A stretch of 64,000 nt of DNA, taken from IMG/VR virus record IMGVR_UViG_3300013383_000002, positions 1-64,000 of that record. The stretch is one strand, 5' to 3'. Each line of letters starts with the position of its first letter. Within the stretch, counting starts at the first letter, position 1. The position numbers and the translations under genes were made by a program. Origin of the DNA: a virus (taxonomy: Duplodnaviria; Caudoviricetes). Shown piece after piece: positions 1 to 64,000 of this stretch. The notes below the pieces were generated by a model. The model ran no database searches and was not told the origin of the DNA. It was given only the letters and a program-made list of their open reading frames with translations.

Positions 1-77
1 TCACTGAAATTAGAAACTTTTCTCACTGAAATTAGAAACTTTTCTCACTGAAATTAGAAACTTTTCTCACTGAAATT
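1..77. repeat. 22-bp direct tandem repeat TCACTGAAATTAGAAACTTTTC, 3.5 copies (may continue beyond the window edge)
   Basis: Perfect copies at 1-22, 23-44 and 45-66, partial copy 67-77; the core AAATTAGAAACT recurs at about 108-119. Confidence 0.95.
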
Positions 78-105
78 TGACTTCGCCCCAAAATTTCGTT
101 ATAAT
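77..105 (+). promoter_or_regulatory. sigma-70/sigma-A-type promoter
   Basis: TTGACT (77-82), 17 bp, TATAAT (100-105); GGAGG RBS before the ORF at 152. Confidence 0.8.
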
Positions 106-151
106 CTAAATTAGAAACTGAGGCAAATTATGAACGGAGGGCTTATATGAA

Positions 152-1450
152 ATGCCTAAACGAAATCGCTTACAGCTAGACTTCTCGCTTTCTTCGGCAG
201 AAGAACGTCAAGTCTTCCTAACAAAATACCTAGACTCTCTGGCGTTTACGCCAACTTCATCCGAACTAGAGCTAATGGCCGACTATGTTCTATGGGGAGA
301 TAAGAATTCTGACGAAACCATTGAACTAGAAACCTTCTGGAAAAAGAAAGAAAAAAAAGTCGAGTCTCTTGACGAATTACAAGAAAACCCCACTTTCCTC
401 GAAGCGCGTCTTGCTTCTCCTTACGTCGCTCCAAAAACTCAAAAAACACGTCGAGTCTTCTCCCGAGAGGAAGCTCGCGCCCTCGCCTCTCCTGACGTCC
501 TCGCGCACCTTGAAGGCCTTTGGCGCGAAATTGATACGCTCGACCTCGAAACTCGCTTCTATGAAAACTTTATTGGCCGTCAGGCTAAACCCCCTCGTAG
601 TCAGCTCCTCGAACGTTTTACTTCGGCGGAAGCCGAAGAAATCCGCGCGCACGCCCAATCCCTAACCGAATATGCCTATTTGAAGAAGCGAAAACTTCTA
701 GTTGAGAAACGTTCTGAACAATACCCATGGCGTGATACTTACGCGGCCCCTCTAATCCAGCGTCACACCCCCACTATTGTCCAAGACCCCGTACTTCCTC
801 CGCTCTTAAACACAGATATTCCCATTCTTCCACTCGGAAACCTCCCAATTCAGCTGGCTCCAAAAATTTTCCCCTCCTCCGGTGAGTTTCCAACTCCCGG
901 CACTCTAACCCCAGACGAAGAAAAGCTTCTCTCCAAAACCATCTGGCGCGAACCCTCAAGTGCGCCGAACTCATTTGATTTCCGCGACCCCGCGCACCTC
1001 GCTTCTTTTATCTCTCTTTACTCCGAGCTTTTGCCCGACCAAAACTCTGATGAAGGCCTTCAAGCCCTTTTTTCCACTTTTACCTATTACCAAAAACTCG
1101 CACGACTTTCACCTCTCTACCTCGACATATTGCGCGCGAAGGTCGCACACGAAACCAACACTAAAATTGTAGAGAAGATAGCATCAAAATATGGCAAATC
1201 TTATGGCGAAAATTATATTTCAACTCTTTATCGCCAAAAGATATTGCCAAAAATAGCCGCAGCGGCGTCCGCGCATTACCAAGTTACTTCGGAGCTATTT
1301 TTCCCCGAAAACTTCAAAACGTGTAAGGATTGCGCGCGCACGCTACTTAGGACTCCAGATTACTTTATGCGCAAAGCAAAATCTTCAGATGGCTTTTCAC
1401 CTCGTTGTAAAGCTTGCGAAAAAGCGCTGCGCGAAAGGAGGAAAAATTGA
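152..1450 (+). CDS. hypothetical protein with C-terminal Cys4 zinc finger, possibly DNA-binding or regulatory
   Basis: 432-aa ORF; CKDC...CKAC at the C-terminus; RBS present. Confidence 0.6.
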   Translation: MPKRNRLQLDFSLSSAEERQVFLTKYLDSLAFTPTSSELELMADYVLWGDKNSDETIELETFWKKKEKKVESLDELQENPTFLEARLASPYVAPKTQKTRRVFSREEARALASPDVLAHLEGLWREIDTLDLETRFYENFIGRQAKPPRSQLLERFTSAEAEEIRAHAQSLTEYAYLKKRKLLVEKRSEQYPWRDTYAAPLIQRHTPTIVQDPVLPPLLNTDIPILPLGNLPIQLAPKIFPSSGEFPTPGTLTPDEEKLLSKTIWREPSSAPNSFDFRDPAHLASFISLYSELLPDQNSDEGLQALFSTFTYYQKLARLSPLYLDILRAKVAHETNTKIVEKIASKYGKSYGENYISTLYRQKILPKIAAAASAHYQVTSELFFPENFKTCKDCARTLLRTPDYFMRKAKSSDGFSPRCKACEKALRERRKN

Positions 1451-1722
1451 AACTAGATTTAGTAAACGAGTTTGTCGCACGCGCGGCGTCACTGGAAGTA
1501 GAGGAGTTTTTGGGGCTTACCAATCTTCTCAATGTTCCGCTGACTACGGAAGCGCGCGATCACCGTCCTTTTGAGGATGTCTTTATTGATACAGTTGTCG
1601 CTTTCGGTAAAATGGGGCGAAAGCAAAAAAGAGAACTTATAAAAGTGCTGCGCCGCGTAGAAAAAGACAATAAAGAAATGCGCGCGACCCTTGAAGAGGA
1701 GGAGGCCTCCAAATGCCAGTAA
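1447..1722 (+). CDS. hypothetical protein (TTG start likely)
   Basis: GGAGG precedes TTG at 1447, in frame with ORF 1414..1722 and coupled to the upstream stop. Confidence 0.6.
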   Translation: MKLDLVNEFVARAASLEVEEFLGLTNLLNVPLTTEARDHRPFEDVFIDTVVAFGKMGRKQKRELIKVLRRVEKDNKEMRATLEEEEASKCQ

Positions 1723-2708
1723 TTCCTCAAATTCCTCGCCCTAAGCGTTCGTTTCTCTCAAAACGGTGCGCGCGATGCCAGGTAGAACAACCAGAAGAGG
1801 ATTTCGCTTTCACTCACAGCGAATTCTATCCCGACCACCATCTTCCACTTTGTAATTCATGCGTTACTTCGATGTTGCGCGAACACGACTTTGATTGGTG
1901 CTTTATTGATAAGTTGTGCCAATGGGCTGATATTCCATTTATTGTAAAAGAATGGGAGAGATTGCGCGAACTCAATTCTCCTGATAGCGTGTGGGCAGCT
2001 TATTCCAAAGTTTTTGCTTCGCAAGACTATGAGGGCCTTGGGTGGGACTCTTATTTCAAGCAATATCAAGAACTAAAGGCAGTCGGTTTAGTGGAAGAAG
2101 AGATTCCGCTTTTGAAGGAGAAGCATTTCGACGAGCTGCGCGCGCGGTGGGGTGCCAACTATGACGAAGATGCCCTAAATTACCTCGAAAACCTTTATCA
2201 AGGACTTCTAATGTCTCAAAACGTGGTCGGCGCACTTCAAATCGACCAAGCTCAAAAGCTTTGTAAGGTGTCCTATGAAATTGATAGTCGCATCCGCGCG
2301 GGAGATAAAGACGTCGATAAATTTATGGCGACTTATGATAAGCTGGTCAAAACAGCTGAGTTCACACCCAAAAATATAAAGAACGCGCACGACTTCGATA
2401 GCTTTGGTGAATTGGCACTTTGGCTCGAAAAACGCGGCAATCAGAACAAGTTTTATGATGGCGCGACTCGTGATGTTGTAGACGAAACAATCAAGAATAT
2501 TCAGGCATGGAATCAGCGCCTTTACGTCAACGAAAGCAGTCTTGGTGAAGAGATAACCGCGCGCCTCCAAGCTCTTAAAAACGTCCAAGAAAGCGAAAAT
2601 TTCTATGAGACAGAGCAAAAAGATTTCGACGCCGACATCTACGAAGCAGAAGTTTTCAAAGATGAAGACGAGGAAGATTTTGAGACAGAAGGGGAGATGG
2701 GCGTATGA
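1713..2708 (+). CDS. zinc-finger protein upstream of terL, candidate terminase small subunit
   Basis: CARC...CNSC, acidic C-terminus, ATGA overlap with terL; function inferred from position only. Confidence 0.5.
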   Translation: MPVIPQIPRPKRSFLSKRCARCQVEQPEEDFAFTHSEFYPDHHLPLCNSCVTSMLREHDFDWCFIDKLCQWADIPFIVKEWERLRELNSPDSVWAAYSKVFASQDYEGLGWDSYFKQYQELKAVGLVEEEIPLLKEKHFDELRARWGANYDEDALNYLENLYQGLLMSQNVVGALQIDQAQKLCKVSYEIDSRIRAGDKDVDKFMATYDKLVKTAEFTPKNIKNAHDFDSFGELALWLEKRGNQNKFYDGATRDVVDETIKNIQAWNQRLYVNESSLGEEITARLQALKNVQESENFYETEQKDFDADIYEAEVFKDEDEEDFETEGEMGV

Positions 2709-5235
2709 GTATTATCCAGTTGCGGCCGCCCACTTCGCCTTTTCTCCAAGATAACCGTATCTATCGAGATGGTGTTTTACTAGAAAAGGGCGTTGAAGTT
2801 ACTGAAGACTTTTTGATAAGAAATGAAAAGTTTTTTGCAGATTTGACACAAATCTATACCGTCTATCCCGACGTCTATTTGGACATAATTCGACCAGAAA
2901 ATAGTCAGTTTGATTTGTTCATGTATCAGCGTATTTTTCTTAGAAGTTTGATGCGCTATAACCAAGTCTACATTACAGCAACGCGCGCGGCCTCGAAATC
3001 GTTCCTTTCCGTTTTGGGAATGTTTTTACAATGCGTTTTCATTCCAGGACATAAGTGCTCACTCATTGCACCGGTCAAAACCCAAGGCGTAAAAATTTTG
3101 CGCCTCTTCTTTGTAAAAAGGAGATAAATCAGGCATCTAATTGCTGGGAAACCCTAAAAGCCCAAATGCCTTTTTTATAGGAGCAAAAGCAGAAACAAGT
3201 TTTGGGATAACCTACGGCAAAAGCCTAAGGGTATTTATAATGGGCAATCAGCAGCCAACTCTTTTTGAGAGGTTCAACGACTATCCTTCGGGAGTAAATT
3301 CTGAAACGGTGCCTTGCCTCGCGGCAAAAGATATAGTCTAATCTTATGCGAAAGCATAAGCTAATAAAATGAAAAATTTTCAAAGAAAAAATAGCCGAAA
3401 TTCTAAAGATATGGCCTCTTCTTGAAAAAGAACTCGAAGTTTTTATGGGCAAACCGCACATCAATTTATCAAAAGACGTAGGCGAAGCTTATTTCAAGAA
3501 TGGTTCATTATTCACCGTCGAAGGGGCAACAGATTCATCACGCGGCCTCCGACGTCACTCAATCTTTCTCGATGAGACACGTGACGCCGACGAAGACGCG
3601 GTTAGTGAAATCATCATCCCCCAACTAAACGTTTCGCGCCGCAACGCACTCGGCCTTGTAAACCCATATGAAGCCGTAAATCAGCAGATGATTAGTGGTA
3701 CTTCCGCAGGCACTAAATCATCCTATGCCTACGCATTACTTTGCGAGACGATGATACAGGCAATAATTGACCCCGCCCATGCTTTTGTAATGGGACTTGA
3801 TTATAGATTGCCGGCGATGCACGGCTTGGTAGACAAGGCTTTCGTCGAGCGACAAAAGTTCTCATCCTCCTACAATGAAGCAACTTTCGCAGCTGAATTT
3901 TTAGGAACTTGGATTGGCGGGAGTGATGAAGCGTGGTATGATTTTGAGAAACTTTCTAAGTATAGAAAGAAAAAAAATCCAGAGTGGTTTCAAAAGTATA
4001 AAGACGACCCGAATGTTTTCTACTTACTGTCGATAGATATAGGTAAAGGAATTTTGCCCCATTTTGTAGTAATATAAAATGTGTATCTTTCTAATTGCTG
4101 GGACACCTTCAGGGCAATCAGCAGCCAATCTACGGACGGTTCAACGACTATCTCGCAAGAGAGTAAAGGTAAGCGCCTCGAAATGGAAGATATCCTACTG
4201 GGATAATGATATAGTCTAATCTTTATGGGAACATAAAGCCCTATGGTATGAAATTAGCGACTTCATATAAATATAAATGAGATTACACGACAGCACAGTA
4301 GCAACTGTATTTCGGGTCAACAAAGTAAACGGCAAATACTATTCAACCGTTGTAAATATTTATGTCCTAGGACGTCAAGCGGAAACCAAAACTTTCTCTC
4401 AACAAGCGATTGATATCAAACTTTTGATTGAGAGATACAATCCGCGCGAAGTCCTTATAGACACAAATGGCTTAGCAACTTAGGTCATTCAAAATCCCTC
4501 TAATTGCTGGAAAGCCTTTCAAAGGTAATCAGCAGCGAAGTCGCGTTTGAGCGAAACGTTCAACGACCAACCGTGAGGTGTAGGAACAGTGTTCCGAAAC
4601 GGGGGATACTTTTAGTAAAGATATGGTCTTCTCTATATAGTGATATATAGCAGTTCATAAGAGAACGCATACGCTTACGAAACGTATGGAAAATAAAAGT
4701 AGGTCTTGGTATTGCCGACGAAATGATAAAAACCCATATCGACGGCCGCGGGCGAGAGCTTCCCGCTTACGGCTTCTTCAATAATGACGATTATAAAAAA
4801 ATCCAACCGCGTAATTGTATCCCAATTCTCTATTCAATGAAAGCCAATGGCCCTCTAAAGTCAAAAATCAATGGTAACGCTTATGCTCGTCTAAACAGTG
4901 GCTTAGTTCGCTTCTTAATATCAGAGCAAGAGGCCCGCTCTTCCCTTCTCGCGACAAAGAAAGGGCAAAAGATGAGTCTAAAAGAGCGCACAGAGCGACT
5001 TCTGCCTCATGAGAACACCACAAAGCTTTTTACGGAAATGGCTAACCTTCGAGCTAAGCAGACGGGCAATGATATCGTCCTTGAGCCGATAAACTCTCGG
5101 TTCCCCGACGATAAGTATTACTCTTTTGCTTATGGGCTTTGGCGCATCAAAGAAATAGAGGAAGAAGAACAAAAACGCCAAAGAAAACGAGGCGTTGGAA
5201 AACGTAAACTCGTATTTTTTACAGGAGGAACATAA
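2705..5235 (+). CDS. terL: terminase large subunit, spliced: join(2705..3090,3372..4044,4280..4472,4700..5235), 595 aa
   Basis: Walker A-like ATRAASKS, Walker B RGLRRHSIFLDE, nuclease motifs IDIG|R-HD, IDTNGLG and PDDKYYS; exons total 1788 nt in frame. Confidence 0.92.
3091..3371 (+). mobile_element. group I intron 1 in terL (ORF-less, 281 nt)
   Basis: P1 exon GGCGU pairs with IGS GCGCC (U.G); core AATTGCTGGGAA...AATCAGCAGC, P7 GACTA/TAGTC; ends in G; join gives GVKIFKEK. Confidence 0.92.
4045..4279 (+). mobile_element. group I intron 2 in terL (ORF-less, 235 nt)
   Basis: Same core motifs and P7 GACTA/TAGTC; exon ends in U, intron ends in G; join gives IDIG|RLHD; P1 is short (GGU/GCC). Confidence 0.88.
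4473..4699 (+). mobile_element. group I intron 3 in terL (ORF-less, 227 nt)
   Basis: P1 AAUGGCU/GGUCAUU, P10 ACUUA/UAGGU, covariant P7 GACCA/TGGTC; join gives DTNGLGLGIADEM. Confidence 0.92.
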
Positions 5236-6753
5236 TTGGAAGAACAGAAAGTTGAAAATAAAACCGCGCGCGACCTTTCCTCCTTTACTCGCGCGCGTGA
5301 ACAGATGGTAGCAAAAAGCCGAGAAATTTATGGCGATTACGATTATCTATCTGGCGCGCGGGCTTCTCGAAGACTGCGCAAATACTCTCTAAAAGAGATT
5401 GATGAAATTATTAGTTCTGGTTCTTTAGCAAGTCAGCGAATTCTTTCAAGAACTTATTTCGCTATGGATGGTTTGTATAAGAGAATTCTTTTATACTATG
5501 CGACGCTAATGAAAGGGGCCGGATTACTATCTCCTATTCCGGGTTATGGTAAAAAACTCTCCACCGACCATGTTCAAAAGCGGTACTATGGTGCATTGAA
5601 TTATCTTGATAAGTTACATCTCAAGGAGCTTGAAGAAAAAGTTTGTTTGCGCGCCCTCATAGATGGAAGTTACTATGGTGTGATTCAAAAGTTAGATAAG
5701 AATGATTTTGTACTTTTGGATTTGCCCGCGCAATTCGCTCGTTCTTGCTTTAAGGATATATACGGTAGAGATATAGTTGAATTTGATGTCACGTATTTTT
5801 CTCAAATTATTGATAAGGAAGATAGAGAGGAAGAATTAGCTCTATTCCCATCAATAATTTCTAAGTACTACCGAAGATATGAAAGAGGAAAAGAAACTTG
5901 TCCTTGGGTAAAAATTCCCGCGAATATCGGAGTATGCTTTTCGTTCATGGAAGATGGCTATCCGCTTTTCCTTTCCGTCATTCCGGCCACCATTCAATAT
6001 GATGAGACAGTAGATACCGAAAGAGAAAGAGATTTGGAAGAAATTAGAAAAATTCTAATTCAAAAAATCCCTCACCTTCAGGATGGCGCGCTTCTCTTTG
6101 AGCCGGATGAAGCAGTGGAAATGCACGCTGGCGCAGTTGATATGATGAAAGGAAATAAAAATCTTTCTGTCCTAACAACTTACGCAGACGTGGACTCAAT
6201 TGTTTCTAAGACTTCTTCTGATGCCGTTTCAAACAATCTTGAAAAAATGCTTCAAAATGTATATGCTGAAGCTAGTGTTAGTGCGCAGTTATTTTCTCCA
6301 ACTGGCGCGCAAGCCCTTGATAATTCTATTCGTAATGATATGGCCTTTATGATGATTATTATGAATAAAATTTCGCGCTTTGTAACGGACTTACTAAATG
6401 AACTATTTGGAAATACGAATGTCTCTTTCAAATATATCATTCTACCAATTACTTATTATAACCAATCTGAATTTATAACAGATTCTATGAAGCTCGCGCA
6501 AGCTGGTTATAGTTTTCTACTACCATCTATTGCGATTGGAATTGACCAAAGGGAGCTTCTTGGAATCAAGGAATTAGAAAATGATGTCTTAGGTCTTCGT
6601 GATAAACTAATTCCACTTGCTTCTTCTTATACTGAATCAGCCTCGAGTGGAGAACCTGGTCGTCCAACAAAAACGGCTGAGCAAAAATCTCCTTCAACGA
6701 TTGTAAAAGAAGAATCAATCAATAAACAAGGAGGCTTGAAGACCGATGAATAA
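5236..6753 (+). CDS. portal protein (probable)
   Basis: 505 aa directly after terL, TTG start with GGAGG; C-terminal GRP motif common in portals. Confidence 0.75.
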   Translation: MEEQKVENKTARDLSSFTRAREQMVAKSREIYGDYDYLSGARASRRLRKYSLKEIDEIISSGSLASQRILSRTYFAMDGLYKRILLYYATLMKGAGLLSPIPGYGKKLSTDHVQKRYYGALNYLDKLHLKELEEKVCLRALIDGSYYGVIQKLDKNDFVLLDLPAQFARSCFKDIYGRDIVEFDVTYFSQIIDKEDREEELALFPSIISKYYRRYERGKETCPWVKIPANIGVCFSFMEDGYPLFLSVIPATIQYDETVDTERERDLEEIRKILIQKIPHLQDGALLFEPDEAVEMHAGAVDMMKGNKNLSVLTTYADVDSIVSKTSSDAVSNNLEKMLQNVYAEASVSAQLFSPTGAQALDNSIRNDMAFMMIIMNKISRFVTDLLNELFGNTNVSFKYIILPITYYNQSEFITDSMKLAQAGYSFLLPSIAIGIDQRELLGIKELENDVLGLRDKLIPLASSYTESASSGEPGRPTKTAEQKSPSTIVKEESINKQGGLKTDE

Positions 6754-8101
6754 TTTCGAGTTTCCTGTCTGTGTTTATGGGAAATTGGAAAAGTATAATG
6801 AAGTGCTTTCCAAAGGGCGATGCCGTATTTTTTATAAATACGGCAATCGCAACGGCACTTATATAACAGACGAATTCTCAGAGAAGCTTCTAGCAAGTAT
6901 TGCTTACGCGCCAGTAAAAGGAATTTATGAATATGACGATTTTTCTGACCATGGTGCGCGTCGATCAGAAGGAAGGATTTATGGTATAGTACCAGAAAAC
7001 CCCAATCTTCAGTGGGAAGAACATAAAGATGAAGATGGGGTTACGCGCACCTATGCTTGCGTTGATGTCTTAATTTTTACGGCTCTTTATAAAGAAGCAA
7101 ATGATATTATTGGTAAAGCGCAATCAATGGAATTATATGAGCCTTCTCTTCAATACCATAGAGAAATAATTCAAGGCCAACAGTACATTGTTTTTGATGA
7201 AGGATGTTTCTTAGGTCTTCAAGTTTTAGGCGACACGGTTGAGCCATGTTTTGAAGGGGCGGCCTTTTTCCAATTGCGCGAGAACATTGAAGAAGTTGTA
7301 AAGAGAATTCAAGAAATTGAAACAACATACTCTAAAGGAGGACAAAAAGAAATGCCTCAAATTAATTTCAAGCTTTCTGATAGACAGAAGTTTGATGCTA
7401 TTTGGACTCTACTAAATCCAAATTATACCGAAGAAGGTAATTGGACTGTTAATTATAGTATTTGCGACGTTTTTGATGACTATGCTTTAGCTTACAACTA
7501 TGAGTTCGAACAGTATGAACGAATTTATTATAGTAAAAATGATGAAACTGATAGTTTGTCTCTTGGAGAAAGAGTTCGCGTTTACGTGATTGATGTAACC
7601 GAAAAAGAGAAGTCTACCCTTGACACCCTGCGCGATCTCAATGGTGGAACTTATGAGCTAGTGAATGAAAATCTTGAACACGCCCAAGAGAATGCTGAAA
7701 AAATTTCTGGTTTTGAACTCAAAATTGACGAGTTGAATTCTATCGTAGCGACTTTGGATACAGAGAAGAATGAAGCTCAGTCTAATTTTGAACTTGAACA
7801 CAAAAAGGCTGAGGAGCTTTCTGGTGAAGTTGAGTCTTTGAAGCAATATAAGCTTGCTATTGAGACAGAGCAGAAGAACGCTGTTTTTGCCGAATATGAA
7901 GATAAGCTTTCTGAGGATGTTATTAATCATTATCGGGAAAAGATGGTCGAATATTCTGCTACTGACCTTGATAAGGAATTAGCTTACGAACTAAAAAAGA
8001 CAAATTTCTCTTTTTATGAAAAGAAAGACAATAGTTACTTACGAAAAGATGTCCAAAAGACTGGTATCGACGAGATTCTTGCTCGTTATGTAAGGAAATA
8101 A
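6746..8101 (+). CDS. prohead protease/scaffold-like protein
   Basis: Lies between portal and capsid genes; QSMEL and VEPCFE motifs, then an acidic coiled-coil C-terminus. Confidence 0.6.
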   Translation: MNNFEFPVCVYGKLEKYNEVLSKGRCRIFYKYGNRNGTYITDEFSEKLLASIAYAPVKGIYEYDDFSDHGARRSEGRIYGIVPENPNLQWEEHKDEDGVTRTYACVDVLIFTALYKEANDIIGKAQSMELYEPSLQYHREIIQGQQYIVFDEGCFLGLQVLGDTVEPCFEGAAFFQLRENIEEVVKRIQEIETTYSKGGQKEMPQINFKLSDRQKFDAIWTLLNPNYTEEGNWTVNYSICDVFDDYALAYNYEFEQYERIYYSKNDETDSLSLGERVRVYVIDVTEKEKSTLDTLRDLNGGTYELVNENLEHAQENAEKISGFELKIDELNSIVATLDTEKNEAQSNFELEHKKAEELSGEVESLKQYKLAIETEQKNAVFAEYEDKLSEDVINHYREKMVEYSATDLDKELAYELKKTNFSFYEKKDNSYLRKDVQKTGIDEILARYVRK

Positions 8102-8116
8102 TTTGGAGGATAAAAA

Positions 8117-8671
8117 ATGGCTACTAAGAGATTGGTAATCGACGGTTTCGGCCAAGTTGAGCTAAACAACGTTGCCTTCCGTCGTGATGGACGTATCGTG
8201 GCTCAGTGCGCGCCCGATGCTACTGATTTTGCTTCTGTTCCAGTTGAGAATGGTATGATTCTTGCTGTTGACGAGGCTAACCGCACTGTAAAGTTTGATA
8301 CTGATGGCTCTCTTCCCGTTGCTCTAGTATATTCTACTGAGCACATCTATGATGAGCGCACTCCCGGCCTAAAGAACTTTAGACTCAATGGCACTGATGA
8401 CTTCCTTCCTCGTCTAGGTTATCCCGCGGTTGGTGATAAGTGGCATACTAATACTATTTGCTATTCTGATGCTGAGTTTTCTAATGAGGCAGCTCTTCTT
8501 ACTGCTCTACAGTCTTGCAAGACTTCTGCTGTTTATGGTAAGACCGATGCAACTGGTGCGGTTTGTCTAACTGCTACTGCTCCTACGACCGGCCTAAAGC
8601 TAAAGGTTGTTGAGTATGGCACTATGCCTGATGGCCAGAAGGGCGTCAAGCTACAAGTTCTAAATGTGTAA
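8117..8671 (+). CDS. capsid-associated (decoration/stabilising) protein
   Basis: 184 aa just upstream of the MCP; codon bias of a highly expressed gene. Confidence 0.5.
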   Translation: MATKRLVIDGFGQVELNNVAFRRDGRIVAQCAPDATDFASVPVENGMILAVDEANRTVKFDTDGSLPVALVYSTEHIYDERTPGLKNFRLNGTDDFLPRLGYPAVGDKWHTNTICYSDAEFSNEAALLTALQSCKTSAVYGKTDATGAVCLTATAPTTGLKLKVVEYGTMPDGQKGVKLQVLNV

Positions 8672-8686
8672 TAGGAGGGTAATAAA

Positions 8687-9742
8687 ATGACTATTGCTGA
8701 ACTACAAGAAATTGCCCTTCATGCCGTAAAGGGCACTGTCCCTGCCACCTATGCCAATCAGGAAGTTGATATGCAGGCAGCTTTCGCTGATGGCCTTCGT
8801 GAACTAATGGGTTCCTACAATCAGTTTATGAAGAATCGTTATGACATTTACGAAATCGTCATGAGAGCTTATAACGAGATTCTTCCTGCTAAGGTTATTG
8901 ATGCCATTGGTGCTTTTGCTGATGTTCAGACCACGAAGAATGGTGAAAAGGTCATGTTCAAGGTTCGTAAAGGCAAGATGCGTGCAAAGAAGTTCCTAAC
9001 TCAGGCCGCTATCAATGGTGTTTATGATACTTTCCGTCTTGATTCTGACACTTTCACTCTCAACATGCACAATGTCGGCGGAGGCGTTTCCGTTGACTTA
9101 CAACGCGTCTCTGATGGTGCTGAATCCCTTGCCGAGTGCATGGCCATTCTAAACGAAGGTCTTACTGATGCTGTTTACTATGAAGTCTATAAGGCACTTC
9201 GCGCAGCTCTAAATGCCTCTGCTCGTCCTGCTGCTAATAAGGTTACTGTTAGTTCTTGGGATGCTGAGAAGATGGTCAAGCTAATCAATGTTGTCCGCGC
9301 TTATGGTAATGGTGTTGCTATTTTTGCTCCTCCTGAGTTTATTGGTGCAATGGGCGCAGACGCTATTGTTTCTGGTATTGCTAATACCACCAATGGTATT
9401 TATCATCCTGGTGATATCGATGCCATTCATAATACTGGTTATATCAATATTTTCCGTGGTTGCCCAGTTGTTCAGATTCGTCAGTCTTTCATTGATGAAA
9501 ATAATGAGAAGACTTGGATTGATCCTCAGATGGCTTATGTTCTCCCTTCCGGCGGCGAGAAGGTCGTCAAGGTTGCTCTTGAAGGCGGCTCCATCATCCG
9601 CGATTATCAGAACCGCGATGGTTCCACTGAGATTTATGCTGAGCAAAAGATGGGCTGTGCTATTCTAGCCCATCATAATTGGGGCATTTATCAGAACACG
9701 GGAATAGAACAGACGTTTGAAAATCCTTACGTTAATCTTTAA
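8687..9742 (+). CDS. major capsid protein (probable)
   Basis: 351 aa, position, strong codon bias, followed by a terminator. Confidence 0.75.
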   Translation: MTIAELQEIALHAVKGTVPATYANQEVDMQAAFADGLRELMGSYNQFMKNRYDIYEIVMRAYNEILPAKVIDAIGAFADVQTTKNGEKVMFKVRKGKMRAKKFLTQAAINGVYDTFRLDSDTFTLNMHNVGGGVSVDLQRVSDGAESLAECMAILNEGLTDAVYYEVYKALRAALNASARPAANKVTVSSWDAEKMVKLINVVRAYGNGVAIFAPPEFIGAMGADAIVSGIANTTNGIYHPGDIDAIHNTGYINIFRGCPVVQIRQSFIDENNEKTWIDPQMAYVLPSGGEKVVKVALEGGSIIRDYQNRDGSTEIYAEQKMGCAILAHHNWGIYQNTGIEQTFENPYVNL

Positions 9743-9760
9743 TCCCTACGATATATAATT

Positions 9761-9792
9761 GATGGGGGAGGTAGCTCCTCCCCCATCTTTTT
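9761..9792 (+). terminator. intrinsic terminator
   Basis: GATGGGGGAG...CTCCCCCATC stem followed by a T run. Confidence 0.8.
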
Positions 9793-9820
9793 CTAAAATG
9801 GAGTAAAAGGAGTATTCATA

Positions 9821-10294
9821 ATGGCTAAAGTAAAAATTACTAATAAGTATTCTGGTCCAATTTTGGTAAAAATTCCAGACCTAAATTTCCGTCGTGAACT
9901 AATGGCGCGAGGTTCATCTTTTATGGTAGAAAGTGAACAACTACAAGAGATGATGTATGATTATGGCTTCCGCTACATGATTGAAAGTGGAATGCTATAT
10001 ATTGAAGATCTTCAGGTAAAGAAAGATTTGGGCCTTGAACCAGAAGACGCAACTGAGCCTGTAAATCTAATTCCTCTTGAAGAGCCTCAAATGAAGCGAG
10101 CAATGACTGTGATGCCTATCAATGAATTTAAGGGCTTTGTCAAAAAACTAACTTACGAACAAATGCTGGCTCTAGCTGATTATGCAATCTATCACGAAGT
10201 TGGTGATTTTCAAAAGGCTCAGGTTATCAAAGAGGCTTGTGAAAAAGATATTATAAAGGCGATTGAACTAAATAGGCAGGATAAGGAGGGCTAA
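9821..10294 (+). CDS. hypothetical virion morphogenesis protein
   Basis: 157-aa ORF with RBS in the head-tail cluster. Confidence 0.6.
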   Translation: MAKVKITNKYSGPILVKIPDLNFRRELMARGSSFMVESEQLQEMMYDYGFRYMIESGMLYIEDLQVKKDLGLEPEDATEPVNLIPLEEPQMKRAMTVMPINEFKGFVKKLTYEQMLALADYAIYHEVGDFQKAQVIKEACEKDIIKAIELNRQDKEG

Positions 10295-10297
10295 TAA

Positions 10298-10729
10298 ATG
10301 GCAACTCCGTTACAGAATGTTTATCAAGCTTTTTTGTCAAAAATTTTAGAAGATGAGTGGCAAGGGTGGTCTCAGGAAGAGCTAGAAGCTGACTTAGAAA
10401 CTCTTTTAGCGGGCGCCGTTGCTCGTTTCAAATTTCCGCGCAAATCTCTTGAATGGAATGACGAAGGTTTCATTGAAGATTTAGATAATGAAGAAATTCA
10501 AATTTTAGCTTGTTATATGAAGGTGGAGTGGCTCAATCGAACCATTCTTTGCTGGGAAAATGTCAAGCCACTTTATGAGGAAAGAGACTTCTCCCAAGCA
10601 AATCTTCTTGATAAATTTGATCAAATGCTAAAAACGGAGCAAAAGACAGCCGCGCAGTTAGAAGCAATTTATTACCGCGCAATAAAACACAAGCCTTTTG
10701 CTTATCGTAAACTAGCAGAGCAGTCATGA
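10298..10729 (+). CDS. head-tail adaptor-like protein
   Basis: 143 aa, helical; function from position. Confidence 0.5.
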   Translation: MATPLQNVYQAFLSKILEDEWQGWSQEELEADLETLLAGAVARFKFPRKSLEWNDEGFIEDLDNEEIQILACYMKVEWLNRTILCWENVKPLYEERDFSQANLLDKFDQMLKTEQKTAAQLEAIYYRAIKHKPFAYRKLAEQS

Positions 10730-10995
10730 AAAAAGAATTTACTGATGGTTACATCAATAAGCTAAAAAGCAAACTATTTGGTTTATTGTGTGAGTTTGAA
10801 AAGAAAGGCGAATGGGAAAAATTTTTAGATTCTATTATTACAGAACTATTGGGTTTTCCAGAGAGTTCGCGCACAATAAATTATTATATCCTATTTGCTA
10901 AAATTTCTTCACTTCGTTATCTTCGATATGAATATTTTCGAAGCACTATTTTTAGTTGCATGACATTACTGGGGAAGACTGATGAATTATTATGA
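10726..10995 (+). CDS. hypothetical protein
   Basis: 89-aa ORF translationally coupled to neighbours. Confidence 0.6.
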   Translation: MKKEFTDGYINKLKSKLFGLLCEFEKKGEWEKFLDSIITELLGFPESSRTINYYILFAKISSLRYLRYEYFRSTIFSCMTLLGKTDELL

Positions 10996-11707
10996 TATTT
11001 ACAACAAACGATTAAACCGTTATGGTAACGATTATCAGTCTCGACTTCAAGGGAAACGTGAGTATCAATTTGAATTATATCTTGCACGTTCAGTTTATTT
11101 GACTTCTTTTGAATATGATGGAAAGCTTATTGAAGGAAGTTTTGAACGATATAAGCAAGATGATACGAAAACACTTCATTATCTTCTAACAAGAATTGAT
11201 ATAAAAATACCAAACGGAACGGTTCTGATGATACCTAATAATGAAGGAACCGAAGAACCGTGGATGGTATACTACCTTGAGCGGATAAAAGCGAGTGGTT
11301 ACAATCGTTATATAATGTTACACATGACACATTATTTGACTTGGACTGCGCGCGACGGTTCAACTCAAAATTCTTGGGCCTACATGTACGGCCAAGAAAA
11401 CAATATGCTAAAAGATGAACTTCGTTCAAGAAGTCGAATGGATACTCTATATACAGAGAATTTGAAGACAAGCTTCTTCATTATGCCAAGAAATCAGTAT
11501 ATAAAAAAAGATGATTACTTTATTGTGGGAGAAAAACCTTTCCAAGAATATTATCGAGTAACAGGATATGACCTTCAGTCAAGTGAAGGGGTTGAGTATG
11601 TAACAATTGACCCAGTTTATGAATTTGATTTGACGCCCGCGCCAAAGAAGCAAGAAGGAGATTCAGATGAAGATTTCTTTTGGCTAAATGGAGGGAATAG
11701 TGAATGA
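10982..11707 (+). CDS. head closure/neck protein (putative)
   Basis: 241 aa; function from position. Confidence 0.45.
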   Translation: MNYYDIYNKRLNRYGNDYQSRLQGKREYQFELYLARSVYLTSFEYDGKLIEGSFERYKQDDTKTLHYLLTRIDIKIPNGTVLMIPNNEGTEEPWMVYYLERIKASGYNRYIMLHMTHYLTWTARDGSTQNSWAYMYGQENNMLKDELRSRSRMDTLYTENLKTSFFIMPRNQYIKKDDYFIVGEKPFQEYYRVTGYDLQSSEGVEYVTIDPVYEFDLTPAPKKQEGDSDEDFFWLNGGNSE

Positions 11708-12192
11708 TTAGGAATCTAAAAGAAATTGGGCCTTACCTTCAAAAAATTGTTACTAGACTTCAATCAAATCAAAATCTTCTCAAATATCTCTACTATACAG
11801 ATAAAGACCCACTGGCCAATAAAGACTTAACAAAGAAACAGATACAGGAAGAAATCTTTAATAAACTAATAAAAATAGTACCACGCGTTGGTCCAAAGGA
11901 AACTGCGCAAAGTCTAATTTCTATTCGGGTTGTAAATGGTCGTCAAAATGATGCTAATAACCAAATTGAAGATTTGTCTGTTGCTATTGAAGTCTTTGTT
12001 CCTATGACTCAATGGATTATCAAAGATGAGAATCTTAGACCTTTTTGTATAATGGGTGAAGTTCAAAACTCTTTGAATGGTAAAGTCATTGATGGATTAG
12101 GGCGTGTTCATGGAGGAGATTTTGATGCTAACTTTTTTACAGAAGAAATTTCTTGTTACGAAATGACATATTCTTTTTCTCTATATGATTGA
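11704..12192 (+). CDS. tail completion/terminator-like protein (putative)
   Basis: 162 aa upstream of the tail tube gene. Confidence 0.45.
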   Translation: MIRNLKEIGPYLQKIVTRLQSNQNLLKYLYYTDKDPLANKDLTKKQIQEEIFNKLIKIVPRVGPKETAQSLISIRVVNGRQNDANNQIEDLSVAIEVFVPMTQWIIKDENLRPFCIMGEVQNSLNGKVIDGLGRVHGGDFDANFFTEEISCYEMTYSFSLYD

Positions 12193-12934
12193 CGAAAGGG
12201 TTTTTCTTGGTTTTCCAAAAAATTTTTGGAATCTCTGTAAAATATATCCTCCACGAATAAAAGATGTAATTGGGAATGATAATTTCCCTTTATATAAACG
12301 AATTCTTACTTTGTCTCAGGAAGAGATAGAAGATGAATTTACCGAGAAAGGGCTGGATTTAACCGATATGTTATCCCCTTTTGAGACATTATTTGCCAAC
12401 GCTTATAACAGCAAAGAAATGCGGCAGTTAACCAACGATGCTTTTTTCTTTTTTATTCATGAGCCAGTAACTCTTCTTTATGAACAAAAAAAAGTTGTTA
12501 TTGGAAACATTGAAGAAGTCTTAAAAGAAGTGAAAAAAGTTGAAGAATTGAAAATTATTGATGAATCTAATTTTTTTGACTTTCAAAACGAAGTGCGCGC
12601 AGTCTTGGGCGAGAAGAAAATTGACCCTCCAAACCCAAATGAAGACCCACGCCTAAAGAGAATGAAAGCAAAAGCCCGTTATCGTGATAAAATAAAAGCA
12701 AAATCGGGGAAGGGTCTTCAATTAGGGTCTTCGTTGGCTTCACTTTGTTGTATGGGTTTCGGCCTAAATCCACTTTCTCTCGGAGAGTTGAGTTATGCTT
12801 CAGTACCAGTCTTGATACGTTATTATCAAGAAAAAGAAAAATATCAACTTGATGTTGATAGTTTACTTGCTGGCGCTGATGCTAAGAAAGTAAAGCCCAA
12901 ATATTGGGTTAGAAACATTGATATGAATGAATAA
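12185..12934 (+). CDS. hypothetical tail-module protein (assembly chaperone-like)
   Basis: 249-aa coupled ORF; function from position only. Confidence 0.45.
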   Translation: MIDERVFLGFPKNFWNLCKIYPPRIKDVIGNDNFPLYKRILTLSQEEIEDEFTEKGLDLTDMLSPFETLFANAYNSKEMRQLTNDAFFFFIHEPVTLLYEQKKVVIGNIEEVLKEVKKVEELKIIDESNFFDFQNEVRAVLGEKKIDPPNPNEDPRLKRMKAKARYRDKIKAKSGKGLQLGSSLASLCCMGFGLNPLSLGELSYASVPVLIRYYQEKEKYQLDVDSLLAGADAKKVKPKYWVRNIDMNE

Positions 12935-12957
12935 GATTTTTTATAGGAGGCTATAAA

Positions 12958-14469
12958 ATGGCTGATGTACTAAGCCGCTATGGTATCAAGGAAGTTTGTG
13001 ACTTCACTCTTTATGATATCAATGACGATGGTTCTGTTGGCGCTCCTGCGCTATATCTGGATTAACAGAGTAGTCCAGAATAAATCGCGTGAATTGCTGG
13101 AAAACCCTAAAAACCAGAGAGGTATTGAACTTGAAACAAAGTGAGAATGGGCAATCAGCAGCCAAGCTTGAATGGCGGATAATTGCTGAAGATACAAATT
13201 ATATGGTTTCAAATACTGGATTAGTAAAACGAATTCAAACCAATCATATTTTATCTTTTGGAAATAAAAAAAGGTATTATACAGTAGCCTTACATAGTAA
13301 TGGCACTCGTAAAGATAGATATGTTCATAGACTTGTAGCTTTAGCCTTTCTTCCGAATCCAAATAATTTACCATATGTAAATCATCTTGACCATAATATT
13401 CATAACAATAACGTAGAAAATTTAGAATGGTGTACAAGTTCTGAAAATGCTCGACATTCATATAAAGATGGGAGACGAGCAATTGAATATCAAACAACAA
13501 GAAAAGATGTACAAAAAAAGATGGTTGATAGAGTAAAAAAACCTGTTGTTCAATATGATTTAGATATGAATTATATTACCTCTTTTGAAAGTGCAGCAGA
13601 AGCTGCTCGGCAAACAAATGTAAATGACAGAGGTATATCTTTTGTTTGTAACGGAAAAAGAAAAACAGCTGGAGGATTTATTTGGAGATTTCAAGAAGGT
13701 TCAACGACTAAGTGCTCAGAAAATCCAACTGAGACAGCGCGCGACTCTGAAACAAGAGATGATATAGTCTAATCTCAAACGAAAGTTTGAGCTTCACAAT
13801 GAAGGTTTATAAGAATTGGCTTATAAATAAATATCGATGACTCTAAAAATTTCAACCGTCGAGCAAACAGCTGATAGCACTTCTGCTCGTGGCGGCAAGG
13901 GTAATAGCGAATTGGTTATGTGGGATTTTGGTCGTGAAATCACCCTAAACCTTCAGGATGCTCTTTTCTCTGCTAAATCTATGGCAATCATGTTTGGTGA
14001 TGCTGATGGTGCTTCTGCTCCTGCTAGTGGTTCTGTGCTTCGTACTTGGAACCTAACTAAGCTTGGTACTCTTAGCGCTGCTCCTACTCAGCTAGATCTA
14101 GGCCTTGGTAAGAAGCATACTGTTTCTACTAACGCTGTTTATTATACGGCTACTGGCTCTTCTAGCTCTGAATGGAGTGCTGACGCTGTGTATATCACTG
14201 ACAAGGTTACTACCAAAGACCACACTGAAATTGTTATTAATGCTGAGACGTTCCCCGGAACTTATGCATGTATTGGCGACACTTACTGCCGTAGTGAAGA
14301 TACTGGTAACGATAGCTTCTTCCAAATTCAAATTCCAAAGGCAAAGATGCTTTCTGACGTTACTCTAACAATGGAAGCTGAGGGCGACCCCACTGTCTTT
14401 GATATGCAGATGAAGGTTCTCCGTCCAAAGAACGGCGAAATGATGAAGCTAGTCAAGTACGATATCTAA
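12958..14469 (+). CDS. major tail (tube) protein, spliced: join(12958..13062,13840..14469), 244 aa
   Basis: 35-codon exon 1 (MADVLSRYGIKEV...LYLD) with GGAGG RBS is absent from the ORF track; joins to TLKISTVEQ...ARGGKGN; strong codon bias; terminator after. Confidence 0.8.
13063..13839 (+). mobile_element. group I intron in tail tube gene (777 nt) carrying an HNH homing endonuclease
   Basis: P1 CUGGAU/GUCCAG, P10 AGAGU/ACUCU, P7 GACTA/TAGTC, P3 TCGCGT/GCGCGA, terminal G. Confidence 0.92.
13089..13772 (+). CDS. intron-encoded HNH homing endonuclease (NUMOD4-HNH-NUMOD1 type); likely start TTG 13131
   Basis: YMVSNTG, VHRLVALAF, VNHLD...NNNVENLEW, FESAAEAAR...TAGGFIW. Confidence 0.88.
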   Translation: MNCWKTLKTREVLNLKQSENGQSAAKLEWRIIAEDTNYMVSNTGLVKRIQTNHILSFGNKKRYYTVALHSNGTRKDRYVHRLVALAFLPNPNNLPYVNHLDHNIHNNNVENLEWCTSSENARHSYKDGRRAIEYQTTRKDVQKKMVDRVKKPVVQYDLDMNYITSFESAAEAARQTNVNDRGISFVCNGKRKTAGGFIWRFQEGSTTKCSENPTETARDSETRDDIV

Positions 14470-14486
14470 AATCTAATAGAGAAATA

Positions 14487-14522
14487 GGGCGGTGGAGGTT
14501 GGCCTCCATCGCTCTTTCTTTT
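14487..14522 (+). terminator. intrinsic terminator
   Basis: GGGCGGTGGAGG/CCTCCATCGCTC stem plus T-rich tail. Confidence 0.7.
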
Positions 14523-14532
14523 GGAGGATAAA

Positions 14533-15312
14533 ATGGTAGATTTATTTTCTTTCAAAGAATTAGAGCCATGCTATTTGAAAGCGACTTATCCCATAGAGAT
14601 TGGAAATAGAAAAATCGAAAAAGGAGAAATCCTTGCCACTTTTGATAAAATTCAGATTGGGGCTTTAAAAGAAGTAAAGGAGTTTGTCGCTGCGCGCGGT
14701 GGCTTTGATAATCGTGCGCACGTTTATTGGGAGACGACGAAAGAGCTTCCTATCTCATTTTCTCAGGGAGTCTTCTCAAAACTTCAACTAGCTCTTTTAA
14801 TGAATTCAAAATTGGTTGATTTTCAAGAAAGTGAACCTATTCCAATTTCATTTAGTGAGAAGTTAGAAAGTGATGAAAATGGAGAATTTAGTCTAAAAGA
14901 AATCCCAACAAAACTTTTTCTATATAAAGAGAAGACTGGTGAAAAAATTTCTTTTGAACTGAATGGAAAAAGAGTAAAAATTGAAAATCCATATACAGAT
15001 GTAATAGCACAATATACTTATAATTATATGGATGGAGCTTCTCAAATTCAATTGGGTAAGCGATTATTGACTGGTTTTGTGGAATTAGAAGCCAGAACTA
15101 GAGTAAAGGACGATACAACCGGACAAACTGTAACTGGACTTTTTAAAATTCCAAAGTTGAAACTAATGTCTGATTTATCTATTCGGCTGGGTGTGCAGGC
15201 TTCACCGGTAGTCGCTAACTTCTCAGCGATAGGTGTCCCAGTGGGTTCAAAAGGCAACTCCTATGTAGGAGAATTCTATATTTTGAACAATGATATAGAT
15301 AGTGATTTCTAA
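14533..15312 (+). CDS. tail-tube paralogue (minor tail protein)
   Basis: Shares ARGG..N....W and IPK.K..SD motifs with the spliced tube protein; GGAGG precedes ATG 14533. Confidence 0.6.
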   Translation: MVDLFSFKELEPCYLKATYPIEIGNRKIEKGEILATFDKIQIGALKEVKEFVAARGGFDNRAHVYWETTKELPISFSQGVFSKLQLALLMNSKLVDFQESEPIPISFSEKLESDENGEFSLKEIPTKLFLYKEKTGEKISFELNGKRVKIENPYTDVIAQYTYNYMDGASQIQLGKRLLTGFVELEARTRVKDDTTGQTVTGLFKIPKLKLMSDLSIRLGVQASPVVANFSAIGVPVGSKGNSYVGEFYILNNDIDSDF

Positions 15313-15317
15313 GTAGT

Positions 15318-15352
15318 ATCAGCATTAGTTTTCCGCTAATGCTGATTTTTTT
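15318..15352 (+). terminator. intrinsic terminator upstream of the tape measure gene
   Basis: ATCAGCATTAG/CTAATGCTGAT perfect stem plus T run. Confidence 0.75.
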
Positions 15353-15367
15353 ATGCAGGAGGGAGAA

Positions 15368-18300
15368 ATGGCAGATAAAAAAGTAATACAAATTGCTTTT
15401 GACGGCGATATAGAAAAAGTATCTTCTAAAATTCAAGCCATCCAGAGCGAGCTTAGTAAACTAAGTTTGGGTAAAGGACTGAATCGCGAATTCGAGGAAA
15501 CTTTTTCTTCTTTGACGGCTGAGCTAAAAAAACTCCAAGGGCTGACAGATGGTAATAAAGTAAATTTTGTCGATGTAAAAAAGGTTGAAAAGAGTGCGGA
15601 TGCTATTGATAGACTTTATGATAAGCTGTCTCGTCTCGCAAGTTCTTCTGGAGTAAATAGTTCGCTCCTTAAAAACGATAGGAAGGCAATTGATGCCTTA
15701 GCTAGCGCGCGGACCAAGTATAATTCAATTGCCGCAAGTGGGCTAAAAGAACAACAACGTCTTCAAAAGGATTTAGCTAACGCGCAAGAAAAAACAAATT
15801 CTAAGGCTGAAAGAGCACAATTTCTTGATAATCTGCGCAAACAAACTAGCGAAGCACTAATAAATGCCCAGAAAGAATTAGCATCATTAGAAGCTCAGCT
15901 TCGGGCGAAAGGTGGAAATAATCCAACAAAATATCTAAAAACGGATGATGACGGTAACGTCGTTGGTGCAGATAAACGAACTACCTTAGGTAAACAATAT
16001 AATGCACTAAAAGAACAATTGCCTGATTTGGAAGCTGCGGCGAAAAGTGCCGAAAAAGCTGTCAAACCAAGCTTCGCGCAAATTGAAGAGGAAGCAAAAA
16101 AAATTGCGGACGGAATTGATAAGGCCAAAAAGGCTCTTGATAATTTCAATAACGCACAACCTCAAAAACAAGCAAAAGCTTTTGAAGAAGTCCGTCAAGA
16201 ACTTGAAAAAATTGGCGGAATTGACTGGAAATCTCTTGGTATTGACCTTAACAGCATTAATAATATTGATGAGCTAAATAATAAGCTTTTGACTCTTTCC
16301 AATGATGCAGGTGTTCGCGCGCGACAAGTTCTTGAAAATATCCGAAACGCTAGTTCTGAGGGAGCGGAACCACTTAGAATTTTGGGTCAAAATGCTCGAG
16401 CTGCGGGACAAGACGTGCAAGAGCTTACAGATAGACAAAAAGATATTCAACGCCTAACCGACCAACTAAAAAACTTTTTCTCAATCTCTAACTCTGTTCA
16501 ATTGTTCAAACGAGCAGTTCGTTCTGCTTTTGAAACAGTAAAAGAACTTGATAATGCGATGACTGAGATTGCGGTGGTTTCTGATTTCTCTGTTAGTGAT
16601 ATGTGGGAAAGACTCCCAGAATTTACTGAACAAGCGAATGAGTTAGGCGTAGCCATCAAAGATACTTATAACGCAACTACTCTTTTTGTCGAACAGGGCT
16701 TGGATTTACAGCATTCAGTAGAACTCTCTACTGAAACCTTAAAGATGGCTCGTATTGCTGGTATGGAAGCCGCGGACGCAACCGACGCAATGACAAGCGC
16801 CCTTCGCGGATTCAATATGGAATTAAATCAAACTTCAGCACAACGTGTCAATGATGTTTACTCAGAGCTGGCAGCAATGTCCGCTTCTGATGTCCAAGAG
16901 CTTTCTACTGCTATGTCTAAGACTGCTTCTATTGCTCATAACGTCAATATGGAATTTGAGGCAACAGCGGCGTTCTTAGCTCAGGGTATTGAAAGCACTC
17001 GTGAAAGTGCAGAAACCATTGGTTCAGCTCTCCGTACAGTAATCGCTCGTTTCTCGGAGGTCAAGTCTCTTTATTCAAAAGGTGAAATTACTGGCACCGA
17101 TGAAAACGGGGAAGAAGTCAATGTCAATAAAATTCAAAAGGCATTGCGTTCTGCCGGAATTGATATGACAAAATTTTTTACAGGAGAAGAAGGGCTTGAC
17201 CAAGTTTTCTTGGAGCTTTCTCAGAAATGGAATAACTTAGACGTAACGGTCCAAAGATATTTGGAAAAGTATCTTAATCCATTGAATTGCGGGAAATTCC
17301 TTAGAGTTTTAGTAACCAAGCATATTTTATGTGGCGAAGGTAATGACTGAGGTATGGTAAAATCACTAAAAATTGGAAAATCCGCAACGAAGCTTCTATA
17401 AAAAGAAGAGCGTTCAACGACTATCGAAAGCAATAAAAATAAGGTAATTGAAAAATTACACGAAGCAAGTAGAGTAGAGAAATCGAAGCGATGGACAGAT
17501 TTGAAAAAGAATCTGATGATATAGTCTATTCCTTTGCGAAAGTAAAGGTAGTAAAGATTTCAACTGTGGCGGCCGGCAGTAGACGAGTTCAAAGTTGTCC
17601 ACTGCTTTCTGCGGCCTAATAATACAGATAGCTAAAAATCCTCTTAATTGCGGGAATATCTATCAACTTTTCAATAACCAAGTATAAATAGTAATATTTA
17701 TGTGGCGAGGGTAATGACTGAGGTATGGTAAAATCATTGAAAGGGGACAATCCGCAACGAAGTTCCCATATTGAGGGAGAACGCTCACAGACTATCGAAA
17801 GCGGTAAGATAAGGCGATTGGAATGTCGCACGAAGCGAGTAGAGTAGAGAAATCGAAAGAGAGGACTTCTTTTAGAAGAAAATATAGTCGATGGTATAAA
17901 AATGACTATTTTTATATTAGAACAGAGCCGGTTTATTTCCATGATTAACAACTACTCCCGCACTATGGAGTTAGTAAACGCAGCAAACAATAGTGCAGGC
18001 GCAAGCCAAGAACAATACGAAAAAACTCTTGAAAGTCTTCAAACAAAACTTGCCAAGTTGAAAAATGCTTGGGATGAATTTGTAATGGGACTTTCTAATA
18101 ATGAAGTTATAAAAGTAGCAGTAGACGCCCTAACAAGCCTACTTCAAACAATTAATAAAATTATTAGTTCTCTTTCTGGTGGAAATGGTCTTATAAAATC
18201 AGTCCTTTCTATGGGAACGGCAATCGGTGGCCTAAAGTTAGGAAAATCTATCATTAACTCTCTTATTGGAAACATGGTAAACACAAGAGAGGGTGGGGTT

Positions 18301-21300
18301 CTTTCTAATATTTTTGGGACGAAAACCGCTCAACAGAAAGCTGGACTTCAAACGGGTAAGAATTTCCTTTCTGGGTTTTTAGACGCAATAAAGAATAAAA
18401 GTCTGCCTAAAACAGACTATATTATTTCTGATTTTTCAAAAAATTTGACAAGTGTTTTTAAGAGTAATGAATGGAATTTCGATTTTTCAAACGCAAAACC
18501 CGAAGGTCTTACACACTTTAAAGAAAATATCACAAAGACTTTGTCACAAGGCGACGACGCCTCCAAAGCTCTTTCTGAGCAATTCTCTTCCCTCTGGGAT
18601 ACAAAACAATATAACGAAGCAATTACCATTCTTGAAAAAGCTGGAATTCAAATAAAATTGACCGGCGAAGAAGCCCAGCAAATGGGTCTTTCTGTATCAA
18701 AGACCGATAAAGATTTTAGAACCATGGCCGTTGCGGCAGGAGTGGCAGCAAGTGCTCTAATGGGATTGGCTACTATTCTGGATAATAATGAAAAGGATAA
18801 AGCAGCCAGTATTATTCGTGGTATAGCTACTGCTCTAATGGGTCTTATTCCCATCATTACAATGGTACAGACTGCAATGATAACTGGCGCCGAGAGTGTC
18901 TCTGTAGCTATCAAAAATATTCCAATTATTGGATGGATTGCCGCGATTATTTCTGCTGTAATTTCTCTTATTCAAATTTTTTCACAATTTGCTCCAGAGA
19001 CTCAAGCAGAAAAGACAGAACGTTTAGCAGAGCAAACCCAAAAAGCAACAGAAGCAGCAAAAGCAGCGCAACAAGCTTACTCCAATTTGGTTGAAAGCTT
19101 TGACAAATATGGAGAAGCTGTTGATAAAATCAATGATTTGACAGTTGGAACTACAGAATGGAAAAATGCACTTCTTGATGTAAATAATCAAGTTTTGGAA
19201 CTCTTGGATAAGTATCCTCAATTAGCATCTTATTTGACTTCTGAAAATGGTGTATTAGGAATTTCAGAGGAAGGTATCCAGAAGGCTACAGATATTGCAC
19301 AAGAGCAAGCACGTAGAGCCCAAGCCTTATCCGTTACGAGTCAGTATGCTGAAACAACCAATCAGAGAAGAATTGCTCAAGAAGCATATCAACAAAACTT
19401 CTGGTCTTATGACCAATATACTGGTAATGTTATCACAAACCCCGAAGCAGCAAAAGCTTTTTCAAATTATCTCAAAGAAAATCCAGATATGACAGCCGAA
19501 GATTTTCGGACTTTGGCTGGAGGCGCAGGGGAAGAACTCTCCAAATTGGCTGATATTACTGGCCTTACTGTCAATCAAATGGCGGATTTAGTAGATATTA
19601 CTCATTCTTATAATAAAGATATGGTAGCTTATGGCCTTCAAGAAGAAAATTACCGTAATGCTTTGGGAGTTTTAGCGGGGGATGTTTCTTCTAATAAACG
19701 TTGGAATATGGTTACTCAAATGTTTAACCTGGATGAGACTGCTTCTGAAATAGACGCCGCGCGTGATAAATTGGATACGACAATTTCTAAAATGGCTCAT
19801 GATTTGAAAGATCAAGGCTATACAAATATTATGGATTTGACCGGAAGTGACGCCACTTACCGTCAAGTTTATGAAGCCGTTACAGGTCAAAGTTCAGAGG
19901 GCATTGATATCGACAGTATAAAGGATTATATAGCTCAATTCCAAGTTTTGAATGGCCAAGTTGAAGAAGCTACTCCTATTTTGAATAAATTGAATTCTAT
20001 GGAGAATCAAGACCTAGCTGATGAAATTGCTGGACGAATTGCTGGTGGAACTGGCCTAACGCGAGCTCAAGCAGAAAAACCACTTACAAAAGCTGACTTG
20101 CAGGAAATGGCATCTCAAATGGGATATGCTAATGTCGATGAAATGGCAAAAGCTTTTGGATTTGATGATTGGACGGCTCTTTACAATCAGTGGTCACAGG
20201 ACGCTGCTTCAACTGCTCCACAGTTTGAGGAAAGGGAAGCAACTGCTGCTAATGTTATTGGTCAAAATCAAGTAGAAAAAGCAAGCTCTTTGATGGGAGG
20301 TAAAGACCTCCAAACCTACTCTAACTATCTTGAACAATTAGCTACTCTTTATGCTAAAGCGGGGGTAAATGGCGCGCAAGCGGTTGATTTGTTCCAAAGT
20401 TCTTTTGAAGCTTTGATTTCTAATAATCCTCAGTATGAGAAAGAAATCAAAGATATTATTGGAATGACCGACCTTTCTGACTATGACAGTGTCGAAGCAG
20501 CAATTTCTGAGATAAAAGAACTTATTCCTGGAGTTGGAGACGAACTCAATAATTTTGAGACAGCTCTTATTCAACTAGGTAAGGCCACTAAAAAAGTCAA
20601 CTTGAAAACCACAATGTCTGATTTGACTTCGATGTTAGACTTAGCAGATGAGATTTCTTCTCGCTCTCGTTCCGAAGGTATTACTCAAGACGAACTAGAA
20701 CAAATTGTATCTAGTGGTGTTGCTGACTACTCTGATTTTATGTTCACGGGTCAGGAATTTGTTCCAGTGACTTCTACTATGGACGACCTGGCCGAAGCAG
20801 TGCGCGCGAACACTCAAGCCGCTATTGAGAATACTTTAGCGCTTTTGAAGCAAGCAATTAGTGAAGGCGAATATGTTGAAGAAATGTTCAATCAAGAGGA
20901 ATCTTGGAAAGGAATTTCTGACGAGCAAAAAAATCGAATTCTAAGCGGAGAAGCTAGCGCGACGCTTGATGCGAACGTAATTCGAGATGTTCTTCAATTA
21001 GACAAGACTGCTTCTACGGAAGAGGTTATGTCTAAATATCGTGCTTATATGCCAGATTATTTGAATTTAGCTGATAATCGTTCTCAAGCAGAAAATTATC
21101 AAAACTATATGAACCAGGCAGCCGCTTGGAACACCGACGCACAAAATCTCCTGCTACAAGGGAATACAGATGTTCTTGATGATATTGTCAATGCTCGCGA
21201 ACTTTCTGGAACCGTTGAAAAACTAACGGATGATTATGAAGCCAATACAGAAAACGGCGAAGCTAATTCCGACATGATGAAAACTCAAGGTGTTCGGTAT

Positions 21301-23841
21301 ACAGAGAACGAGAAAAAAATCAAAAAACTTTGTGAAGGTATTGAAGACGTAAAGGATGCTTTTGACAAAGGAACTGAAGCTTTAGCCAACGGTGAGACTC
21401 CTGCTGACGATTATTGGCAAGCTCTTTCTAAAATTGAGAGTAAAGGCCGCCAAGTCTTTGGGGAGAATTTTACTCAAGATTTCATCCAGCAAAATGCTGA
21501 TTTGATTTCTCAGTTGACCGAAGGCGGAGAAGCTGGCGAGCAAGCTTTTATTTCCCTTCAACAAAAGATTTCTGAAGCCACTCAGAAAGCAGTTGAGGAT
21601 TTGACCTATTTTGATACTAATCTTCAACAGATCAGAAGCGTACTTGATGGACTCGATGGAGTAAAAGCCGAGTTCAAGGTCAATGGCACTGCTGATGTGT
21701 CTCAATTAGTTCAGCAACTAATTCTTGCGGGTAACACTGCGGCTGAGGCCGCGCGGATTGTTGAATCTTTGACAGGTTCAACTGTTACTTATACTGTTGA
21801 CTGGCAGTGGGTTACTCTTCCTACTTCGTTAGCAATGAGTTCCACTTATGCCGGTCTTGAGAAGGCAGGCGCGAGTGGCGGTTTTACTTCTGTAAAAATT
21901 CCTAAAGTTATTCAGGCAGTTGGCACAAAAAATAATTATAGCGGCTCCGGATACTCCGGTTCTTCTAGCGGAGGCGGCGGAGGAGGAGGAAGTTCTTCTA
22001 AAGATACCGTTTGGGAGAATCCTTATGATAAGCTTTATAATTTGACGGAGCAAATCAATGAGGCTCTACGTCAGCGCGAAAAACTTGAAAGAGAGTATGA
22101 CAGAATTCTTGAGCGCAGAGGCTCGACTTTCAAAGAACTTCGTGCGAACTACAATGCTCAAGTCAAGTCTCTTGAAGAAGAAATCAAACTCCAAGAGAAA
22201 CTGCGTGCGGGTCGTAAGGGACAGCTTGATGCGATTAGTAATGAAAAATATACAGATAGCGAAGGAAATCGTAAGACGTTCGCGCAGACCGGAGCAACAA
22301 AATATGCACGATATGACCAGAATCTAAACCGCATTATTATTGATTGGAATGCTATTGATATGATTACTGATGATGACCTTGGTTCTGCGGTTGAGGCTTA
22401 TATCAGTCGTCTTGAGGAGCTCCAAGATCAATTTGAAACTACAGATGAAACTATTGAAAATATGAAAGATACTCTTGATGAGTTGCGTAAAAGTCAAATG
22501 TCTGATTATCTTGATTTTGAGCAAAGTGTTTATGATGCCCTTGTAAACGCTCAACAAAAGCTTATTGACGAATATCAATCTCTATCTGATAGTATTGCTG
22601 ATTCGAATTCCAAAATTTTGGAAAATCTCCAAGAAAGTATTGACTTAGAGCGTCAAATTAGAGACAACACAAAGACAGAAGAAGATATCAATGAGAAAGA
22701 AGCTCGTTTAGCTTTCTTGCGACGTGATACTTCAAACGCCAACGCTTTAGAAATCAAAAAAATGGAAGAGGAATTGAGCGACGCTCGTGAAAATTATTCT
22801 GATAGTTTAGTTGACCAACAACTTGAACGCCTTACTCAACAAAATCAAGATGCACAAGAGGCACGTGAAAAGCAAATTGAACTTATGCAAGCTCAACTTG
22901 ATTATGCTTCTGAGAATGGCGAATTCTGGAATAGAGCCTATGAATTGATAAATGAAGGCTTCGCGGCAGATGGCTCTCTCAATCAAGCAGCTCAATTATG
23001 GGAACTCCTCAAAGCTGATGAAGGCTGGAATGGTCTAAGTAAATTCGGCCAACTAAATTGGCAAGAAGAAATTTCTAAGGCGATTATCGCTGCCAGCCAA
23101 GGCTATGCTAACTGGAACATGTATAAAGCTGAACAAGTGGACAAGTCTTTGGTTCTACCAGATGGAACTTTATTGACTTATGATGGGAAGCAATGGAAAG
23201 ATAGTAATGGCAATGTTTATAATGGAATTGATTTTGATTCTAATAAAAATCAATTTACCTATGGTTCAATTGATTATGCTACACCACCAACACCAGGAGG
23301 GGGCAGTACCGGTTCATCTAGTGGAGCCGAGAAGAAAGAAATTTCTGTTGGCAGCACATTCAATGCTACTGGTGCTCCTATCTATCCATATCCGGGCGGC
23401 TCGGCTCAGCGGCAATATTTTGCTAATGACCCTTACTATGTAGCAATTGGTGAATCTGGCGATTATTGGCTTGCTCGTTGGCATGGAGCTTCTTCTGGCT
23501 CAACTGGTTGGTTCAAGAAAACAGATGTAAAGGCATATAAAACTGGCGGCTTAGCTGATTTTACTGGGCCAGCATGGCTTGATGGAACTAAATCTCGCCC
23601 AGAATTGGTTCTCAACGCCAAAGATACTCAGAACTTCCTTATTTTGAAAGATATTCTGGGTTCTGCTGTTAAAAACGCTGGAACAGCAACAAACGGTGGA
23701 GATAATTATTATGATATAAATATTTCTGTCGATGAAATTGCTTCTGACTATGATGTTGACCAACTAGCGCGTCGTGTTAAGGAACAAATAGTCGAGGATA
23801 GTACGTATCGTAATGTCAACGCAATAAACTTTATCAGATAA
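15368..23841 (+). CDS. tape measure protein, spliced: join(15368..17260,17557..17584,17921..23841), 2613 aa
   Basis: Long helical protein with a TP901-type TMP core (ELDNAMTEIAVV...ESAETIGSALRT), hydrophobic segments and C-terminal YKTGGLADFTGPAWLDG; exons total 7842 nt in frame. Confidence 0.88.
17261..17556 (+). mobile_element. group I intron 1 in tape measure gene (ORF-less, 296 nt)
   Basis: P1 AAGAUAU/GUAUCUU; AATTGCGGGAA...AATCCGCAAC; P7 GACTA/TAGTC; terminal G. Confidence 0.9.
17585..17920 (+). mobile_element. group I intron 2 in tape measure gene (ORF-less, 336 nt, predicted C-G 5' splice site)
   Basis: P1 GCAGUAGAC/GUCCACUGC, P10 GUU/AAC, same core as intron 1; join gives AAGSRQQSRF. 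Confidence 0.82.
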
Positions 23842-23899
23842 ATCGAGCCTTCCAAGGGAACTACGACTTATAAAAAGATTGAGTAAAGGAGGAAAGCAG

Positions 23900-24784
23900 A
23901 TGAGCGTTTTAGGTGGAGACTTCATTGGTTTCTCTTTTGATGGTCATCATTCCTCCGACCTTGGAATTATAAGGGTAAGTGATGGAAGCAGATATACTGA
24001 TTATCTGCTTCCCACTTTCCAGGATTTGACAGTCCAAGTTCCAGGCGGAGACGGAACCTACTACTTTGGTTCGTATGATACATCAAGAAATTTTTCTATT
24101 TCTATCGCCTTTGATAGTCTAAAGGAAGAACAGATTAGTAACCTCCGGAAAATTTTTGGAGAGAAGAAGGTTGGTAAACTTATTTTTGATGAAGCACCAT
24201 ATAAATATTACATGGTAAAAGTTACAAGCCAGCCACAGCTAAAATATATTTGTTTTGGTAAAACGGGTGACACTCGTATTTATAAAGGTGAAGGTACAAT
24301 TCAATTCACTGCCTATTATCCCTACGCAAAAAGTACAGCTCTTTTTCTTGGCGCGACCAATTTAGCTTCACTTGAGAATAAAAATGAGTGGGCAGCCGCG
24401 AGTCGTTTGCCGCAGACGGCACCAACTTTGACTGGAAGTTCAATTCCTGTTTATAATGTTGGCGACTTACCAATGGATTGGCGCGCGCGATATGTATTCC
24501 CTAATGTCCCAACTGACATTTATATGGATGGGGTTGGAATGCTAAAATTTTCAGCTATTGCCAAGCAAGGTAGCGATGAATTTATTGAGGTAAATTCAAA
24601 AACAAACCTGATAGAAGGTTTGGATACGAATGGAGAAAAGACTGGAAATATTTATAATAAATTCATGACCGGCGGAACTTTTTTCAAAATTCCTCCTATG
24701 GCAAGTGAGTCAGAGAAAAAGAATTTTATTTCGGTTGGCACTTCTTCTTGTTGGAAATTACTATACGACTATATCTATTACTAA
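23900..24784 (+). CDS. distal tail protein (Dit)
   Basis: Follows the TMP; FSFDGHHSSDLGI...VPGGDG...LIFDEAPYKYY pattern typical of Dit. Confidence 0.75.
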   Translation: MSVLGGDFIGFSFDGHHSSDLGIIRVSDGSRYTDYLLPTFQDLTVQVPGGDGTYYFGSYDTSRNFSISIAFDSLKEEQISNLRKIFGEKKVGKLIFDEAPYKYYMVKVTSQPQLKYICFGKTGDTRIYKGEGTIQFTAYYPYAKSTALFLGATNLASLENKNEWAAASRLPQTAPTLTGSSIPVYNVGDLPMDWRARYVFPNVPTDIYMDGVGMLKFSAIAKQGSDEFIEVNSKTNLIEGLDTNGEKTGNIYNKFMTGGTFFKIPPMASESEKKNFISVGTSSCWKLLYDYIYY

Positions 24785-24794
24785 GGAGGTTTGA

Positions 24795-27700
24795 ATGAAA
24801 AAAGATATTTATCAAATCTCTTTATGGGAAGATTATGTAGTTCCGGCAACTGATACTGTCCCAGAGCATTATGAAGAACAACTTCTAGGCATTATTGGCT
24901 CTGATACGATGACAGCAGAATATCGTGCAACAGAACCAAAGTTGATTCAAAATATCAACGGAACAAATACTCTTACTTTCAAAGTCTACTATACCTATAT
25001 TGATACAGAGACCGGAGAGCGTCAAGATAATCCTTTTATAAAATTTCTAGTAAACGAACGGAAAGTAAAGTGTTTATGGAAAGGACAATGGTATGACTTC
25101 GTAATCAAGTCAATTCAAGAAGATAGCTCTGGTAAATCAATTACTTATACTTGTAAAGACTTGTATATAAACGAGTTGAGCAAGACAGGTTTCAATTTAG
25201 AATTTGACAATGAACTTGAAAATAATCAGGGGACGGCGCAAGAGCTTGGCGCAAAGATATTAGAAGGTACGGATTGGCAGATCTCGTCCGAAGGACAAGA
25301 CGTTATTCAGCAGACAGTTGAAGAACCACTTTTTCTGGTCCAAATTCAATCTGCTATTACAGCCTATAAGAGTAATGGACAGGATACTTATAATATTCCT
25401 TCTGGTAAAAAAATACTTGTGCCTTACTCCGTTACTCAAACTCCTTATCCGGCTATCTTCCAATTCTTCTATGATGAAGATGAAAATTATGCGAAATATC
25501 AGGAAGACAATAGTGTTCATTTGACTGGGCTAGATTGCTCATTACTCAAAAATCCAGCTTATTCTGAAACAGAAGATGGAACTTTTACTCTAAAATCTGG
25601 AAGCACAACTATTCTAACAATTCCTAATACTCAGGTATTATCAGATTGGCGCGCCGATAGACCAGTCCGCGCGCCTCTACAAGAGTATAGTGCCCTTGTA
25701 GGAAGATATTGCTATGTTTACAAAGGATATGCCGGAAAAAAGATTTATAAATATATTACTACTGAATATAATGACCCAACAGTGGTTTTGAATTTAGTCG
25801 TCAACAATAAGGAATTCAAAGACACTACTGGTTGGATTGGTGAAGGAATTAGTTGGCAACTCTATCCCCCTTATACTGACATTAGTAATATAGAGGCTTA
25901 TAGTGCAACAACATATCTTGGTCTTCAAGGCGGAAAGACTATTTATAACTCTGGCCTTCAAAAGTCTTCTATGTATATTGAGGGCGGTTTCCAAAAAGGC
26001 GAGAAATACGTTTTTCGCGTAAAAGGATATCAAACACTTGGTGGAGCAAAACTAACAACCAATCATCACATAGACCCCAAGGTTTGTACTCATGATAATA
26101 ATTTTGCTCCATTAGCAACTTCTGATGCTAATTATGTTGATTATTTTGACATTGGAGCCGCGGTTCAAAATGGCGATTGGATTGAGTACCCAATGACCTG
26201 TAAGGTCTCAATTCCTCGTTCTAAAATTACAACCTCAAATATCGGCTTATTTATTACTCCTGTTGTAAGTTGCTGGATTGAAGAATTTCAATTCTTCAAA
26301 GAGGTTTATGGTAAAGACAGCGACGGTAATTCTACAAGAATAAACCCTGGCGAAATGGATAAAAATAGTGTAGCAACGGAAGTTTATTGCTATTTCGATT
26401 CTGCAACAACGGTGCTTGATGAGAAAGACATAGAGTATCTTTGGAAGTCTACTTCTGACTGGTCTGGAAGCGATGCGCCAGAGCCTCAATATTCTGTTGA
26501 TACTGATGGCAATTATACCTATGAAAAAATTCGTAATATTACTGGAAAAAATTCAAATCGTTTCAACCTCTTACAATCTATTGCTGAGACTTTTGAATGT
26601 TGGGTTCGCTTTGAAATAAAACATAACGAAAATACAGGTAAAATTCTTTATGAGAACGGAAAGCCGCAAAAGTTTGTTTATTTCAAAAATGAAGTTGGAG
26701 AAGAAAACGGATGTGGATTTGTTTATGGAATTGACTTAAAGACAATATCACGTTCTATCAACTCAGACCAGATTACATCGAAAGTTGTTGTGGTTCCGAA
26801 CACCACTCAATACGCAGAAAACGGCGTATGTGAAATTGCTCAGTCAGAATACAATCCTTGTAAAGAAAACTTCATCCTCAACTTTGATTATTATATAAAC
26901 CAAGGATTACTAGATGGAGGAACGGTAAATAAGGATTTGTGGCTTTCTTCTGCTTCAGGAGGACTTGGATACTATCCTTCTCTCAAAGAAAAGAACGAAG
27001 AATACTATAAGTCTGTTGAAGATAACACGGCAAGAAAGCTTGAGCATGACAAACAGAATTCAACTCTTCAGCTTTATCAGCAGTACTTGACTTCAACGAC
27101 AGAACAGATTACTTCAACTAAATCTGATATTGCTAGGCTGGCTGGCTTATCTTCCTATGATGCCGCGCGAGTTACTAGTTATATAAAAGAGCACCCTGGT
27201 TTTGAGAAGCTAGAGACACTTATTGTCACTCTAAAGACTTTAGAGGAACAAAAAACAGATTACCAAAATATTTATGATAATCTAAAGAAGAGTGTTGATG
27301 CTCTTGAAAAAGCGATTGAAGCATCAGAAGCACGACAGAAAGAACTTTTAGATGAGATGGAAATACTTCATAAAGCTTTTTATGAAAAGTATTCTCGTTT
27401 TATTCAAGAGGGTTCGTGGACTTCTCAAAACTATTTAGATGAAAATCTTTATTACTTGGACGCAAAATCTGTGGCTTACACAAGCGCGCGCCCTCAAATC
27501 TCTTATAATATTTCCGTTTTGAGATTGAGCGCACTTGAAGAATTCAAGAATAAAATTTTCAAAATTGGCGATATAAGTTATATTGAAGATACTGAATTTT
27601 TTGGATATACTTATATTACTACTGATAGTGGAAAAGTAAGAAGTCCCTATCGTGAGAAAGTTCTAATTAGTGAAATTATCTCTAATTTCGATAGCCCTGA

Positions 27701-30700
27701 AAAAGATAGTTTCAAAGTCCAAAACTACAAAACTCAGTTTGAAGACTTGTTTCAACGAATTACAGCTACAACACAATCCCTTCAATATTCAACAGGCGAA
27801 TATCAGCGAGCTTCCGATGTAATTGAAGGAACAGGTGTAATAAATAATGAAACACTTCAATCAAGTATCGCGCGCAATGAACAGTTAGTTTTTAGTTCTC
27901 AAAACAATACAATAGTCAAAGACGCTACCGGTTTGACAGTTATTGACGCAAGTAATCCATCTAATCAAACAAAAATTACTGCTGGTGGCCTTTTCATTAC
28001 AACTGATGGTGGTTCGACTTGGAAAAATGCTATTCGTGGCGAAGGTATTGCTACTCAATACTTGACTGCAGGGGCAATAAATACTGAAAATATTACAATA
28101 CTTGATGGTATCAACCCCTCTTTCCGCTGGGATAGTTACGGTATTACAGCTTATAAAAAGAATGTTTCAGATAACGGAGTTTTGCTTGGGTATACTTCAA
28201 ACCAATTTGTTCGATATGATCAGTATGGCATTTATGGCGTAAAAGACATCACAATCCAAGACGCTTCTGGTGAGTATAAACCTTCAAGTGAAGACCAAAT
28301 TTGGGGCGATGCGTCATTTGGTTTGACTTGGAAAGGTTTTTTCCTTAAGAACAAATATGGCGCTGGCCTTGTTGAAATTTCCTCAGAGAAAGACATCAAT
28401 ATAAGTGATGGTACGAACGATCGTATTCGTATTGGCAAGCTGTCTGGAATTGGGACAACCGAAAATCCTTATGTCTTTGGTATTAGAATAAGTGATGCCA
28501 CTGGCGCGACAGTCATGGAGACAAATAGTGACGGGACTCTTTGGCTCAAAGATAGCTTGAATATAGAAACAACAGATGATGGATTAAAAGTAGCTATTGG
28601 CAAGCTCGGAGAAAGAGATGATAGTGGTCTTGCGCAGGTTATAAATGCCAATGAAGCATTTATTGTTTATGAGGATGGATCAGTTCGCGCGCTCAATGGC
28701 AACTTTACTGGTGTCATAAATGCTACCGATGGTTTCTTTAGTGGCGTTATTAATGCTACCGATGGCTCCTTTACTGGTATTATAAATGCGACTGGCGGTA
28801 CAATTGGTTCCATTCAAATCACCAATGAGGGTCTAACCGTAGGAAATGGTGGTTTTGAGATTACAAAAACTGGCGTAGATGGGACTATTGAAAAGCTTCT
28901 CTATGTTGACGACGAAGGTAATCTAAAAATTACTGGTGACTTAGAAGGCGCTGGCGGATATTTTAGTGGAGAACTTCGCGCGCCAACTGGTGTCATTGGT
29001 GGATTTGTTATTGAAGAAAACCTTCTATATTCTCTCGGCCAAGATGAAAATGGTTCTCCAAATATAGTTCTAAAAGGTACAGAAGGGAAAATCATCGCGC
29101 GCGACATTGAATTAGGTGTCGGCGCGGTCATTAAGGATTACATCAAGCTTGGTAATGCTTATCTTCAGAACCCTGATATTCATGATAATAAGTTTATTGA
29201 AGTCAAAGATAGTGATAGAACTATTATTTCTTTGACAGATACTGGAATTCTAACTCTTGGTTCTTTGACTTTCAATGGAATTGAGTCAACAATCAATGGA
29301 AAGAACTGGGGAATTACGCCAGACGAAGCCCGATTTGGCAATGTCATCGCGCAGGGCGGTACAATTGAAAACGTAATTTTCAAGACCTCCTCAATTCAAA
29401 CTGTTGGCGGTTTGATGATTTTCAAGCCAACTAGCCATGGCCTTGGTGAGGGAAATATTTTTGCACTTGATGAAGAGAACAGCTTCTTCCAAGTTGGAGA
29501 TTTTGTAAGTATTACGTTTATTGGAGAACGAAATTTCTCTATTGAAACTTATATTGTCGCAAAAGATGGGTTGGAGATAACCTTGGCGGATGCGGTGGAC
29601 GGAGCGGAGGCTATTACTAAATTGGCTTCTGCTATCTGGTCTGATGGAAAGGCTATTTCTCTTTCTGATGAATTACTAATTGGTGTCAACCCCAATCCCG
29701 TTGGACTTGGTACAGATAGTCATCTATTTAGAAGCGGCTTTTCTTTCCTTGAACCAGAGTTAAAAGCAGATGGCAAAGGTCTGGAATATGGCGCGCCAAG
29801 CCTTTTCTTGGGTAATTTGTCTTCTCTGGGAATTCAAAACGTTTCCGGTTTTGGTCTTTACGGCGAAAATGTCTTCCTAAAAGGTACTCTGACAACAAAA
29901 ACTGGCGCAGATACCTATGCTGGCATCAATACTTTGAGTGGCGTATTATCTGATAAGGCACGTTTTACGTCTCAAGGTAAGATTGTTATTTGGGCTGGCG
30001 CGAGTGATTTTGATGAAAGTTCTATTCGGAATGCTCCTTTCTTTGTAACTGATAATGGTAATTTGTTTGCGCGTCAAGGTGTATTCGAGGGGTCGATCCT
30101 TACAAATTCTACCATTCAAGGCGCTGATATTTATGCCGCGCGACTTCATGGTGGTACTCAGGACGCTGATGGTGTCTCTGCTCTTACCGTATACGATACT
30201 TCCGCAGGAATTATTTTCAAGAAAAACTTTGATGAAAGCAACAAAGAAAATGGCGGGCAAGAAACATTTAGGATAAGCGCGGATGGTTTTCTAAGAGAAG
30301 AAAATGAATTTATCTCTTTTGAGGACGGTGTCCAATTTACTGGTGCACTTTCTCTTATGGATAAATTTATAACTAGAAGTGATAATGCTTCCCTTACAAT
30401 AACAGGAACCGCCATCTATAAAGGTATTCCTATCGATCAAGGCAACGATAAAATTGTTTCAAAAATAGAGTTCTCTACTGGGGATAAGGAACAAATTGAT
30501 TTTACGATAGGAGAGAGAATTGCTTCTTTCAATAATGAAGAGGCAGTTTTTGATAAAAAAACAGTATTGCGCGATGACGTACTCATGGGAGACATAAATA
30601 CCGTCTATGTTTCTTATCAAAAGGTGGCTAAGGGCTACGATGTTTATGTTTATACTAATGAGAACGTCGATGTGAGTTCTAATATTGTTGACGTTGCAAT

Positions 30701-30725
30701 TGCGGGTTATGCGATTGCGGGATAA
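24795..30725 (+). CDS. tail hub/central spike (Tal-like) protein with coiled coil and beta-repeat C-terminus
   Basis: 1976 aa after Dit; coiled-coil segment, then GIATQYLTAGAINT and FTGVINATDG repeats. Confidence 0.7.
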   Translation: MKKDIYQISLWEDYVVPATDTVPEHYEEQLLGIIGSDTMTAEYRATEPKLIQNINGTNTLTFKVYYTYIDTETGERQDNPFIKFLVNERKVKCLWKGQWYDFVIKSIQEDSSGKSITYTCKDLYINELSKTGFNLEFDNELENNQGTAQELGAKILEGTDWQISSEGQDVIQQTVEEPLFLVQIQSAITAYKSNGQDTYNIPSGKKILVPYSVTQTPYPAIFQFFYDEDENYAKYQEDNSVHLTGLDCSLLKNPAYSETEDGTFTLKSGSTTILTIPNTQVLSDWRADRPVRAPLQEYSALVGRYCYVYKGYAGKKIYKYITTEYNDPTVVLNLVVNNKEFKDTTGWIGEGISWQLYPPYTDISNIEAYSATTYLGLQGGKTIYNSGLQKSSMYIEGGFQKGEKYVFRVKGYQTLGGAKLTTNHHIDPKVCTHDNNFAPLATSDANYVDYFDIGAAVQNGDWIEYPMTCKVSIPRSKITTSNIGLFITPVVSCWIEEFQFFKEVYGKDSDGNSTRINPGEMDKNSVATEVYCYFDSATTVLDEKDIEYLWKSTSDWSGSDAPEPQYSVDTDGNYTYEKIRNITGKNSNRFNLLQSIAETFECWVRFEIKHNENTGKILYENGKPQKFVYFKNEVGEENGCGFVYGIDLKTISRSINSDQITSKVVVVPNTTQYAENGVCEIAQSEYNPCKENFILNFDYYINQGLLDGGTVNKDLWLSSASGGLGYYPSLKEKNEEYYKSVEDNTARKLEHDKQNSTLQLYQQYLTSTTEQITSTKSDIARLAGLSSYDAARVTSYIKEHPGFEKLETLIVTLKTLEEQKTDYQNIYDNLKKSVDALEKAIEASEARQKELLDEMEILHKAFYEKYSRFIQEGSWTSQNYLDENLYYLDAKSVAYTSARPQISYNISVLRLSALEEFKNKIFKIGDISYIEDTEFFGYTYITTDSGKVRSPYREKVLISEIISNFDSPEKDSFKVQNYKTQFEDLFQRITATTQSLQYSTGEYQRASDVIEGTGVINNETLQSSIARNEQLVFSSQNNTIVKDATGLTVIDASNPSNQTKITAGGLFITTDGGSTWKNAIRGEGIATQYLTAGAINTENITILDGINPSFRWDSYGITAYKKNVSDNGVLLGYTSNQFVRYDQYGIYGVKDITIQDASGEYKPSSEDQIWGDASFGLTWKGFFLKNKYGAGLVEISSEKDINISDGTNDRIRIGKLSGIGTTENPYVFGIRISDATGATVMETNSDGTLWLKDSLNIETTDDGLKVAIGKLGERDDSGLAQVINANEAFIVYEDGSVRALNGNFTGVINATDGFFSGVINATDGSFTGIINATGGTIGSIQITNEGLTVGNGGFEITKTGVDGTIEKLLYVDDEGNLKITGDLEGAGGYFSGELRAPTGVIGGFVIEENLLYSLGQDENGSPNIVLKGTEGKIIARDIELGVGAVIKDYIKLGNAYLQNPDIHDNKFIEVKDSDRTIISLTDTGILTLGSLTFNGIESTINGKNWGITPDEARFGNVIAQGGTIENVIFKTSSIQTVGGLMIFKPTSHGLGEGNIFALDEENSFFQVGDFVSITFIGERNFSIETYIVAKDGLEITLADAVDGAEAITKLASAIWSDGKAISLSDELLIGVNPNPVGLGTDSHLFRSGFSFLEPELKADGKGLEYGAPSLFLGNLSSLGIQNVSGFGLYGENVFLKGTLTTKTGADTYAGINTLSGVLSDKARFTSQGKIVIWAGASDFDESSIRNAPFFVTDNGNLFARQGVFEGSILTNSTIQGADIYAARLHGGTQDADGVSALTVYDTSAGIIFKKNFDESNKENGGQETFRISADGFLREENEFISFEDGVQFTGALSLMDKFITRSDNASLTITGTAIYKGIPIDQGNDKIVSKIEFSTGDKEQIDFTIGERIASFNNEEAVFDKKTVLRDDVLMGDINTVYVSYQKVAKGYDVYVYTNENVDVSSNIVDVAIAGYAIAG
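28699..28797 (+). repeat. 30-bp in-frame degenerate tandem repeat, about 3 copies (F[TS]G[VI]INAT[DG]G)
   Basis: Visible in both DNA and translation. Confidence 0.8.
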
Positions 30726-30738
30726 AGGAGATAAATAA

Positions 30739-33700
30739 ATGGCTACTACTGGTTATTTTGATGGCACAAAAACGAGTAGAGGCTGGTATGCGCGCCTTGA
30801 GTGGTCATACACTCAAGGCACAGCTACCACTATTACTCTAACTCTAAAAGTTTATAACGGAACCTCTCCCTCCTATAATAATACAGCCAATTCGGCTTAT
30901 TATTTGTTGGCGGGCAATAAAGTTTATAAAACCTTCAGTTGGACTTCTGTAGGATGGAATACCCTGGGTTCCACAACGGTTACAGTGGATGGCTCAAAGA
31001 CTAGCTATTCAGCAAGCGCTCAGTGGGTAAGTGGAGTTTCTTCAACATACACTCCCGCTTCACTTTCTGTCAATGGGACTATTAGTTTTCCTGCTTGTAC
31101 CACAGCAGTTGGCGCGCCATCGGGCGGATACGTTAGGACACCATATTTTGATAAAGGAGCTATTGTTCCACCAGCTTCTACGGACATGACCGTAGCGTGG
31201 TGGCCAGCATCTGACGGAAACGGCGGTAATACAGTTTCTTCTTATAAGATATATTTTCTTATTAGTTCAAATGGGGCTAATCCTACGGAAACAAATTATA
31301 CAAAAGTTTTTACAACGACAGATTTGACAAGAGAAACCGACGGCGCTATCAAACGAACTTTCACCCTTCCAATTTCAACTTCTCAAAGAGGCCAAATAAT
31401 TAGAACGGCAGTTCAAGCAATAGGTTCGTTGGGTAGTAATTCTGGCTTAGCTATCTGTTCTACAACTCTAACAGTGAATAAAAAGCCCAGCCCGCCGACT
31501 GGTCCTTCTACTCTTTTTTACGGCTCTTCCTATCAGACCTGTCACCCAGAAATTATTGCTGGTAACTCCAACGACGCTTCACAAGAAGTTAGTTTATATT
31601 ATTCTGCGCCAGGGTCTTCTACAAAGAATCAGTATCTATCCTCAACGTCTTTCTTACTTACAGCGACCGCGCAGACTTATACTTTTTACACTTTTGATGG
31701 CTTGGAATATAGTGATGGCTTTACTTGTACAATTTCAAAAAATACAAAAGCGATAATTTCTAACGTGACTTTAACAGTTTCGGAAACTGCTACTACAAAA
31801 AATCCAAACTTTTCAACTACTTCATTATATGCGACAAAAGTAAAGATTAGCGCAACATCTTCAAAAACCGACGGACGTTTTACTGTTGGTATAAAATATC
31901 AAGACTATTCATCTTCCCCTTCTTCCTATGATAAGAAGATTGTCATTCAAGAGATTGATGGCGGTTCTATTGAAAACAAAGAGGTATCAGTTCTTGATTA
32001 CCTCCCATATGGTGTAAGTTATGGTATCTATCTAATCTATAATGATGGCGTAGAGAATTCTGCGGAAGCCTTTATTGATACTGCGCAGAGTAAAAAGCTA
32101 TCAATCGCGCCGTATCCAGTTCTTCAAAAAACCTATAATCAATTTGCTTTTTCTAATATTTCTGGAACTAATGAAAATGAGTTCTGGAACAAAATTCGTT
32201 TCTGCTATTCCTATGACAGCACTTTTGAAGGAGACAAGACTCGTTTCTTCTTATCGGGCAATTCTCTTGAAATTATTGATACTCAAGTTGGGAAAGATGC
32301 CGGTAATCAATATCTTTGCTATGATGCCACTTTCCCCGATACAATCCCCACTGGGACCTACAACCTACAAGCTTCTCTATATGACGCGCGCCACCAAGAT
32401 AGTTCTGTCACTACTATTTCAAAAACCGAGGCTAAAACTATAAATTCGATTTTGCCAATTTTGACTTCTGCAACTCAACTTGATGTTTTTACTGGTGAAA
32501 CAAGCGACACTTTTACTTTTAGCTTTACTAAATTTTATGCTGACGGAGAAACAATGGCAGACTGGTCAATTAGTTCTCTGGCTTCAAGTGTAACTCCCTA
32601 TTTTAGCTATGATGGAACTCTTTATGAAATAACCAGTTTTACAGTACAAGCCAACGCTAGTGAGGACTTGGTGCGGATTATTTTACCAAAAAGTGCTATC
32701 CCACAAGTATTCTCTTCTTTCCAAAATAAAAATGGTATTTATTCTATGAACCCAGTAATAAAAATTACAAATCTTTATGGCAGAGAGTTTGTTTTTACTG
32801 GAACGGCACTTGTTGGAATAAATTTCAATGCCGCGCCGACCATCACTTTTGAAAAAGAGAATGTAAAATATCGCTATAATAATACTAATTATTCGTTGGG
32901 AAATAATCCAATAAGAGAAACGCTTATCCTTTGTTTTTCTCCTGTTATAAAAGCATATAATGGTTCTCAAATAAATTTCTTTGTTGATATTTCAAGAACA
33001 GCCGCTTCTGGCCCGTGGACGGTATTCTCGAAAGGGAGTTGTTCTAAGGTTGGAATACCATCTTATAATACTCCAATTACGATTAGTTCAGAGGGAATAG
33101 GTCAAACTATTGTAAAAGAAATAACAGATAGTAATAATTGCTGGTTCAGAATTCGTATAAATGATGGATATAACAATGAAGTAACCAGCTCAATTGTTGG
33201 ACCATTCTCGCGCGCAAAACATACTCCAATGGATTTATCTCTTTCTGATATTTCTTATGCTTCTCAGAAAATTAGTTTCAATTATAAAATAAATGATTTA
33301 GGTCTTGAACAATCTTCTTTGACTGATGGGACTGTTGTAATTCAACACTCTGCTGGCGCGCTCCAAGACACTTCCGCGCAGATTGCCTGGGTTCCGCATA
33401 GTTTGACTTGGAGTTCATTCTACACTGGCTCTTCATCTTCCGTTAGTTATACTTTATCAGGAAATTTTGAGTACGTTCGCGCAAAAATGACGACCCTTGT
33501 AACCACAGATTATCCTTCTGGACTCTCTATTACTACTAGAAAAATTTCTTATTCCAATAGTAGTTTGGTTTACAATGTTACTCCCACTTTTGCGATTAGA
33601 AGAAACCAACTTGGAGTAAATGTTGTTGAACCAACAGACTATGCCGACGGGGCAATTGTTATTGGTGCCTCAACTGGCAAAAAATTGGTCTATTTCTTGA

Positions 33701-33777
33701 GCGCGAACGGGTCGGCTACTATTGATTTAGAGACTCTTTCTCTTGACAATTTCGTTATTGATGGTGGAAGTTGGTAA
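30739..33777 (+). CDS. Ser/Thr-rich multi-beta-sandwich virion protein (tail fibre/receptor-binding-like)
   Basis: 1012 aa, S/T/Y-rich, FN3/Ig-like segments, last large gene of the tail module. Confidence 0.55.
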   Translation: MATTGYFDGTKTSRGWYARLEWSYTQGTATTITLTLKVYNGTSPSYNNTANSAYYLLAGNKVYKTFSWTSVGWNTLGSTTVTVDGSKTSYSASAQWVSGVSSTYTPASLSVNGTISFPACTTAVGAPSGGYVRTPYFDKGAIVPPASTDMTVAWWPASDGNGGNTVSSYKIYFLISSNGANPTETNYTKVFTTTDLTRETDGAIKRTFTLPISTSQRGQIIRTAVQAIGSLGSNSGLAICSTTLTVNKKPSPPTGPSTLFYGSSYQTCHPEIIAGNSNDASQEVSLYYSAPGSSTKNQYLSSTSFLLTATAQTYTFYTFDGLEYSDGFTCTISKNTKAIISNVTLTVSETATTKNPNFSTTSLYATKVKISATSSKTDGRFTVGIKYQDYSSSPSSYDKKIVIQEIDGGSIENKEVSVLDYLPYGVSYGIYLIYNDGVENSAEAFIDTAQSKKLSIAPYPVLQKTYNQFAFSNISGTNENEFWNKIRFCYSYDSTFEGDKTRFFLSGNSLEIIDTQVGKDAGNQYLCYDATFPDTIPTGTYNLQASLYDARHQDSSVTTISKTEAKTINSILPILTSATQLDVFTGETSDTFTFSFTKFYADGETMADWSISSLASSVTPYFSYDGTLYEITSFTVQANASEDLVRIILPKSAIPQVFSSFQNKNGIYSMNPVIKITNLYGREFVFTGTALVGINFNAAPTITFEKENVKYRYNNTNYSLGNNPIRETLILCFSPVIKAYNGSQINFFVDISRTAASGPWTVFSKGSCSKVGIPSYNTPITISSEGIGQTIVKEITDSNNCWFRIRINDGYNNEVTSSIVGPFSRAKHTPMDLSLSDISYASQKISFNYKINDLGLEQSSLTDGTVVIQHSAGALQDTSAQIAWVPHSLTWSSFYTGSSSSVSYTLSGNFEYVRAKMTTLVTTDYPSGLSITTRKISYSNSSLVYNVTPTFAIRRNQLGVNVVEPTDYADGAIVIGASTGKKLVYFLSANGSATIDLETLSLDNFVIDGGSW

Positions 33778-33778
33778 T

Positions 33779-33807
33779 TTGAAATTCTTTTGTTTTTTTG
33801 ATATAAT
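33779..33807 (+). promoter_or_regulatory. sigma-A-type promoter with extended -10
   Basis: TTGAAA, 17 bp, TG-n-TATAAT. Confidence 0.75.
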
Positions 33808-33827
33808 AAAATAAAGGAGTTGATAGA

Positions 33828-34211
33828 ATGAATATTACGATGGGACAAGTTCTTGCGCTGAACACTGAACAGCCCACTTTTGAAAAGCTTTGTTTGCCAA
33901 TCAGAACATCTTATAAATTAGCAAAGCTTTTCGCGGCAGCCGATAAAGAAGTAAGTTTTTATAAGAAGAAAATGCAAGAGATTATCATGCTTTTTTCTGT
34001 CAAGGATGATAAGGGAAATCCGGTATATGCAGAGGACGGGAGTTATATCAAAGTTCTCCCAGAAAAGATGCCTGAATGCCAAAATGAGATTCATCAATTG
34101 AATACTCTTGAAATTGAAATGCCAAATATTACTTTTATTCTTGATGATTTCGGCGAGGTAAATCTTTCCACCGAAAGTCTTAGAGCAATCTTACCCTTTA
34201 TTCAAGAGTAA
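33828..34211 (+). CDS. hypothetical protein
   Basis: 127-aa ORF with AAGGAG RBS and its own promoter. Confidence 0.7.
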   Translation: MNITMGQVLALNTEQPTFEKLCLPIRTSYKLAKLFAAADKEVSFYKKKMQEIIMLFSVKDDKGNPVYAEDGSYIKVLPEKMPECQNEIHQLNTLEIEMPNITFILDDFGEVNLSTESLRAILPFIQE

Positions 34212-34223
34212 CACATAAAAAAG

Positions 34224-34282
34224 AGAAGACCAAACTTGTGATGTTTTACTAAACTTCTTACAAGCTTGGTCTTCTTATTTTA
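34224..34282. terminator. long inverted repeat, probable terminator
   Basis: AGAAGACCAAACTTGT ... ACAAGCTTGGTCTTCT flanked by A and T runs. Confidence 0.55.
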
Positions 34283-34335
34283 TTCGTCAGCAAATGCGGT
34301 CTCTTATATATAGAAAGAGTAAAGGAGGAAAAGAA

Positions 34336-34665
34336 ATGGCTGGATATAATCCTTATCAAACAAATTCATATCAAGCAATTCAATTCTTTCCGCAACCACA
34401 AGGTAATGTTTATATGATAAATAATTCTATGGAAATCGCTAATATTCCGGTCGGAGGAGGAATTTCTGTTGCTTTGTGCCCTAGTGAATCTTTGATGTTC
34501 TTGAAATCGATGCAAAATGGTGCGCCAACGCTTCTAGCCTACACTTTGACGCCATGTGAAACTCGTCCTAATCAGTCCTCTGATGAACGGGTGGTGGCAC
34601 TTGAAAAAGAAGTGGCTGAACTAAAAAAGCAGCTAAAAGGAGGAAAACTAAGTAATGAACTTTAA
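34336..34665 (+). CDS. hypothetical protein
   Basis: AAGGAGG RBS before ATG 34336; coiled-coil C-terminus. Confidence 0.65.
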   Translation: MAGYNPYQTNSYQAIQFFPQPQGNVYMINNSMEIANIPVGGGISVALCPSESLMFLKSMQNGAPTLLAYTLTPCETRPNQSSDERVVALEKEVAELKKQLKGGKLSNEL

Positions 34666-34790
34666 TCCATTACAAATGATGATGCAAATGGGTCAAAAAC
34701 AACAACAACCTCAAATTCAAAATCCACCTCTCGACCCGCAACGCTTTCGCCAAATGGCACCAAAATTGACAAAAGAAAATCAAATTATAC
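34655..34790 (+). pseudogene. Gln/Met-rich small gene, apparently truncated
   Basis: Good RBS and start, but after about 44 codons the frame runs through a terminator hairpin into the antisense of the ruvC-like gene. Confidence 0.45.
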
Positions 34791-34791
34791 T

Positions 34792-34826
34792 AAAAGAGGA
34801 GAGGAGCTTAGGCTCCTCTCTTTTCT
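34792..34826. terminator. bidirectional terminator at the convergence of the two genome arms
   Basis: GAGAGGAGC-TTAG-GCTCCTCTC with A-rich and T-rich flanks. Confidence 0.8.
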
Positions 34827-35548
34827 CATTCCCATTGAACAATTTCTTTTTTAGGAAAATTTCTGTCCGAAACAAATTTACCAATTCCAATGGCATCTGC
34901 GCAGTCATCATTTACACTCACGTCATACCATTGTTTTACAAGGTTTTTCATAGAGGCTTTTCGGTCGCTTCTTGAACGCCCTTTTACTCCACAGTGCGCG
35001 CGCCATGTATTTGTGGGACAAACTTCGAATGGAACATCTCGCGCGAAGCAAGTTTCCATCAAAATTCCTTGAAGACGCGCCAATGTTTGGAACGTTGTAA
35101 CACCATAGTTCTGCTCATATTGAATTCCCTCAATACCAACAAAATCAATTTCAAAAGTTGAAATAATTGACATCATCCATTCTTTTATGCGATGGTCTCG
35201 CGCGATTTCATCAGTGTCTTCGGGCGCGTCAAAATATCCATACTTTATTAGTTTTTTATCTTCAAAGATTGAAAAGCCACTACGCTTCGTAGCTTGGTCA
35301 AGTCCAAGAACACGAAAACTTCCTTTTTTCTTTGGAATCACTTCTAATTTTATTTCTTTATAGGGATTATCTTTACAAAGAGGGCACTCGCGCCGTGTAC
35401 GAATTTTCTTCCATGGCGCGAACACCTGATGTCCCTCTGTGCAAGTAAACTCCATTATGGTATCAAGATTTTTATATTCTGTAGAAATGAGCTTCCAGCC
35501 GTCTTTTTCAATTTCGGCTTTTATGTCGTCTAGTTGTATCTTAGCCAT
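34826..35548 (-). CDS. ruvC: RuvC-like Holliday junction resolvase with N-terminal zinc ribbon
   Basis: VLGLDQAT, VGIE and DDCADAIGIG catalytic motifs; C..GH...CPLC in the N-terminal part. Confidence 0.8.
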   Translation of the reverse strand: MAKIQLDDIKAEIEKDGWKLISTEYKNLDTIMEFTCTEGHQVFAPWKKIRTRRECPLCKDNPYKEIKLEVIPKKKGSFRVLGLDQATKRSGFSIFEDKKLIKYGYFDAPEDTDEIARDHRIKEWMMSIISTFEIDFVGIEGIQYEQNYGVTTFQTLARLQGILMETCFARDVPFEVCPTNTWRAHCGVKGRSRSDRKASMKNLVKQWYDVSVNDDCADAIGIGKFVSDRNFPKKEIVQWE

Positions 35549-35565
35549 TCGCTCACTTCCGCTAT

Positions 35566-36468
35566 TTACTTTAGATTAGTGGAACCAAAACCTCCGCTAC
35601 CCCTTTCTGTATCATCAAGATTTTCGACTTGGAAGAGGACTGCCTTGGGGACTTCCATTAGGACAAGTTGCGCGAATTTTTCGCCTTTTCCAATTACCAT
35701 ATCGCTGCCTCTAAGAATTGAAGTGATAACTGGACGGCCTTTATCATCAAAGTCATAAGTGATGTCCTTAATAGGCGGCTCGATATTTTCCATGATTACT
35801 TGGAGTTCCCCTCTAAATCCAGCATCGATAGTCGCCGGAGTGTTGGCAATTCTCATCTTCGTCTTGAGGGCGCGACCGCTCTTTGGACGAATCTGAATTT
35901 CATATCCGTTTGGAACTGCCATCTTGATACCAGTAGGAATAAGCTTTGTTTCGCCCGGATGAATTATGTAGTCATCAAGAGCGAAAACATCCATTCCACT
36001 ATCGTCTGGATGTGCGTATTCAGGCATTCGCGCATCGGGGTGACACTTTACAAATGGGATTTGAATATAGCGCTTTGCAATACCCTCTGTTTCACTAATA
36101 GCGGTATTAATGCCGCGCAAGAGCTTTTTGAGAAAATCTCTCTTTGGCGCAGTTAGTTCAGTAATTGCGTCAATCTCATTCACCAATTGAAGAAATTCAT
36201 CCTGAACACTTTCTGCTGTAGTGCCCGCAGCATTGATAGACTGCGCGAGCATTAGACGAACATTTGCGGTGTTGAGACTGCGCAAGAAACTGTCTAAAAT
36301 ACCAGGAGATACCAATTCAAACTGAGCGTCATCCATTGTAAGTAATAGGGCAATAGCGTCAATAGAATTTTCACCAAGATTATCAAGTTGAGAAAGTACT
36401 TCACGTATTTCTTCGATTATTCCTTTAGAATTTTGTTCTATGCTATTTTCTTTTACTACTTCAATCAT
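35566..36468 (-). CDS. dut: trimeric dUTPase with about 130-aa N-terminal extension
   Basis: SGMD, RPKSG, TIDAGFRGE, AQLV and RGSGGFGST motifs I-V. Confidence 0.92.
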   Translation of the reverse strand: MIEVVKENSIEQNSKGIIEEIREVLSQLDNLGENSIDAIALLLTMDDAQFELVSPGILDSFLRSLNTANVRLMLAQSINAAGTTAESVQDEFLQLVNEIDAITELTAPKRDFLKKLLRGINTAISETEGIAKRYIQIPFVKCHPDARMPEYAHPDDSGMDVFALDDYIIHPGETKLIPTGIKMAVPNGYEIQIRPKSGRALKTKMRIANTPATIDAGFRGELQVIMENIEPPIKDITYDFDDKGRPVITSILRGSDMVIGKGEKFAQLVLMEVPKAVLFQVENLDDTERGSGGFGSTNLK

Positions 36469-36689
36469 TCAGCTTCTTCACCCCATAGAGAGCAATATGT
36501 CATTTGAATTTTAACAAGATACACCTCATCAACAATCTGTCCCTTTGCTTTCTTTGTTTTATAAGTGTAGCCCGCAGAGGTAATTTGAAAACCTTCCTCT
36601 CGTGCCTTCTGACGATATGTTTCAATAGTCTCTTTTGCTTCATTCTCGCTAAGAGTAATTAGTTCTTCTGTCTTTTTATATAAGGTCAT
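36465..36689 (-). CDS. hypothetical protein
   Basis: 74-aa coupled ORF with RBS. Confidence 0.65.
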   Translation of the reverse strand: MTLYKKTEELITLSENEAKETIETYRQKAREEGFQITSAGYTYKTKKAKGQIVDEVYLVKIQMTYCSLWGEEAE

Positions 36690-36691
36690 AG

Positions 36692-38465
36692 CTATTCTCC
36701 TTTTTTATAGCAAATTAGTTCTTTCGCATAGGGGAGTGTCTCAATCCAGTCACAAAACTCTCTCCACTCTGGGAGGCGATGATTCTTTCGCTGACGCCAG
36801 ATGTTTTTCAAACAACGATAGTTTGTAGTAAGCCGCGCAGTAAGCTCGAAACCAGGAGGAATATTATAGAGAATTTTGAGATAGAGTTCTTTCATCTGAT
36901 TTTCTCTTGAGGTATTTTTACCTTCTAGCTTTTGAAGTCGATTATACTCATCAATCTTCTTCTGAACAATATCAATAATACACGGATCAACATAACGATT
37001 ACATTGTTTCTTTAGGTCAAATTTTGTAATACGATGCATTGTACTTTCTGTCTTGAATACCCTCGGTTTCCCGATATTTATTAGGGGAGTAGACTATCTC
37101 TTCATCCTCAAAAGGATGCTGTGCGCTACGGGGTGAAATTTCATCATCCCCTCTCTGATTACGTTGTAATCAATTTAGTCGTTACACTTTCTTCTTTCAT
37201 GATTTTATCAATATTATCTTCTAGGTTACAAAGCTTGTAAAGATGCCAGCCACCTGCCGTCTTAGAAGTACCTCGGACGACATTGCCAACACCACGACCA
37301 TTTACGTTATATTGTCGGCCAAATTCCATAGCATTATCGCATAAAACTCTTTCATTGCCTTTTTCAAGAATAAATAATTTTTTTCTTGTGGTGTTTGTGC
37401 TTTGAACGCTTTGAGTGGTTATTCTTAGATTATCTTTTGTATAGCCTTTATTTACATCTATTCTATCAAAAGTAGAATTTCTAAGACCATATATTTTTGC
37501 ATGGGCTTCTATCTCTTCATGGAAATCATAATATAAATCTATTGCAAATTCATAGTCGCAAGTTATTTGTCTTGCTCCATAATGTGAATAGTTATTATTC
37601 ATCGGATTTCCACATCGTTGTTTGATATTTTGAAAACGCTCAGCTATCACTGACTTAATTTCTGAATCTGGAAGATTTTTCAAACAACGAATTACATGCG
37701 CATGACTGTGACAATCAGCAATCTGTAAAGACCGCAATAGAAGTTTTTCCTTTGTTCCGCATCGCTTACAATGCAGATTATAAGAGAAACTATCCCTTGA
37801 GTCAACTACATAGTCACCAATTTCTTGGCCAATAAAAGAATTATAATAATTATCTTTACAATTCATCCCGTTATGAAGTAATCCCTTTTTCTTTTTCAGA
37901 CTCGTTTCATAATTATATTTATCTATTTCTTTTATATGACCACAAATCCGGCATTTTATTACATAATAAATTTTATTATTTTTCTTCAGACGGTCAATTA
38001 TGTCAAAATCCATTTTTTCACCTCCTTATAAATTTATTCTCATGAAAGAAGCTTAGCACGGTATTATCATATCCTCTATAGGACTTAGATTCCCTTACTC
38101 ATAATGTAATTGCTTACTTCTGAACCGTTAGCCAGATAAACTGACACCTTTTATTAAAAGTTCACACAGTTATAATATAATATATTACTATATTATACGC
38201 CCAAATTTAAGCTGACAAAATCTAAAAACCGATAACGTTCTGCCTCAATCCACGCTTTATTAGAAAAGCGTAAGTCAAAACTCACGAGAATACCCGTAAG
38301 AAACTGGTCATGCGCACCAACCCAATCCGCTGCGCGAGATAGCCCTTTTGCTCGTTTCATGGTGGCTTCCTCTGTTTCTTCCCACTCAGTTGAGGTCCTC
38401 ATTGGATACCCAGAAGCATGAAGACTTTCTTCTAAGTCATAAACCTTTACATTTTCAACTCGCAT
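36692..38465 (-). CDS. thyX: ThyX-like FAD-dependent thymidylate synthase, spliced (exons 38465..38211 or 38210, and 37051 or 37050..36692)
   Basis: H..FL, E.ERY...S.ESTMH and TNYR...RKNH..PEW pattern of phage ThyX-like proteins; reading frame restored by intron removal. Confidence 0.72.
37052..38210 (-). mobile_element. group I intron in thyX (1159 nt; junction ambiguous by 1 nt) with HNH-type endonuclease
   Basis: P3 CTGTGTG/CGCACAG, CTAACGGT...ATACCGTGCTAAG, P7 GACTA/TAGTC, P9 with GAAA loop. Confidence 0.88.
37159..38013 (-). CDS. intron-encoded HNH-family homing endonuclease
   Basis: IKQRC...YGARQI...DRIDVNKGYTKDNLR; N-terminal CxxC pairs; AGGAGG RBS. Confidence 0.82.
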   Translation of the reverse strand: MDFDIIDRLKKNNKIYYVIKCRICGHIKEIDKYNYETSLKKKKGLLHNGMNCKDNYYNSFIGQEIGDYVVDSRDSFSYNLHCKRCGTKEKLLLRSLQIADCHSHAHVIRCLKNLPDSEIKSVIAERFQNIKQRCGNPMNNNYSHYGARQITCDYEFAIDLYYDFHEEIEAHAKIYGLRNSTFDRIDVNKGYTKDNLRITTQSVQSTNTTRKKLFILEKGNERVLCDNAMEFGRQYNVNGRGVGNVVRGTSKTAGGWHLYKLCNLEDNIDKIMKEESVTTKLITT

Positions 38466-38884
38466 TAGATAATTTTCTCCTTCACATAGTTTCCATCTTC
38501 GTTCAAGTAATAGACCGTCTTTATTCCCAAATCTCGTATCAGTCGCGCGCACGCCGCGCAGGGTCTGCTACAGCCTCTTTCTCCATTTTTGTGTTCTCTA
38601 TAAACATAGATATTGACTTTATCCCATTCAATATCTTTTCCAATAAGAGGAGAAAGTGCAGCGACCTCTGCGTGTTCTCGCGCGATTGAATTCTCGTAGT
38701 CATCAAAATTTCGATAAATATTATAACGGTGCTGAAGAGGACGAGTTTTCTGACTATTACAAGCAGAAGAAAGAATCCTATTGCCACTAACAACAACCGC
38801 GCCGACCTTTGTCTGCTTGAAATCAGATAAATAACTGACTTCACGCGCGATATTGAAAAAGCGTTCCTCTTTGTGCGTCATCAA
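38465..38884 (-). CDS. cytidine/deoxycytidylate deaminase family protein
   Basis: VGAVVV, HAE and PCAAC zinc-binding motifs. Confidence 0.85.
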   Translation of the reverse strand: MMTHKEERFFNIAREVSYLSDFKQTKVGAVVVSGNRILSSACNSQKTRPLQHRYNIYRNFDDYENSIAREHAEVAALSPLIGKDIEWDKVNIYVYREHKNGERGCSRPCAACARLIRDLGIKTVYYLNEDGNYVKEKII

Positions 38885-38926
38885 ACTAATCCCCTTTACT
38901 CTTTATAAAAATATTATACCAAAATT

Positions 38927-39142
38927 TTAGTTTTTTTCAAATTCTTGTTTTGCTTGTAGATAGCCATTTGTATATGCATCTTTCAATGCCTTTTGGACGT
39001 TAGTCCAGACACTAGGGAAAAGACGCATTATGACATAGGAAAATTTTATCGGATAGTCAGTTGGATAGAGAAGCAAACTTTCTGAAAGTTTTGTAATCTT
39101 TTCTTTTGTCGTGGTGACTTCATTTATTTCTTTACTTTCCAT
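38927..39142 (-). CDS. hypothetical protein
   Basis: 71-aa ORF with RBS. Confidence 0.6.
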   Translation of the reverse strand: MESKEINEVTTTKEKITKLSESLLLYPTDYPIKFSYVIMRLFPSVWTNVQKALKDAYTNGYLQAKQEFEKN

Positions 39143-39153
39143 ATTATTCCTCT

Positions 39154-41379
39154 TTAGTTACAGTGAGAGTAACCGCATTCCTTACAGATATCGCAACCGC
39201 CGCTATGCTCCAAAACCGCGCCGCACTCTGGACAACGCTCTCCGAACTTTTGTGATTTCTTTTTCTTTGGTTCCTCTAAATATCCCAATTCTTCTTGAAC
39301 TTCTTTCCACATATCCATCAGTGCATTGCCTATTGCCATTGGGCAACACGCGCCCTTAGATGTATCATGCTTTGTGGCTGTCCTAATAGCATAACTAGGA
39401 CAAGCACCAGTTGAATTGAGCTGGTCTTGGATATCATTTATGCTAACTCCAGCTCTACAGGCAAGAGAAACCATTCGAGACAATCCGACCATATAATTGG
39501 AGCATCCCCCCAAACTACCTTTTGTAAAGAACACTTCAACTAAATCACCATAAACTGGTTCAAAGAACCCAAGAACATGAGTTGAGCCGCAGCCATTGAT
39601 TATCTTTCTTTTTTTACCAATCAAATCATCCGCGCATTTCATAACTTCTCCGCGCTTCAATTCCTTATGAGAAGTCTCTTCTTTTTTGTTTTCGGTAGTC
39701 AAGATGCCGAGACGCTTACAACCATCCCTAAACATGGTAATACCTTTACAACCAGATGACCAAGCAAGTAGGTACATATGTGCAATATCATCTTTGGTTG
39801 CAGAATTCGGCATATTTACTGTAGAGCTAATTGCTGTGTCAACGTGTTTTTGCATCGCTGCTTGTGTTAGAACTCTACTTTGCCAAGAAATATCAGCTGA
39901 ACCGACAAAATAATTTGGTAGCTCTTTTGTATTGTTTATTTCCATATACTCGCATGCTGCCTTACAATAAACATCATAATAGGTATCTTCCCCATCTGTC
40001 ATACCTACCGTTCTTCTTGTATATTTTAGCGCAAATTCCGGTTCGCAGCCTCCGCTTTCTCCTAGTAAAGTAGCTAGTGAACCGGTTGGAGCAACTGAAA
40101 CTAAACTACAATTTCTTAGCCCGTATTCTTTTAGTCCAGTTATTTCATCTGGAGTAAAATGTAGTTTTATAATGTCGCTATCAAAAATTTCTTCCTTATA
40201 TTTTGGATACGGCCCAAATTCCTTTGCTAACTTATTGCTTGCTAAAACAGCGCGTCTAAAGATAAGAGAGAAGACATCATCTGTAAATTCAATAGCCTCC
40301 GGTGAGCCATACTTAAATCCTAATTTCATAAGAGCAGTAGCATAACCAAAAATACCTAAACCAATGTTTCTATAATTATAGGACATTTCTCTTTGTTGTT
40401 GTAATGGATGTCTATTATAATTTTCATCAATAAGTTTATCAAGAGTTCTAATTCCGACGTCAATTGCCGATAATAAATCTGCTGTATTTAGATGAGCTTG
40501 CAGAGTATATGGATTCACAATAAATTCAGAAAGATTCAGAGAAGATAGACAGCAGGCACCGTGCTTTGGAAGAGGCTGCTCGCCACAGGGATTACAAGTT
40601 TCAATCTCGTAGTCTTTATCAAATTGCATCAAATTATAATTTCTAAATCTATTGATGAAAAGACAAGCTGGGTCAGCCCAATCATAGCAATTATCAACTA
40701 GCATTTTGAAAATTTCAATAGGTGTAACATCATATTCTATTTCATGCCCAGAGTAGTTTCGCTTTTCGTGCAGCGTTACAACCTCTCCAGTGTCATAATA
40801 TTTCTCAACAGCTCGCATAAATTCGTCATCAAGTTCAAGAGACAAATTGGCTTTTTCAATTTCCCCTTCTTTTGACTTTATTTTTATAAAAGTCTCTGCT
40901 TCTTTATGCCGTGCGTCAATAGAAAGCATTAGCGCACCCTTGCGCGCGCCTCCTTGTGAAGTTCCCGCTGTGACTTCATTGAAAATTTTCATAAAAGGAA
41001 CAATTCCATCAGAATAGTATTCAGTTTTTATTGGAGTTCCCTTTGGGCGTAATTTTGTAAGAGAAATTCCTTGGCCGCCTTGTGCTTTGAAAGTAATGCC
41101 AATGTCTTTTGCGGCATCCATAATATCATAATAGTCGTCTTCAACATAACCTCTTGAATAACAATTGAATAAACTGCCAGTATTATCTAGGCCTCTATTG
41201 GCTAAAGTACGCCCGCCCATCAAGAATTTTTTCTCGATAATTAGTTTTCGTAATTCATTATCTCCTGCACTTACTCTATCTAGCCATTCTTCAAAACTTT
41301 CATCATTGTGTCGATATTTACGTTGCCAGATGTCTTGCGCAAGTTGATTATTTTCTCCAAGCCAATCCTTTACGGTCAT
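39154..41379 (-). CDS. nrdJ: class II (adenosylcobalamin-dependent) ribonucleotide reductase
   Basis: FNC, QGGARKGA, NPCGEQ, C.LSSLNL, APTGS; C-terminal CCP domain and zinc ribbon; no beta-subunit gene nearby. Confidence 0.9.
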   Translation of the reverse strand: MTVKDWLGENNQLAQDIWQRKYRHNDESFEEWLDRVSAGDNELRKLIIEKKFLMGGRTLANRGLDNTGSLFNCYSRGYVEDDYYDIMDAAKDIGITFKAQGGQGISLTKLRPKGTPIKTEYYSDGIVPFMKIFNEVTAGTSQGGARKGALMLSIDARHKEAETFIKIKSKEGEIEKANLSLELDDEFMRAVEKYYDTGEVVTLHEKRNYSGHEIEYDVTPIEIFKMLVDNCYDWADPACLFINRFRNYNLMQFDKDYEIETCNPCGEQPLPKHGACCLSSLNLSEFIVNPYTLQAHLNTADLLSAIDVGIRTLDKLIDENYNRHPLQQQREMSYNYRNIGLGIFGYATALMKLGFKYGSPEAIEFTDDVFSLIFRRAVLASNKLAKEFGPYPKYKEEIFDSDIIKLHFTPDEITGLKEYGLRNCSLVSVAPTGSLATLLGESGGCEPEFALKYTRRTVGMTDGEDTYYDVYCKAACEYMEINNTKELPNYFVGSADISWQSRVLTQAAMQKHVDTAISSTVNMPNSATKDDIAHMYLLAWSSGCKGITMFRDGCKRLGILTTENKKEETSHKELKRGEVMKCADDLIGKKRKIINGCGSTHVLGFFEPVYGDLVEVFFTKGSLGGCSNYMVGLSRMVSLACRAGVSINDIQDQLNSTGACPSYAIRTATKHDTSKGACCPMAIGNALMDMWKEVQEELGYLEEPKKKKSQKFGERCPECGAVLEHSGGCDICKECGYSHCN

Positions 41380-41570
41380 TCTTTTTCCTCCGTGTAACAA
41401 TATTCACAATAGCCATTTATAAAATTGTGCTGACATTGTGCTTGAAGTTTTTTATTTTCTTCTAATAATTTAGCAACAGTATTATTTAGAGTGAATTTAT
41501 TTGGTGTTACTAACTGTTCAATAATACTATTATTTTCATCTATTTTTTGTTTTATTTCTAAATTAGTCAT
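41376..41570 (-). CDS. small hypothetical protein with C-H...CxxC motif
   Basis: 64-aa coupled ORF. Confidence 0.6.
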   Translation of the reverse strand: MTNLEIKQKIDENNSIIEQLVTPNKFTLNNTVAKLLEENKKLQAQCQHNFINGYCEYCYTEEKE

Positions 41571-42699
41571 TTATAAACATCTCCTTTTCATAGTGGACAG
41601 AGATTGTCTCGTAGAACATCTTGAAAAGTTCATAACTCTTTTCACGAATATATATAAAGCTTTTCCGATTTTCTTCAAGGGAAGTTTTTGGAGAGAGAGA
41701 TTTCTCTGTAAAAATTGGACCAGAATTATACTGAGATTTTGCTCTTAGGTAATAATATAATGTGGTCAGTTTTCTATCTTGGCTTTTTTGAAAAAATTCA
41801 TTCCAAAGTCGAAAAAGGTTTTCTAACTCTTGTGAAAATGGAGATTCTCTACCAAGAGTAAGTAGAAAATTTATCTTATGAGTAGATAAGTATAAACACT
41901 GTCTGTATACAATAGGTAGTGTTTCTAGGATTTGTTCATCACAAGATATTGTGGAGAACGGATTGTATATAATCTTCCGTGCAGTTCTAGCAGGGATATC
42001 ATCACATAGTTCTTTTACCATTTTATCAGGCATCAGGCCTTCATATTGAACTTGGAAAATACCTGAAAGAGGCGGAAGACTAAGCCATTCATAGAGTTTT
42101 TCTTTTGTGCTTACAATTGGCGGAAATTTCATCCCAATTGGCAGCACGTGAATTTTTTCAGGATTATTTACACCAAAACGAGAATTAGATAACTCTTTCA
42201 GGAAACTAACAGCTCCTTCAACTTGTCCAAGGTTATAATCATGAAGAATAATACCTGATGTTTTTGGAAGAATCTGCGCTTTGAGTTGCTTTTCCACAAA
42301 GCTATCAATACCATGGCCTTCACGCGAAAGACGTCCATGTCCTGCGCGTAAAATCCTCTTAAAAGTAGCCTCATCTGCTCCAAAGTAATCTTTATACTTT
42401 TCATATGGAGAGAAGTCTGGAATGACGCTCTCAATTTCTTTTGAAAAAGGAATATAGTTTTTTGATGATACAGCGCGGCCACCATATTCTACATTAGGCA
42501 AGAAAAGTTCCTTTGGATATAACTTATCTTCATAATCTTTTCTTACAAAAAAAGAATTATAGCGCTCTGGCTCCAAAATAGGAGCCAAAAGCGTTATGTC
42601 TCTTTTCTTTTTGTAATAAGCAAGGAGCTTCGCGCACTCAAGATTAGGCATCACATTCCAATAATGAAAAAAATCATAATCATGAATTCCAACTATCAT
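41563..42699 (-). CDS. hypothetical protein
   Basis: 378-aa ORF coupled to dnaE. Confidence 0.7.
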   Translation of the reverse strand: MIVGIHDYDFFHYWNVMPNLECAKLLAYYKKKRDITLLAPILEPERYNSFFVRKDYEDKLYPKELFLPNVEYGGRAVSSKNYIPFSKEIESVIPDFSPYEKYKDYFGADEATFKRILRAGHGRLSREGHGIDSFVEKQLKAQILPKTSGIILHDYNLGQVEGAVSFLKELSNSRFGVNNPEKIHVLPIGMKFPPIVSTKEKLYEWLSLPPLSGIFQVQYEGLMPDKMVKELCDDIPARTARKIIYNPFSTISCDEQILETLPIVYRQCLYLSTHKINFLLTLGRESPFSQELENLFRLWNEFFQKSQDRKLTTLYYYLRAKSQYNSGPIFTEKSLSPKTSLEENRKSFIYIREKSYELFKMFYETISVHYEKEMFIND

Positions 42700-45600
42700 T
42701 CGTCTAACTCCAATCTTGGACGCATTTTTATTTTACCGTCTGGATAAACTTCTTCAATTAGTTCACAAAGATGATAAGGTGTTGCTTTGTATTTCTTCGC
42801 GCGGAAACTATCACCATCGCGGATGCCGCATACTACAATTTTATTTCCGCGCGCGAACATTGATTTCTCAATTACGTGTTTTTTATCATCCGCACCTTTT
42901 TCAGAAATTTGGCGGTCATAGATATTAAAAACTTCACCAAAAATCTTTACAGTCACAACGCCTTCTGGGGTCAAAAGCGTCACCAGTTTCTTCATCTTAT
43001 CGCGGTCGAGAACCGTTCCATAGATACGATGAATTTTGAAGATTGGAACGCGTTTACCTTTGATTTCAAAAACACGTTCAATTTCTGGCTCTTCTGGCAA
43101 CTCAAAGAAATTTGAGAAGCCATAATAAGTGTTATTGACGCGCGCGAGTTCGTGCTCATGGAAATAACAAGAAACGCTATCCATCTCCCATTTACTATTA
43201 TTGCCGAGACAATACTTATTCCAAACATCTTCGGTCAATCGCTTATTTACTGCTTCAAGAAGTTCTTGATTATGGGCTTTTACGTAAGGGCGAACCTTAT
43301 CCATTACTCCATCATAGATCTTCTTCCATACTGTTTGCTTTATCGCAAAACCACTTTCCGCGCGAACGTCCTCAATCAACTTATCAATTGAAAAGTTCTT
43401 ATCAAAAAAGGCCATTGCGATATTATCCAAAAGAAATAAATCATCAACTTTGAATGTTTTTAGATACTTGTTGAAGTTGAAGACACGACAAACAAAATTA
43501 TATTCGTTTGGAATAAGTCCAAAATCAATCAGCATCTTCATATTTTGGAGAGTAATGCGCTTCTTCGCGTCACTAATTATGTTGACGTATTCGTGCATTA
43601 CCTGTTCGCGCGGGCCGAAGCTATCAAAAGCCCCGCACTTTATGAGGTTTACCATTTGAGGTTTATTGATTTTTACTTTGGAGAGGAAGTCGGGGATTGA
43701 GGTGTAAGGACGATTTTCGATTATTTGTTTTACGATATCTTGACCAACTTTTGTAATACCGTTCATGCCAAATCGAATAACTGAGTTTTCAACATCAGGA
43801 GAGAAGGTAAAAGTAGATTTGTTTATATCTGGTGGGACTACCGTAATTCCCGCAGATTGCATTTTTCCAAGCGCCGCGGCAATTTTACCGTAGTTACTTA
43901 CTTTTACTTTTTTCTTCTTTTTAGCTGTTGAAGTTTTATTAGTCTCATCCTCGTCCTCTTCATCTTCTTCGTCGTTGTCATTGCCGAATTCTTCTACACA
44001 ATCGATATATTCTTCTATGGTAATAGTTTCTTCACTTTCATCATCATCTTGTTGCTCGTTGCCGCCACTATCACTAATTAGACAAGCGCAATTCCAAAAT
44101 ATAATTGGAAAGCGATAAGCTAAATTCATTTCTTGTAGGGCTACAAGAGAATATGAAAGAGTGTGCGCACGACAACCTACCGCATATAGTTTCCTATACC
44201 AGATTACTCTGTTGCGGTCTGGACTATACCATCAATTTCATTGTTTCTAATGAAAAAGTCCTTATTATAGTCTCTGAACGTTTTTCTTATTTCGGTGTAT
44301 TTTCTATTCATACCAAAAGGTTTATTATAAACTATAGCAATTAATTTTAGAATATTGAATTGATTAGCCGTTTCAATTCTATATAAATTTCTTCGGTTTT
44401 TCTTGTATGTAAATCTTCCATAAAAAAATTTACTGTTAAAACTTTTTCAATCCTTTTAATAAAGTCAATGGATGCAGAAACTATATAAAATTGAGCGCCG
44501 CCATAAGAGGTTTTGCTAACACAACCATCACCATCTATTATACCACGAATGATATAAGGTAAATATTGTATTTCTTGCTCATAAAGTTGTGGTGCTGGTA
44601 TAACATATGTTTATTTTTATTAAACCATAACGCGCAACTTCGGCCTGAACGCCCGGTCTATTTATCAATACCCTGTATCTTGTTTGCTTTCCAGCTTGAG
44701 GATAGGCTTTATAAGTTGTACCAATTCCTTTAGCTACGAAAGCAATAACATCTTCGTCTACCATATCCAATCCTATACCATCTCGGTCACTTAATAAGTA
44801 TCCATCTGTAAGCATTAGTCCGATTAGATATGCGTCAAACGGGCTTTTAATTTCAGATAATGAATAAGTATATCCTCGACGATTATCTTGAGCCTGTTGT
44901 ATAATATTTTGATATTCGTTCGGATAATATTTCTTTACTTTATCGGTTATAGATTTTTTTTGTCTTATAACCGTACCAACTCATTAGTTCTGAAACTGAC
45001 GCGCCATTCTTGTATTCTTCAACTAATTTTAATTCATCTTCTTTTGATATTTTTGATAACCCATAGTATATCCCTCCTAAAAACAAATAGCCCCGTTTGA
45101 ATAGGAATACACTAAAATAAGAAATTTCGCTGCGGATTATCCAATTCTAAATGATTTTACTGTACCTTCTCTCTTTCTGAGAAGCCACGATATTATCACT
45201 AATATCGTTTAGTTATTTAGACTCTAAGAAACTCCCCGCAATTTCAAGGATTTATACTCGTCTTGTATCAGTTAAACGAGTATCCGCGCTGGACTCTCAA
45301 AAGCACGTCCCAAACATAATGAACAAGCTTCATATCGCAATTTTTTTCTTGAGCATTTTCAAAATAAGCCTTTTCGCATTCGTCAAAAAGTTTACCTTGT
45401 TTTTTTGAGATAGCCTTGCGACATTTGTCTGCAAAAGTTAGATTATTACCGCCAAGTCGTTCTTCTTGTAGAAGCTGCATCATTCCCTCTTGGCTTTCGC
45501 AAATGCCATCGGTAATAGCGTTATGTGACATTAGCCAATCTATATTGGCCTGGCTTAGACCATATACTCGCATCTCTCGCTCCCATTCAACGATATTGGA

Positions 45601-48600
45601 GCGATATCTTGCCCACATATCAAGAGGCTGTTCAGCGCCTTTTTCTGGAGCCATAAGTCGAATAACAGAGTTCAAAACAGCCAATTCACTAACACTCTTA
45701 GGATGCGTTAGTGCGATGCCATTGATACCACTTTGTTTTTCCATCTGGAAAAGACTTGTAATTTTATGCTCCCAAACCATTTGCCACATCTCTGGGGCGG
45801 TGCGCTCAAGATTATAAATTCCGATAGCCTTTTCGTAAGTTTCTCGTAACGTCGCCTCGGGCTTGATATAGCCATATTCTACCAATAAGTCTAATTCGTT
45901 ATGAATTTTATCTAGGGCCTCAATCGATAACATATCAATCTTGATAAGAGACACATCTTCGCAATCGTGTAGCTCAAAAGCTGTAATAATTGTTCCATCG
46001 GGCGCGCGCATCAAAGCAGTGGAATTGGTGAATGGTTCATCAACAAAGATGACCCCACCTGCATGAATGCCAACTCCGCAAATCAATCCTTCAATCTTTG
46101 AGGCAACTGCCCAAACTTCTGGATAATTCTCTGTCATTTCATAGACGAACTGTCTGATTGGCTTAAAGTCTTTTTCTTCGTCGCCATTCATACATTGTGA
46201 CAAAGTCCGTAATTGTCCTCGGTCAGCTGGAATTAGTCCGGCCAGGTAAGAAGCAATATCAACCTCAATATTGAGGCCGCGACAGTTATGAGATACTATA
46301 TTGTTTAATAAGTAGTTGTGGGCTGAGGTTTCTAAACAAAAAACCTCACCTTTATACTGCTCTTTGGTAATATTTTTGATTTTAATTGGATAATATTTTT
46401 TACCGTCATATTCTATCGGTTTTTGATATTCCCAACCTAAATCTAATGAATGTAAATATTTACTATTATATAAACATTTTGCTGTTTTACCATAGAACAT
46501 TAGATTATAAACAATCTTTTTTTGAGAAGATCGGTTATCTTCGGTAATAACAGGACAGTTATAGCCATTATTCGCTGCAATTTGCCATAGGTCTGTTATG
46601 AGTTGGTAAGATACCGAGGTAATTTTCCCTTCATAACTATAATTTTTTCGTTGCCTGCCATAACCATCTCCGTAATAACAACCATATAGAGTATAAAGTT
46701 GTACCTTAGCGGGTAAATTTTTAATAATACCAACTGTCTTTTTATCACATTTACCGGGAAAATATCTATTGAAAAAACGTCCTAATGGAGTAGAATTCAC
46801 TTGTATTGATAATCCGTGGCTTTCTTGCTTTGGTAAAATGCAAAGATTTTTCTTTTCTATTCCAAAAACATTTTTCAGCAGATAAATAATACGTTCCTTT
46901 AGCCAATTTTCTTCTTGATGAATAGTAAAAGTTATACCATGAAGCTTATGATTGATATTACCTTCAGCCAAATAGATGCCAATAAGCTCACAGAATTCTT
47001 CATCTAGTCGAACTTTATCTTTTATATAAATAACTGACTTATGATAGGGATTTTGTTCTTCGTAAGGAAAAAAGATATAATCCTCAGTATCTTTTTTCTG
47101 ACCATAAATTGGAGATAATAGAAAATCTGTTTCATGTATATCTTCTGCCGTCAACCACTGAACTTGATGATTTTGAATGATAGGACATTCAATAATAGAA
47201 TAGCCATTAACAGCCTTATACTTATACATTGAATTAAAACTACCATTGTATTTATCAGCATAATATTGAGACGCTTGTTTAATACTAGTAAAGGTACCAA
47301 GAACATTACCATAATTATCAATTAGCTGACACTCTTTATAATTTTGACATTTATTTTTTTCTTTCTTTTTACGATTAGTATATACTAGCAATCGATGATT
47401 GTGAGTTACGCTAAAGGGAAGTCCTATACCCGCCGTATCAAAAGTATATAATTCTCCATTGTATTGTCGGTGAGTTGGGACGAGAACCCTTTGTAGTCCT
47501 TCTGTGGTATTTACCATATCTTCGGTAGAAATTTTTTCAATTTCCTTTAGGCCAAAAATAGTATTAACTACAGTTCCGGGTTTTAGACAGGCGGATAAAA
47601 TTGCGGACTTGGATTTTTCAGTCTTGAATGTCGCTACATTGGACACTCTATCTTCACCGTAGAAATCACGAAATTTTTGAAGAACTTGCGCGCGCTTACT
47701 CCCTTCAATATCCGTGTCGCAATCAACAACCGAGGCGCGGTCAGGGTTCAAGAAGCGCCAATGGAAAACCTTTGTTTCTTCAAGAAGTGGGTTTATTTGA
47801 GTGATTCCAAGAACATATAATAGAACAAATCCTGCGCCAGAACCACGGCCAGGGCCGACGAGAGAACCAGCTTCCCAACATAAATCAATATTCTTTTGAA
47901 GGTTTAGATAATATGCGGACCAATGGGCATTATTCTTGATAGAGGAACGCCAAGTATCATCAAGACAAACATTGATTTCTTTATAGGCCTCATCTGTTTG
48001 AAGCCCACGCCGAGTTTTTATTCCATCAATGACTGCCCAAACGAGTTGTCTATCACCGATGTAACTAGAATTATAAAAAGTTTCAAGAAGTGGAATCTTT
48101 TCCCTATAAAAAAGATATTCATCTTCATTTTTAGGATACTCATACCATTCTAGTTCTGGAATTTTTAGTGGCTTTAACAGGCTATAATCTTCACAGACTT
48201 CTCTAATCTGAAGAATATTCCTATAAGCTTTTTCTAATTGTTCTCTTGAAAAATATCCAAAATAACTTTCAAGCTCTTTCGTATTCATCATATACGTAGA
48301 CGCATAAAAGTCATCAACTTCACGGTCACCATTTTGTGCATTTAGATATGCTCTATGGATGGCGCGGTCTTCTTTCTTTAGATAGTGACTATCAGTCGTA
48401 ATGATATAAGGAATATCTAATTCTTCTGAAAGTTCAAGGAGTTGCTGGTTTACATAAATTTGGTCTTTATTATGACTGGGTTGCATTTCAAAAAAGAAAT
48501 TACCATGGCCAAATAGGTTATCTAGTTGACTAATCCAGTTATAAATTTTTGGTAAAAGTTCTGGTTCAACTTTCGCATGAAGAAGCTGAGTAGGAAGGCA

Positions 48601-50277
48601 GCCACCTAGACAGTTATGGACAATAACATTTTCACATTTAAAGGAGTGTGTAGTATTATTTAGACAATAAACTATTTCATTCATCGTAATCTTTGTCTTT
48701 GACTTTATTCGTACTTTTCGATACCAAGTATTATCAATGAAAATATAGTCAGTCTGTTTTATAGTTTTAGCTTGTGAAAAAATTTGACATACTTCTTGAT
48801 GTGAATAAGCCTGTAATTTTTTTATTACACCCAAAATACTATTACTACCCTCCACATACCAAGCATTTTGATGATGAACCCCATCTTTGCCAGTACGTAC
48901 CTTAGCTAGAGAAATCCCTGAGGTGATATGTAATTGATTTAGAATTTCATAAATATCATAAGATAATTGTTTGGAAATAGAGGCGCTAACAAATTCTCCG
49001 CAAGCATATTTTACAAGATTACCAGGTTTTCTAATTCGAAAATATCCATCAGCCAAGAAATATCCAAAAACTAATTCATAATCAAGTTCTTCAGAAATTC
49101 TAAGGCGTTCTGGAACTTTTTTTGTATCAGCTTTTACATCTCCGAATAAATAGAAAAATAAATCAATAAATTCTCTACTTGAACATGAAATATCTACTCG
49201 ATGATTATCTGGTCGTGCAGATACAGACCATTCAATACCTAATTGCTGACTTGCTGGTAAAATAAAAGAATTGTAATAAATAGGAAATTCTTTTTCATTG
49301 AAAGTAAACTTTATATTTGGATTCTTTTTTAGTGTGATGCATCCATCTCCTAAAAATAAACCGAAAAGTCGCATCAACTCAGGTGTTATTTCTATTCTAT
49401 CGGGTAAAATATATTTCTTATAAGATAATTCCGAAGAAGACCAAGAGTGTAAAAATTCAGTTTTTTCTATAAAAGGGCTACTTTTATAGTCGTAAGAACA
49501 GGGCAGTAAGCACATATGCTTAGTCCCACCCTTTTTAGTAATAAGTTCTTCAGCTGAGACCCATCGAGGAGTTTTCTTATTATTACTAATGACTAAAAAT
49601 TGATGATTACCAGTACAATAGATAGGTGAAGGATTACCACCTAAAATAATTTCGTAGCCATCGCCAATATAATTTCTACTAGTCGGCTCAATTACTTTTT
49701 CCCATTCTCCATAACGATTTATAACAAGGTCGCCTGACTGTATATCTTCAATATTTTTCCAGCCCTGCCTAGTTTCAATTTGAGTACCAGCTCGAAAACA
49801 CGCTGTCGAACCAATAACATGGCCGGGATTAGCGCCAATAATTTCAAATAAATCGTTATAATAGGTTGGAACGCGTCTCATGCCCCGCGCCATATAACTA
49901 CGAAGCCATGCACGAGTAGAAAGTTCTCTAATTTGTTGATGTCCAATTGCGTCTTTTGCCAGGAGAATAAAGTGATAATACTTATCTTGACCCGCTTTAT
50001 AGTTAGACGCGTTGAGGCCATTACGGCAGAGATAGATTTCGTTTCCTAAAATAAGTTTGAAGTCTGGATTCTTTTCTTTTATCTTTTGGTAATATTTTTC
50101 CGCGCGGACTGCGCCAGAGACGGTTTCATGGTCAGTAATGGCTACTACTTGGTGCCCTAGTTCAATCGCATAATTGATTAAGTCTTCGGTCTTGATGATA
50201 CAGTCACGGAGACGCTCATTTGACCAGTCAAGGTGATTATGCAGAGAACCAGGGTAACTTAGTTTTCGTTCGTCCAT
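42696..50277 (-). CDS. dnaE: DNA polymerase III alpha subunit (family C), spliced: complement(join(42696..44175,45275..50277)); 2160-aa precursor with two inteins
   Basis: PHP motifs LHNH, AITDH, TTDSHY; GPGRGSGAG; DCDTD; GIHAGG; KIDML; GYSF|CRAH restored by splicing. Confidence 0.93.
44176..45274 (-). mobile_element. group I intron in dnaE (1099 nt)
   Basis: P1 AUACUCGUU/GACGAGUAU, P10 ACAA/UUGU, AATTGCGGGG...AATCCGCAGC, P7 GACTA/TAGTC, terminal G. Confidence 0.92.
44290..45064 (-). pseudogene. frameshifted LAGLIDADG homing endonuclease inside the dnaE intron
   Basis: RBS and ATG at 45064; YLIGLMLTDG and IIRGIIDGDG motifs lie in different frames; several indels; 3' end approximate. Confidence 0.8.
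46285..47589 (-). mobile_element. intein 2 in DnaE (435 aa) with LAGLIDADG domain
   Basis: A|CLKPGT...THNH...LIGIYLAEG...GCYYGDG...VSHN|C. Confidence 0.93.
48613..49800 (-). mobile_element. intein 1 in the DnaE PHP domain (396 aa) with LAGLIDADG domain
   Basis: STA|CFRAGT...TGNH...LFGLFLGDG...GYFLADG...IVHN|CLGG. Confidence 0.93.
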
Positions 50278-50299
50278 CTCTTACCTCCTGTTCTATTTA

Positions 50300-50587
50300 C
50301 TAATTATATGACAAATCTTTATCTGGAAATACGTTCTTTATTCTAGCTCTATCTTCATGCTCAGCTATATCAAAAAATCCCCAACCTTTATGAAGGCTCA
50401 TTACCCCAATAATTTCCCATGGAAACTCACTAATCAAATAATAATATTCATCCATTTGAATTCTATCGTAAGTTCCTTCGTCCTCAAATAGAATATATTG
50501 TTTAATATCCTCTAAGGTATGAAGTGTGCCAGGAAGTGAAGCTACTAGTTCTTTTTTGAAGCCGTCTATTTTATAAATTCCTATCAT
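50300..50587 (-). CDS. hypothetical protein
   Basis: GGAGG RBS before ATG 50587, coupled to the MTase stop. Confidence 0.6.
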   Translation of the reverse strand: MIGIYKIDGFKKELVASLPGTLHTLEDIKQYILFEDEGTYDRIQMDEYYYLISEFPWEIIGVMSLHKGWGFFDIAEHEDRARIKNVFPDKDLSYN

Positions 50588-51378
50588 TATTTCCCCTCCC
50601 ATTGCTCTTTTAGCCATTTGCGTAATCTCCATGCTGGCAAATTTGGAGAAGCAACACATTGAAGAAGTTCTTTATAATCACATTCCTTTAGCTTTTCTTG
50701 TAACCAATCTTTTATATCACTATCGCACTTGAAGACTACTTCATTCGGGCATGTTTCATCTTTATTGAGTAAACGAATTGTCCCCCAGGCCGCAACACGA
50801 AAATCCCAAGGATAATTCAATATATCATCCGGATGTTTATATTTTCCAGTCCGAAAAATATGCCTGCACTCTAAAATGCCAGGAATATCATAATTTTGCT
50901 TATGGCCATTTTTACAATAATGATAAATGTTTAAACAGCAATGGACTCTTCTCCCGCTGTAAGGCAGTGTTCCTAAATCTTCGCTATATAGTAACTCTGT
51001 ATCCTTCATTGTTCGATTTTGATTTAGTTGACTGATTGGTTGGATAAGAGAAATATATGGCGAATGAGTTAATGAAACTTTTACGAACTGAACAGAAAGC
51101 TTGTTCGCCCTGCCAAAAGGAGGGTTGCCAATTACTAAAGATTTGTCCATGTAGGGGAGCCTTACTTCTCGATAATCAGCCTGAACAATATTCGGCGCTT
51201 CTGGAAGAATATCATAGGCTAATGTTTCTTCCGGTAAATATTTCAAATATGCTCCCGCCCCCGCAGAAGGTTCAATAATTCTAACCCAATCAGTGCCAAG
51301 AATTTCAAAAGTTTTTTCAACACAGTATTTAGCTATACTGTCTTCAGTATAATATTTATCATTTGCTATTTTTCCCAT
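50587..51378 (-). CDS. amino (N6-adenine) DNA methyltransferase
   Basis: KYYT, IIEPSAGAG (SAM binding), then NPPF (catalytic): gamma-class order. Confidence 0.88.
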   Translation of the reverse strand: MGKIANDKYYTEDSIAKYCVEKTFEILGTDWVRIIEPSAGAGAYLKYLPEETLAYDILPEAPNIVQADYREVRLPYMDKSLVIGNPPFGRANKLSVQFVKVSLTHSPYISLIQPISQLNQNRTMKDTELLYSEDLGTLPYSGRRVHCCLNIYHYCKNGHKQNYDIPGILECRHIFRTGKYKHPDDILNYPWDFRVAAWGTIRLLNKDETCPNEVVFKCDSDIKDWLQEKLKECDYKELLQCVASPNLPAWRLRKWLKEQWEGK

Positions 51379-51379
51379 A

Positions 51380-51895
51380 TCATACCTCTAAAAATTTATT
51401 CAAATCAGAAAAAGTCATAAAACGGTAATGAGAGAAGGATAGTCTATTCTTCTTCGTCGAACCCGAAATAGTATAGCATCCTTCTTCGGTCCGAGAGTGT
51501 TGCTTACTTTTAGAAAATAATTGTTCATTTATAATATCTCCGCTAGGGATAAAAAATATTTCTTCTCCACCCTTTTCAGTGTCATAATTGACAAAAAGAA
51601 AATACTCACACTCATAAGGGTGGCATTGGTTATAAGTAATTGTTTTTAATGGAAGTCGCGCGGATTTTACTTCTACTCTGCCATATTTTTCAGAAAACAT
51701 ATCGTGGCCAGCAGAATTATCTTTTCTCAGGGCTGGAACTTTACTAAGAATATATGGCTCGCTCCATTCTTCCCCAAAAGCTTTATTAGATAAACTTTTT
51801 AAATTTCCATAAGGATTTAATTCAGAAATTCTTTTTTCACACTCAGTAATAATTTGTCTAAGCTCTGAAATAGAAGTAATATTTGATAAATCCAT
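51380..51895 (-). CDS. PD-(D/E)xK nuclease, candidate restriction endonuclease
   Basis: FGE...GHD...VEVKS motif; adjacent to and co-oriented with the MTase. Confidence 0.6.
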   Translation of the reverse strand: MDLSNITSISELRQIITECEKRISELNPYGNLKSLSNKAFGEEWSEPYILSKVPALRKDNSAGHDMFSEKYGRVEVKSARLPLKTITYNQCHPYECEYFLFVNYDTEKGGEEIFFIPSGDIINEQLFSKSKQHSRTEEGCYTISGSTKKNRLSFSHYRFMTFSDLNKFLEV

Positions 51896-51927
51896 AAGAA
51901 AAAAGTCCTTTCCAATTTCTTATCTAT

Positions 51928-51956
51928 ATTATATCACAACTTCTTCTAAAAAGCAA
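51928..51956 (-). promoter_or_regulatory. sigma-A-type promoter for the nuclease-MTase cassette
   Basis: TTGCTT, 17 bp, TG-n-TATAAT on the - strand. Confidence 0.7.
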
Positions 51957-54619
51957 ATCTGCTATCTTCAATTTCCAAATCAGTTATGAAAATTTGTGGC
52001 GTTATTTTTCCACCCCACTCGTTGAGATTTGGTTTGCCAACCAAAGTAATATCCATATCTCCGGGAAAATTCTTCAATTCCTCGATCAAATCTTTTGCGC
52101 GGAATTTTACATAAGTAATTCCATTCTTCTCAATTCGTAAAGTATCTAAATTCTTTCCAATAATCTTTACGTCACTTTGTGACACATTCAAATTAGTAAT
52201 TACCATAACTGGCTCTTCATTTTGTGGGCCATAAACCTGCTCAATCGAACAAAGCTCTTCAATTGCTTCCCCGATTTTAGGGTCGTTCGCGCGCATTACC
52301 AAGTCTACATCATAATAATTTTCGCCAAAATCAATTTTTGAAAGTTCTCTATTGGCGATTTCATGGAACTTTGGTAAATTTTTGTCGAGAATGCTAATAC
52401 CAAAAGCGCCATCATGCGGTTATCCTCTATTTCTAAAGGGCCTGACTATTTTTTACATAGAATTTCTATGAACATCCATTTCAAGCAACGTATCAATAGT
52501 TGCTTTACTCTCCGAAGTGGAGATAGTCGATACAGGTTTCTTGACTTAGAATTTTTTTATTATATTCTTTATTTGCTCTAATTGGATATTTGAGCCGTTC
52601 GTCAAAATGATTGTTCCCTTGGTTTATCATTTTAGCAGAAGACCTGTTCCATCCAACTTTTGCTCCAATATGATTTAGAGGAATGTCAGAACTACAGCAA
52701 AGCCATTGTATATACAAAGCTCGATATTCATCTAATTCCTTTTCTGAAGGACGAAGTGGATAAATCAATTCTTCTTTTCTCCAAGAGCCGCCCTCTTTGA
52801 TATGGCGGAAGATATTTGAGGTAATTCCCCTCGTCTTTATAATCGTTTTAGCAGGAATTCTCCAATCTAGCATATCTTGAATAACCTTATCAGCAATTTC
52901 TTGCGTAATAGCACTATTTGGATTATTTCCTGCTCTCATAATTGAAGGTTCTTCTCCACCATCTTGAACGTTATATCCATTTGGTACTTTTGAGTTATAT
53001 AGAATAATATATTCTCGTTCTTTTTCATTATAATTTTCAAACCAGCCCAAAATTTCAAAAGTAAAATTTTCTGCTCCATATTTTCTCAAAGCTCTATGAA
53101 TAGGACAATTTTTCTCATTATGACCATTGATATGCTGGCCCCATCTGACTTTTGGATTTTTTGCTTGCCCAATATAAATTTTATGATTGATTTTATTTTC
53201 TATTTTATAAATAGCTTTTATCATTTTATTCACCTCCCTATATCTAAGAATAATTCTAAGTCAAGTTTCCCACGAGATTACCACCACCATTACGTGCTGT
53301 GGCTTCCTCGTTAGCCATTCTAAAACAACCCCGCTGATGAAACGGAAAAGATGTTACGGGCCATATTATCGACCCAACGTATATTCAAATAGACTTGTTT
53401 GATTTAGATAATTTTTGAATGAAGATAATTCCGTGTTTCCTGGTGCTCGCGCACTACCTCGAATGTATCCTTCTTTATTGAGCCGTGCGACTATGGTCGG
53501 GCGCTTATACTTCGAGGCCAAGGACATCGAAATCAATCCATTTAACTCTGCCGGAAATACATCATCATCCTCTAACCGAATAAAAAGAACTTGGTTTGAT
53601 AATAGATCTTTCTTGAAAATTTTTGCTTCAAGTCTTTCAACCATTTGTTCCTTCATCTTATCTTGGTGAGACTTTGCGTTTACACATTCACGAACGCTTT
53701 CCACGCACAGCCGTTCTTTTGTTCCTTTCGCGCCGCGCTTGTGGCAATCAACCATCATTTCTGGCATTACAAAAGACAAATATAAACGTTCTTTCTCATC
53801 CATTGAACCGACTCTAATCATGGCATTGATTAGCGGAACAATATAAAAAGCGACTGTAATTGGAGTAATCTTTCCGCCCATTGAATAGTCTTGCTTTTCA
53901 ACTAAAGTCCTAAACATTTTATTTTTGATGTTCTTGAAACCGGTTTGAACGAGATATTGGTTTTCGACTTCTAGCATTGACATCATATCTGCGACGATGC
54001 CCAAAGCACATAAATCAATATATTCCCAAGCAAAGTCTTTCAAGAAGAAATTATCAAGCGCGCGACACAGTTGCCAAGTGACGCCAGCTCCGCACAAATC
54101 TTTATTTTTATAATTAGGCGAAGTTTGATTATTTACTAGAATCATATTTGGAGGAATGATGGTATTCTCTTCTTTGATGTGATGGTCCGCGCACAACACA
54201 GGACAACTAAAATTGGCAATATATTCGCCATCATTCGTAGCACTATCCGGCGCGATAATCATACTCCAATCTTTATCTTCCAGTTGTTCCATCAAATCAG
54301 AAAAACCGTGTTGTTTTCCAGAGTGGATAAAATATTGAATCTCTTTTTCTGGATTTAGTCTTTTCAAATATTGATAGATAATGGCAGATGAAGTGGCACC
54401 ATCGACGTCACAGTCTGCAATGAGCGCGTAGGGTCGTGCGTCGTTGATTGTTAGTTCTATTGCTTTTACAGCTCGTTCTATGTTCTCTAAATCGCGCCAA
54501 CTTTGAAGGCAGCTTTCATCTGGGCGACAAAATTCTTGGACGTCTTGAACACCTCGCGCGCGAAGTAGATTTTCTCCGAAATTTTCTTTTATTTCTGGAT
54601 TTCTTAGTCGATATTTCAT
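51946..54619 (-). CDS. recJ: RecJ-like ssDNA exonuclease, spliced: complement(join(51946..52416,53372..54619)), 572 aa
   Basis: DCDVDG, DHH, GIVADMM, P.INA..R, GSAR; DHHA1 motif G|HDGAFG restored by splicing. Confidence 0.92.
52417..53371 (-). mobile_element. group I intron in recJ (955 nt) with GIY-YIG endonuclease
   Basis: P1 UGGGU/GCCCG, P10 AUG/CAU, P7 GACTA/TAGTC, terminal G. Confidence 0.9.
52505..53233 (-). CDS. intron-encoded GIY-YIG homing endonuclease
   Basis: AIYKIEN...YIGQ...R...H...E...GYN. Confidence 0.9.
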   Translation of the reverse strand: MNKMIKAIYKIENKINHKIYIGQAKNPKVRWGQHINGHNEKNCPIHRALRKYGAENFTFEILGWFENYNEKEREYIILYNSKVPNGYNVQDGGEEPSIMRAGNNPNSAITQEIADKVIQDMLDWRIPAKTIIKTRGITSNIFRHIKEGGSWRKEELIYPLRPSEKELDEYRALYIQWLCCSSDIPLNHIGAKVGWNRSSAKMINQGNNHFDERLKYPIRANKEYNKKILSQETCIDYLHFGE

Positions 54620-55674
54620 TACACTTTTACTCTCTCCTTTACCAACTGACGGAAGATTTCCTCTCCTTCATCGACTGGGCTATCTTTTTTCTTCGTCAGA
54701 TTGCTTCTATCATAAACAAAAGAAAATTTACAATAATTTTTATATTTATTACAAATCTTCCAAAGTTTCTCAAAATATTCAGTACTGTCTGCTTTTTCTT
54801 CATTATCTAAACAAAGGATAATTTCTCTTGGGTGCGCGAACCGCATCAAAAGGTCGATTTGGTATTTATTGAACTGGCTGCCGCAAATGGCGACGGCACA
54901 GTTCGGCGTAGAGAAATTCTCAGACAAAAGAACGCTTTTTTCTGCCTCAAACACATAGCAAACGCCCCTCTCTTCAATATTCTTTTTGTTTTGAAAAAGT
55001 CCATATAGATTGAATGAAAGAGGATGAGAATACCAAGTTCCTTCAACTTGAATAGGCATATACTTGCCCACATTCTTAACCTCCCATTCATCAAGTGCGC
55101 GCCCTCTAATTCCAACCAATCTTCCATTTACATCAAAATGAGGTATAATAATTTTATTTTGGGTGGGTGAATAAAGTATCCCATATTTATCCATCGCTTG
55201 CGCAGTAATTCCATCTTCTAGCCATTCAACAGGATAATAATGTTGAAAAGTTTCAAGAACCTTAGGGGAAAACTCGGGGAGTTCGCGTCGAGACTTCTGT
55301 TCTACATATCTATCCTTATCACTTTTATATTTTGTTTTTAGTTCTTTTTCTTCGGCGAAATAAGACTGGTTATAGCTCTGAATAAAGCTATAAACATCTT
55401 GATACCAATCAAATACAATTTCGCGCGTCTCATACCAATGCTCAATGAATTGGAATATTGACATCGCGCCGCAAGAACTATAACAATAGAATAAATGTGT
55501 ATTCTTATAATAATAAAGCTTCCAGGAAGCTTCATCTACGTTTAGATTGTGGCAAGCTGTTTTACAGAGTAAAAAATCTCTTTTATCAATCCATGGAACG
55601 TCTAGCTTATCCAAAATCTTTTCAATATCTTCTGGTTCAAGACTTTCAATTATCTCTTTGTAATTGATTGCCAC
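54619..55674 (-). CDS. dnaG: DNA primase (DnaG-like)
   Basis: N-terminal CH...CxxC zinc domain, IIPH...GIRGR, TOPRIM FEAEKS and LDN. Confidence 0.8.
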   Translation of the reverse strand: MAINYKEIIESLEPEDIEKILDKLDVPWIDKRDFLLCKTACHNLNVDEASWKLYYYKNTHLFYCYSSCGAMSIFQFIEHWYETREIVFDWYQDVYSFIQSYNQSYFAEEKELKTKYKSDKDRYVEQKSRRELPEFSPKVLETFQHYYPVEWLEDGITAQAMDKYGILYSPTQNKIIIPHFDVNGRLVGIRGRALDEWEVKNVGKYMPIQVEGTWYSHPLSFNLYGLFQNKKNIEERGVCYVFEAEKSVLLSENFSTPNCAVAICGSQFNKYQIDLLMRFAHPREIILCLDNEEKADSTEYFEKLWKICNKYKNYCKFSFVYDRSNLTKKKDSPVDEGEEIFRQLVKERVKV

Positions 55675-57236
55675 TAGTTCTTTCCTTTCTTATTGATTTC
55701 TTTCAAAAATTCCAAGTCTTCTTCTGAGAGTTCCCAATCTACTGTATTGCGCGCTTCGTCTTCTGTAAGCTCTGGAATGGGGCGCATATATCTGTCGGTG
55801 GCAAACAAATCTCGTTTCCGAAGCGTTCCTGCGTTGAATTGGCTCCAAATTCTAACTTGCGTCCATCGACCAGAGCGAACTTTGAAGACATCGGTTACCA
55901 TATCAGGAATGATGCCTTGGTCGAGAACTCCATCTTGGGTTAGAATTTCAATTTCATCCTTGGTGGGTCGCGCGCAAATTACACCATTATCTGCTTTATT
56001 GATGGTCGCGCGACCACCAGCCAAGGAAGCTTCATTACGGATATCGGTATTATCATCCGCTTTGGCATTGACCTGAGTTGAGGTAAAAACACAGACATTT
56101 TGCTCAATCGCTAGGTCTTTGAGAGCAGTAGTCATCAATAAAAGCAGCTCGTCGTTACGGAGGCCGTGCCCACGAAATTCTTCAAGCAGTTTTGGAGAAA
56201 TAAAAATATAATCATAGAAAACATAACGGCTTCCGTAAAGAATCACTTGTTCACGTACTATATTTTTGATTTGTTCAATTGAGGGGTCTGGAATTCTCAT
56301 TAGTTTTAGTGTTTTATAATGCTTGATAATTTTGCGCGCGACCTCTATTCTTTCTAATTCGTCTTTTGAGAAATCACCATAACGAAAGCGGCTTCTTTCA
56401 ATTCCGGTCAAATATCCTAAAACCATTTGGATAATTTGCTCTGGTTTTTGCTCTGTCATAATAAAAAGAACGGGTTCCGTATTACCTATTCTAACCCATT
56501 CTCTCCTATAATCGTCATAATAAAATGGAAAAGCCAATCGGCAGGCATCTGCCACCGCCTGAGCTGACTTTCCTCCGCCACTCCCGCTACTACGAATAGT
56601 TAGCGCGCCAAGTTCCGCGCCATTTATAATATGAGAAAAAATGTCGCCATTTACTGGAAGTCCAATACCTTCTGACGCGCCAAAACTATCAATTACATCA
56701 TCCACTTCTTCTTCCAAATTCCATGATTGAATTTCGTCATTCTCATTATAATTTTGTTCGAGTTTCAGAATTTTGGATTTGACTTGTTGAAGAATTTTTT
56801 CAATAGTCAGTTCTTCAAAATTTTTATTGACTTCAAATGCTTCTGGTCTTGTTTCATCCTCAATAAAAAACTCGCTAGTGTCAACGCCCATTTTTTGAAG
56901 AGAATTCAACAAGCTAATTTTTTTTAGACGTCGATAGTAGAGGAGAAAATTATCTTCATCTGTATAATACTGCGCGTCTTGAAGATACTCAATACCATGA
57001 GCCGTGTCAAACGTAACTCGCGCGGACGTATTATTCTTCAAGTAGCCTTCAATATCAATAGGAGCAATACGAGTCGCGCCATTTCGATAAAGACCATCAA
57101 TCGCAGCGAAAATATACTTGTCAAGTTTTGTTTGAAAGTCATCTGGTGTCAAAATATATTTATCTGTATGACTGAGATATTGTGGCTTTGCCATAAGTGC
57201 GCCAAGAACCTGAAGCACTGTATTTTTATCTGTCAT
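55674..57236 (-). CDS. dnaB: replicative DNA helicase (DnaB-like)
   Basis: SGSGGGKS, MTEQ, FYDYI, TSTQVN, NKAD, KVRSG. Confidence 0.85.
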   Translation of the reverse strand: MTDKNTVLQVLGALMAKPQYLSHTDKYILTPDDFQTKLDKYIFAAIDGLYRNGATRIAPIDIEGYLKNNTSARVTFDTAHGIEYLQDAQYYTDEDNFLLYYRRLKKISLLNSLQKMGVDTSEFFIEDETRPEAFEVNKNFEELTIEKILQQVKSKILKLEQNYNENDEIQSWNLEEEVDDVIDSFGASEGIGLPVNGDIFSHIINGAELGALTIRSSGSGGGKSAQAVADACRLAFPFYYDDYRREWVRIGNTEPVLFIMTEQKPEQIIQMVLGYLTGIERSRFRYGDFSKDELERIEVARKIIKHYKTLKLMRIPDPSIEQIKNIVREQVILYGSRYVFYDYIFISPKLLEEFRGHGLRNDELLLLMTTALKDLAIEQNVCVFTSTQVNAKADDNTDIRNEASLAGGRATINKADNGVICARPTKDEIEILTQDGVLDQGIIPDMVTDVFKVRSGRWTQVRIWSQFNAGTLRKRDLFATDRYMRPIPELTEDEARNTVDWELSEEDLEFLKEINKKGKN

Positions 57237-57772
57237 CAAATGTCCTCCAAGTTCCATTTAGGTCTTGCTTTGGTTTTTTCTTTTTTGACCGCGCGAGCAG
57301 GCGCTTTCGCGCGAAGCTCTTCTCTACGCCTAATTTCATCTTCGATGGAGGCCACAATTCCACGATTCTCTTGTTCTTTGCGCGACCAGTACTCAGTGGA
57401 TTTAGAATAGACGTATGGAATAATTCCAAGTCCGCCGTAACTCTTTTCTCTATCCCCGTTTTGAATTTCGTAGAAATATTTTAGGGCAAAGTAACACCCC
57501 TTATACGTCCCCTTTTTCTCTGATTTGATAAAGGATTTGAAAAAAGCTTCACATTTGAAAAAATCATATTTGATTTTTAGGTCGTGCGCGAGATAGTCAT
57601 AAATGCGGTCGCGCCATTGCTCATCTTCATTTAGGTTTGCTTTTTTCCAGTTATCATAACAAGTTTTATGGTAATAATAATTCTTTGCAGGCATCACATA
57701 AACGGTGTCCAATCCATCGAGCTGGGCATCAAAATACTGTCCGCATAGTCGGCATTTGACTTCGTGTTTCAC
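57236..57772 (-). CDS. hypothetical zinc-binding protein (possible helicase loader or replication accessory)
   Basis: CRLC...HKTC; GTG start at 57772 with GGAG RBS, downstream of a promoter. Confidence 0.55.
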   Translation of the reverse strand: MKHEVKCRLCGQYFDAQLDGLDTVYVMPAKNYYYHKTCYDNWKKANLNEDEQWRDRIYDYLAHDLKIKYDFFKCEAFFKSFIKSEKKGTYKGCYFALKYFYEIQNGDREKSYGGLGIIPYVYSKSTEYWSRKEQENRGIVASIEDEIRRREELRAKAPARAVKKEKTKARPKWNLEDI

Positions 57773-57803
57773 TCTATCAACTCCAATTCTTTTCCTTTCT
57801 AAT

Positions 57804-57832
57804 ATTATATCATAAATTTCGTAAAAATACAA
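57804..57832 (-). promoter_or_regulatory. sigma-A-type promoter
   Basis: TTGTAT, 17 bp, TG-n-TATAAT. Confidence 0.7.
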
Positions 57833-57835
57833 ATT

Positions 57836-57864
57836 CAGAGGCATAGTTTTACACTATGCCCCTG
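57836..57864 (-). terminator. hairpin, probable terminator after the AAA ATPase gene
   Basis: GGCATAGT...ACTATGCC stem. Confidence 0.6.
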
Positions 57865-57877
57865 AACGTATATCTAT

Positions 57878-60800
57878 TTAGTTCATGCTATCGCGTAGGT
57901 CACGAAGGTCGAGAAGGGCCAAGTATAGGAGGTCTACTTGGTCTTCGGTAACTTCTGAAAGTTTTATCTTTCGGCCAAAAATCATTTCAACCTTCTTAGA
58001 CATCGTGCGAACGATATCAGCTTTTTCGTCATCCGTTTGTGCTTTATTGACAAGCGAAGTCCAGATTTCACGAGCTTCACTCATAGTGGCGTTGAAGTCA
58101 TGCTTTTCATTAGTGATAATTGGAGCATTGTCAACAACTCGCGCACCATTTTGTTCTTCCATGTCAATTGCCTTGGCGAGAGCGTCCTCAAATTCATGAA
58201 AACCAAAAGGAATACGTGGAGCAAGATATTTACAGTTTGTTATCATAAAGGCTTTTTATCCTCTATTTCTTATACTTCATTTCGTATAAGCTCAGCATAT
58301 CTTTTTATCCTTATGGGATATTTGGACTCGTGGGAGTTTTATTCATGAACAAACAAGACTCGAATTTCTCTTTTTTTCTTTTTAGAAAAAGGATTTTTTC
58401 ATTATAAAAACCATAATATAATTTTACACTATTTGTTTTATTGAAAGTGAAATAGTAAAGTGGAACAGTTGACCTTTTATCCCATCTTGAATGAATGATC
58501 GTTGGAATAATACCTAATTGCTCTTCCAAAATAGACATAATAATAGAAAGATTTTCTTTGGAAACACTTACTAAATTAGTTCTTATCGTATGTCCATCAT
58601 TCGGTTTATAGACACACCCATTTCCATCAAAATATCCATGAATAAAATCTAAATAATATTCTTTTGGAAGATTCAATGGAAATTTCATTTCATAGGTTTT
58701 TTTATTTGTAATTCCATAATTAGCAAGAAAACTGACATATTTTTTTGAAGAAAAAGTCAAACTAACTGAAGGGTGGCCGTCCTTCAAGTAATGATAAATT
58801 GGCCCATCAAACTCTATATACTTTTTGATTTTTTCTAAAACTTCTTCATCTTTTTCTGCCAAACCAATACTTATTCGATGTAAAGTTTTTCCTTCTGGAG
58901 ATTTACAAATATAACCATCTGCCGCGATGAACCCCATCAGCCAAGCTGTATCGTGGTTGATTTGAATGATTTTATCATCATTTATTTTATACTTTCTATT
59001 ATCAGTATTTTGTCGAGCTTCTTCGTGAGTTCTTATTCTAATGTTGTTTTCTTTCAAGATTTTTTTTAGACAAGCGTCACTTGTTCTATACTTTTTAGAG
59101 CATTTTGATAAAGATAGCCCGTTTGAGTAATCTTTGATAAAATCCTCAATAACTCCTTCTATTTCAACACGAGGTCTTTTTTTATGAGTTTTTTTTAATT
59201 CAAAACCGTTTTCTCTAAAAATTCGTCTAGTTAGGTCATAGCCATAACCTTCAAGCTTGCCAGCTTCGATAAGAGATAAATCTTTTTCATAGTAATTTGT
59301 TTTTATTCTTTGAATTACCTCTTCTGGCACCACTTTTTTATTTGCCATGTTATTTTCTCCTATGCGTTGCCCCTGACCAGTATTTTACCACTAGCCTTCA
59401 GGTCTGATTCCCATCTCAGGGTTCCAGCTTTTTTCCAAAATTTTATTGATAAATTACTTTACCATAGCTCTATTTCTAAAGCGGCTACCTGCTGTAACAG
59501 TGGGCGTTGAGCGCGTTAGAATCCAGCGTTCACTTTCCCCTTTTTCGTTCCAAGATTGAGTAATAACACCGATGATGTCAACACAATTTGTTATCGTAAA
59601 GTTTTTTATCTTTACTTCTTACTCTTGAATTTGAGTAAGTTCAGCATATCTTTTTTCCTCTACGTTAGAGGAATAGAGTCTCGTGGATTTTATATCATAA
59701 AAGGTCTTCATTATTTGATATTTTCTTTCCATATAAATGGAATTAGGAACATACAGAATTTCAAAAAGTTTTAGTATAGTTTCTTTTTTATAGACTTGCA
59801 TTGAATAAAAATGGTCGCCTTGACTCAAAGTTTTTGTGCTAGTAGACAGGGAAGTAATAATACCATACTTATTCAAAAGAACTTGACGCATCCATTCAAT
59901 AACTTCTTTTCTGGCACCACAAATATACCAATTATATTGATATTTTTTATAATTCGTCCAGATACAACCGTCGCCATCAAAGTATCCTCGGATATAAGAA
60001 ATAAAATATCGTTCGTCAAGAAAAGTAGGCGGGACCAAAGTAAAAGTTTTATGAGGAATTATTCCATAATGAGCTAAGTCTTGCTTGATAGTATAGCTAC
60101 AAACTCTAAGACGACTATACTCATGGCCTGAATTATTAGTATAGTGTTCTATCGGTCCTTCATAACTTAGTTCATCTTTTATTTTATATAATATTTCTTC
60201 ATCAGCTCGTTGGATGTCTATTGAGAAATGGTTTGAGCTTTTTGAAACGCCTCCATCAGATGCTAAAAAACCAAGAATGTAAGCCATATTGTGGGATTGA
60301 ACTTTGAAATAATCGTCATTGACATTATGTGCTCGGCATTCTTTCATGGCCTCTTGTCGATTACGAACTTTTACTCCCCATTTTTTCAGATATCTTTGAA
60401 TTGTTATTCCTGCGATTCCAACGTCTCGGCCGATAGCGTTGACCCCTCTTTTCAATACTGCATAATTATATACTATAAACTCTTTTTGTTCATCTGTGAA
60501 TGAAATAGGTTTACCCACGCTGGGTTCCTCCTTTATGTTTATCAATCTATGCGTTGCGCGTGTTAGAGCTTTTGCACCCTAACTTCCGCTCTGATTCCCA
60601 TCTCAGGGTTCCAGCTTTTTACTCTAATTTAGATATTTGTTACCAAATAAATGCCCCATTGAGGCCATTGACAATTTTTAGACAACGGTTATTGAGGTCG
60701 GGCTTCGCACTAATAAGCTTGCCCTCCTCGTCATAAGTCTCTTTCAAGTGACACGTCATGAGAAGGCCATATCTCATCATAGTAATTTTGCGGAGGGAAT

Positions 60801-62427
60801 TTTCAAATTCTTTCGACAGTTGAGCGTAACCTCCACCGAAGGGCACATCTCCGATCTTAGATACTCCATTCTGCGCGCAGATAAACTGCTCACAAAGGTC
60901 ATAAAGTCAATGTGTTATCGTAAAGGTTTTTTATCCTTTACTTCTTATACTTCATTTCGTATAAGTTCAGCATATCTTTTTTACCTCATCAAAGGTAATT
61001 CAGGCTCTTGGATAATTATTTCATAAGAGATAAGAATTTTTTATATTTTCTTTCCATATATAGGGAATCTTTTACATATAAAATATTGAAAATTTGTCTA
61101 GCTCTGTCTCCGTAATAAGTAATTTCATACCAGTCTCTATTATCGGACAATTTCCCTTTTACTGTTCTTAGAACCGTTTGTATATTATACTGGGTACTTA
61201 AAAAATCTCTCATCCATTGTATGATGTCTTTAGAAGCTCCTCCAATAAAAAAGCTAGGAGTATAATTATTTAAAACAATACATCCATCTCCATCAAAATA
61301 CCCTCTAATATAAGAAATACAATACTCAGGAAGAAGAAGCTCTGGCGGTTTTAATATAAAAGTTTTATTTGGAACAATTCCGTAGTGAGCTAAATCTTTT
61401 TTTATAGTAGAACTCCAAAAAGAAAGCTTCGCTATTTCTCTTTCTTTTTCTCCTTCTCCTACACAAGAATACACTTTTACTGGACGAGTATTTTTTAGTT
61501 CTCTATTTATATCTTCAAGAATTTTTTTATCATCAGCTTTTAACTGAATAAAGATACCGTTTTCTTTAGAAGAGACACTCCCGTCCGAAGCTAATAGCCC
61601 TAGTATATATGCCATATTATGAGATTGTGTTTTAAAATAATTATCATCAATAGTATACTTCCGTAAATTATCTTTTGATTCTACATAATTACGGATATAA
61701 ACACCATTTTCTTGAAGAATAGTTTTTACCGCTCTTTGACTAAGGCTAAAAGGCTTCCCACTAGGAACAAGTCCTTTTTTTAAGACTGTATAATTATAAA
61801 TTACTTTTTCTTGTATTTCTTTTGAAACATCTTTTTTATTTTGATGTTTAGCTTCTCTAATTTCAACATTATGAGATTTTAATAAATTACGGACAGTTTG
61901 TCTGTTACAATTATACTCTTTGGCTAAACTCATTAGAGAGTATTTTTCATTTACATATTTTTTATATATATCTTCCCAAAATTCTTCTAGTTTACTCAAC
62001 CGAGTCAACCTCCTATGTTTATATTATCTATGCGTTGCGCGTGTTAGAATTTTTACATTCTAACTTCCGCTCTGATTCCCATCTCAGGGTTCCAGCTTTT
62101 TACTGAAATAAAACTAATTTATTACTAAATTAGAGGACGCTTTTCCATCCCAATAGTATCAATGCAAATTGTCTGATATAGTTCTTTTGCTTGCGGTTTT
62201 TCAAGCTGTCGAAGAACAAGTTTCCACTCGCTCCAAGTGGTAATTGGCTGAACCATCGCATTGCTTTGAGCGTTGGTTCCAATCTCGGTCGCTATGATGA
62301 GAGCTTTGTCGCTTTGACAACAAAACTCCGTTTTACCAATCTTAGGCGCGCCTGCGAGAAGCAGATATTTTCCACGTAGATTTCTCGAGATTACATTCGG
62401 CTGTAAAGAAAGAATATCAATGCCCAT
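57878..62427 (-). CDS. AAA_24/Sak4-like P-loop ATPase (recombination), spliced: complement(join(57878..58232,59479..59583,60662..60907,62147..62427)), 328 aa
   Basis: GAPKIGKT, E.G, CIDTI, FGGGY, H.K, L|VDIIG and AGSRF|KYL all restored; exons total 987 nt in frame. Confidence 0.85.
58233..59478 (-). mobile_element. group I intron C in the AAA ATPase gene (1246 nt)
   Basis: P1 GCUU/GAGC; AAGCTGGAACCCTGAGATGGGAATCAG; P7 GCATA/TATGC; terminal G. Confidence 0.88.
58311..59348 (-). CDS. intron-encoded double-motif LAGLIDADG endonuclease
   Basis: WLMGFIAADG and FIHGYFDGNG; N-terminal HTH-like repeats. Confidence 0.9.
   Translation of the reverse strand: MANKKVVPEEVIQRIKTNYYEKDLSLIEAGKLEGYGYDLTRRIFRENGFELKKTHKKRPRVEIEGVIEDFIKDYSNGLSLSKCSKKYRTSDACLKKILKENNIRIRTHEEARQNTDNRKYKINDDKIIQINHDTAWLMGFIAADGYICKSPEGKTLHRISIGLAEKDEEVLEKIKKYIEFDGPIYHYLKDGHPSVSLTFSSKKYVSFLANYGITNKKTYEMKFPLNLPKEYYLDFIHGYFDGNGCVYKPNDGHTIRTNLVSVSKENLSIIMSILEEQLGIIPTIIHSRWDKRSTVPLYYFTFNKTNSVKLYYGFYNEKILFLKRKKEKFESCLFMNKTPTSPNIP
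59584..60661 (-). mobile_element. group I intron B in the AAA ATPase gene (1078 nt)
   Basis: P1 GCCU/GGGC, P10 CAAUG/UGUUG; same core; terminal G. Confidence 0.88.
59619..60545 (-). CDS. intron-encoded double-motif LAGLIDADG endonuclease
   Basis: YILGFLASDG and YIRGYFDGDG. Confidence 0.9.
   Translation of the reverse strand: MINIKEEPSVGKPISFTDEQKEFIVYNYAVLKRGVNAIGRDVGIAGITIQRYLKKWGVKVRNRQEAMKECRAHNVNDDYFKVQSHNMAYILGFLASDGGVSKSSNHFSIDIQRADEEILYKIKDELSYEGPIEHYTNNSGHEYSRLRVCSYTIKQDLAHYGIIPHKTFTLVPPTFLDERYFISYIRGYFDGDGCIWTNYKKYQYNWYICGARKEVIEWMRQVLLNKYGIITSLSTSTKTLSQGDHFYSMQVYKKETILKLFEILYVPNSIYMERKYQIMKTFYDIKSTRLYSSNVEEKRYAELTQIQE
60908..62146 (-). mobile_element. group I intron A in the AAA ATPase gene (1239 nt)
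   Basis: P1 GGGAU/GUCCU; same core; terminal G; join gives DTIGILYDLCE. Confidence 0.88.
61016..62008 (-). CDS. intron-encoded double-motif LAGLIDADG endonuclease
   Basis: YILGLLASDG and YIRGYFDGDG. Confidence 0.9.
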   Translation of the reverse strand: MTRLSKLEEFWEDIYKKYVNEKYSLMSLAKEYNCNRQTVRNLLKSHNVEIREAKHQNKKDVSKEIQEKVIYNYTVLKKGLVPSGKPFSLSQRAVKTILQENGVYIRNYVESKDNLRKYTIDDNYFKTQSHNMAYILGLLASDGSVSSKENGIFIQLKADDKKILEDINRELKNTRPVKVYSCVGEGEKEREIAKLSFWSSTIKKDLAHYGIVPNKTFILKPPELLLPEYCISYIRGYFDGDGCIVLNNYTPSFFIGGASKDIIQWMRDFLSTQYNIQTVLRTVKGKLSDNRDWYEITYYGDRARQIFNILYVKDSLYMERKYKKFLSLMK

Positions 62428-62444
62428 AATCTTCGCCTCCTAAA

Positions 62445-63362
62445 TTAGAAGCCTAGGTCGGCCCCAACGTTAGAAAGTGAACTGGTCTGCGCGGGCGCCT
62501 TGTGCGTGCTCTTCTTACCGGCGTCGGCCTTCATCTGGTCAAGACGAGCCTTACGTTCGCGCATTGCCTGAACAAGGTCATCCATATCATAAGCTGCGTC
62601 ACCCTCAAATGGCTCCTGAGAACCAGCGATTACAACCAGCTCCCTCACAGAGGTAGTCTTCATGCGCTCCTGCGGCTCACCAAAGCCAATCTGCTCAACA
62701 ATCTTTTCAGTAACAGAAGAGAAGTTGAGACGAACAGTTGCCTTGAAAGTCTTATCGGTTTCCCAATATTGTTCAATTGCCGCGACAACATTAGGATTGG
62801 TAGCATGTAGCTTCATAATATCTACCTTACCGCCATATTGAGGAACAATAGCAGTAATTTCAAGCTTCTTAGGGTCCAGTTCAATACCCTGCTCATCGAC
62901 CATTGGCTTGATATTAGAAATAGCAAACATAATGGTAAATTCACAAGAAGGCTTAAATTCACCAGTTGCCTTGTTTACAAAAGAGGCCTGAACACGGGGA
63001 GTGGAGACAAAACGACCATCCTGCGTGTAGAACTCATTCATTCTAAGGTTCGCGCCAGTGATACGAACACGATCTGCTTCCTCTCTACCAACAGCGGCGA
63101 CAGACTTATACTCCTTCATTACAGTTTCGATACTAGTATAAGCGGGGTTTAGTGCGCCGTCCTTCTTATACTTCTGAGAATAAAGAGAAACTGGAATTTG
63201 AAGCGTAACTTGTGCCCCATTGATTTCCTTGTCTACTTCAACAATAATTTCGCCGCCGACGGTTTCAACCTTCTGCCCATTCTTATCAAAAGAGCCATAC
63301 TTTAGATTAGTTTCTAGTAGAATACCCTCAATCTTACCTCTATTTTCAGCTTGCTTTAGCAT
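62445..63362 (-). CDS. putative single-stranded DNA-binding protein
   Basis: 305 aa, beta-rich, flexible tail ending DLGF; upstream of the Sak4-like ATPase. Confidence 0.5.
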   Translation of the reverse strand: MLKQAENRGKIEGILLETNLKYGSFDKNGQKVETVGGEIIVEVDKEINGAQVTLQIPVSLYSQKYKKDGALNPAYTSIETVMKEYKSVAAVGREEADRVRITGANLRMNEFYTQDGRFVSTPRVQASFVNKATGEFKPSCEFTIMFAISNIKPMVDEQGIELDPKKLEITAIVPQYGGKVDIMKLHATNPNVVAAIEQYWETDKTFKATVRLNFSSVTEKIVEQIGFGEPQERMKTTSVRELVVIAGSQEPFEGDAAYDMDDLVQAMRERKARLDQMKADAGKKSTHKAPAQTSSLSNVGADLGF

Positions 63363-63403
63363 TTATTTTCTCCTTTTCAAATAAAATTATTTTTGGCTCT
63401 TCA

Positions 63404-63432
63404 AATGGCGAGGCCGATAACGACCTCGCCTA
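63404..63432 (-). terminator. hairpin, probable terminator
   Basis: GGCGAGG...CCTCGCC stem. Confidence 0.6.
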
Positions 63433-63446
63433 TATGAATTCAATTC

Positions 63447-63698
63447 TTACTCAGCATCCTCAGAGGGAACAAAATTCTTGCCAGCGTCCGTTAGAACGGC
63501 GTAAGCAACAGGCTTCTCAGCACCCTCGACCTCTTCCTTCTCACGAACAACAAGACCCTTCTTCGTTAGGTCAAGAACATTCGCGCCGACAGAGCGAGCA
63601 GAACGACCAGTAGCATTAGCAAGCTCCTCAATAGAAACCTTGCCGCCGTTATTCTTCAGATACTCAAAAACCTCAGAACTCTTACTTGTTAGAACCAT
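63447..63698 (-). CDS. small winged-helix DNA-binding protein
   Basis: SIEELANATGRSARSV...LTKKGLV...LTDAG (MarR-like wHTH). Confidence 0.8.
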   Translation of the reverse strand: MVLTSKSSEVFEYLKNNGGKVSIEELANATGRSARSVGANVLDLTKKGLVVREKEEVEGAEKPVAYAVLTDAGKNFVPSEDAE

Positions 63699-63770
63699 TT
63701 CAATTACTCCTTTTATTATAAAAAAATATTTTTATTATAAACGAGACGCTGTCTCATTTATTACATTTAT

Positions 63771-63799
63771 ATTATACACGATTTTCTTTGTTTTGTCAA
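63771..63799 (-). promoter_or_regulatory. consensus sigma-A promoter
   Basis: TTGACA, 17 bp, TATAAT. Confidence 0.85.
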
Positions 63800-63862
63800 A
63801 AATTCAATCCAAAGTTTTTCGTGTATCAAAACGAGTTGTCTTTCAACTCATCTTGTGGTAAT

Positions 63863-63891
63863 ATTATACTCAAAATTCAAAGAAAAATCAA
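63863..63891 (-). promoter_or_regulatory. second tandem sigma-A-type promoter
   Basis: TTGATT, 17 bp, TATAAT. Confidence 0.65.
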
Positions 63892-64000
63892 GCATTCAAA
63901 CTCACCAAATTCTGAATTTTTTCTTTATCTTTCAGCTTCATCGCTTTGATTCCCATCGTCGCGCGCGACAGCAGAGGAATTTCATCCATCTTTAGACGAA
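63888..64000 (-). CDS. gyrA: 3' end of a type IIA topoisomerase A subunit (GyrA/ParC), partial
   Basis: RLKMDEIPLLSRATMGIKAMKL resembles a C-terminal beta-pinwheel blade; only 36 codons visible. Confidence 0.6.
   Translation of the reverse strand, partial: RLKMDEIPLLSRATMGIKAMKLKDKEKIQNLVSLNA

Follow-up and report, generated by a model that had tools for sequence, protein, structure and literature searches.

The highly iterated palindromes (HIPs) have been studied for three decades, with the work centred on cyanobacteria, without their function having been settled. They are known to show long-range periodic spacing (Xu, Lawrence and Durand 2018, PMC5861425), and one criterion for a HIP is that the same genome encodes a methyltransferase specific for the word or its core (Elhai 2015, PMC4390886). 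Among phages, those with no Rec module accumulate Chi to the point at which no other octamer in their genomes is as frequent (Zheng et al. 2025, PMC12315714). A palindrome iteration of the kind reported here, however, has no published description in phages that our literature searches could find. The phage in question is an AT-rich gut/rumen phage with a genome of 121 kb; the stretch under analysis, in the following referred to as the window, comprises 64,000 nucleotides.

Words of alternating C and G are strongly over-represented in the window. GCGCG occurs 153 times and CGCGC 162 times, which amounts to 315 overlapping words where base composition predicts about 32, i.e. about 16 for each 5-mer and an excess of about tenfold. 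Under a first-order Markov model, with about 24 copies of each expected, the excess is about 6.4-6.6-fold. The two alternating 7-mers are found 31 and 28 times (0.6 each expected from composition), the 6-mers CGCGCG and GCGCGC exceed expectation 11-15 times, and for each k between 4 and 8 the top rank is taken by (CG)n words. The over-representation that a sequence-only reading had proposed is thus confirmed, and it is larger than stated there. Scored as unstranded features, 179 alternating C/G runs of at least 5 nt lie between positions 152 and 64,000. In the whole genome there are 389 runs, which gives one per about 312 bp, with 205 runs of 5 nt, 90 of 6, 56 of 7, 33 of 8, four of 9 and a single one of 10 nt; the 10-mer TCGCGCGCGA has 11 genomic sites against about 0.07 expected. 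All five sites quoted in the earlier reading were recovered. These are the 8-nt run GCGCGCGC at 1332-1339, the 9-nt run GCGCGCGCG at 2138-2146, which is among only five runs in the genome longer than 8 nt, two copies of the 8-nt run CGCGCGCG at 5265-5272, near the start of the portal gene, and at 5290-5297, and another GCGCGCGC at 27484-27491, inside the gene for a 1976-aa tail protein. The full consensus T-CGCGCGCG-A is present at 16316-16323. For the dense stretch over DnaB and its neighbour (55700-57600) the earlier hand count had been about 16 sites against about 1; the excess stands, yet the count is 14 runs (24 overlapping 5-mers), with about 1.2 five-mers expected from composition. Even spacing had been named as a point to check, and it was rejected: the distances between runs are close to exponential (coefficient of variation 1.19), a result that refers to short range, since periods of 10-90 kb are too long to be resolved in 121 kb.

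The enrichment is specific, as neither other dinucleotide alternations nor GGCC and CCGG are enriched. Several short palindromes are depleted (observed/expected: TTAA 0.14, GATC 0.18, TGCA 0.35), and CCCGGG, GGATCC and CGTACG have no copy at all, although 7.5 copies of CCCGGG would be expected. The alternating 6-mers, which abound, do not behave like these other short palindromes. When the runs are dissected by length, it becomes clear that isolated CGCG and GCGC tetramers stay at 0.4-1.2 times expectation, whereas words with at least five alternating bases reach 5-15 times. The enriched unit thus has at least five alternating bases, with favoured lengths of 5-8; the probability that a run is extended by one more base is 0.4-0.56 at lengths 4 to 7, and at length 8 it is at the background value of 0.13. 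A symmetric T...A flanks the runs on the coding strand whatever the codon phase, and likewise in non-coding DNA, and palindromic forms and symmetric flanks are preferred, GCGCGT being the least favoured extension. Both flanking bases are present on 109 runs against 106.5 by chance, so that the two flanks are independent of each other and give no sign of cooperative dimer binding. Altogether, a threshold of five, a limit of eight and T...A flanks are what would be expected for a recognition site.

It is important to note where the runs are missing. Homing-endonuclease and intein sequence totalling 6.2 kb contains not one of the 5-mers, against 11.4 expected after adjustment for GC content (P ~1e-5). 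The following elements, all on the minus strand, contain no run: three LAGLIDADG homing-endonuclease ORFs (58311-59348, with a GC content of 30%; 59619-60545, of which a 94%-identical copy in the relative L094 is equally free of runs; and 61016-62008), intein 1 (approximately 48598-49800) and intein 2 (46285-47547) of DNA polymerase III alpha, a GIY-YIG homing-endonuclease-like ORF (52505-53233), and an HNH endonuclease ORF (37159-38013; GC 32%) that is missing from four sister genomes. Besides the LAGLIDADG ORFs and the inteins, three ORFs without the motif proved to encode HNH homing endonucleases. Intein 1 is missing from relatives whose exteins are 93-96% identical, and intein 2 is also missing from relatives; the inteins are demonstrably recent insertions. 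The exteins of the polymerase themselves carry 14 five-mers, against 16.7 at the genome rate. The absence from mobile inserts that had been noted for the LAGLIDADG ORFs and both inteins is thereby borne out, and the word is a strong marker that tells resident from recently acquired DNA in these phages. Density also differs up to 7-fold between adjacent genes, with 15.8 per kb in GyrA and 2.1 per kb in GyrB, a gap that may reflect mosaic history rather than function.

Comparison with relatives supports the suggestion that the word is actively maintained. At 86% nucleotide identity, 76% of the alternating 5-mers are kept, compared with 35-52% of the controls and, among these, 35-39% of the other all-G/C 5-mers. 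In close relatives 88% of the third positions of GCG codons are unchanged inside runs, but only 35% outside. At 64% identity the conservation of sites is gone, whereas the density of runs persists; conservation of density at the level of single genes is weak and inconsistent in distant relatives. Such site conservation could also be explained by a repair bias that restores sites without benefit to the phage.

The trait is common to about 60 relatives (portal identity 44-86%, GC 31-40%), whatever their restriction-site avoidance, and no enrichment is seen in the outgroups Phass-1, Enterococcus phage EF1 and MT835476. Sister lineages iterate other palindromes made of G and C only, namely GCGGCCGC, CTGCGCGCAG, CCCGGG, CGGCCG and GCCGGC, again in all frames and in non-coding DNA. 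A single genome can carry a variety of palindromes, and enrichment of a word in one lineage goes along with its avoidance in another, as with CCCGGG in the present phage (0 against 7.5). With regard to the host, the 20 densest of 251 Clostridia-class genomes gave ratios of 0.3-1.5 under the first-order Markov model, i.e. no excess. On this sample of genomes a host signature was rejected, though a signature of the host's genome, or a reader encoded by the host, may still be an alternative. The wall-binding domain of the endolysin has one weak match (59%) to a Clostridiales MAG with 55-60% GC, and the nearest proteins in the phage database are only about 30-47% identical.

Several other explanations need to be considered. 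One is that the runs merely follow from codon usage, from the amino-acid content, from patches of local GC or from a genome signature that goes back to the host. The runs necessarily encode alanine or arginine, and their density climbs with the GC content of the gene, but this account is exceedingly improbable. Synonymous-codon shuffles that keep both protein and codon usage leave the enrichment in place (5-mers 3.2-3.4-fold, z ~25; 7-mers 6-8-fold), a 5-fold excess remains after permutation of codon order, and a codon or amino-acid artefact is thus ruled out. The runs use all three frames and are found in non-coding DNA as well (2.6 runs per kb versus 3.3 in coding DNA), which excludes a single codon pair as their source. 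The choice of alanine codon depends on context, GCG being taken in 46% of cases when C follows and in 19% otherwise, and even the dipeptides Ala-Arg and Arg-Ala exceed expectation (1.8-fold and 1.55-fold). Furthermore, other G/C-only words lack enrichment, at 91-95 kb a GC-rich island shows no enrichment relative to shuffles of itself, the sampled Clostridia genomes have no excess, and the excess is common to subclades with differing restriction-avoidance profiles. A structural element, which could be Z-DNA, a gyrase-coupled supercoil sink or self-complementary words that pair RNA or single-stranded DNA copies, is very unlikely. Admittedly, the phage encodes GyrB and a GyrA with a C-terminal wrapping domain, and as all words are G/C-only palindromes, any two copies are mutually complementary. 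Yet 53% of the runs measure just 5 nt and extension ends at 8 nt, the opposite of what Z-DNA prefers. Under physiological supercoiling Z-DNA needs about 10-12 bp or more of CG, and only one of the 389 runs reaches 10 nt, so that the suggested Z-DNA-prone element finds no support. Searches for a Z-alpha domain gave no hit, an absence of moderate weight only, GCGGCCGC and CCCGGG lack the alternation of purines and pyrimidines, and the gyrase-bearing phage MT835476 has no excess. A paper on the site preference of gyrase was considered separately and gives no hint of alternating CG. There is just as little reason to regard the runs as initiation sites for the DnaG-type primase of the phage (54619-55674, minus strand), the gene for which adjoins that for DnaB. 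Under this account the primase would be the reader, a G/C-only template would give a stable short primer, and palindromes would serve both strands. The phage does encode a primase of its own as well as DnaB and polymerase III alpha, the sites are dense, two-stranded, position-free and lineage-specific, and the 3' flanking A of the runs may correspond to the cryptic 3' base of known primase trinucleotides. Known primase sites, however, are trinucleotides without enrichment in their genomes, a density of one site per 312 bp goes well beyond what Okazaki initiation would need, and a variety of palindromes within single genomes fits one primase poorly. Homologous primases (34% identity) occur in cultured Firmicute phages, which we also list against this account.

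Greater weight is due to two further explanations. The runs could be a Chi-like signal for a host AddAB/RecBCD or a phage helicase-nuclease, whereby dense back-to-back copies on both strands would halt degradation from any break and lead into recombinational repair. The accumulation of Chi in phages devoid of a Rec module provides a precedent, and no RecA or RecT homologue was found here, albeit by Pfam searches, whose negative results are weak because they also missed a methyltransferase. Chi-type words of Firmicutes are short and G/C-rich (GCGCGTG in L. lactis, AGCGG in B. subtilis, GAAGCGG in S. aureus), with the cores GCGCG, iterated here, and GCGG, iterated in the sister genome G252, and strong restriction-site avoidance implies that the DNA is exposed to cleavage. 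We nevertheless deem a Chi-like signal unlikely. Chi is found in one orientation at 20 of 23 sites in phage LLS (PMC12315714), whereas odd runs show no strand bias (140 G-type versus 125 C-type), asymmetric sub-words have no regional polarity in five genomes, and apart from a mild coding-strand effect there is no polarity of strand or orientation. The preference for palindromic forms and symmetric flanks speaks against Chi as well, as does the low standing of GCGCGT among the extensions; the density of runs is 6-fold above that of Chi-rich phages, and nothing Chi-like is on record that would match the alternates CCCGGG, CGGCCG and GCCGGC. The second explanation is a non-adaptive drive, in which a sequence-specific repair of the mismatch or very-short-patch kind, or a bias of gene conversion when co-infecting relatives recombine, would turn near-cognate sequences into the word and restore mutated copies, so that it would accumulate without benefit to the phage; this drive is the model of Elhai for HIPs. 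It would account equally well for hyper-abundance, site conservation, lineage-specific words and the lack of runs in young DNA, and genes for a UvrD-like helicase, a resident GIY-YIG nuclease and a ligase adjoin in the phage genome. Moreover, HIPs are tied to methyltransferases, and methyl-dependent repair has been proposed for them (Elhai 2015, PMC4390886). On the other hand, six-frame searches and motif scans of five genomes revealed no C5/N4 cytosine methyltransferase and no Vsr, nor was an enzyme of the ThyA type for base modification found; these absences carry moderate weight only, as the Pfam six-frame searches missed a methyltransferase-like ORF. The products of deamination are not depleted (GTGC 0.93, TGCG 1.09, GCGTGC 0.90), so the depletion of single-transition neighbours that is typical of very-short-patch repair is absent, and the idea of a methylation- or repair-driven signal put forward earlier finds no backing. 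The methyltransferase-like ORF (50587-51378, minus strand) encodes 263 aa with the motifs EPSAGAGAY and NPPF and resembles amino-methyltransferases. It was weighed as a candidate reader or writer of the word, but as its determinant it was rejected: it is of the adenine-type fold, uniformly conserved along its length, and 80% identical in G252, which has a different word and no alternating-CG excess. This very conserved protein thus does not co-vary with the word. In HIPs, the conservation of sites favours selection over replenishment (Xu et al. 2018, PMC5861425). We consider the drive to be rather improbable.

Taken together, we tentatively favour, at somewhat less than even chances, the view that the runs are a phage counterpart of the cyanobacterial highly iterated palindromes and that a lineage-specific factor reads them in duplex form. 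What this view builds on was observed directly: the excess, its DNA-level nature, the anatomy of the runs, their conservation, their lack in young DNA, and the alternate words of the relatives. The word would be short, G/C-only and of dyad symmetry, with the form T-(CG/GC alternation of 5-8 nt)-A, and presumably written into resident phage DNA wherever codons permit and partly against the preference of the protein. Weak purifying selection may act on many interchangeable copies, so that density rather than individual positions would be maintained. From this we infer the existence of a protein reader as well as a role for the word. The putative reader would be a dyad-symmetric, sequence-specific factor acting on duplex DNA, and sister phages might iterate GCGGCCGC, CTGCGCGCAG, CCCGGG or CGGCCG because its specificity differs by phage lineage. 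No reader protein emerged from the analysis, the lone methyltransferase-like gene being without co-variation with the word, and there was no indication of binding by the topoisomerase or by a winged-helix protein, as the earlier reading had proposed. As to the role, our best guess is a dense, orientation-free chromosome tag for the phage's own DNA transactions, with recombination-dependent replication, break repair, and discrimination of self from foreign DNA as candidates.

One may speculate further, with rather low odds, that this superfamily of AT-rich gut/rumen phages runs an autonomous self-word system, in which each lineage would place its own G/C-only palindrome at high density in its resident genes, and a phage-encoded, fast-evolving reader would use it to steer recombination, repair or nuclease activity to the phage's chromosome or to keep it off. 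Such a system, if true, would be a viral analogue of Chi, of HIPs or of uptake sequences, and would also be used in the competition between co-infecting relatives. A phage family with HIP behaviour would be a far smaller and more tractable object, with 121 kb, many sequenced relatives and sister lineages that have switched words. Comparative genomics could reveal the reader by its co-variation with the word, and synonymous recoding could test the effect on fitness. In addition, the word provides a distinctive k-mer signature for binning this phage family in gut and rumen metagenomes.

Among the known systems, the DUS/USS of Neisseriaceae and Pasteurellaceae resemble the phage word as dense genome-wide self-tags across coding DNA with lineage dialects. 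They are, however, non-palindromic and are read by the bacterial competence machinery in DNA uptake, a process that the phage does not have. With Chi in the phages LLS and P1 (PMC12315714; Bobay et al. 2013, as cited there) the phage word shares that a short G/C-rich word has become the top oligomer by selection, that near-cognate words are frequent too, and that sites come and go; with the L. lactis word it even shares the core GCGCG. In contrast to the asymmetric and strongly oriented Chi, it is dyad-symmetric, without orientation bias and about 6-fold denser. The closest likeness proposed at the outset, to HIP1 (GCGATCGC), holds in hyper-abundance, dyad symmetry, frame independence, conservation and the alternate palindromes of sister lineages. 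Like HIP1 and the alternate cyanobacterial HIPs (PMC5861425, PMC4390886), the word is a short G/C-rich palindrome over-represented at least 10-fold, located inside and between genes in any frame, with sites conserved beyond background; in both cases other G/C-rich palindromes take over in some lineages. A methyltransferase specific for the word in the same genome, as required of a HIP, was not found among the phage genes searched, and in particular no cognate cytosine methyltransferase. The word also lacks the GATC core of HIP1, GATC being avoided in the phage. Finally, its carrier is a phage family instead of a bacterial phylum, and where HIP1 is a fixed octamer and HIPs occur about once per 1 kb, the phage word is a length-variable alternating run of 5-8 nt with T...A flanks that recurs once per 0.3 kb.

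The window contains 153 copies of GCGCG and 162 of CGCGC, where about 16 each are expected from composition and about 24 each from a first-order Markov model, and alternating 7-mers reach about 50 times the composition expectation. For each k from 4 to 8, (CG)n words rank at the top, with all other words far behind. Across the whole genome, 389 maximal alternating runs of at least 5 nt (about one per 312 bp) are distributed over the entire molecule. The sites and counts on which the sequence-only reading had based its claim of over-representation were all checked and proved correct.

The record is a complete genome (121,436 bp, 39% GC, 69-bp terminal repeat), of which the window covers the initial 64 kb, and the phage belongs to the large siphophages of Firmicute type. 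No close cultured phage was found; the top protein matches, only 30–47% identical, come from human-faecal phage contigs and from large siphophages of Enterococcus, Clostridioides and Bacillus. The gene set comprises tape-measure and tail proteins, a DNA polymerase III alpha with two inteins (45268–50277, minus strand), DnaB and a DnaG-type primase, class II ribonucleotide reductase, dUTPase, dCMP deaminase, and RuvC-like, RecJ-like and Mre11-like nucleases. Group I introns are also present, as are several homing endonucleases. Directly past the window end come genes for GyrA/GyrB, for a UvrD-like helicase and for an ATP-dependent ligase. The phage-encoded gyrase genes (63888–64000, continuing to 68128, minus strand) specify a GyrA with a C-terminal beta-pinwheel domain, and GyrA carries 15.8 5-mers per kb vs 2.1 in the adjoining GyrB. 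GyrB shares 73% identity with its counterpart in the sister genome G255 and 35% with those in G254 and G256, a pattern that suggests mosaic replacement. Judging from identities, the replicative polymerase has apparently also been swapped between close relatives, as the polymerase III alpha of L096 and L097 is 33–46% identical to the present one and adjoins an 88%-identical methyltransferase. The first ORF (152–1450, plus strand, 432 aa), whose C-terminal third weakly matches a sigma factor in PHROG, ranks among the ORFs densest in the motif (13.9 per kb), and many copies also occur in the orthologues of all relatives compared.

The excess resides in the DNA itself. When codons were shuffled synonymously within each gene, leaving protein sequence and codon usage unchanged, the real genes still had 3.2–3.4 times more 5-mers (z about 25) and 6–8 times more 7-mers, and permutation of the codon order left a 5-fold surplus. 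Runs occur in all three reading frames and at 2.6 per kb in non-coding DNA vs 3.3 in ORFs; the even spacing that had been considered is not seen, since distances are near-exponential. Codon choice depends on context: GCG makes up 46% of alanine codons before C vs 19% elsewhere, and CGC 47% of CGN arginine codons before G vs 24% elsewhere. Ala-Arg and Arg-Ala dipeptides exceed expectation 1.8-fold and 1.55-fold, respectively, and the word therefore marks the proteins too.

CGCG or GCGC standing alone, with flanks that do not extend the alternation, occur at 0.4–1.2 times expectation, and all hexamers with at least five alternating bases at 5–15 times. The probability that a run is extended by one base is 0.56 from 4 to 5 nt (background 0.19), stays at 0.40–0.51 through the step from 7 to 8 nt and then drops to 0.13 from 8 to 9 nt; the remaining five dinucleotide alternations have a flat profile. 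Read outward, the flanking base is A in 52% and T in 17% of cases, giving 5'-T...A-3'. These flanks are seen at both run ends on the coding strand; most codon phases show them, as does non-coding DNA, and the two flanks of a run are statistically independent of each other. There are 11 sites with the full form TCGCGCGCGA vs about 0.07 expected.

Codon alignments of 18 genes with relatives identified via the portal protein support the proposed active maintenance. At 86% nucleotide identity, 76% of alternating 5-mers are retained vs 35–39% of other all-G/C 5-mers and 52% of the rest. In codon-matched comparisons, GCG keeps its silent third base in 88% of cases within runs vs 35% outside, and CGC in 76% vs 50%. 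At 64% identity retention falls to 6–10%, equal to controls, in relatives that are equally enriched. Over short times copies are thus protected, and over long times they are interchangeable.

The noted absence from mobile inserts was confirmed: three LAGLIDADG ORFs, one GIY-YIG ORF and both inteins lack the motif, so that 6.2 kb of homing-endonuclease and intein DNA is free of it (GC-adjusted expectation 11.4, P about 1e-5), whereas the polymerase exteins hold 14 copies vs 16.7 expected. Three further motif-free ORFs are HNH homing endonucleases. Since both inteins are missing from relatives whose exteins are 93–96% identical, they are recent insertions in the present lineage. LAGLIDADG homologues have zero copies in every relative examined. 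Past the window, a GC-rich island (91281–95040 of the genome; 51–63% GC) that includes a calcineurin-like phosphoesterase carries the word no more often than shuffled versions of itself and was probably acquired recently.

All 57 portal relatives (44–86% identity, GC 31–40%) are enriched, 1.2–7.6-fold over a Markov model, and no enrichment was detected in Phass-1, in Enterococcus phage EF1 or in MT835476, a contig that bears gyrase. The latter (MT835476.1, human faecal phage) is very CpG-rich for its 48% GC, with 505 CGCG in 50 kb, which dinucleotide content wholly explains (ratio 0.8–0.9), so its signature differs in kind. The only bacterial match was a Clostridiales MAG, to the endolysin wall-binding domain; among 251 genomes drawn from the class of that MAG, the 20 richest in GCGCGCG had Markov-normalised ratios of 0.3–1.5, i.e. 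no excess. Four complete sister genomes were retrieved via a methyltransferase-like gene. In G254 the iterated word is (CG)n with T-tracts and A-tracts at its flanks; in G255 it is CTGCGCGCAG (17 sites vs about 0.02 expected) and in G252 GCGGCCGC (33 sites, 29-fold, in all frames and non-coding DNA). G256 is weak for both kinds. G252 also has recurrent 10-mers, among them GCGGCCGAAG and GCGGGCCGCC, which may be hairpins or terminators. Some portal-relative lineages additionally iterate CCCGGG (14–15-fold), CGGCCG (about 8-fold) or GCCGGC; in the present phage CCCGGG has 0 copies vs 7.5 expected. GGATCC and CGTACG are likewise absent, CTTAAG occurs once, and TTAA, GATC and TGCA are very strongly avoided in window and genome (0.14, 0.18 and 0.35 of expectation). 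Subclades avoid TTAA, GATC and TGCA jointly, GATC alone, GGCC, or none, and this variation suggests that the DNA is unmodified and that hosts or restriction systems differ.

The methyltransferase-like ORF (50587–51378, minus strand, 263 aa; motifs EPSAGAGAY and NPPF; 2311 homologues) has no Pfam match and a class I SAM methyltransferase fold. Its nearest structures are gamma-class N6-adenine DNA methyltransferases (M.BseCI, M.TaqI, CamA, HsdM), with m6A RNA methyltransferases also among them. Between distant relatives it is the most conserved protein (68–80% vs 25–55% for portal, capsid, primase and DnaB). Because this conservation is uniform over the full length and the protein is 80% identical in G252, a genome without alternating-CG excess, it was ruled out as determinant of the word. 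G252 has four small NPPF-type methyltransferase-like ORFs vs one in the present phage.

Taken together, the length window, the symmetric flanks, silent-site conservation, turnover at constant density, absence from young DNA and lineage-specific G/C-only palindromes point to a specific recognition word and not to a generic physical or mutational effect. A Z-DNA-prone element, as the sequence-only reading had considered, is contradicted by the run length distribution. A repair-driven, non-adaptive origin is a possible, less probable alternative; none of the enzymes it would need was found. A Chi-like role is attractive in that the iterated cores match established Chi-type words of Firmicutes and Chi accumulation has been described in phages (PMC12315714), but it fails on orientation bias: odd-length runs divide 140 to 125 between the strands, without bias, and asymmetric sub-words lack polarity in all five genomes.

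We found no description of such a word excess in phages in the searchable literature. The proposed recognition word is classed among the iterated palindromes, as a phage variant with a putative reader. The suggested likeness to HIP1 holds insofar as HIP1 and its alternates are the nearest known phenomenon; it fails on one proposed HIP feature, that the genome itself encodes a cognate methyltransferase.

Follow-up and report, generated by a model that had tools for sequence, protein, structure and literature searches.

Predicted group I introns and inteins in seven core genes of an SPbeta/E3-like siphophage

Results

Fourteen interruptions in seven genes

The window, the 64,000-nucleotide stretch of DNA analyzed here, begins the 121-kb genome of an SPbeta/Geobacillus-E3-like siphophage, covering its first 64 kb. 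Seven of its genes are interrupted: terL, the tail tube gene, the tape measure gene (TMP), a gene for a ThyX-fold protein, dnaE, recJ and the Sak4/AAA_24 ATPase gene (Table 1). There are three introns in terL, one in the tube gene, two in TMP, one each in the ThyX-like gene, dnaE and recJ, and three in Sak4, and dnaE additionally carries both inteins. The twelve introns amount to 8.93 kb and the inteins to 2.49 kb, in agreement with the initial annotation, which had put the total at about 11 kb; all 14 of the interruptions it listed were recovered, and its gene assignments hold. It had also warned that gene callers fragment such genes, and two PHROG families of "unknown function" indeed correspond to fragments of terL. 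When the elements are removed in silico every reading frame is open, with one terminal stop apiece, and conserved motifs are restored in gapless alignment with intron-less homologues, as had been claimed.

Table 1. Interrupted genes of the window and the introns and inteins predicted in them
Feature	Position	Strand	Exons, or length and class	P1	Other features
terL, YonF-like large terminase, 595 aa spliced	2705..5235	+	exons 2705-3090, 3372-4044, 4280-4472, 4700-5235		
terL intron 1	3091..3371	+	281 nt, class A1	AGGCGU/GCGCCU	no ORF; U(-1), omega G; RF00028 83.2 bits; site empty in 6 relatives
terL intron 2	4045..4279	+	235 nt, class A1	weak by eye	no ORF; U(-1), omega G; RF00028 91.9 bits; site empty in 7 relatives
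terL intron 3	4473..4699	+	227 nt, class A1	AAUGGCU/GGUCAUU	no ORF; U(-1), omega G; RF00028 80.1 bits; site empty in 6 relatives
Tail tube gene, YomU_Tube, 244 aa spliced	12958..14469	+	exons 12958-13062, 13840-14469		
Tail tube intron	13063..13839	+	777 nt, class A1	UCUGGAU/GUCCAGA	HNH ORF within 13089-13772; site empty in 17 loci, zero overlap
TMP, tape measure gene, 2618 aa spliced	15353..23841	+	exons 15353-17260, 17557-17584, 17921-23841		
TMP intron 1	17261..17556	+	296 nt, class A2	AAGAUAU/GUAUCUU	no ORF; U(-1), omega G; RF00028 65.8 bits; absent in L079, L080, L081, L084
TMP intron 2	17585..17920	+	336 nt, class A2	GCAGUAGAC/GUCCACUGC	no ORF; omega G; RF00028 36.8 bits (E 9e-6)
ThyX-fold gene, ~204 aa spliced	36692..38465	-	exon 1 38465 to ~38211, exon 2 ~37051 to 36692		
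ThyX-like intron	37052..38210 (38210 to 37052)	-	~1159 nt, class C (P7.1 + P7.2)		5' junction known to within 4 nt; HNH ORF 37159-38013; site empty in at least 4 relatives
dnaE, YorL-like Pol III alpha	42696..50277	-	exons 50277 to 45275, 44175 to 42696		
dnaE intron	44176..45274 (45274 to 44176)	-	1099 nt, class A2	UACUCGUU/GACGAGUA	P, Q, R, S all present; site empty in L035, L050, L058
DnaE intein 1	48613..49800 (49800 to 48613)	-	396 aa		Cys1 ... His-Asn / Cys+1; LAGLIDADG endonuclease domain; absent from 19 related loci
DnaE intein 2	46285..47589 (47589 to 46285)	-	435 aa		Cys1 ... His-Asn / Cys+1; LAGLIDADG-type endonuclease; absent from 17 related loci
recJ, YorK-like DHH exonuclease, 572 aa spliced	51946..54619	-	exons 54619 to 53372, 52416 to 51946		
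recJ intron	52417..53371 (53371 to 52417)	-	955 nt, class C (IA-like, P7.1 + P7.2)	UGGGU/GCCCG	U(-1), omega G; GIY-YIG ORF 52505-53233; site empty in 14 loci
Sak4-like AAA_24 ATPase, YorG-like, 328 aa spliced	57878..62427	-	exons 62427 to 62147, 60907 to 60662, 59583 to 59479, 58232 to 57878		
Sak4 intron 1	60908..62146 (62146 to 60908)	-	1239 nt, class B		U(-1), omega G; LAGLIDADG ORF 61016-62008; site empty in 11 loci
Sak4 intron 2	59584..60661 (60661 to 59584)	-	1078 nt, class B	AAUG(G)CCU/GGGGCAUU	U(-1), omega G; LAGLIDADG ORF 59619-60545; site empty in 6 loci, no overlap
Sak4 intron 3	58233..59478 (59478 to 58233)	-	1246 nt, class B		U(-1), omega G; LAGLIDADG ORF 58311-59348; site empty in 6 loci

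Gene identities were established by homology, and junctions were read from intron-less alleles in related IMG/VR loci (designated L). terL was identified by tblastn, its counterparts in Geobacillus E3 and Enterococcus H1 serving as queries, and its exact junctions come from the allele in L019. The tube gene matches PHROG 2729 and was assigned to YomU_Tube (PF27173) through look-alike clusters in the ESM Atlas (score 0.94-0.97), 81-94% of whose members carry PF27173; an intron-less tube ORF (L024:17726-18460) reads ALYLD/TLKIS across the junction. PHROG TMP matches and a gapless alignment with the Enterococcus H1 protein identify the tape measure gene, which in intron-less form reads AAGSRQQSRF (L081 and L084). 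DnaE was recognized from Pfam domains (PHP, DNA_pol3_alpha, finger, HHH_6) and by tblastn with SPbeta YorL and GR1 DnaE, and RecJ from Pfam DHH and tblastn with YorK, the junction LG/HDGAFG aligning with EGHPNAAG. For Sak4, AAA_24 is matched on exon 1, tblastn with YorG and H1 Sak4 agrees, and intron-less alleles (L037, L044, L056) read continuously across the sites.

Group I cores of four structural classes

With empty-site alleles, the junctions of every intron but the ThyX-like one (11 of 12) could be placed to the exact base. U(-1) is found at ten of these and omega G at all 11. The initial annotation had credited every intron with both a P7 pair and a P1 guide sequence; P7 is visible in all 12, and P1 in every intron but the ThyX-like one. 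P1 contains a U.G pair at ten junctions and is weak at terL intron 2. The introns fall into four classes. Class A1 contains the terL and tail tube introns and class A2 those of TMP and dnaE, all with P, Q, R and S elements. The three Sak4 introns (class B) are IA-like with P7.1, and the recJ and ThyX-like introns (class C) are IA-like with P7.1 and P7.2.

Searches with the covariance model RF00028, which has a gathering score of 50 bits, recognized part of this set. Four introns lie above that score (65.8-91.9 bits) and three below it: TMP intron 2, the tube intron, whose HNH ORF separates two half-matches (24.9 and 33.8 bits), and the dnaE intron, a weak match (15.5 bits) whose R and S were found by pattern search. 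The three Sak4 introns and those of recJ and the ThyX-like gene had no match at E<=10. Since an ORF-less class B copy, in L033, escapes RF00028 as well, we ascribe its failure on IA-like cores to the reach of the model and do not count it as evidence against them; assignment to classes B and C is based on comparative structure analysis instead. An RNAalifold consensus from four ORF-less relatives of class B contains P1-P6, P7.1, P3', P8, P9 and P9.1, with nine compensatory pairs and an invariant P7 (GCAUA/UAUGC), and the three Sak4 copies in the window supply extra complementary versions of P3, P7.1 and P8. In class C, compensatory changes accompany P3, P7, P7.1, P7.2, P8 and P9-GAAA, with P4-P6 assigned only loosely; for the recJ intron they were seen in P3, P7.1, P7.2, P8 and P9. 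The class C guide sequence changes along with its exon context, as in L053, where that of the recJ intron shifts with the exon. terL intron 3 has a compensatory variant of P7 (GACCA/UGGUC). Pairing that is kept through compensatory change points to selection on these ribozyme cores as RNA.

Seven introns contain endonuclease ORFs of the HNH, GIY-YIG or LAGLIDADG type, one of them decayed, and five have none. The tube intron ORF lies between Q and R (PHROG 59, E 4e-46) and that of Sak4 intron 1 in the P7.1 loop; the ThyX-like intron ORF matches PHROG 3377 (E 1e-18), and the recJ and Sak4 intron ORFs have Pfam matches. The dnaE intron ORF is frameshifted and decaying, with LAGLIDADG_3 matched on two fragments in different frames.

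A Watson-Crick pair at the 5' splice site of TMP intron 2

The two TMP introns, 67% identical, flank a micro-exon of 28 nt. In the 9-bp P1 of TMP intron 2, a C(-1)-G pair occupies the 5' splice site instead of U.G. The junction is fixed uniquely by L081, and exon and guide sequence covary in L080, L077/L083 and L075, giving four variants. The departure from the U.G rule counts against splicing here; with C-G at that site, P1 undocking in the Tetrahymena ribozyme rises about 80-fold (PMC1891724).

A ThyX-fold gene with an atypical intron

The ThyX-like gene has homologues in phages XP41-N3 and Fnu1 and intron-less alleles in L057-L065. The gene itself has no significant Pfam match; on an intron-less homologue Thy1 scores 12.7 bits (E 0.11), below the cut-off of 24.8, and a PDB sequence-profile search with the protein found no ThyX. 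Thy1 is nonetheless matched in 6 of 49 family members, and the model of the intron-less homologue (AF2 pLDDT 96) has only ThyX proteins as its top Foldseek matches (TM 0.6-0.71, probability 1.0). With the motif RY[HR]FxDxVSSQSTMH, as against the canonical RHRxxSxxxxSxRY, the protein is, by structural modelling, a member of a distant ThyX-fold family.

By eye, the intron in this gene has a core with R (GUAACGACUA), S (GAGAUAGUCU), P3 (CUGUGUG/CGCACAG), P8 and P9-GAAA, and this core recurs in the gap of the Geobacillus E3 TMP. Two of its three candidate junctions would provide omega G. Its lack of a convincing P1, together with a junction at which either C(-1) or omega A must be accepted, or else the loss of one residue from the most conserved motif, makes it the likeliest candidate for an interruption that is not a functional intron, the gene being either dead or translated in separate pieces, as in known genes-in-pieces produced by free-standing homing endonucleases. 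The five introns that RF00028 does not match could be read in the same way. As an account of some of the interruptions we regard this as very unlikely: the exon frames are intact, with zero stops or frameshifts, some exons are merely 28-105 nt long, the downstream exons of recJ (exon 2) and Sak4 (exons 2 and 3) contain no start codons, and ribozyme pairing has been kept by compensatory change.

Two predicted inteins in DnaE

Both remaining dnaE inserts have the features of class 1 inteins, as judged from their sequences: they are in frame, begin with Cys1, end in His-Asn before Cys+1, contain Hint-type domains and are missing from homologues. Pfam matches are Hint_2, LAGLIDADG_3 and Intein_splicing for intein 1 and Intein_splicing and Hom_end_hint for intein 2. 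SPbeta YorL, which has no inteins, is continuous over the intein 1 insertion site. Their predicted removal would reduce the 2160-aa precursor to 1329 aa.

Presence and absence among relatives

Each of the 14 sites is precisely empty in between 1 and 19 related loci of IMG/VR, the ambiguity being 0-9 nt; like the four RF00028 scores of 66-92 bits, this speaks against chance. For every element, some relative without it has flanking proteins 86-97% identical to those of the window. On comparison, the elements are precise insertions, missing from close relatives, with group I cores or intein motifs. The number of these 14 elements in a relative ranges from 0 to 6, in varying combinations; relatives also have insertions at 15 or more other sites, and RF00028 recognizes at least some of those. 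This polymorphism, together with the internal endonuclease genes, argues that the 14 elements are mobile by homing.

Most of the related contigs come from one metagenome dataset and differ in their subsets of elements, with a maximum of 6 of 14, which would also fit an assembly in which variants from a polymorphic population were fused and the insertion path was retained at each site, so that no virion carried all 14. We consider such an artefact unlikely. The genome is a single 121-kb contig in which flanking exons are collinear and without breaks, its sequence offers no hint of a chimeric join, and the insertions that relatives have elsewhere indicate that high loads are normal in the clade.

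Predicted dependence on splicing

In the ten introns checked, an in-frame stop lies 0-29 codons past the 5' splice site. Because of these early stops and the start-less downstream exons of recJ and Sak4, full-length TerL, tube, TMP, DnaE, RecJ, Sak4 and ThyX-like proteins would require RNA or protein splicing. The initial annotation held that packaging, tail assembly and replication depend on splicing and that this could act as a post-transcriptional gate on virion production; the dependence is supported here and the gate is not. Under the gate, splicing would be conditional, responding for instance to GTP, translation or the state of the host, and would time or limit the supply of packaging, tail and replication proteins. 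Seven essential genes of early and late modules would be inexpressible without splicing, the C-G splice-site pair and the micro-exon could in principle slow steps or let them be skipped, and the notion of splicing as a sensor has long been in the literature, as an unproven hypothesis (PMC11878797). Every element, however, is missing from some near-identical relative, and hence the life cycle requires none of them. The homing endonucleases are at differing stages of decay, as in the classic selfish cycle, and no regulatory feature or other sign of regulated splicing was found in the sequence. We therefore judge a gate highly improbable; dependence on splicing would have arisen as a side effect of invasion and not as a control by design.

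Discussion

The 12 inserts are very probably group I introns and the other two inteins, with splicing itself read from sequence, and we are similarly confident that they mark an SPbeta/E3-like phage lineage heavily colonized by selfish self-splicing elements. In each intron, a guide sequence would form P1 by pairing with the last bases of the upstream exon, after which two guanosine-initiated transesterifications would release the intron and join the exons; both inteins would leave at the protein level. During co-infection, the HNH, GIY-YIG and LAGLIDADG products would cut intron-less alleles, into which the element would be copied, and homing of this kind would maintain the segregation of elements within the population. 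The paralogous introns that share a gene (three in Sak4, two in TMP, three in terL) suggest that the elements have spread to new sites close by.

The genome shows a known phenomenon at high density, and no new kind of system. More tentatively, the clade could carry the densest self-splicing load of any bacterial virus so far, with an element about every 9 kb, the elements making up 9% of the genome, and at least 25 insertion sites segregating among co-occurring relatives. In the same tentative vein, it may include a natural group I lineage in which the 5' splice site keeps C-G Watson-Crick pairing, imposed by a Gln codon in which U would create a stop, beside a 28-nt micro-exon common to two ribozymes. 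If so, the clade would be a natural system in which to study how introns invade and switch sites, and how splicing proceeds without the U.G wobble.

Bacillus phage SPbeta, of the broad group to which the present phage also belongs, has group I introns and an intein in bnrdE/bnrdF. Its yorG-yorL gene order matches the replication module of the window (Sak4, helicase, primase, RecJ, DnaE), but its elements lie in ribonucleotide reductase genes, whereas the window's RNR is uninterrupted and its homologues of yorG, yorK, yorL, terL, tube and TMP are not. The annotations of SPbeta yorG, yorK and yorL, and those of the Enterococcus phage H1 terL and TMP, show each as one continuous gene; the exception is the TMP of Geobacillus virus E3, which is split and looks intron-interrupted. 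Phage T4 has three introns of subgroup IA2 (td, nrdB, sunY), all in nucleotide-metabolism genes and with U.G at every 5' splice site. Like introns of the window, T4 introns are of IA type with P7.1 and P7.2, loop their endonuclease ORFs out of the core and vary in presence among related phages.

Landthaler and Shub reportedly described, in 1999, several group I introns in Staphylococcus phage Twort, three of them in one gene, and showed self-splicing. Twort shares with the window IA-type cores and closely related introns within one gene. It has fewer introns, with self-splicing shown by experiment; the window, known from sequence, adds two inteins and interrupted tail structural genes. Twortvirinae introns have been reviewed (PMC11878797). 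In Bastillevirinae and Bacillus phage Moonbeam, mostly IA-type cores are likewise broken by HNH, GIY-YIG or LAGLIDADG ORFs, some intron ORFs are frameshifted, and covariance models often miss one side of the ribozyme (PMC11878797, PMC4299906). Those phages have at most about six introns per genome, in four gene families (polymerase, terL, thymidylate synthase and RNR), and introns in tail tube, TMP, RecJ and Sak4 genes, as found here, are not reported for them (PMC11878797, PMC4299906).

The statement in the initial annotation that most phages carry no or few group I introns is sound for cultured phages and otherwise dated, given the mean of 18.5 per genome in the Jug (jumbo gut) phages of Bacteroides/Phocaeicola, whose splicing is proven by metatranscriptome reads (PMC12880540). 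Like the window, Jug phages combine many introns with inteins, carry HNH, GIY-YIG and LAGLIDADG genes, and have interrupted essential genes, including DNA polymerase and terL in two to three pieces (PMC12880540). Their genomes of 360-402 kb hold about one intron per 20 kb, with a mean length of about 206 nt (PMC12880540), whereas the present phage has 12 in 121 kb, or about one per 10 kb, all within the first 62 kb, with endonuclease ORFs in seven and with tail tube and tape measure genes among those interrupted. The two lineages are unrelated. Intron-rich phages have thus already been described among Jug phages, Twort and the Bastillevirinae, and the SPbeta-like siphophage of the window is a dense new member of their company.

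Empty sites in relatives define the interruptions

Each interruption was tested by homology, because RF00028, the Rfam group I intron model, left the minus strand unmatched except for a 15.5-bit half-match in the dnaE gap. In tblastn searches of the window, SPbeta YorL gave four blocks, of which three share a frame and are separated by the two inteins, and the fourth, in a different frame, is set off by the intron; YorK gave two blocks flanking a GIY-YIG gene. YorG and H1 Sak4 matched in four blocks with three LAGLIDADG genes between them, and a 204-aa protein of phages XP41-N3 and Fnu1 matched in two blocks flanking an HNH gene. The terL products of E3 and H1 aligned to four window pieces in differing frames, and H1 tube and tape measure (TMP) proteins aligned without indels across the gaps in the window genes. 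Introns make up 8.93 kb and inteins 2.49 kb. A U precedes the 5′ splice site in 10 introns, and a terminal G is present at 11 of 11 fixed junctions.

The strongest evidence for the interruptions comes from empty sites, the same positions in relatives that lack the element. Four IMG/VR scans yielded 90 related loci, mainly from one metagenome dataset, and the closest share 86-97% identity with the window in flanking proteins. By blastn of the window, every one of the 12 intron and 2 intein sites is exactly empty in 1-19 loci, with a junction ambiguity of 0-9 nt. Among related loci (L-numbers), L019 has an intron-free terL, L018 carries terL intron 3 only, and L014 carries introns 1 and 3; the L024 tube gene is uninterrupted and reads ALYLD|TLKIS, both TMP introns are absent from L081 and L084, and Sak4 is continuous in L037, L044 and L056. 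The count of 14 elements was made on one assembled contig, and their linkage on a single molecule would not follow if the source metagenome were polymorphic; twelve contigs of relatives hold 0-6 of them in varying combinations. At least 15 further insertion sites, empty in the window, are occupied in relatives, including sites in terL near window position 3530, tube codon 9, TMP exon 1, the ribonucleotide reductase (RNR) gene near 40580, dnaE near 43890, recJ, the helicase gene and the Sak4 P-loop. Several of these are clear group I introns, some RF00028-positive, and at least 25 sites segregate in the clade as a whole.

Coordinates of the interrupting elements, with RF00028 matches and lengths of the spliced products, and examples of additional insertions in relatives
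Gene or locus	Element	Coordinates	Strand	Evidence	RF00028, at or above gathering score	RF00028, below gathering score	Spliced product
terL	intron 1	3091-3371	+	empty alleles	3081-3360		595 aa
terL	intron 2	4045-4279	+	empty alleles	4035-4238
terL	intron 3	4473-4699	+	empty alleles	4402-4650
tube	intron	13063-13839	+	empty alleles		13587-13791, 13090-13231	244 aa
TMP	intron 1	17261-17556	+	empty alleles	17192-17548		2618 aa
TMP	intron 2	17585-17920	+	empty alleles		17587-17914
dnaE	intein	49800->48613	-	empty alleles			2160 aa before protein splicing
dnaE	intein	47589->46285	-	empty alleles
dnaE	intron	45274->44176	-	empty alleles
recJ	intron	53371->52417	-	empty alleles			572 aa
Sak4	intron	62146->60908	-	empty alleles			328 aa
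Sak4	intron	60661->59584	-	empty alleles
Sak4	intron	59478->58233	-	empty alleles
L014	additional insertion	17755-18981
L083	additional insertion	6395-6720
L083	additional insertion	6810-7093
L033	additional insertion	8226-8477
L061	additional insertion	7255-7514

Taken together, these comparisons show insertions that are precise and polymorphic and have homing genes and the cores of ribozymes or inteins, bearing out the initial annotation of seven genes interrupted by introns and inteins. Its statement that removal of the elements restores the frames also stands: the spliced genes are open with a single terminal stop each, and homologues and intron-less alleles are continuous. From established knowledge of both element types, the introns and inteins would be expected to splice and to home. 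Group II introns were considered and set aside, since the inserts encode no reverse transcriptase and have cores and endonucleases of the group I type. Separate translation of pieces split by free-standing endonucleases was judged unlikely: the downstream exons inspected have no start codon, some exons are very short, and pairing in the ribozymes is conserved. For the ten introns checked, the unspliced frame runs into a stop within 0-29 codons of the intron. The proposed dependence of packaging, tail assembly and replication on splicing holds. The further proposal that splicing acts as a post-transcriptional gate found no support, since for every element there is a near-identical relative that does without it; it also has to contend with endonuclease genes at all stages from intact to lost. 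Near-identical genomes that differ in which of at least 25 sites are filled offer a rare view, at the population level, of how elements home and reach new sites and how their endonucleases decay.

Genome organization

The window is the opening 64 kb of one contig of 121,436 bp. Its proteins match a group of large siphophages (Bacillus SPbeta, Geobacillus virus E3, Enterococcus phage H1, Lactococcus 949 and gut phage phAss-1), and megablast of 25 kb of the window against GenBank phages found no close phage at the DNA level. The plus strand encodes, in order, a sigma factor, terL, portal, head genes, two YomU-type tube paralogues, the tape measure, Dit and tail proteins; Pfam gave nothing useful on the terL, portal and capsid pieces. 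Immediately behind the interrupted tube gene (YomU_Tube) and ahead of the tape measure, the second paralogue (PHROG 2729; 14521-15312, +) occupies the usual place of tail chaperones. The minus strand carries RuvC, dUTPase, a ThyX-fold gene, dCMP deaminase, ribonucleotide reductase, DnaE, RecJ, primase, DnaB helicase and Sak4, and the SPbeta yorG-yorL genes have the same order as this module. The small genes that separate dnaE from recJ (50310-51950, -), among them a methyltransferase-like ORF (50587-51378), form a variable intergenic island and not an intron; the block is missing in six relatives and partly missing in others. Downstream of the window, a tRNA cluster, a ROOL RNA (273.8 bits) and drum RNAs lie at 81.3-85.2 kb of the genome (L010:17361-18815, L011:471-1197).

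Intron classes missed by the Rfam model

The covariance search proposed in the initial annotation was only partly successful, with four introns passing the RF00028 gathering score and five of the 12 missed. Run on short segments of the minus strand, the model gave the half-match in the dnaE intron and nothing in the recJ intron. There were no RF00028 matches at E<=0.1 in the 64-121 kb region of the genome, none at gathering score at the Geobacillus E3 and Enterococcus H1 loci, and none on relatives' ORF-less class B (Sak4-type) and class C (recJ- and ThyX-like-type) introns. The model fails on the IA-like classes that have P7.1 or P7.2 (Sak4, recJ and the ThyX-like intron at 37052-38210, -), ORF-less copies included (L033:8226-8477), and because the ORF-less class B copy in L033 was also missed, its silence is no evidence against membership. 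Surveys that rely on Rfam alone would undercount phage introns, recovering 4-7 of the 12 here. The helices P7.1 and P7.2 mark subgroup IA, the usual phage type. Elsewhere, matches were mostly to IA2 and IA3, and one-sided detection was frequent (PMC11878797).

The three Sak4 intron cores share 74-83% mutual identity and have ORF-less relatives in L030, L032, L033 and L061. RNAalifold applied to those four copies gave P1, P2, P3/P3′, P4, P5, P6, P7.1 (the helix between P7 and P3′), P8, P9 and P9.1, with nine compensatory pairs. P7 is an invariant GCAUA/UAUGC that forms the usual pseudoknot with P3. In the three window copies, P3 reads UUCAG/CUGAA, UAGAGU/ACUCUA and UUUGGA/UCCAAA, P7.1 reads GAUAA/UUAUC, GAUU/AAUC and GGAG/CUCC, and P8 occurs in three distinct complementary versions. 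The P7.1 loop houses the LAGLIDADG genes.

In class C, the recJ core comprises P7 (GACUAU/AUAGUC), P7.1, P7.2, P3′, P8 and a P9 capped by a GAAA loop; in relatives, P3, P7.1, P7.2, P8 and P9 are altered on both strands, and a copy in a different gene (L053) has its own guide sequence matching its own exon. The ThyX-like intron has the same layout, and its core was found again, ORF-less, in the 310-nt gap between two tape-measure CDS of Geobacillus virus E3, GP42 and GP43 (L005:18539-18848; KP144388.1, about 33538-33847). With R, P7.1, P7.2, P3′, P8, S, P9-GAAA and a terminal G, this gap resembles a group I intron that has no ORF, was left unannotated and is missed by RF00028 at gathering score, and the E3 tape measure was deposited as two genes around it.

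A C-G splice site and a micro-exon in the tape measure gene

The two TMP ribozymes are paralogues (67% identity) separated by a 28-nt micro-exon, 17557-17584, which is the 3′ exon for one and the 5′ exon for the next. TMP intron 2 is preceded by C, giving a C-G pair in place of U.G at the 5′ splice site (window 17576-17605), and its junction is unique. The 9-bp P1, GCAGUAGAC/GUCCACUGC, varies on both strands in L080, L077/L083 and L075 with the splice-site C-G kept. This C opens a conserved Gln codon, and U in its place would create a stop. Placing intron 2 eleven bases downstream would satisfy the rules of a U before the 5′ splice site and a terminal G, with a 39-nt exon (17557-17595); this was refuted by the intron-less L081 and L084, which read AAGSRQQSRF and fit the 28-nt exon. 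In the Tetrahymena ribozyme, changing the conserved U.G to C-G raises P1 undocking about 80-fold (PMC1891724). Minor as it is, an intron that pairs C-G at its splice site and has a covarying P1 is an oddity open to testing.

Gene labels affected by the interruptions

The 'thyX' label (36692-38465, -) held for the fold only: the gene had no Pfam match of its own, and its motif is divergent. An intron-less homologue scored only E 0.11 for Thy1, which was matched by 6 of 49 members of the ThyX-fold family; the family numbers 2420 cluster representatives at E<=1e-3. GR1 ThyX had no tblastn match in the window, PDB sequence profiles did not find ThyX, and the fold search alone did so, the top PDB matches of an AlphaFold model (pLDDT 96) being solely ThyX structures (TM 0.6-0.71). 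The product is thus, as modeled, a ThyX-fold protein whose family motif, RY[HR]FxDxVSSQSTMH, differs from the ThyX signature (incl. L061:12939-13550), and the family may not be a classical thymidylate synthase. The intron lies within this divergent motif. There are three candidate joins, 38211|37051, 38210|37050 and 38214|37051. Those after C38211 and U38210 are favoured by collinearity with FVSSQSTMH, although the second requires a terminal A in the intron; the join after C38214 (UGUC/GGCG), favoured by RNA analogy with the E3 intron, is one residue short. RNAduplex scans for P1 did not discriminate, positive controls included, and no IMG/VR relatives of the HNH gene in this intron were found.

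In the dnaE intron, the LAGLIDADG gene (44347-45066, -) is frameshifted, with two fragments in different frames that each match LAGLIDADG_3; the endonuclease is in decay inside an otherwise intact-looking ribozyme. As anticipated, gene callers fragment these genes, and all seven are mis-called in the window phage and its relatives. At least two PHROG families of 'unknown function', phrog_15503 and phrog_24618, match terL pieces (window 2705-3127, 3445-4077 and 4723-5235); intron-split genes have evidently been used in building reference families.

Comparison with known intron-rich phages

Twort and SPbeta are the classic intron-bearing phages, and intron-rich phages and their splicing dependence have been documented before. 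Jug phages average 18.5 group I introns and have terL in pieces, and metatranscriptomes prove that splicing occurs (PMC12880540); in Bastillevirinae, 45 introns are spread over 37 genes, with a maximum of about 6 in one genome (PMC11878797); and Moonbeam has two terL and two polymerase introns (PMC4299906). The kind of system described here is the same, and the concept is unchanged. The introns are more densely packed here, at about one per 10 kb with all of them inside 60 kb, and the tail tube, TMP, RecJ and Sak4 genes are unusual intron targets.

Follow-up and report, generated by a model that had tools for sequence, protein, structure and literature searches.

Does the tape measure protein (TMP) gene of this phage specify one protein or two, and what is the standing of the 28 nt of coding sequence that lie stranded between its two open reading frames (ORFs)? 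The virus record is 121,436 bp long and has direct terminal repeats; its first 64 kb are the window, that is, the whole stretch of DNA analysed here. Left unjoined, the gene appears as a 665-aa ORF (15353–17350) and a 1979-aa ORF (17902–23841). We found no credible ORF in the ~660 nt between these two, and the antisense ORFs that run across this region (111 and 70 aa) gave no Pfam match. Joining positions 15353–17260, 17557–17584 and 17921–23841 yields a 7857-nt coding sequence for 2618 aa with one terminal stop. The TMP gene of this uncultured phage is interrupted by two related group I introns, 28 nt apart. All features lie on the plus strand. Exon 1 (15353–17260), delimited from the ORF and its translation, has 636 codons and ends in ...VQRY (...CAA AGA TAT), with T17260 as its final base. 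It is followed by intron A (17261–17556), which is 296 nt long, ORF-less and in phase 0, and then by the micro-exon (17557–17584, 28 nt, ATTTCAACTGTGGCGGCCGGCAGTAGAC), which encodes ISTVAAGSR and the first base (C) of Gln646. Intron B (17585–17920) is 336 nt long, likewise ORF-less, and in phase 1. Exon 3 (17921–23841), read from its translation, supplies the AA of Gln646, a further 1972 codons and the stop. Contigs from a single study, whose four DNA runs may be the source samples, cover this stretch at word depths of ~6–43. In three of the runs (X1, X2 and X4) the two introns and the micro-exon lie together on one contig, so that the arrangement is not an assembly artefact. The contig coverage in the four runs fits a replicating phage.

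Judged by profile matches above curated cut-offs and by the names given to its homologues, the gene product is a TP901-family tape measure protein. Exon 1 matches PF10145 (residues 426–632, profile positions 2–190 of 201, 81.1 bits against a cut-off of 33.2) and TIGR01760 (profile positions 8–226 of 349, 60.4 bits against a cut-off of 28.8), and the gene has the position expected of the family, after the tail-chaperone genes. Both matches end early, exactly at the exon end within the first ORF. In an uninterrupted homologue (P0003), PF10145 spans the place of the first junction (residues 422–635, with the junctions at 631/632 and 640/641). A homologue search limited to longer proteins returned 120 uninterrupted sequences of 2535–2813 aa, 73–90% identical over the query region. 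The spliced junction, WNNLDVTVQRY|ISTVAAGSR|QQSRFISMINN, aligns without a gap to all 120 of them, and in these homologues the sequence of exon 3 is continuous with that of exon 1 and the micro-exon. At the junctions the homologues read QRYIAT[QML]A[AS]GSRQQSRF, and the motif that joining the exons restores, QRYI[AS]T.A[AS]GSRQQSRF, is present in 120/120. The boundaries are unambiguous, because a shift of either junction by one base alters conserved residues. An earlier note on this DNA, made from the letters alone, had proposed two introns flanking a 28-nt micro-exon with in-frame joining, and its coordinates proved exact. It had also named an observation that would count against its reading, namely TMP homologues that lack an I.T.AAGSRQQ segment at this place; the homologues carry I[AS]T.A[AS]GSRQQ. 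Among 50,697 phage records, megablast with positions 16500–18700 gave no match, and tblastn against phage records retrieved only ~26%-identical TMPs (from Enterococcus, Bacillus and Psychrobacillus phages), uninterrupted at this place, which means that the phage has no cultured close relative there. As a side observation, both intron sites lie on the C-terminal boundary of PF10145, a conserved domain.

For gene annotation the consequence is direct. Gene callers give this TMP as two ORFs of 665 and 1979 aa and so lose nine conserved residues, when the true product would be one protein of 2618 aa, a difference that bears on the prediction of tail length.

The first intron matches RF00028 at 17192–17548 (plus strand) with 65.8 bits (E 6e-16), above the gathering score of 50. 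Its minimum free energy (MFE) fold has a z-score of −2.67, and P1, P3–P6, P8 and P9 are recovered in it. The P1 hairpin (17254–17275) pairs AAGAUAU (17254–17260) with GUAUCUU (17269–17275) and sets the standard U.G pair, U17260.G17269, at the cleavage site; the GAUAU/GUAUC pairing is also present in the site-A introns of two related loci, L005 and L007. A P10 partner, read from the sequence, is found at 17558–17563, where UUUCAA faces UUGGAA (17261–17266) in 6 bp, one of them G.U. In L007 one of these pairs is altered on both sides (G.U to C-G). The duplex energy of this P10 is only −2.9 kcal/mol (RNAduplex).

The RF00028 match of intron B (17587–17914, plus strand) reaches 36.8 bits, below the gathering score of 50, with an E-value of 3e-7 in a 2.2-kb search and 9e-6 window-wide, and its MFE z-score of −1.40 is not significant alone. 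Its probable membership of group I rests on the 78% identity of its core to that of intron A and on compensatory base pairs. Aligned identity between the two introns is at this level in the P3–P3' core, as against 41–50% in the flanks (P1, P2; P8, P9), and by this pattern of sequence divergence they are paralogues, intron B having an additional P2-like segment. A consensus fold of five family members (alifold) contains 82 pairs, 14 of them with compensatory changes, which lie in P3, in P5 and its extension, in P6 and in the P7.2 hairpin between P7 and P3'. P3 covaries as UCCAUUG/CGAUGGA, UCCUCU/AGAGGA and CUCCGUG/CGCGGAG. Rfam alignments show P3, P4, P6, P7 and P8 together with the ...AUAUAGUC motif, and the elements of a group I core, P3–P8 with P7 strands GACUA/UAGUC and J8/7, were all located. 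GACUA is separated from P3' by ~60 nt, which include at least one hairpin that covaries (alignment A2, columns 254–269), and a hairpin at this position, between P7 and P3', suggests the phage-typical IA subgroup. A terminal G is present in both introns (G17556 and G17920), likewise in those of L005, L007, L009, L018, L022 and L030. The site-B introns of L006, L013 and L029 lack both P9 and the terminal G at their 3' ends, and so not every member of the family is obviously competent.

Pairing of intron B with the exon upstream of it is extensive. The exon strand of its P1 covers 17571–17584 (plus strand) and is engaged in two parts, 17576–17584 with 17597–17605 and 17571–17575 with 17612–17616; A17581 and C17600 are mismatched within the former. 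Across nine site-B introns (eight distinct sequences) the 13 pairs are paired in 104/104 cells. Four pairs have compensatory changes, and the observed covariation score was reached in 0 of 500 shuffles; in a control in which the partner strand was slid, pairing dropped to 22–64%. The duplex energy is −20.9 kcal/mol (RNAduplex). P10 of intron B is weak, at ~3 bp (GUU 17594–17596 with AAC 17921–17923). The micro-exon accordingly has the double part that the earlier note had assigned to it, as P10 partner of intron A (17558–17563) and as P1 partner of intron B (17571–17584), and for the second of these the covariation speaks directly. The two segments occupy opposite ends of the micro-exon, seven nt apart, and since separate parts of it are used, the two pairings are compatible.

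Intron B departs from the U.G pair that nearly all group I introns have at the 5' splice site: its cleavage-site pair is C17584-G17597, invariant in 8/8 distinct site-B sequences. The intron interrupts the invariant Gln646 codon between its first and second bases, and all alleles have C|AA or C|AG there. The C at the 5' splice site is forced, because it starts this invariant codon and a U in its place would give a UAA or UAG stop. We also considered placing the 5' splice site of intron B at a U.G pair and rejected this, since U17580 pairs with A in P1 and is a C in L005; among alternative junctions for intron B, none other restores SRQQ. From work on the Tetrahymena ribozyme, C-G in place of U.G should slow the first splicing step. 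A C.G pair at this site was reportedly described by Hur and Waring in 1995 for group I introns of mitochondria, said to be fungal, which would be a rare precedent. The C-G pair makes intron B less typical, while still compatible with the group I class. The site-B introns are a covariation-supported natural family with a cleavage pair fixed as C-G by coding, and the family would suit tests of how far a ribozyme tolerates loss of the U.G wobble.

Given that intron B scores below the Rfam threshold, one may ask whether the introns are dead and the gene is made as two proteins, of 665 aa and from an ATG at 17902, or whether the genome is simply defective; the ATG at 17902 does open the 1979-aa ORF in the frame of exon 3. 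We consider this extremely unlikely. There is no evident Shine-Dalgarno sequence upstream of 17902, and the ATG itself is missing in L005 (AAAATAGCT). Both cores retain P3–P9 with compensatory changes between the copies, a sign that RNA structure is under selection. On this reading the micro-exon would go untranslated, and yet it retains conserved codons; all uninterrupted relatives make a single protein. The peptide YISTVAAGSRQQSR would tell full-length TMP from such a pair of proteins.

How the two introns came to lie so close together is best seen from related phages. We mapped the exons of 26 related TMP loci from IMG/VR, which together with the window make 27 genes. Both sites are filled in two of the 27 (the window and L005), site A only in one (L007), and site B only in seven (L006, L009, L013, L018, L022, L029 and L030), so that site B is filled in eight loci besides the window. 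Neither site is filled in the other 17, where the micro-exon sequence is contiguous with both flanking exons; these include L008 and L010, which are 86–94% identical to the window in the TMP segment. A pattern search for the double arrangement returned only the L005 contig in IMG/VR and one metagenome contig (L032), 99% identical to each other, that is, one other lineage. A search with an exact 27-nt core word hit only two unrelated loci (L003 and L004) and was uninformative.

In six loci (L005, L006, L007, L013, L018 and L030) the intron is longer and contains an HNH_3 ORF with NUMOD4 or NUMOD1. At site A, L005 and L007 have a 1162-nt version with the HNH ORF in P6; at site B the endonuclease ORF is also in P6 in L018 and L030, and after P3' in L006 and L013. 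Promoter-like and Shine-Dalgarno-like motifs were seen by eye before several HNH ORFs. The endonuclease-bearing introns were not detected in an Rfam search and were identified by alignment after removal of the ORF. The family thus has what is expected of mobile introns, both endonuclease-bearing versions and presence/absence polymorphism at fixed sites. We found no ORF in introns A and B of the window, and these two copies are for that reason unable to home alone.

Because introns A and B are paralogous as well as adjacent, either could have arisen by local tandem duplication of its neighbour in the gene, not by homing into a second site. Intron A shares an identical P7.2 region with the site-B introns of L009 and L022, which suggests exchange between the copies and would suit such an origin. 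Elsewhere, however, the sites are filled singly (A alone in one locus, B alone in seven), each has its own endonuclease-bearing version, and each intron has a P1 and a P2 specific to the site it occupies. We regard local duplication as unlikely, and from single occupancy, site-specific endonuclease versions and site-specific P1/P2 it follows that any duplication and retargeting predates these genomes.

Very probably the gene specifies one 2618-aa TMP in three exons, and two independent selfish introns occupy homing sites 28 nt apart. Introns A and B would be paralogous, endonuclease-less, IA-like elements with extra hairpins between P7 and P3', each a separate selfish element whose site is filled or empty independently in related phages. 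Independent occupancy and the existence of longer, HNH-bearing versions mean that the micro-exon is best read as a by-product of the two homing sites; it would be a stretch of the host gene left between them, not an evolved module. Expression of the gene would need exact splicing by both ribozymes. Intron A would be removed by means of its U.G-bearing P1, its terminal G17556 and a P10 of 6 bp formed with the beginning of the micro-exon, and intron B by means of its 13-bp two-part P1 over the last 14 nt of the micro-exon, its C-G pair and its terminal G17920. Intron A is transcribed first, and its removal would be possible before intron B is complete. It is from these elements of the DNA that we infer splicing of both introns in vivo, and the order of the two events.

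The earlier note had gone further and proposed that splicing efficiency could set the ratio of short to full-length TMP products. Incomplete splicing or skipping of the micro-exon would then set the amount of a ~640–665-aa N-terminal TMP, in the manner of the G/GT tail-chaperone frameshift. Any splicing failure does yield a truncated product, and the note had described two such outcomes correctly. For unspliced RNA it had given a product of ~660 aa: the first in-frame stop in unspliced intron A is the TGA at 17348–17350, which ends the 665-aa ORF 15353–17350 in YLEKYLNPL...GND*. It had also stated that skipping the micro-exon shifts the frame, which it does, giving ...QRYNRAGLFP*. Retention of intron B alone leads to an in-frame stop at the tandem TAA TAA (17617–17622, plus strand) just after its P1, and TAATAA is invariant in 9/9 site-B introns. 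Twort orf142 (PMC3073962) and a SIOphi gene (PMC11878797) are documented cases in which an exon between tandem phage group I introns is skipped, and the C-G site and weak P10 of intron B could slow its splicing.

For the proposed control of product ratio we found nothing in support and some evidence against, and we think it quite improbable. Most close relatives have an uninterrupted TMP, as seen in 17 of the 27 loci and in 120 full-length proteins, so that the need for a short isoform is not a conserved one. The read-through tail is unconserved, 29 aa here versus 5 in L005 and L007 (TAA at +16). Skipping would call for a partner of the intron A P10 segment beside the 3' splice site of intron B, where there is none; its only good match in exon 3, UUUCCA (−6.1 kcal/mol with UUGGAA), lies ~14 nt in and not beside the splice site. 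Exon skipping is possible in principle; here it would give only truncated protein. The early stops of intron B look as if they shield folding by blocking ribosomes, and do not resemble a designed product; the HNH-bearing versions at both sites mark these introns as selfish and mobile, and not as a device by which the host regulates. A narrower proposal is that site-B introns, with their C-G pair, two-part P1 and weak P10, splice slowly or need prior removal of intron A, and that a reproducible fraction of truncated TMP, made by retention or skipping, has a role in tail assembly. We hold this to be very improbable; if true, the role of the truncated TMP would be a ribozyme-based counterpart of programmed frameshifting.

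Read as two independent selfish introns, the locus has published company, since introns in TMP genes and tandem introns are already known from B. cereus prophages, ICP1 and Twort. TMP-IVS1 and TMP-IVS2, from the TMP genes of prophages in the Bacillus cereus group, are group I introns of subgroup IA2 that share 80% identity; they have the P3–P7 core in common, and P1, P2, P8 and P9 are adapted to two different sites (Tourasse & Kolsto 2008, PMC2504315). Introns A and B resemble them in their TP901-like TMP host, their conserved core and their divergent flanks. The B. cereus TMP introns are also mostly ORF-less with early stops, as here, and those stops halt ribosomes before the catalytic core (PMC2504315); by analogy, the early in-frame stops of the present introns, TAATAA included, would fit the phage-intron habit of halting ribosomes. 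Unlike the B. cereus case, in which no gene with both IVS1 and IVS2 is listed (E33L has IVS1 and IVS3a, KBAB4 has IVS2 and IVS3; PMC2504315), both sites are filled here, 28 nt apart. The B. cereus TMP introns are all inserted in frame (PMC2504315), whereas intron B is in phase 1 and has a C-G site. Lactobacillus phage JCL1032 also has an intron, its host gene given as 'TMP', that appears among the BLASTN matches in Table 3 of the same paper (PMC2504315).

In Vibrio phage ICP1 the TMP transcript consists of four exons separated by three introns (Barth et al. 2023, PMC10448857); splicing to full length was shown there by RNA-seq and RT-PCR, and isolates vary in HNH-3 content while keeping the splice junctions. 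Several adjacent TMP introns and variable HNH-3 content are features that ICP1 has in common with the present phage. ICP1 differs in its Gram-negative host and its distant TMP, and splicing in the present phage is read from DNA. The ICP1 TMP was not retrieved by tblastn with the present TMP, and the two are too distant for intron sites to be mapped from one to the other. In Twort, tandem paralogous group I introns occur in orf142, a tail structural gene of a low-GC Gram-positive phage, and short internal exons permit exon skipping, both as in the TMP here; the gene is another than TMP, and skipping was observed there and is hypothetical here (PMC3073962). For Bastillevirinae/SIOphi, read mapping alone revealed a small exon between two phage group I introns (PMC11878797); the introns described there lie in nucleotide/DNA metabolism genes and terminases, not in TMP as here. 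Micro-exons between group I introns are reported from mitochondria too (PMC5436844).

Set against these systems, the present case adds to a selfish-element habit published for other phages and is no new kind of system. It is a well-resolved example of paralogous introns retargeted to adjacent sites, and it comes with natural population data. Modest points of interest are the C-G splice site and the clustering of insertions: in this phage clade a run of ~200 codons in the TMP core domain (PF10145) holds six insertion sites, which makes that domain a hot spot for introns.

Intron A, the first of the two paralogous group I introns that flank the 28-nt exon of the tape-measure protein (TMP) gene, has a P7.2 region (AAGGTAATTGAAAAATTACACGAAGC, window 17455-17500) that is shared without change by the site-B introns of two related TMP loci, L009 and L022. 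This region matches neither the neighbouring intron B in the window nor the site-A introns of L005 and L007. The pattern shows the intron family to be mosaic and suggests that copies have recombined.

Four additional insert positions were found in the TMP genes of relatives, after residues 449, 479, 546 and 560 in the numbering of the window protein. The inserts lie at 1114-2501 in L008, at 1492-2501 in L009, L010, L013 and L022, at 2791-3755 in L030, and at 2833-4057 in L028 and L029. Those at sites 449 and 479 were confirmed by Rfam as group I introns (68-82 bits). Together with sites A and B, this gives six insertion sites across ~200 codons of the PF10145 domain.

Three loci carry site-B inserts with an unusual 3' end: L006 (3090-4368), L013 (3000-4619) and L029 (4316-5086). 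In all three, the insert ends in ...AAAAGTCGATTTA|AGCAA and has no P9 hairpin, and the junction that restores the conserved TMP residues SRQQSRF is not preceded by a G. The HNH ORF within the L029 insert is decayed, and its P7' strand is altered. Of the four DNA runs with contigs covering the TMP stretch, one (X4) contains this phage in a variant form, with T>C at window 17683, G>A at 17808 and T>C at 17918. All three substitutions fall within intron B, and no other difference from the window was found in 16800-18400.

Elsewhere in the window, a gene at 2705-5235 is broken into four ORF pieces by three further group I introns on the plus strand, at 3081-3360 (83.2 bits), 4035-4238 (91.9 bits) and 4402-4650 (80.1 bits), and one of its internal exons (4239-4401) is only ~163 nt long. 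Upstream of the TMP gene, a weak group I match at 13587-13791 (plus strand, 33.8 bits, E 7e-5) probably marks an intron that interrupts a tail gene; it falls between ORFs 13089-13772 and 13837-14469. On the minus strand, a short stretch at 45123-45167, 80% identical to the intron B core, may be a further member of the intron family that Rfam missed; it sits in the ~1.1-kb gap separating minus-strand ORFs 42696-44129 and 45268-50277.

Follow-up and report, generated by a model that had tools for sequence, protein, structure and literature searches.

A Sak4-like recombination gene in a 121-kb phage genome is interrupted by three predicted group I introns of one lineage, each with a LAGLIDADG endonuclease gene. 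Very probably, this is a single functional gene into which three mobile introns were separately acquired. The locus, which lies in the 64,000-nt stretch of viral DNA that was analysed (the window), is a good but not unprecedented case of mobile introns accumulating in one gene.

The interrupted gene and its junctions

The initial annotation described a 987-nt gene spread over 4.55 kb by three phase-2 introns amounting to about 78% of the locus, and all of its figures hold. Four exons of 281, 246, 105 and 355 nt on the minus strand add up to 987 nt (328 codons and a stop); the locus measures 4,550 bp, of which 78.3% is intron, and all three introns (1239, 1078 and 1246 nt) are in phase 2. The last base of every exon is T and that of every intron is G, and the spliced frame is open over 328 codons. 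The features of the locus are as follows.

62147..62427, minus strand: exon 1 of the Sak4-like gene, 281 nt; Walker A GAPKIGKT and Walker B ICIDTIG; Pfam AAA_24 (1.9e-11); phrog_124 Sak4-like; tblastn match to the Sak4-like protein of Enterococcus phage VRE9_4
60908..62146, minus strand: intron 1, 1239 nt, phase 2; P1 GGGAU/GUCCU; P2 with GUAA loop; P3 UUCAG/CUGAA; final G
61016..62008, minus strand: ORF A, double-LAGLIDADG, in the P7.1 loop; longest ORF from TTG 62008, likely start TTG 61999, 9 nt after GGAGG; motifs ILGLLASDG and YIRGYFDGDG
60662..60907, minus strand: exon 2, 246 nt; Pfam AAA_24, phrog_124
59584..60661, minus strand: intron 2, 1078 nt, phase 2; P1 GCCU/GGGC; P3 UAGAG/CUCUA; core 60590-60617; P7 60548-60552, pairing with 59644-59648
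59619..60518, minus strand: ORF B, double-LAGLIDADG, 299 aa from GTG 60518, 8 nt after AGGAGG; longest ORF from TTG 60545
59479..59583, minus strand: exon 3, 105 nt; recognized by tblastn
58233..59478, minus strand: intron 3, 1246 nt, phase 2; P1 GCUU/GAGC; P3 UUUGG/CCAAA; core 59403-59430; P7 59361-59365, pairing with 58295-58299
58311..59348, minus strand: ORF C, 345 aa from an ATG 8 nt downstream of GGAG; double-LAGLIDADG domain together with two N-terminal three-helix modules
57878..58232, minus strand: exon 4, 355 nt including the stop codon
57833..57867, minus strand: terminator-like hairpin immediately 3' of the gene, 15 pairs and a T run

The spliced junctions each match, at equal length and base for base, intron-less alleles of related phage contigs: L039 and L050 for intron 1, L004 and L039 for intron 2, and L004, L039 and L050 for intron 3, where exon 4 is joined directly to exon 3.

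Exons 1 and 2 match Pfam AAA_24 and phrog_124 ('Sak4-like ssDNA annealing protein'). Over residues 3-326 the spliced protein is 35.6% identical (tblastn) to the Sak4-like protein of Enterococcus phage VRE9_4, with the exons collinear, and the gene order (phrog_2367, Sak4, phrog_4680, DnaB-like helicase) is the same as in the Enterococcus phage. An AAA_24 profile, Walker A and Walker B motifs and a position in the replication module are the marks of a Sak4-like AAA_24 protein, and all are present. By sequence, the host gene is a Sak4-like ssDNA-annealing ATPase, a recombination gene of the 121-kb phage.

Distribution among phages and origin of the three copies

The initial annotation proposed that one intron/endonuclease family had radiated within the gene. 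The single family, diversified over several sites, was borne out: a site map, for which the spliced protein was the tblastn query against loci with this ribozyme core, placed its members at at least six sites of Sak4-like genes (at about amino acids 28, 67, 93, 95, 176 and 211) in about 27 viral contigs. Radiation inside this copy of the gene was not, as the introns occur alone or in different sets in relatives and intron 3 is an outlier in both the endonuclease and the core tree. L039 has an intron only at site 28, L004 at sites 28 and 95, and L050 only at site 176; four related phages carry four different intron sets. No carrier of intron 3 at its site was seen among the relatives. The lineage is also found in cultured phages, namely in gyrA of AR9 and, unannotated, in Enterocloster bolteae phages; Clostridium perfringens phage phiCP39-O probably holds it too, likewise unannotated.

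Intron 1 agrees with the L004 copy at 1235 of 1239 positions (99.7%), whereas the flanks and flanking genes are only about 85-86% identical; four differences in 1239 against a genome diverged by 15% imply a very recent transfer. The window differs from L004 at positions as near as 6-8 nt on the upstream side and 19 nt on the downstream side of this intron, so that any co-conversion tract there must be very short. Intron 2 is 91.8% identical to its orthologue in L050. Exon 2 is closer to L004 (91.5% identity, against 73.5% with L050) and exon 3 to L050 (86.7%, against 75.2% with L004); the donor that the exons resemble switches at the intron 2 site.

The rival account of in-place radiation holds that one intron with its endonuclease entered this copy of the gene and transposed ectopically to the two other sites, the specificities diverging later. 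It has some points in its favour: all three lineage copies of the 121-kb genome sit in the Sak4-like gene, their P4-P5 core and 3' tail are near-identical, and sites 95 and 176 have 9 of 18 junction bases in common (a manual count, and a weak point). ORFs A and B, moreover, form one well-supported clade (95/99). They had initially been called clear paralogues; the motifs quoted for them are present, and they are 43-44% identical. This account is nevertheless unlikely, for L004 has intron 1 without introns 2 and 3, L050 has intron 2 without introns 1 and 3, and the exons form a mosaic drawn from different donors. The identities run the same way, at 44% between A and B and 26% between A and C, against 99% between A and the L004 enzyme and 94% between B and the L050 enzyme. 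Trees of the endonucleases and of the cores, which had been put forward as a check, were built. The enzymes cluster largely by site. That of intron 3 shares 26-31% identity with A and B and falls outside their clade, and the ribozyme core of this intron groups in the core tree with ORF-less introns of other genes. These placements suggest that the three window introns are not each other's closest relatives. Since the introns occur singly or otherwise combined, introns 1 and 2 have close counterparts in relatives, and intron 3 is an outlier, the three copies are most likely separate acquisitions from a phage-wide intron pool. Because the junction sequences are dissimilar, target specificity would have diverged between the enzymes.

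Endonucleases and the ribozyme core

The three ORFs, which had been placed 3' of the first P7 strand, all lie between the two P7 strands, in the P7.1 loop. ORF C runs into the 3' core strands P3' and P8, and the 3' end of ORF B overlaps P3', P8, P7' and P9. All three match phrog_4645 over the full length of that profile and Pfam LAGLIDADG_3 at 2e-12 to 6e-14, in two stretches each. An AlphaFold2 model of ORF C (mean pLDDT 89) has I-AniI, I-Tsp061I, I-DmoI and I-OnuI as its top Foldseek matches, and the bI3 maturase is also among the fold matches. By their motifs, and for ORF C also by the modelled fold, the products of ORFs A-C are predicted monomeric two-motif LAGLIDADG endonucleases, a type in which the alpha-beta-beta-alpha-beta-beta-alpha fold occurs twice in one chain. 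Each LAGLIDADG motif carries a metal-binding Asp or Glu at its penultimate position (PMC6294521). The description of all three ORFs as intact therefore needs an amendment: two motifs are present in each, and both carry the Asp in ORFs A and B, but ORF C, which has Asp in motif 1, has Asn243 (codon 58622-58620) for the second catalytic Asp, in the motif FIHGYFDGNG. Asp stands there in 39 of 40 relatives, among them P0002, a protein 67% identical to ORF C. As one of its two catalytic Asp residues is lost, the ORF C enzyme is probably a nickase or inactive.

This substitution is also a point for regarding the introns as immobile remnants, that is, a frozen relic in which splicing persists but the endonucleases decay or now serve as splicing helpers (maturases), with no active homing. 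The ORFs are indeed broken in some lineage members (L028 and L054 retain 65-78 aa), and LAGLIDADG maturases are known, such as the bI3 maturase and a case in Thermotoga neapolitana (PMC3984707). Such a relic is nonetheless quite improbable here, given that ORFs A and B are full length, keep both acidic residues and have good ribosome-binding sites, and that intron 1 has been transferred so recently.

The near-identical core that was initially claimed for the introns is a 28-nt sequence, AAGCTGGAACCCTGAGATGGGAATCAGA, which occurs exactly three times in the window, where no occurrence is expected (100 shuffles of the window); in the 121-kb genome no copy was found beyond the three window introns. 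The P7 strands CAACGCATAG and AGATATGCTG, rightly singled out as unusual, occur only in these three introns, and the other introns of the window have CAACGACTA / ATATAGTC. The elements of intron 1 are located as follows.

62071..62098, minus strand: P4-P5-P4' core (CUGG AA CCC UGAGAU GGG AA UCAG); P5 covaries across the lineage
62029..62033, minus strand: P7 5' strand GCAUA, preceded by J6/7 CAAC; pairs with 60970-60974
60970..60974, minus strand: P7 3' strand UAUGC; J8/7 AAAAGA precedes it, and P9 and then a further 3' hairpin come after it

The P4-P5 core and 3' tail are near-identical in all three introns, and the P6 type of intron 3 is unlike that of introns 1 and 2. When a hand-drawn P3-P9 model was assessed on 17 ORF-less relatives, 95.4% of cells were paired and 31 of 52 pairs had changed on both sides; none of 500 shuffled controls reached the observed value, and the support collapses when partners are slid. 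RNAalifold independently finds P3, P4, P5, P6, P6a, P7.1, P9 and the next hairpin. This scheme, in which P3 and P7 make up a pseudoknot, also accommodates the three window introns, whose P3 helices (UUCAG/CUGAA, UAGAG/CUCUA and UUUGG/CCAAA) covary. P7 shows no variation within the 17-sequence alignment, and its covariation support comes from sequences outside it: relatives have the compensatory variants GCCUA/UAGGC and GCGUA/UACGC, and the extension pair beside the bulge changes from A-U to G-C. CAAC-GCAUA ... AAAAGA-UAUGC aligns to the Rfam arrangement CAAC-GACUA ... AAGAUA-UAGUC, which places the helix as the guanosine-binding P7, with its G-C pair beside a bulged base. For P1, where the evidence is that of sequence, the exon ends ...GGGAU, ...GCCU and ...GCUU face GUCCU, GGGC and GAGC, 5-8 nt into the introns.

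At E<=1 the Rfam model RF00028 matched neither the window introns nor the lineage members from AR9 and the Enterocloster phages, and an ORF-less relative gave no match at E<=10; the model does detect the other introns in this window and in the same loci. As RF00028 misses the lineage, the group I assignment is drawn from our own structure model and its covariation, by which the window introns are one group I lineage with a GCAUA/UAUGC P7 and one P7.1 hairpin. A reading without introns, in which three free-standing endonuclease genes have inserted into the gene and left it a pseudogene, or in which its fragments are expressed separately, is barely credible. In its favour, Rfam detects no group I intron here and gene callers give the exons as separate small ORFs. 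Against it, once the exact intervals are excised the frame is open, and it is collinear with homologues and, base for base, with intron-less alleles; covariation in the adjoining RNA elements fits a group I fold, and a U...G splice signature with an internal guide sequence stands at every boundary.

Proposed homing cycle, known parallels and significance

The gene structure, the covarying fold, the presence/absence polymorphism and the signatures of recent transfer are observed, and from these sequence data we infer splicing, cleavage and homing along the following lines. The whole locus would be transcribed as a single RNA, in which each intron folds and splices itself out, its internal guide sequence pairing with the last 4-5 exon bases via a U.G wobble and its terminal G defining the 3' splice site; splicing would yield a 328-aa protein. 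Each P7.1 loop contains a gene for a monomeric double-LAGLIDADG enzyme, with its own ribosome-binding site. When phages co-infect, the enzyme would cleave a related phage's allele that lacks the intron, and repair from the intron-bearing copy would insert the intron with some flanking exon, which is homing. The source would be a pool of introns moving among related phages over at least six Sak4-like sites.

Parts of this arrangement have precedents. According to a published summary, orf142 of Staphylococcus phage Twort is a small gene with three group I introns and exon skipping (PMC10136302). [quoted passage not shown] The Twort introns are ORF-less, of subgroup IA2 and with a canonical P7, and they are spaced by 23 nt, whereas here each intron has a LAGLIDADG gene, the lineage is that with the GCAUA P7 and the spacing is 105-246 nt. 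The gyrA gene of Bacillus phage AR9/PBS1 (GenBank KU878088), annotated as a three-piece join, has an intron of the same lineage (a CUGG...UCAG P4, GCAACGCAUAG, a P7.1 hairpin, CCAAGAG and AAAAAGAUAUGC), and RF00028 misses both; it differs in its gyrase A host gene, a longer P5 and the absence of a LAGLIDADG ORF in the stretch read.

Other phage recombinase genes are also hosts. The rec gene of Staphylococcus Kayvirus (JX080304) has a group I intron encoding I-MsaII, a 'DOD homing endonuclease', and the ORF follows the first P7 strand and is of the phrog_4645 LAGLIDADG type, 27% identical to ORF B. Its host gene, RecA-related according to the GenBank note, has no tblastn similarity to the Sak4-like protein, and it carries a single intron with a canonical GACUA/UAGUC P7, as opposed to three with GCAUA. 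A mobile group I intron also occupies recA of Bacillus phage 0305phi8-36 and encodes I-Bth0305I (PMC3239194), but that enzyme belongs to the EDxHD family and the intron is single. In Bastillevirinae, DNA polymerase and terminase genes have two or three group I introns, so that several endonuclease-bearing introns per phage gene are known, and parts of phage introns are missed by Rfam and GISSD models; the endonucleases are mostly HNH, with one LAGLIDADG reported, and the host genes are others (PMC11878797). Fungal mitochondrial cox1 is likewise a conserved gene that acts as a reservoir of related intron/LAGLIDADG pairs with differing sites and presence/absence among strains (PMC2987802, PMC7487136), but it is organellar and not viral, and its intron subgroups are others.

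The findings leave the understanding of how such elements work unchanged. A more far-reaching reading, possible but doubtful, is that the GCAUA-P7 introns are a distinct, uncatalogued group I branch specialized on Sak4-like genes of Bacillota-type phages, with enzymes that have diverged, along a 1-kb gene, into six or more lineages each specific to its site; if true, these would be a natural series of re-targeted meganucleases. About six sites in one small gene, with natural intron-less alleles for each, form a compact system for studying shifts in meganuclease specificity. By analogy with Twort, exon skipping could yield in-frame shortened Sak4 isoforms, as every intron lies in phase 2, the lengths of exons 2 and 3 are divisible by three, and the three introns hardly differ in core and 3' tail. 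Since the lineage is invisible to RF00028, annotation pipelines would report such a Sak4 gene as fragments and stray endonuclease genes. Exon ancestry switches at the intron sites, which fits the view that nuclease genes mark exchange boundaries between co-infecting phages (PMC10448857), and the target of homing is here a recombination gene, the type of function on which homing itself depends.

The Sak4-like host gene and its junctions

The gene interrupted at this locus lies on the minus strand of a virus record of 121,436 bp with direct terminal repeats, to which the window belongs, and it encodes a Sak4-like protein of the AAA_24 family. Its exons, numbered 5' to 3', are given below with the evidence for each.

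Exon 1, 62427-62147, minus strand: Pfam AAA_24, phrog_124 and tblastn with the Enterococcus phage VRE9_4 protein
Exon 2, 60907-60662, minus strand: Pfam AAA_24, phrog_124 and tblastn with the VRE9_4 protein
Exon 3, 59583-59479, minus strand: tblastn with the VRE9_4 protein
Exon 4, 58232-57878, minus strand: full-length alignment of the spliced protein; adjoins exon 3 in relatives

Exons 1-3 align to successive stretches of Sak4-like ssDNA-annealing proteins, and exon 4 taken alone gave no family match. Joined, the four exons form a 987-nt open frame of 328 codons with Walker A (GAPKIGKT) and Walker B (ICIDTIG) motifs, whose product is 35.6% identical to the VRE9_4 protein over residues 3-326. 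The window and VRE9_4 also share the gene order phrog_2367, Sak4, phrog_4680 and DnaB-like helicase. The three introns (1239, 1078 and 1246 nt) fill 78.3% of the locus, which spans 4,550 bp. Each is in phase 2, with a T closing every exon and a G closing every intron. On recomputation, the figures of the initial annotation (a 987-nt gene over 4.55 kb, about 78% intron, phase 2) were all correct, and its observation as a whole was confirmed with two small corrections.

An IMG/VR scan for the shared core returned three related phage contigs, L004, L039 and L050, whose flanking genes are about 82-87% identical to those of the window. The sole intron in the Sak4 gene of L039 is ORF-less and interrupts the codons for Walker A (aa 28/29); L004 carries the aa 28/29 intron together with the window's intron 1, and L050 carries the window's intron 2 only. 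Each of the three window sites has at least two natural intron-less alleles among these contigs, and since the alleles are contiguous over the predicted junctions, with zero length difference, the splice sites are fixed to a one-base ambiguity caused by repeated T's.

Ribozyme fold and encoded endonucleases

A complete group I scheme can be read in introns 1-3 by comparison with the Rfam consensus. P1, with the internal guide sequence, is GGGAU/GUCCU, GCCU/GGGC and GCUU/GAGC in introns 1, 2 and 3, respectively, and P2 has a GUAA cap in introns 1 and 2. Common to all are P4 (CUGG/UCAG), P5 (CCC/GGG, loop UGAGAU), P6/P6a, J6/7 (CAAC) and P7 (GCAUA), followed on the 3' side by the ORF-containing P7.1 hairpin, a conserved CA(C/A)GAG, P3', P8, J8/7 (AAAAGA) and P7' (UAUGC); P9, one more hairpin and a GAUAACAnnnG tail end the intron. 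P3 differs in sequence among the three introns, yet is complementary in each. Read in this way, the P7 assignment of the initial annotation (GCATA/TATGC) is right, and what was there called the core corresponds to P4-P5-P4'. The P7.1 extension may place the lineage in subgroup IA.

Rfam returned zero matches on the Sak4 locus in gathering mode and in E-value mode (E<=1); its model RF00028 matched neither one ORF-less relative (E<=10) nor the lineage members of phage AR9 and the Enterocloster phage (E<=1). Classification therefore rests on our own fold model. In an alignment of 17 distinct ORF-less relatives, standard pairs occupied 95.4% of cells, against 76% after shuffling and 31-43% with partners slid, and both sides were altered in 31 of 52 pairs; none of 500 shuffles matched any of these measures. 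RNAalifold, run without structure input, found P3, P4, P5, P6, P6a, P7.1, P9 and the last hairpin. P7 is invariant within this alignment, and covariation is seen in sequences outside it: GCCUA/UAGGC in locus L032, GCGUA/UACGC in phages of Enterocloster and of Clostridium perfringens, and a sixth pair beside the bulged base that changes from A-U to G-C in at least nine loci (CAAC...UGAAC to CAGA...CGAAC). From these sequence comparisons we regard introns 1-3 as genuine group I ribozymes whose lineage lies outside the reach of the Rfam model.

RF00028 does match four introns elsewhere in the window (66-92 bits):

3081-3360, plus strand: canonical group I intron
4035-4238, plus strand: canonical group I intron
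4402-4650, plus strand: canonical group I intron
17192-17548, plus strand: canonical group I intron
17587-17914: in addition, one sub-threshold Rfam match

The words CAA(C/A)GACTA or ATATAGTC also occur in the window near 13702, 30995 and 24776.

The endonuclease genes of introns 1, 2 and 3 (ORFs A, B and C) each contain two stretches of Pfam LAGLIDADG_3, cover phrog_4645 ('endonuclease') end to end, and have a Shine-Dalgarno sequence 8-9 nt upstream of a TTG, GTG or ATG start. Pairwise identity is 43-44% for A-B, 26% for A-C and 31% for B-C. The 3' part of ORF B overlaps P3', P8 and P7' and extends into P9, and ORF C overlaps P3' and extends into P8. In the N-terminal 85-135 or so residues, Pfam gave weak helix-turn-helix hints only, all below cut-offs. 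Modelled with AlphaFold2 from a 40-sequence alignment (mean pLDDT 89), ORF C has two small N-terminal three-helix modules and then a two-fold LAGLIDADG core, with I-AniI, I-Tsp061I, the bI3 maturase, I-DmoI and I-OnuI as best PDB matches. LAGLIDADG enzymes bind metal through an Asp or Glu at the next-to-last position of each motif (PMC6294521). ORFs A and B have Asp there in both motifs; in the second motif of ORF C (FIHGYFDGNG) the residue is Asn (Asn243; codon AAT, 58622-58620). Asp stands at this position in 39 of the 40 aligned relatives, including P0002, 67% identical to ORF C, and Asn in the window protein only. Because Asn replaces the metal-binding Asp in motif 2, the ORF C enzyme is probably a nickase or inactive. 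The ORF of the site-93 intron in locus L046 likewise reads YIRGYFDGNG, where close relatives in L031 and L042 read GDG, and loss of the motif-2 Asp may be recurrent within the family.

Spread, kinship and probable recent movement of the introns

A degenerate core pattern searched over IMG/VR gave 57 loci, about 27 of them inside Sak4-like genes (tblastn with the spliced protein) that are 30-95% identical to the window's. The sites of these introns, by Sak4 residue, include the following.

About aa 28 (Walker A): 14 loci
About aa 67: 5 loci
Just after Walker B: 8 loci, at two positions 6 nt apart, IDT-V (L031, L046, L042, L030, L058) and IDTIG-I (window, L004)
aa 176: window and L050
aa 211: window only, among the Sak4-like loci found

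The Walker A intron of L004 (12820-13071, minus strand) and L039 (2890-3141) is a fourth, ORF-less member, inserted in phase 0 between aa 28 and 29 (GAP/KIGKT) and with AGC/GCU as its P5 where the window's introns have CCC/GGG; in the window, the gene lacks an intron at this site. One Sak4-like gene (L020:3343-3941) holds two ORF-less lineage introns, one at site 28 and one at site 67, 373 nt apart. The core of the first is almost identical to that of the ORF-bearing site-28 intron of L024, and these two look like an ORF-minus/ORF-plus pair of the same intron. In a distant Sak4-like gene (L023:323-3562), tblastn pieces at aa 1-67, 56-138 and 165-325 point to another interruption around aa 138-165 besides the family intron at aa 67; this putative interruption had no match to the family core pattern. 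Further members occur in other genes, whose putative identities, going by the upstream translations, are terminase-like, gyrase/topoisomerase-like and portal-like.

Core identities within the window are 81% (introns 1 and 2), 78% (1 and 3) and 70% (2 and 3). The endonuclease tree unites A and its L004 counterpart, B and its L050 counterpart, and the second post-Walker-B group in a single clade (95/99); the enzymes of site 28 and those of site 67 fall in groups of their own, and C is a long branch outside the A/B clade. The tree of ribozyme cores places introns 1 and 2 within the clade of ORF-bearing Sak4 introns (94/93) and joins intron 3 to ORF-less introns from other genes (90/86); the top identity of intron 3 is 81%, to L013. 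Core and enzyme trees thus agree in making introns 1 and 2 kin, with intron 3 as a more distant member. The initial annotation had read the locus as one intron/endonuclease family radiating within a recombination gene, and this is partly supported. A single family is indeed spread over sites of Sak4-like genes, with introns 1 and 2 kin in both trees, but the scale is that of the phage population rather than this genome, and intron 3 is set apart.

In intron 1, the window and L004 share 1235 of 1239 positions. Identity between the two is about 86% in neighbouring genes, 84.5% in exon 1a, 94.4% in exon 1b, 91.5% in exon 2 (73.5% to L050) and 75.2% in exon 3 (86.7% to L050); for intron 2, identity to the L050 copy is 91.8%. 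Exon ancestry changes at the intron 2 site. This mosaic, whose breakpoints fall at intron sites, is the trace to be expected from endonuclease-break repair, and agrees with the reported tendency of nuclease genes to mark boundaries of exchange between phages (PMC10448857). Around intron 1, no long co-conversion tract was found between the window and L004, only raised exon identity; the nearest mismatches lie 6-8 nt and 19 nt away, so that any such tract is short.

Relation to known phage introns

Phage genes with more than one group I intron have precedents: Twort orf142 holds three (PMC10136302), and polymerase and terminase genes of Bastillevirinae hold two or three (PMC11878797). According to reviews, phage intron endonucleases are mostly of the GIY-YIG, HNH, PD-(D/E)xK and EDxHD types, LAGLIDADG enzymes being found mainly in organelles, bacteria and archaea (PMC3984707). 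Phage LAGLIDADG intron ORFs do exist in GenBank; the rec gene of Staphylococcus Kayvirus phages, for instance, carries I-MsaII, an enzyme with 27% identity to ORF B. The rec/I-MsaII intron of Staphylococcus phage MSA6 was rejected as a lineage member on account of its canonical GACUA P7, and the MSA6 rec gene has no similarity to the window's Sak4-like protein.

The GCAUA lineage does occur in cultured phages. The AR9/PBS1 gyrA intron, whose CDS is annotated as a join, shares P4, J6/7-P7, P7.1, CCAAGAG and J8/7-P7' and differs in a longer P5; in Bacillus phage AR9 (KU878088; L062:1440-1720) it is the first intron of a three-piece gyrase A gene. The Enterocloster bolteae phages have an unannotated lineage intron with P7 GCGUA/UACGC; in Enterocloster phage CB457P2 (OP172754; L061:2440-2712) it separates two adjacent 'hypothetical protein' CDSs (1883-2524 and 2710-3468), probably the halves of a single split gene, and a canonical, Rfam-detected group I intron lies downstream (3457-3787). 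This phage is cultured and may be usable for experiments. When the whole locus was compared with GenBank phages by megablast, the only match was a 42-nt P9 stretch in Clostridium perfringens phages (phiCP39-O, EU588980, L018:2362-2545; also phiCP26F, phiCP9O and PMQ04), 95% identical to the intron 3 P9 region. Upstream of it stand GAGCGTAG ... CCCAAGAG ... GTACGCCGACC, which look like the P7/P3'/P7' set of the lineage; the element lies in an unannotated gap past a 'hypothetical protein' CDS, and Rfam found nothing on it. Location in a Sak4 gene was tested for the members in AR9, CB457P2 and phiCP39-O and does not hold.

The locus is a well-formed case of a known phenomenon, the accumulation of mobile LAGLIDADG group I introns in a conserved phage DNA-metabolism gene, for which we infer splicing, cleavage and homing. 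It is of moderate interest in that the lineage is invisible to the standard model (RF00028), one enzyme (ORF C) is without one catalytic residue, and Sak4-like genes have been used repeatedly by the lineage, at about six sites.
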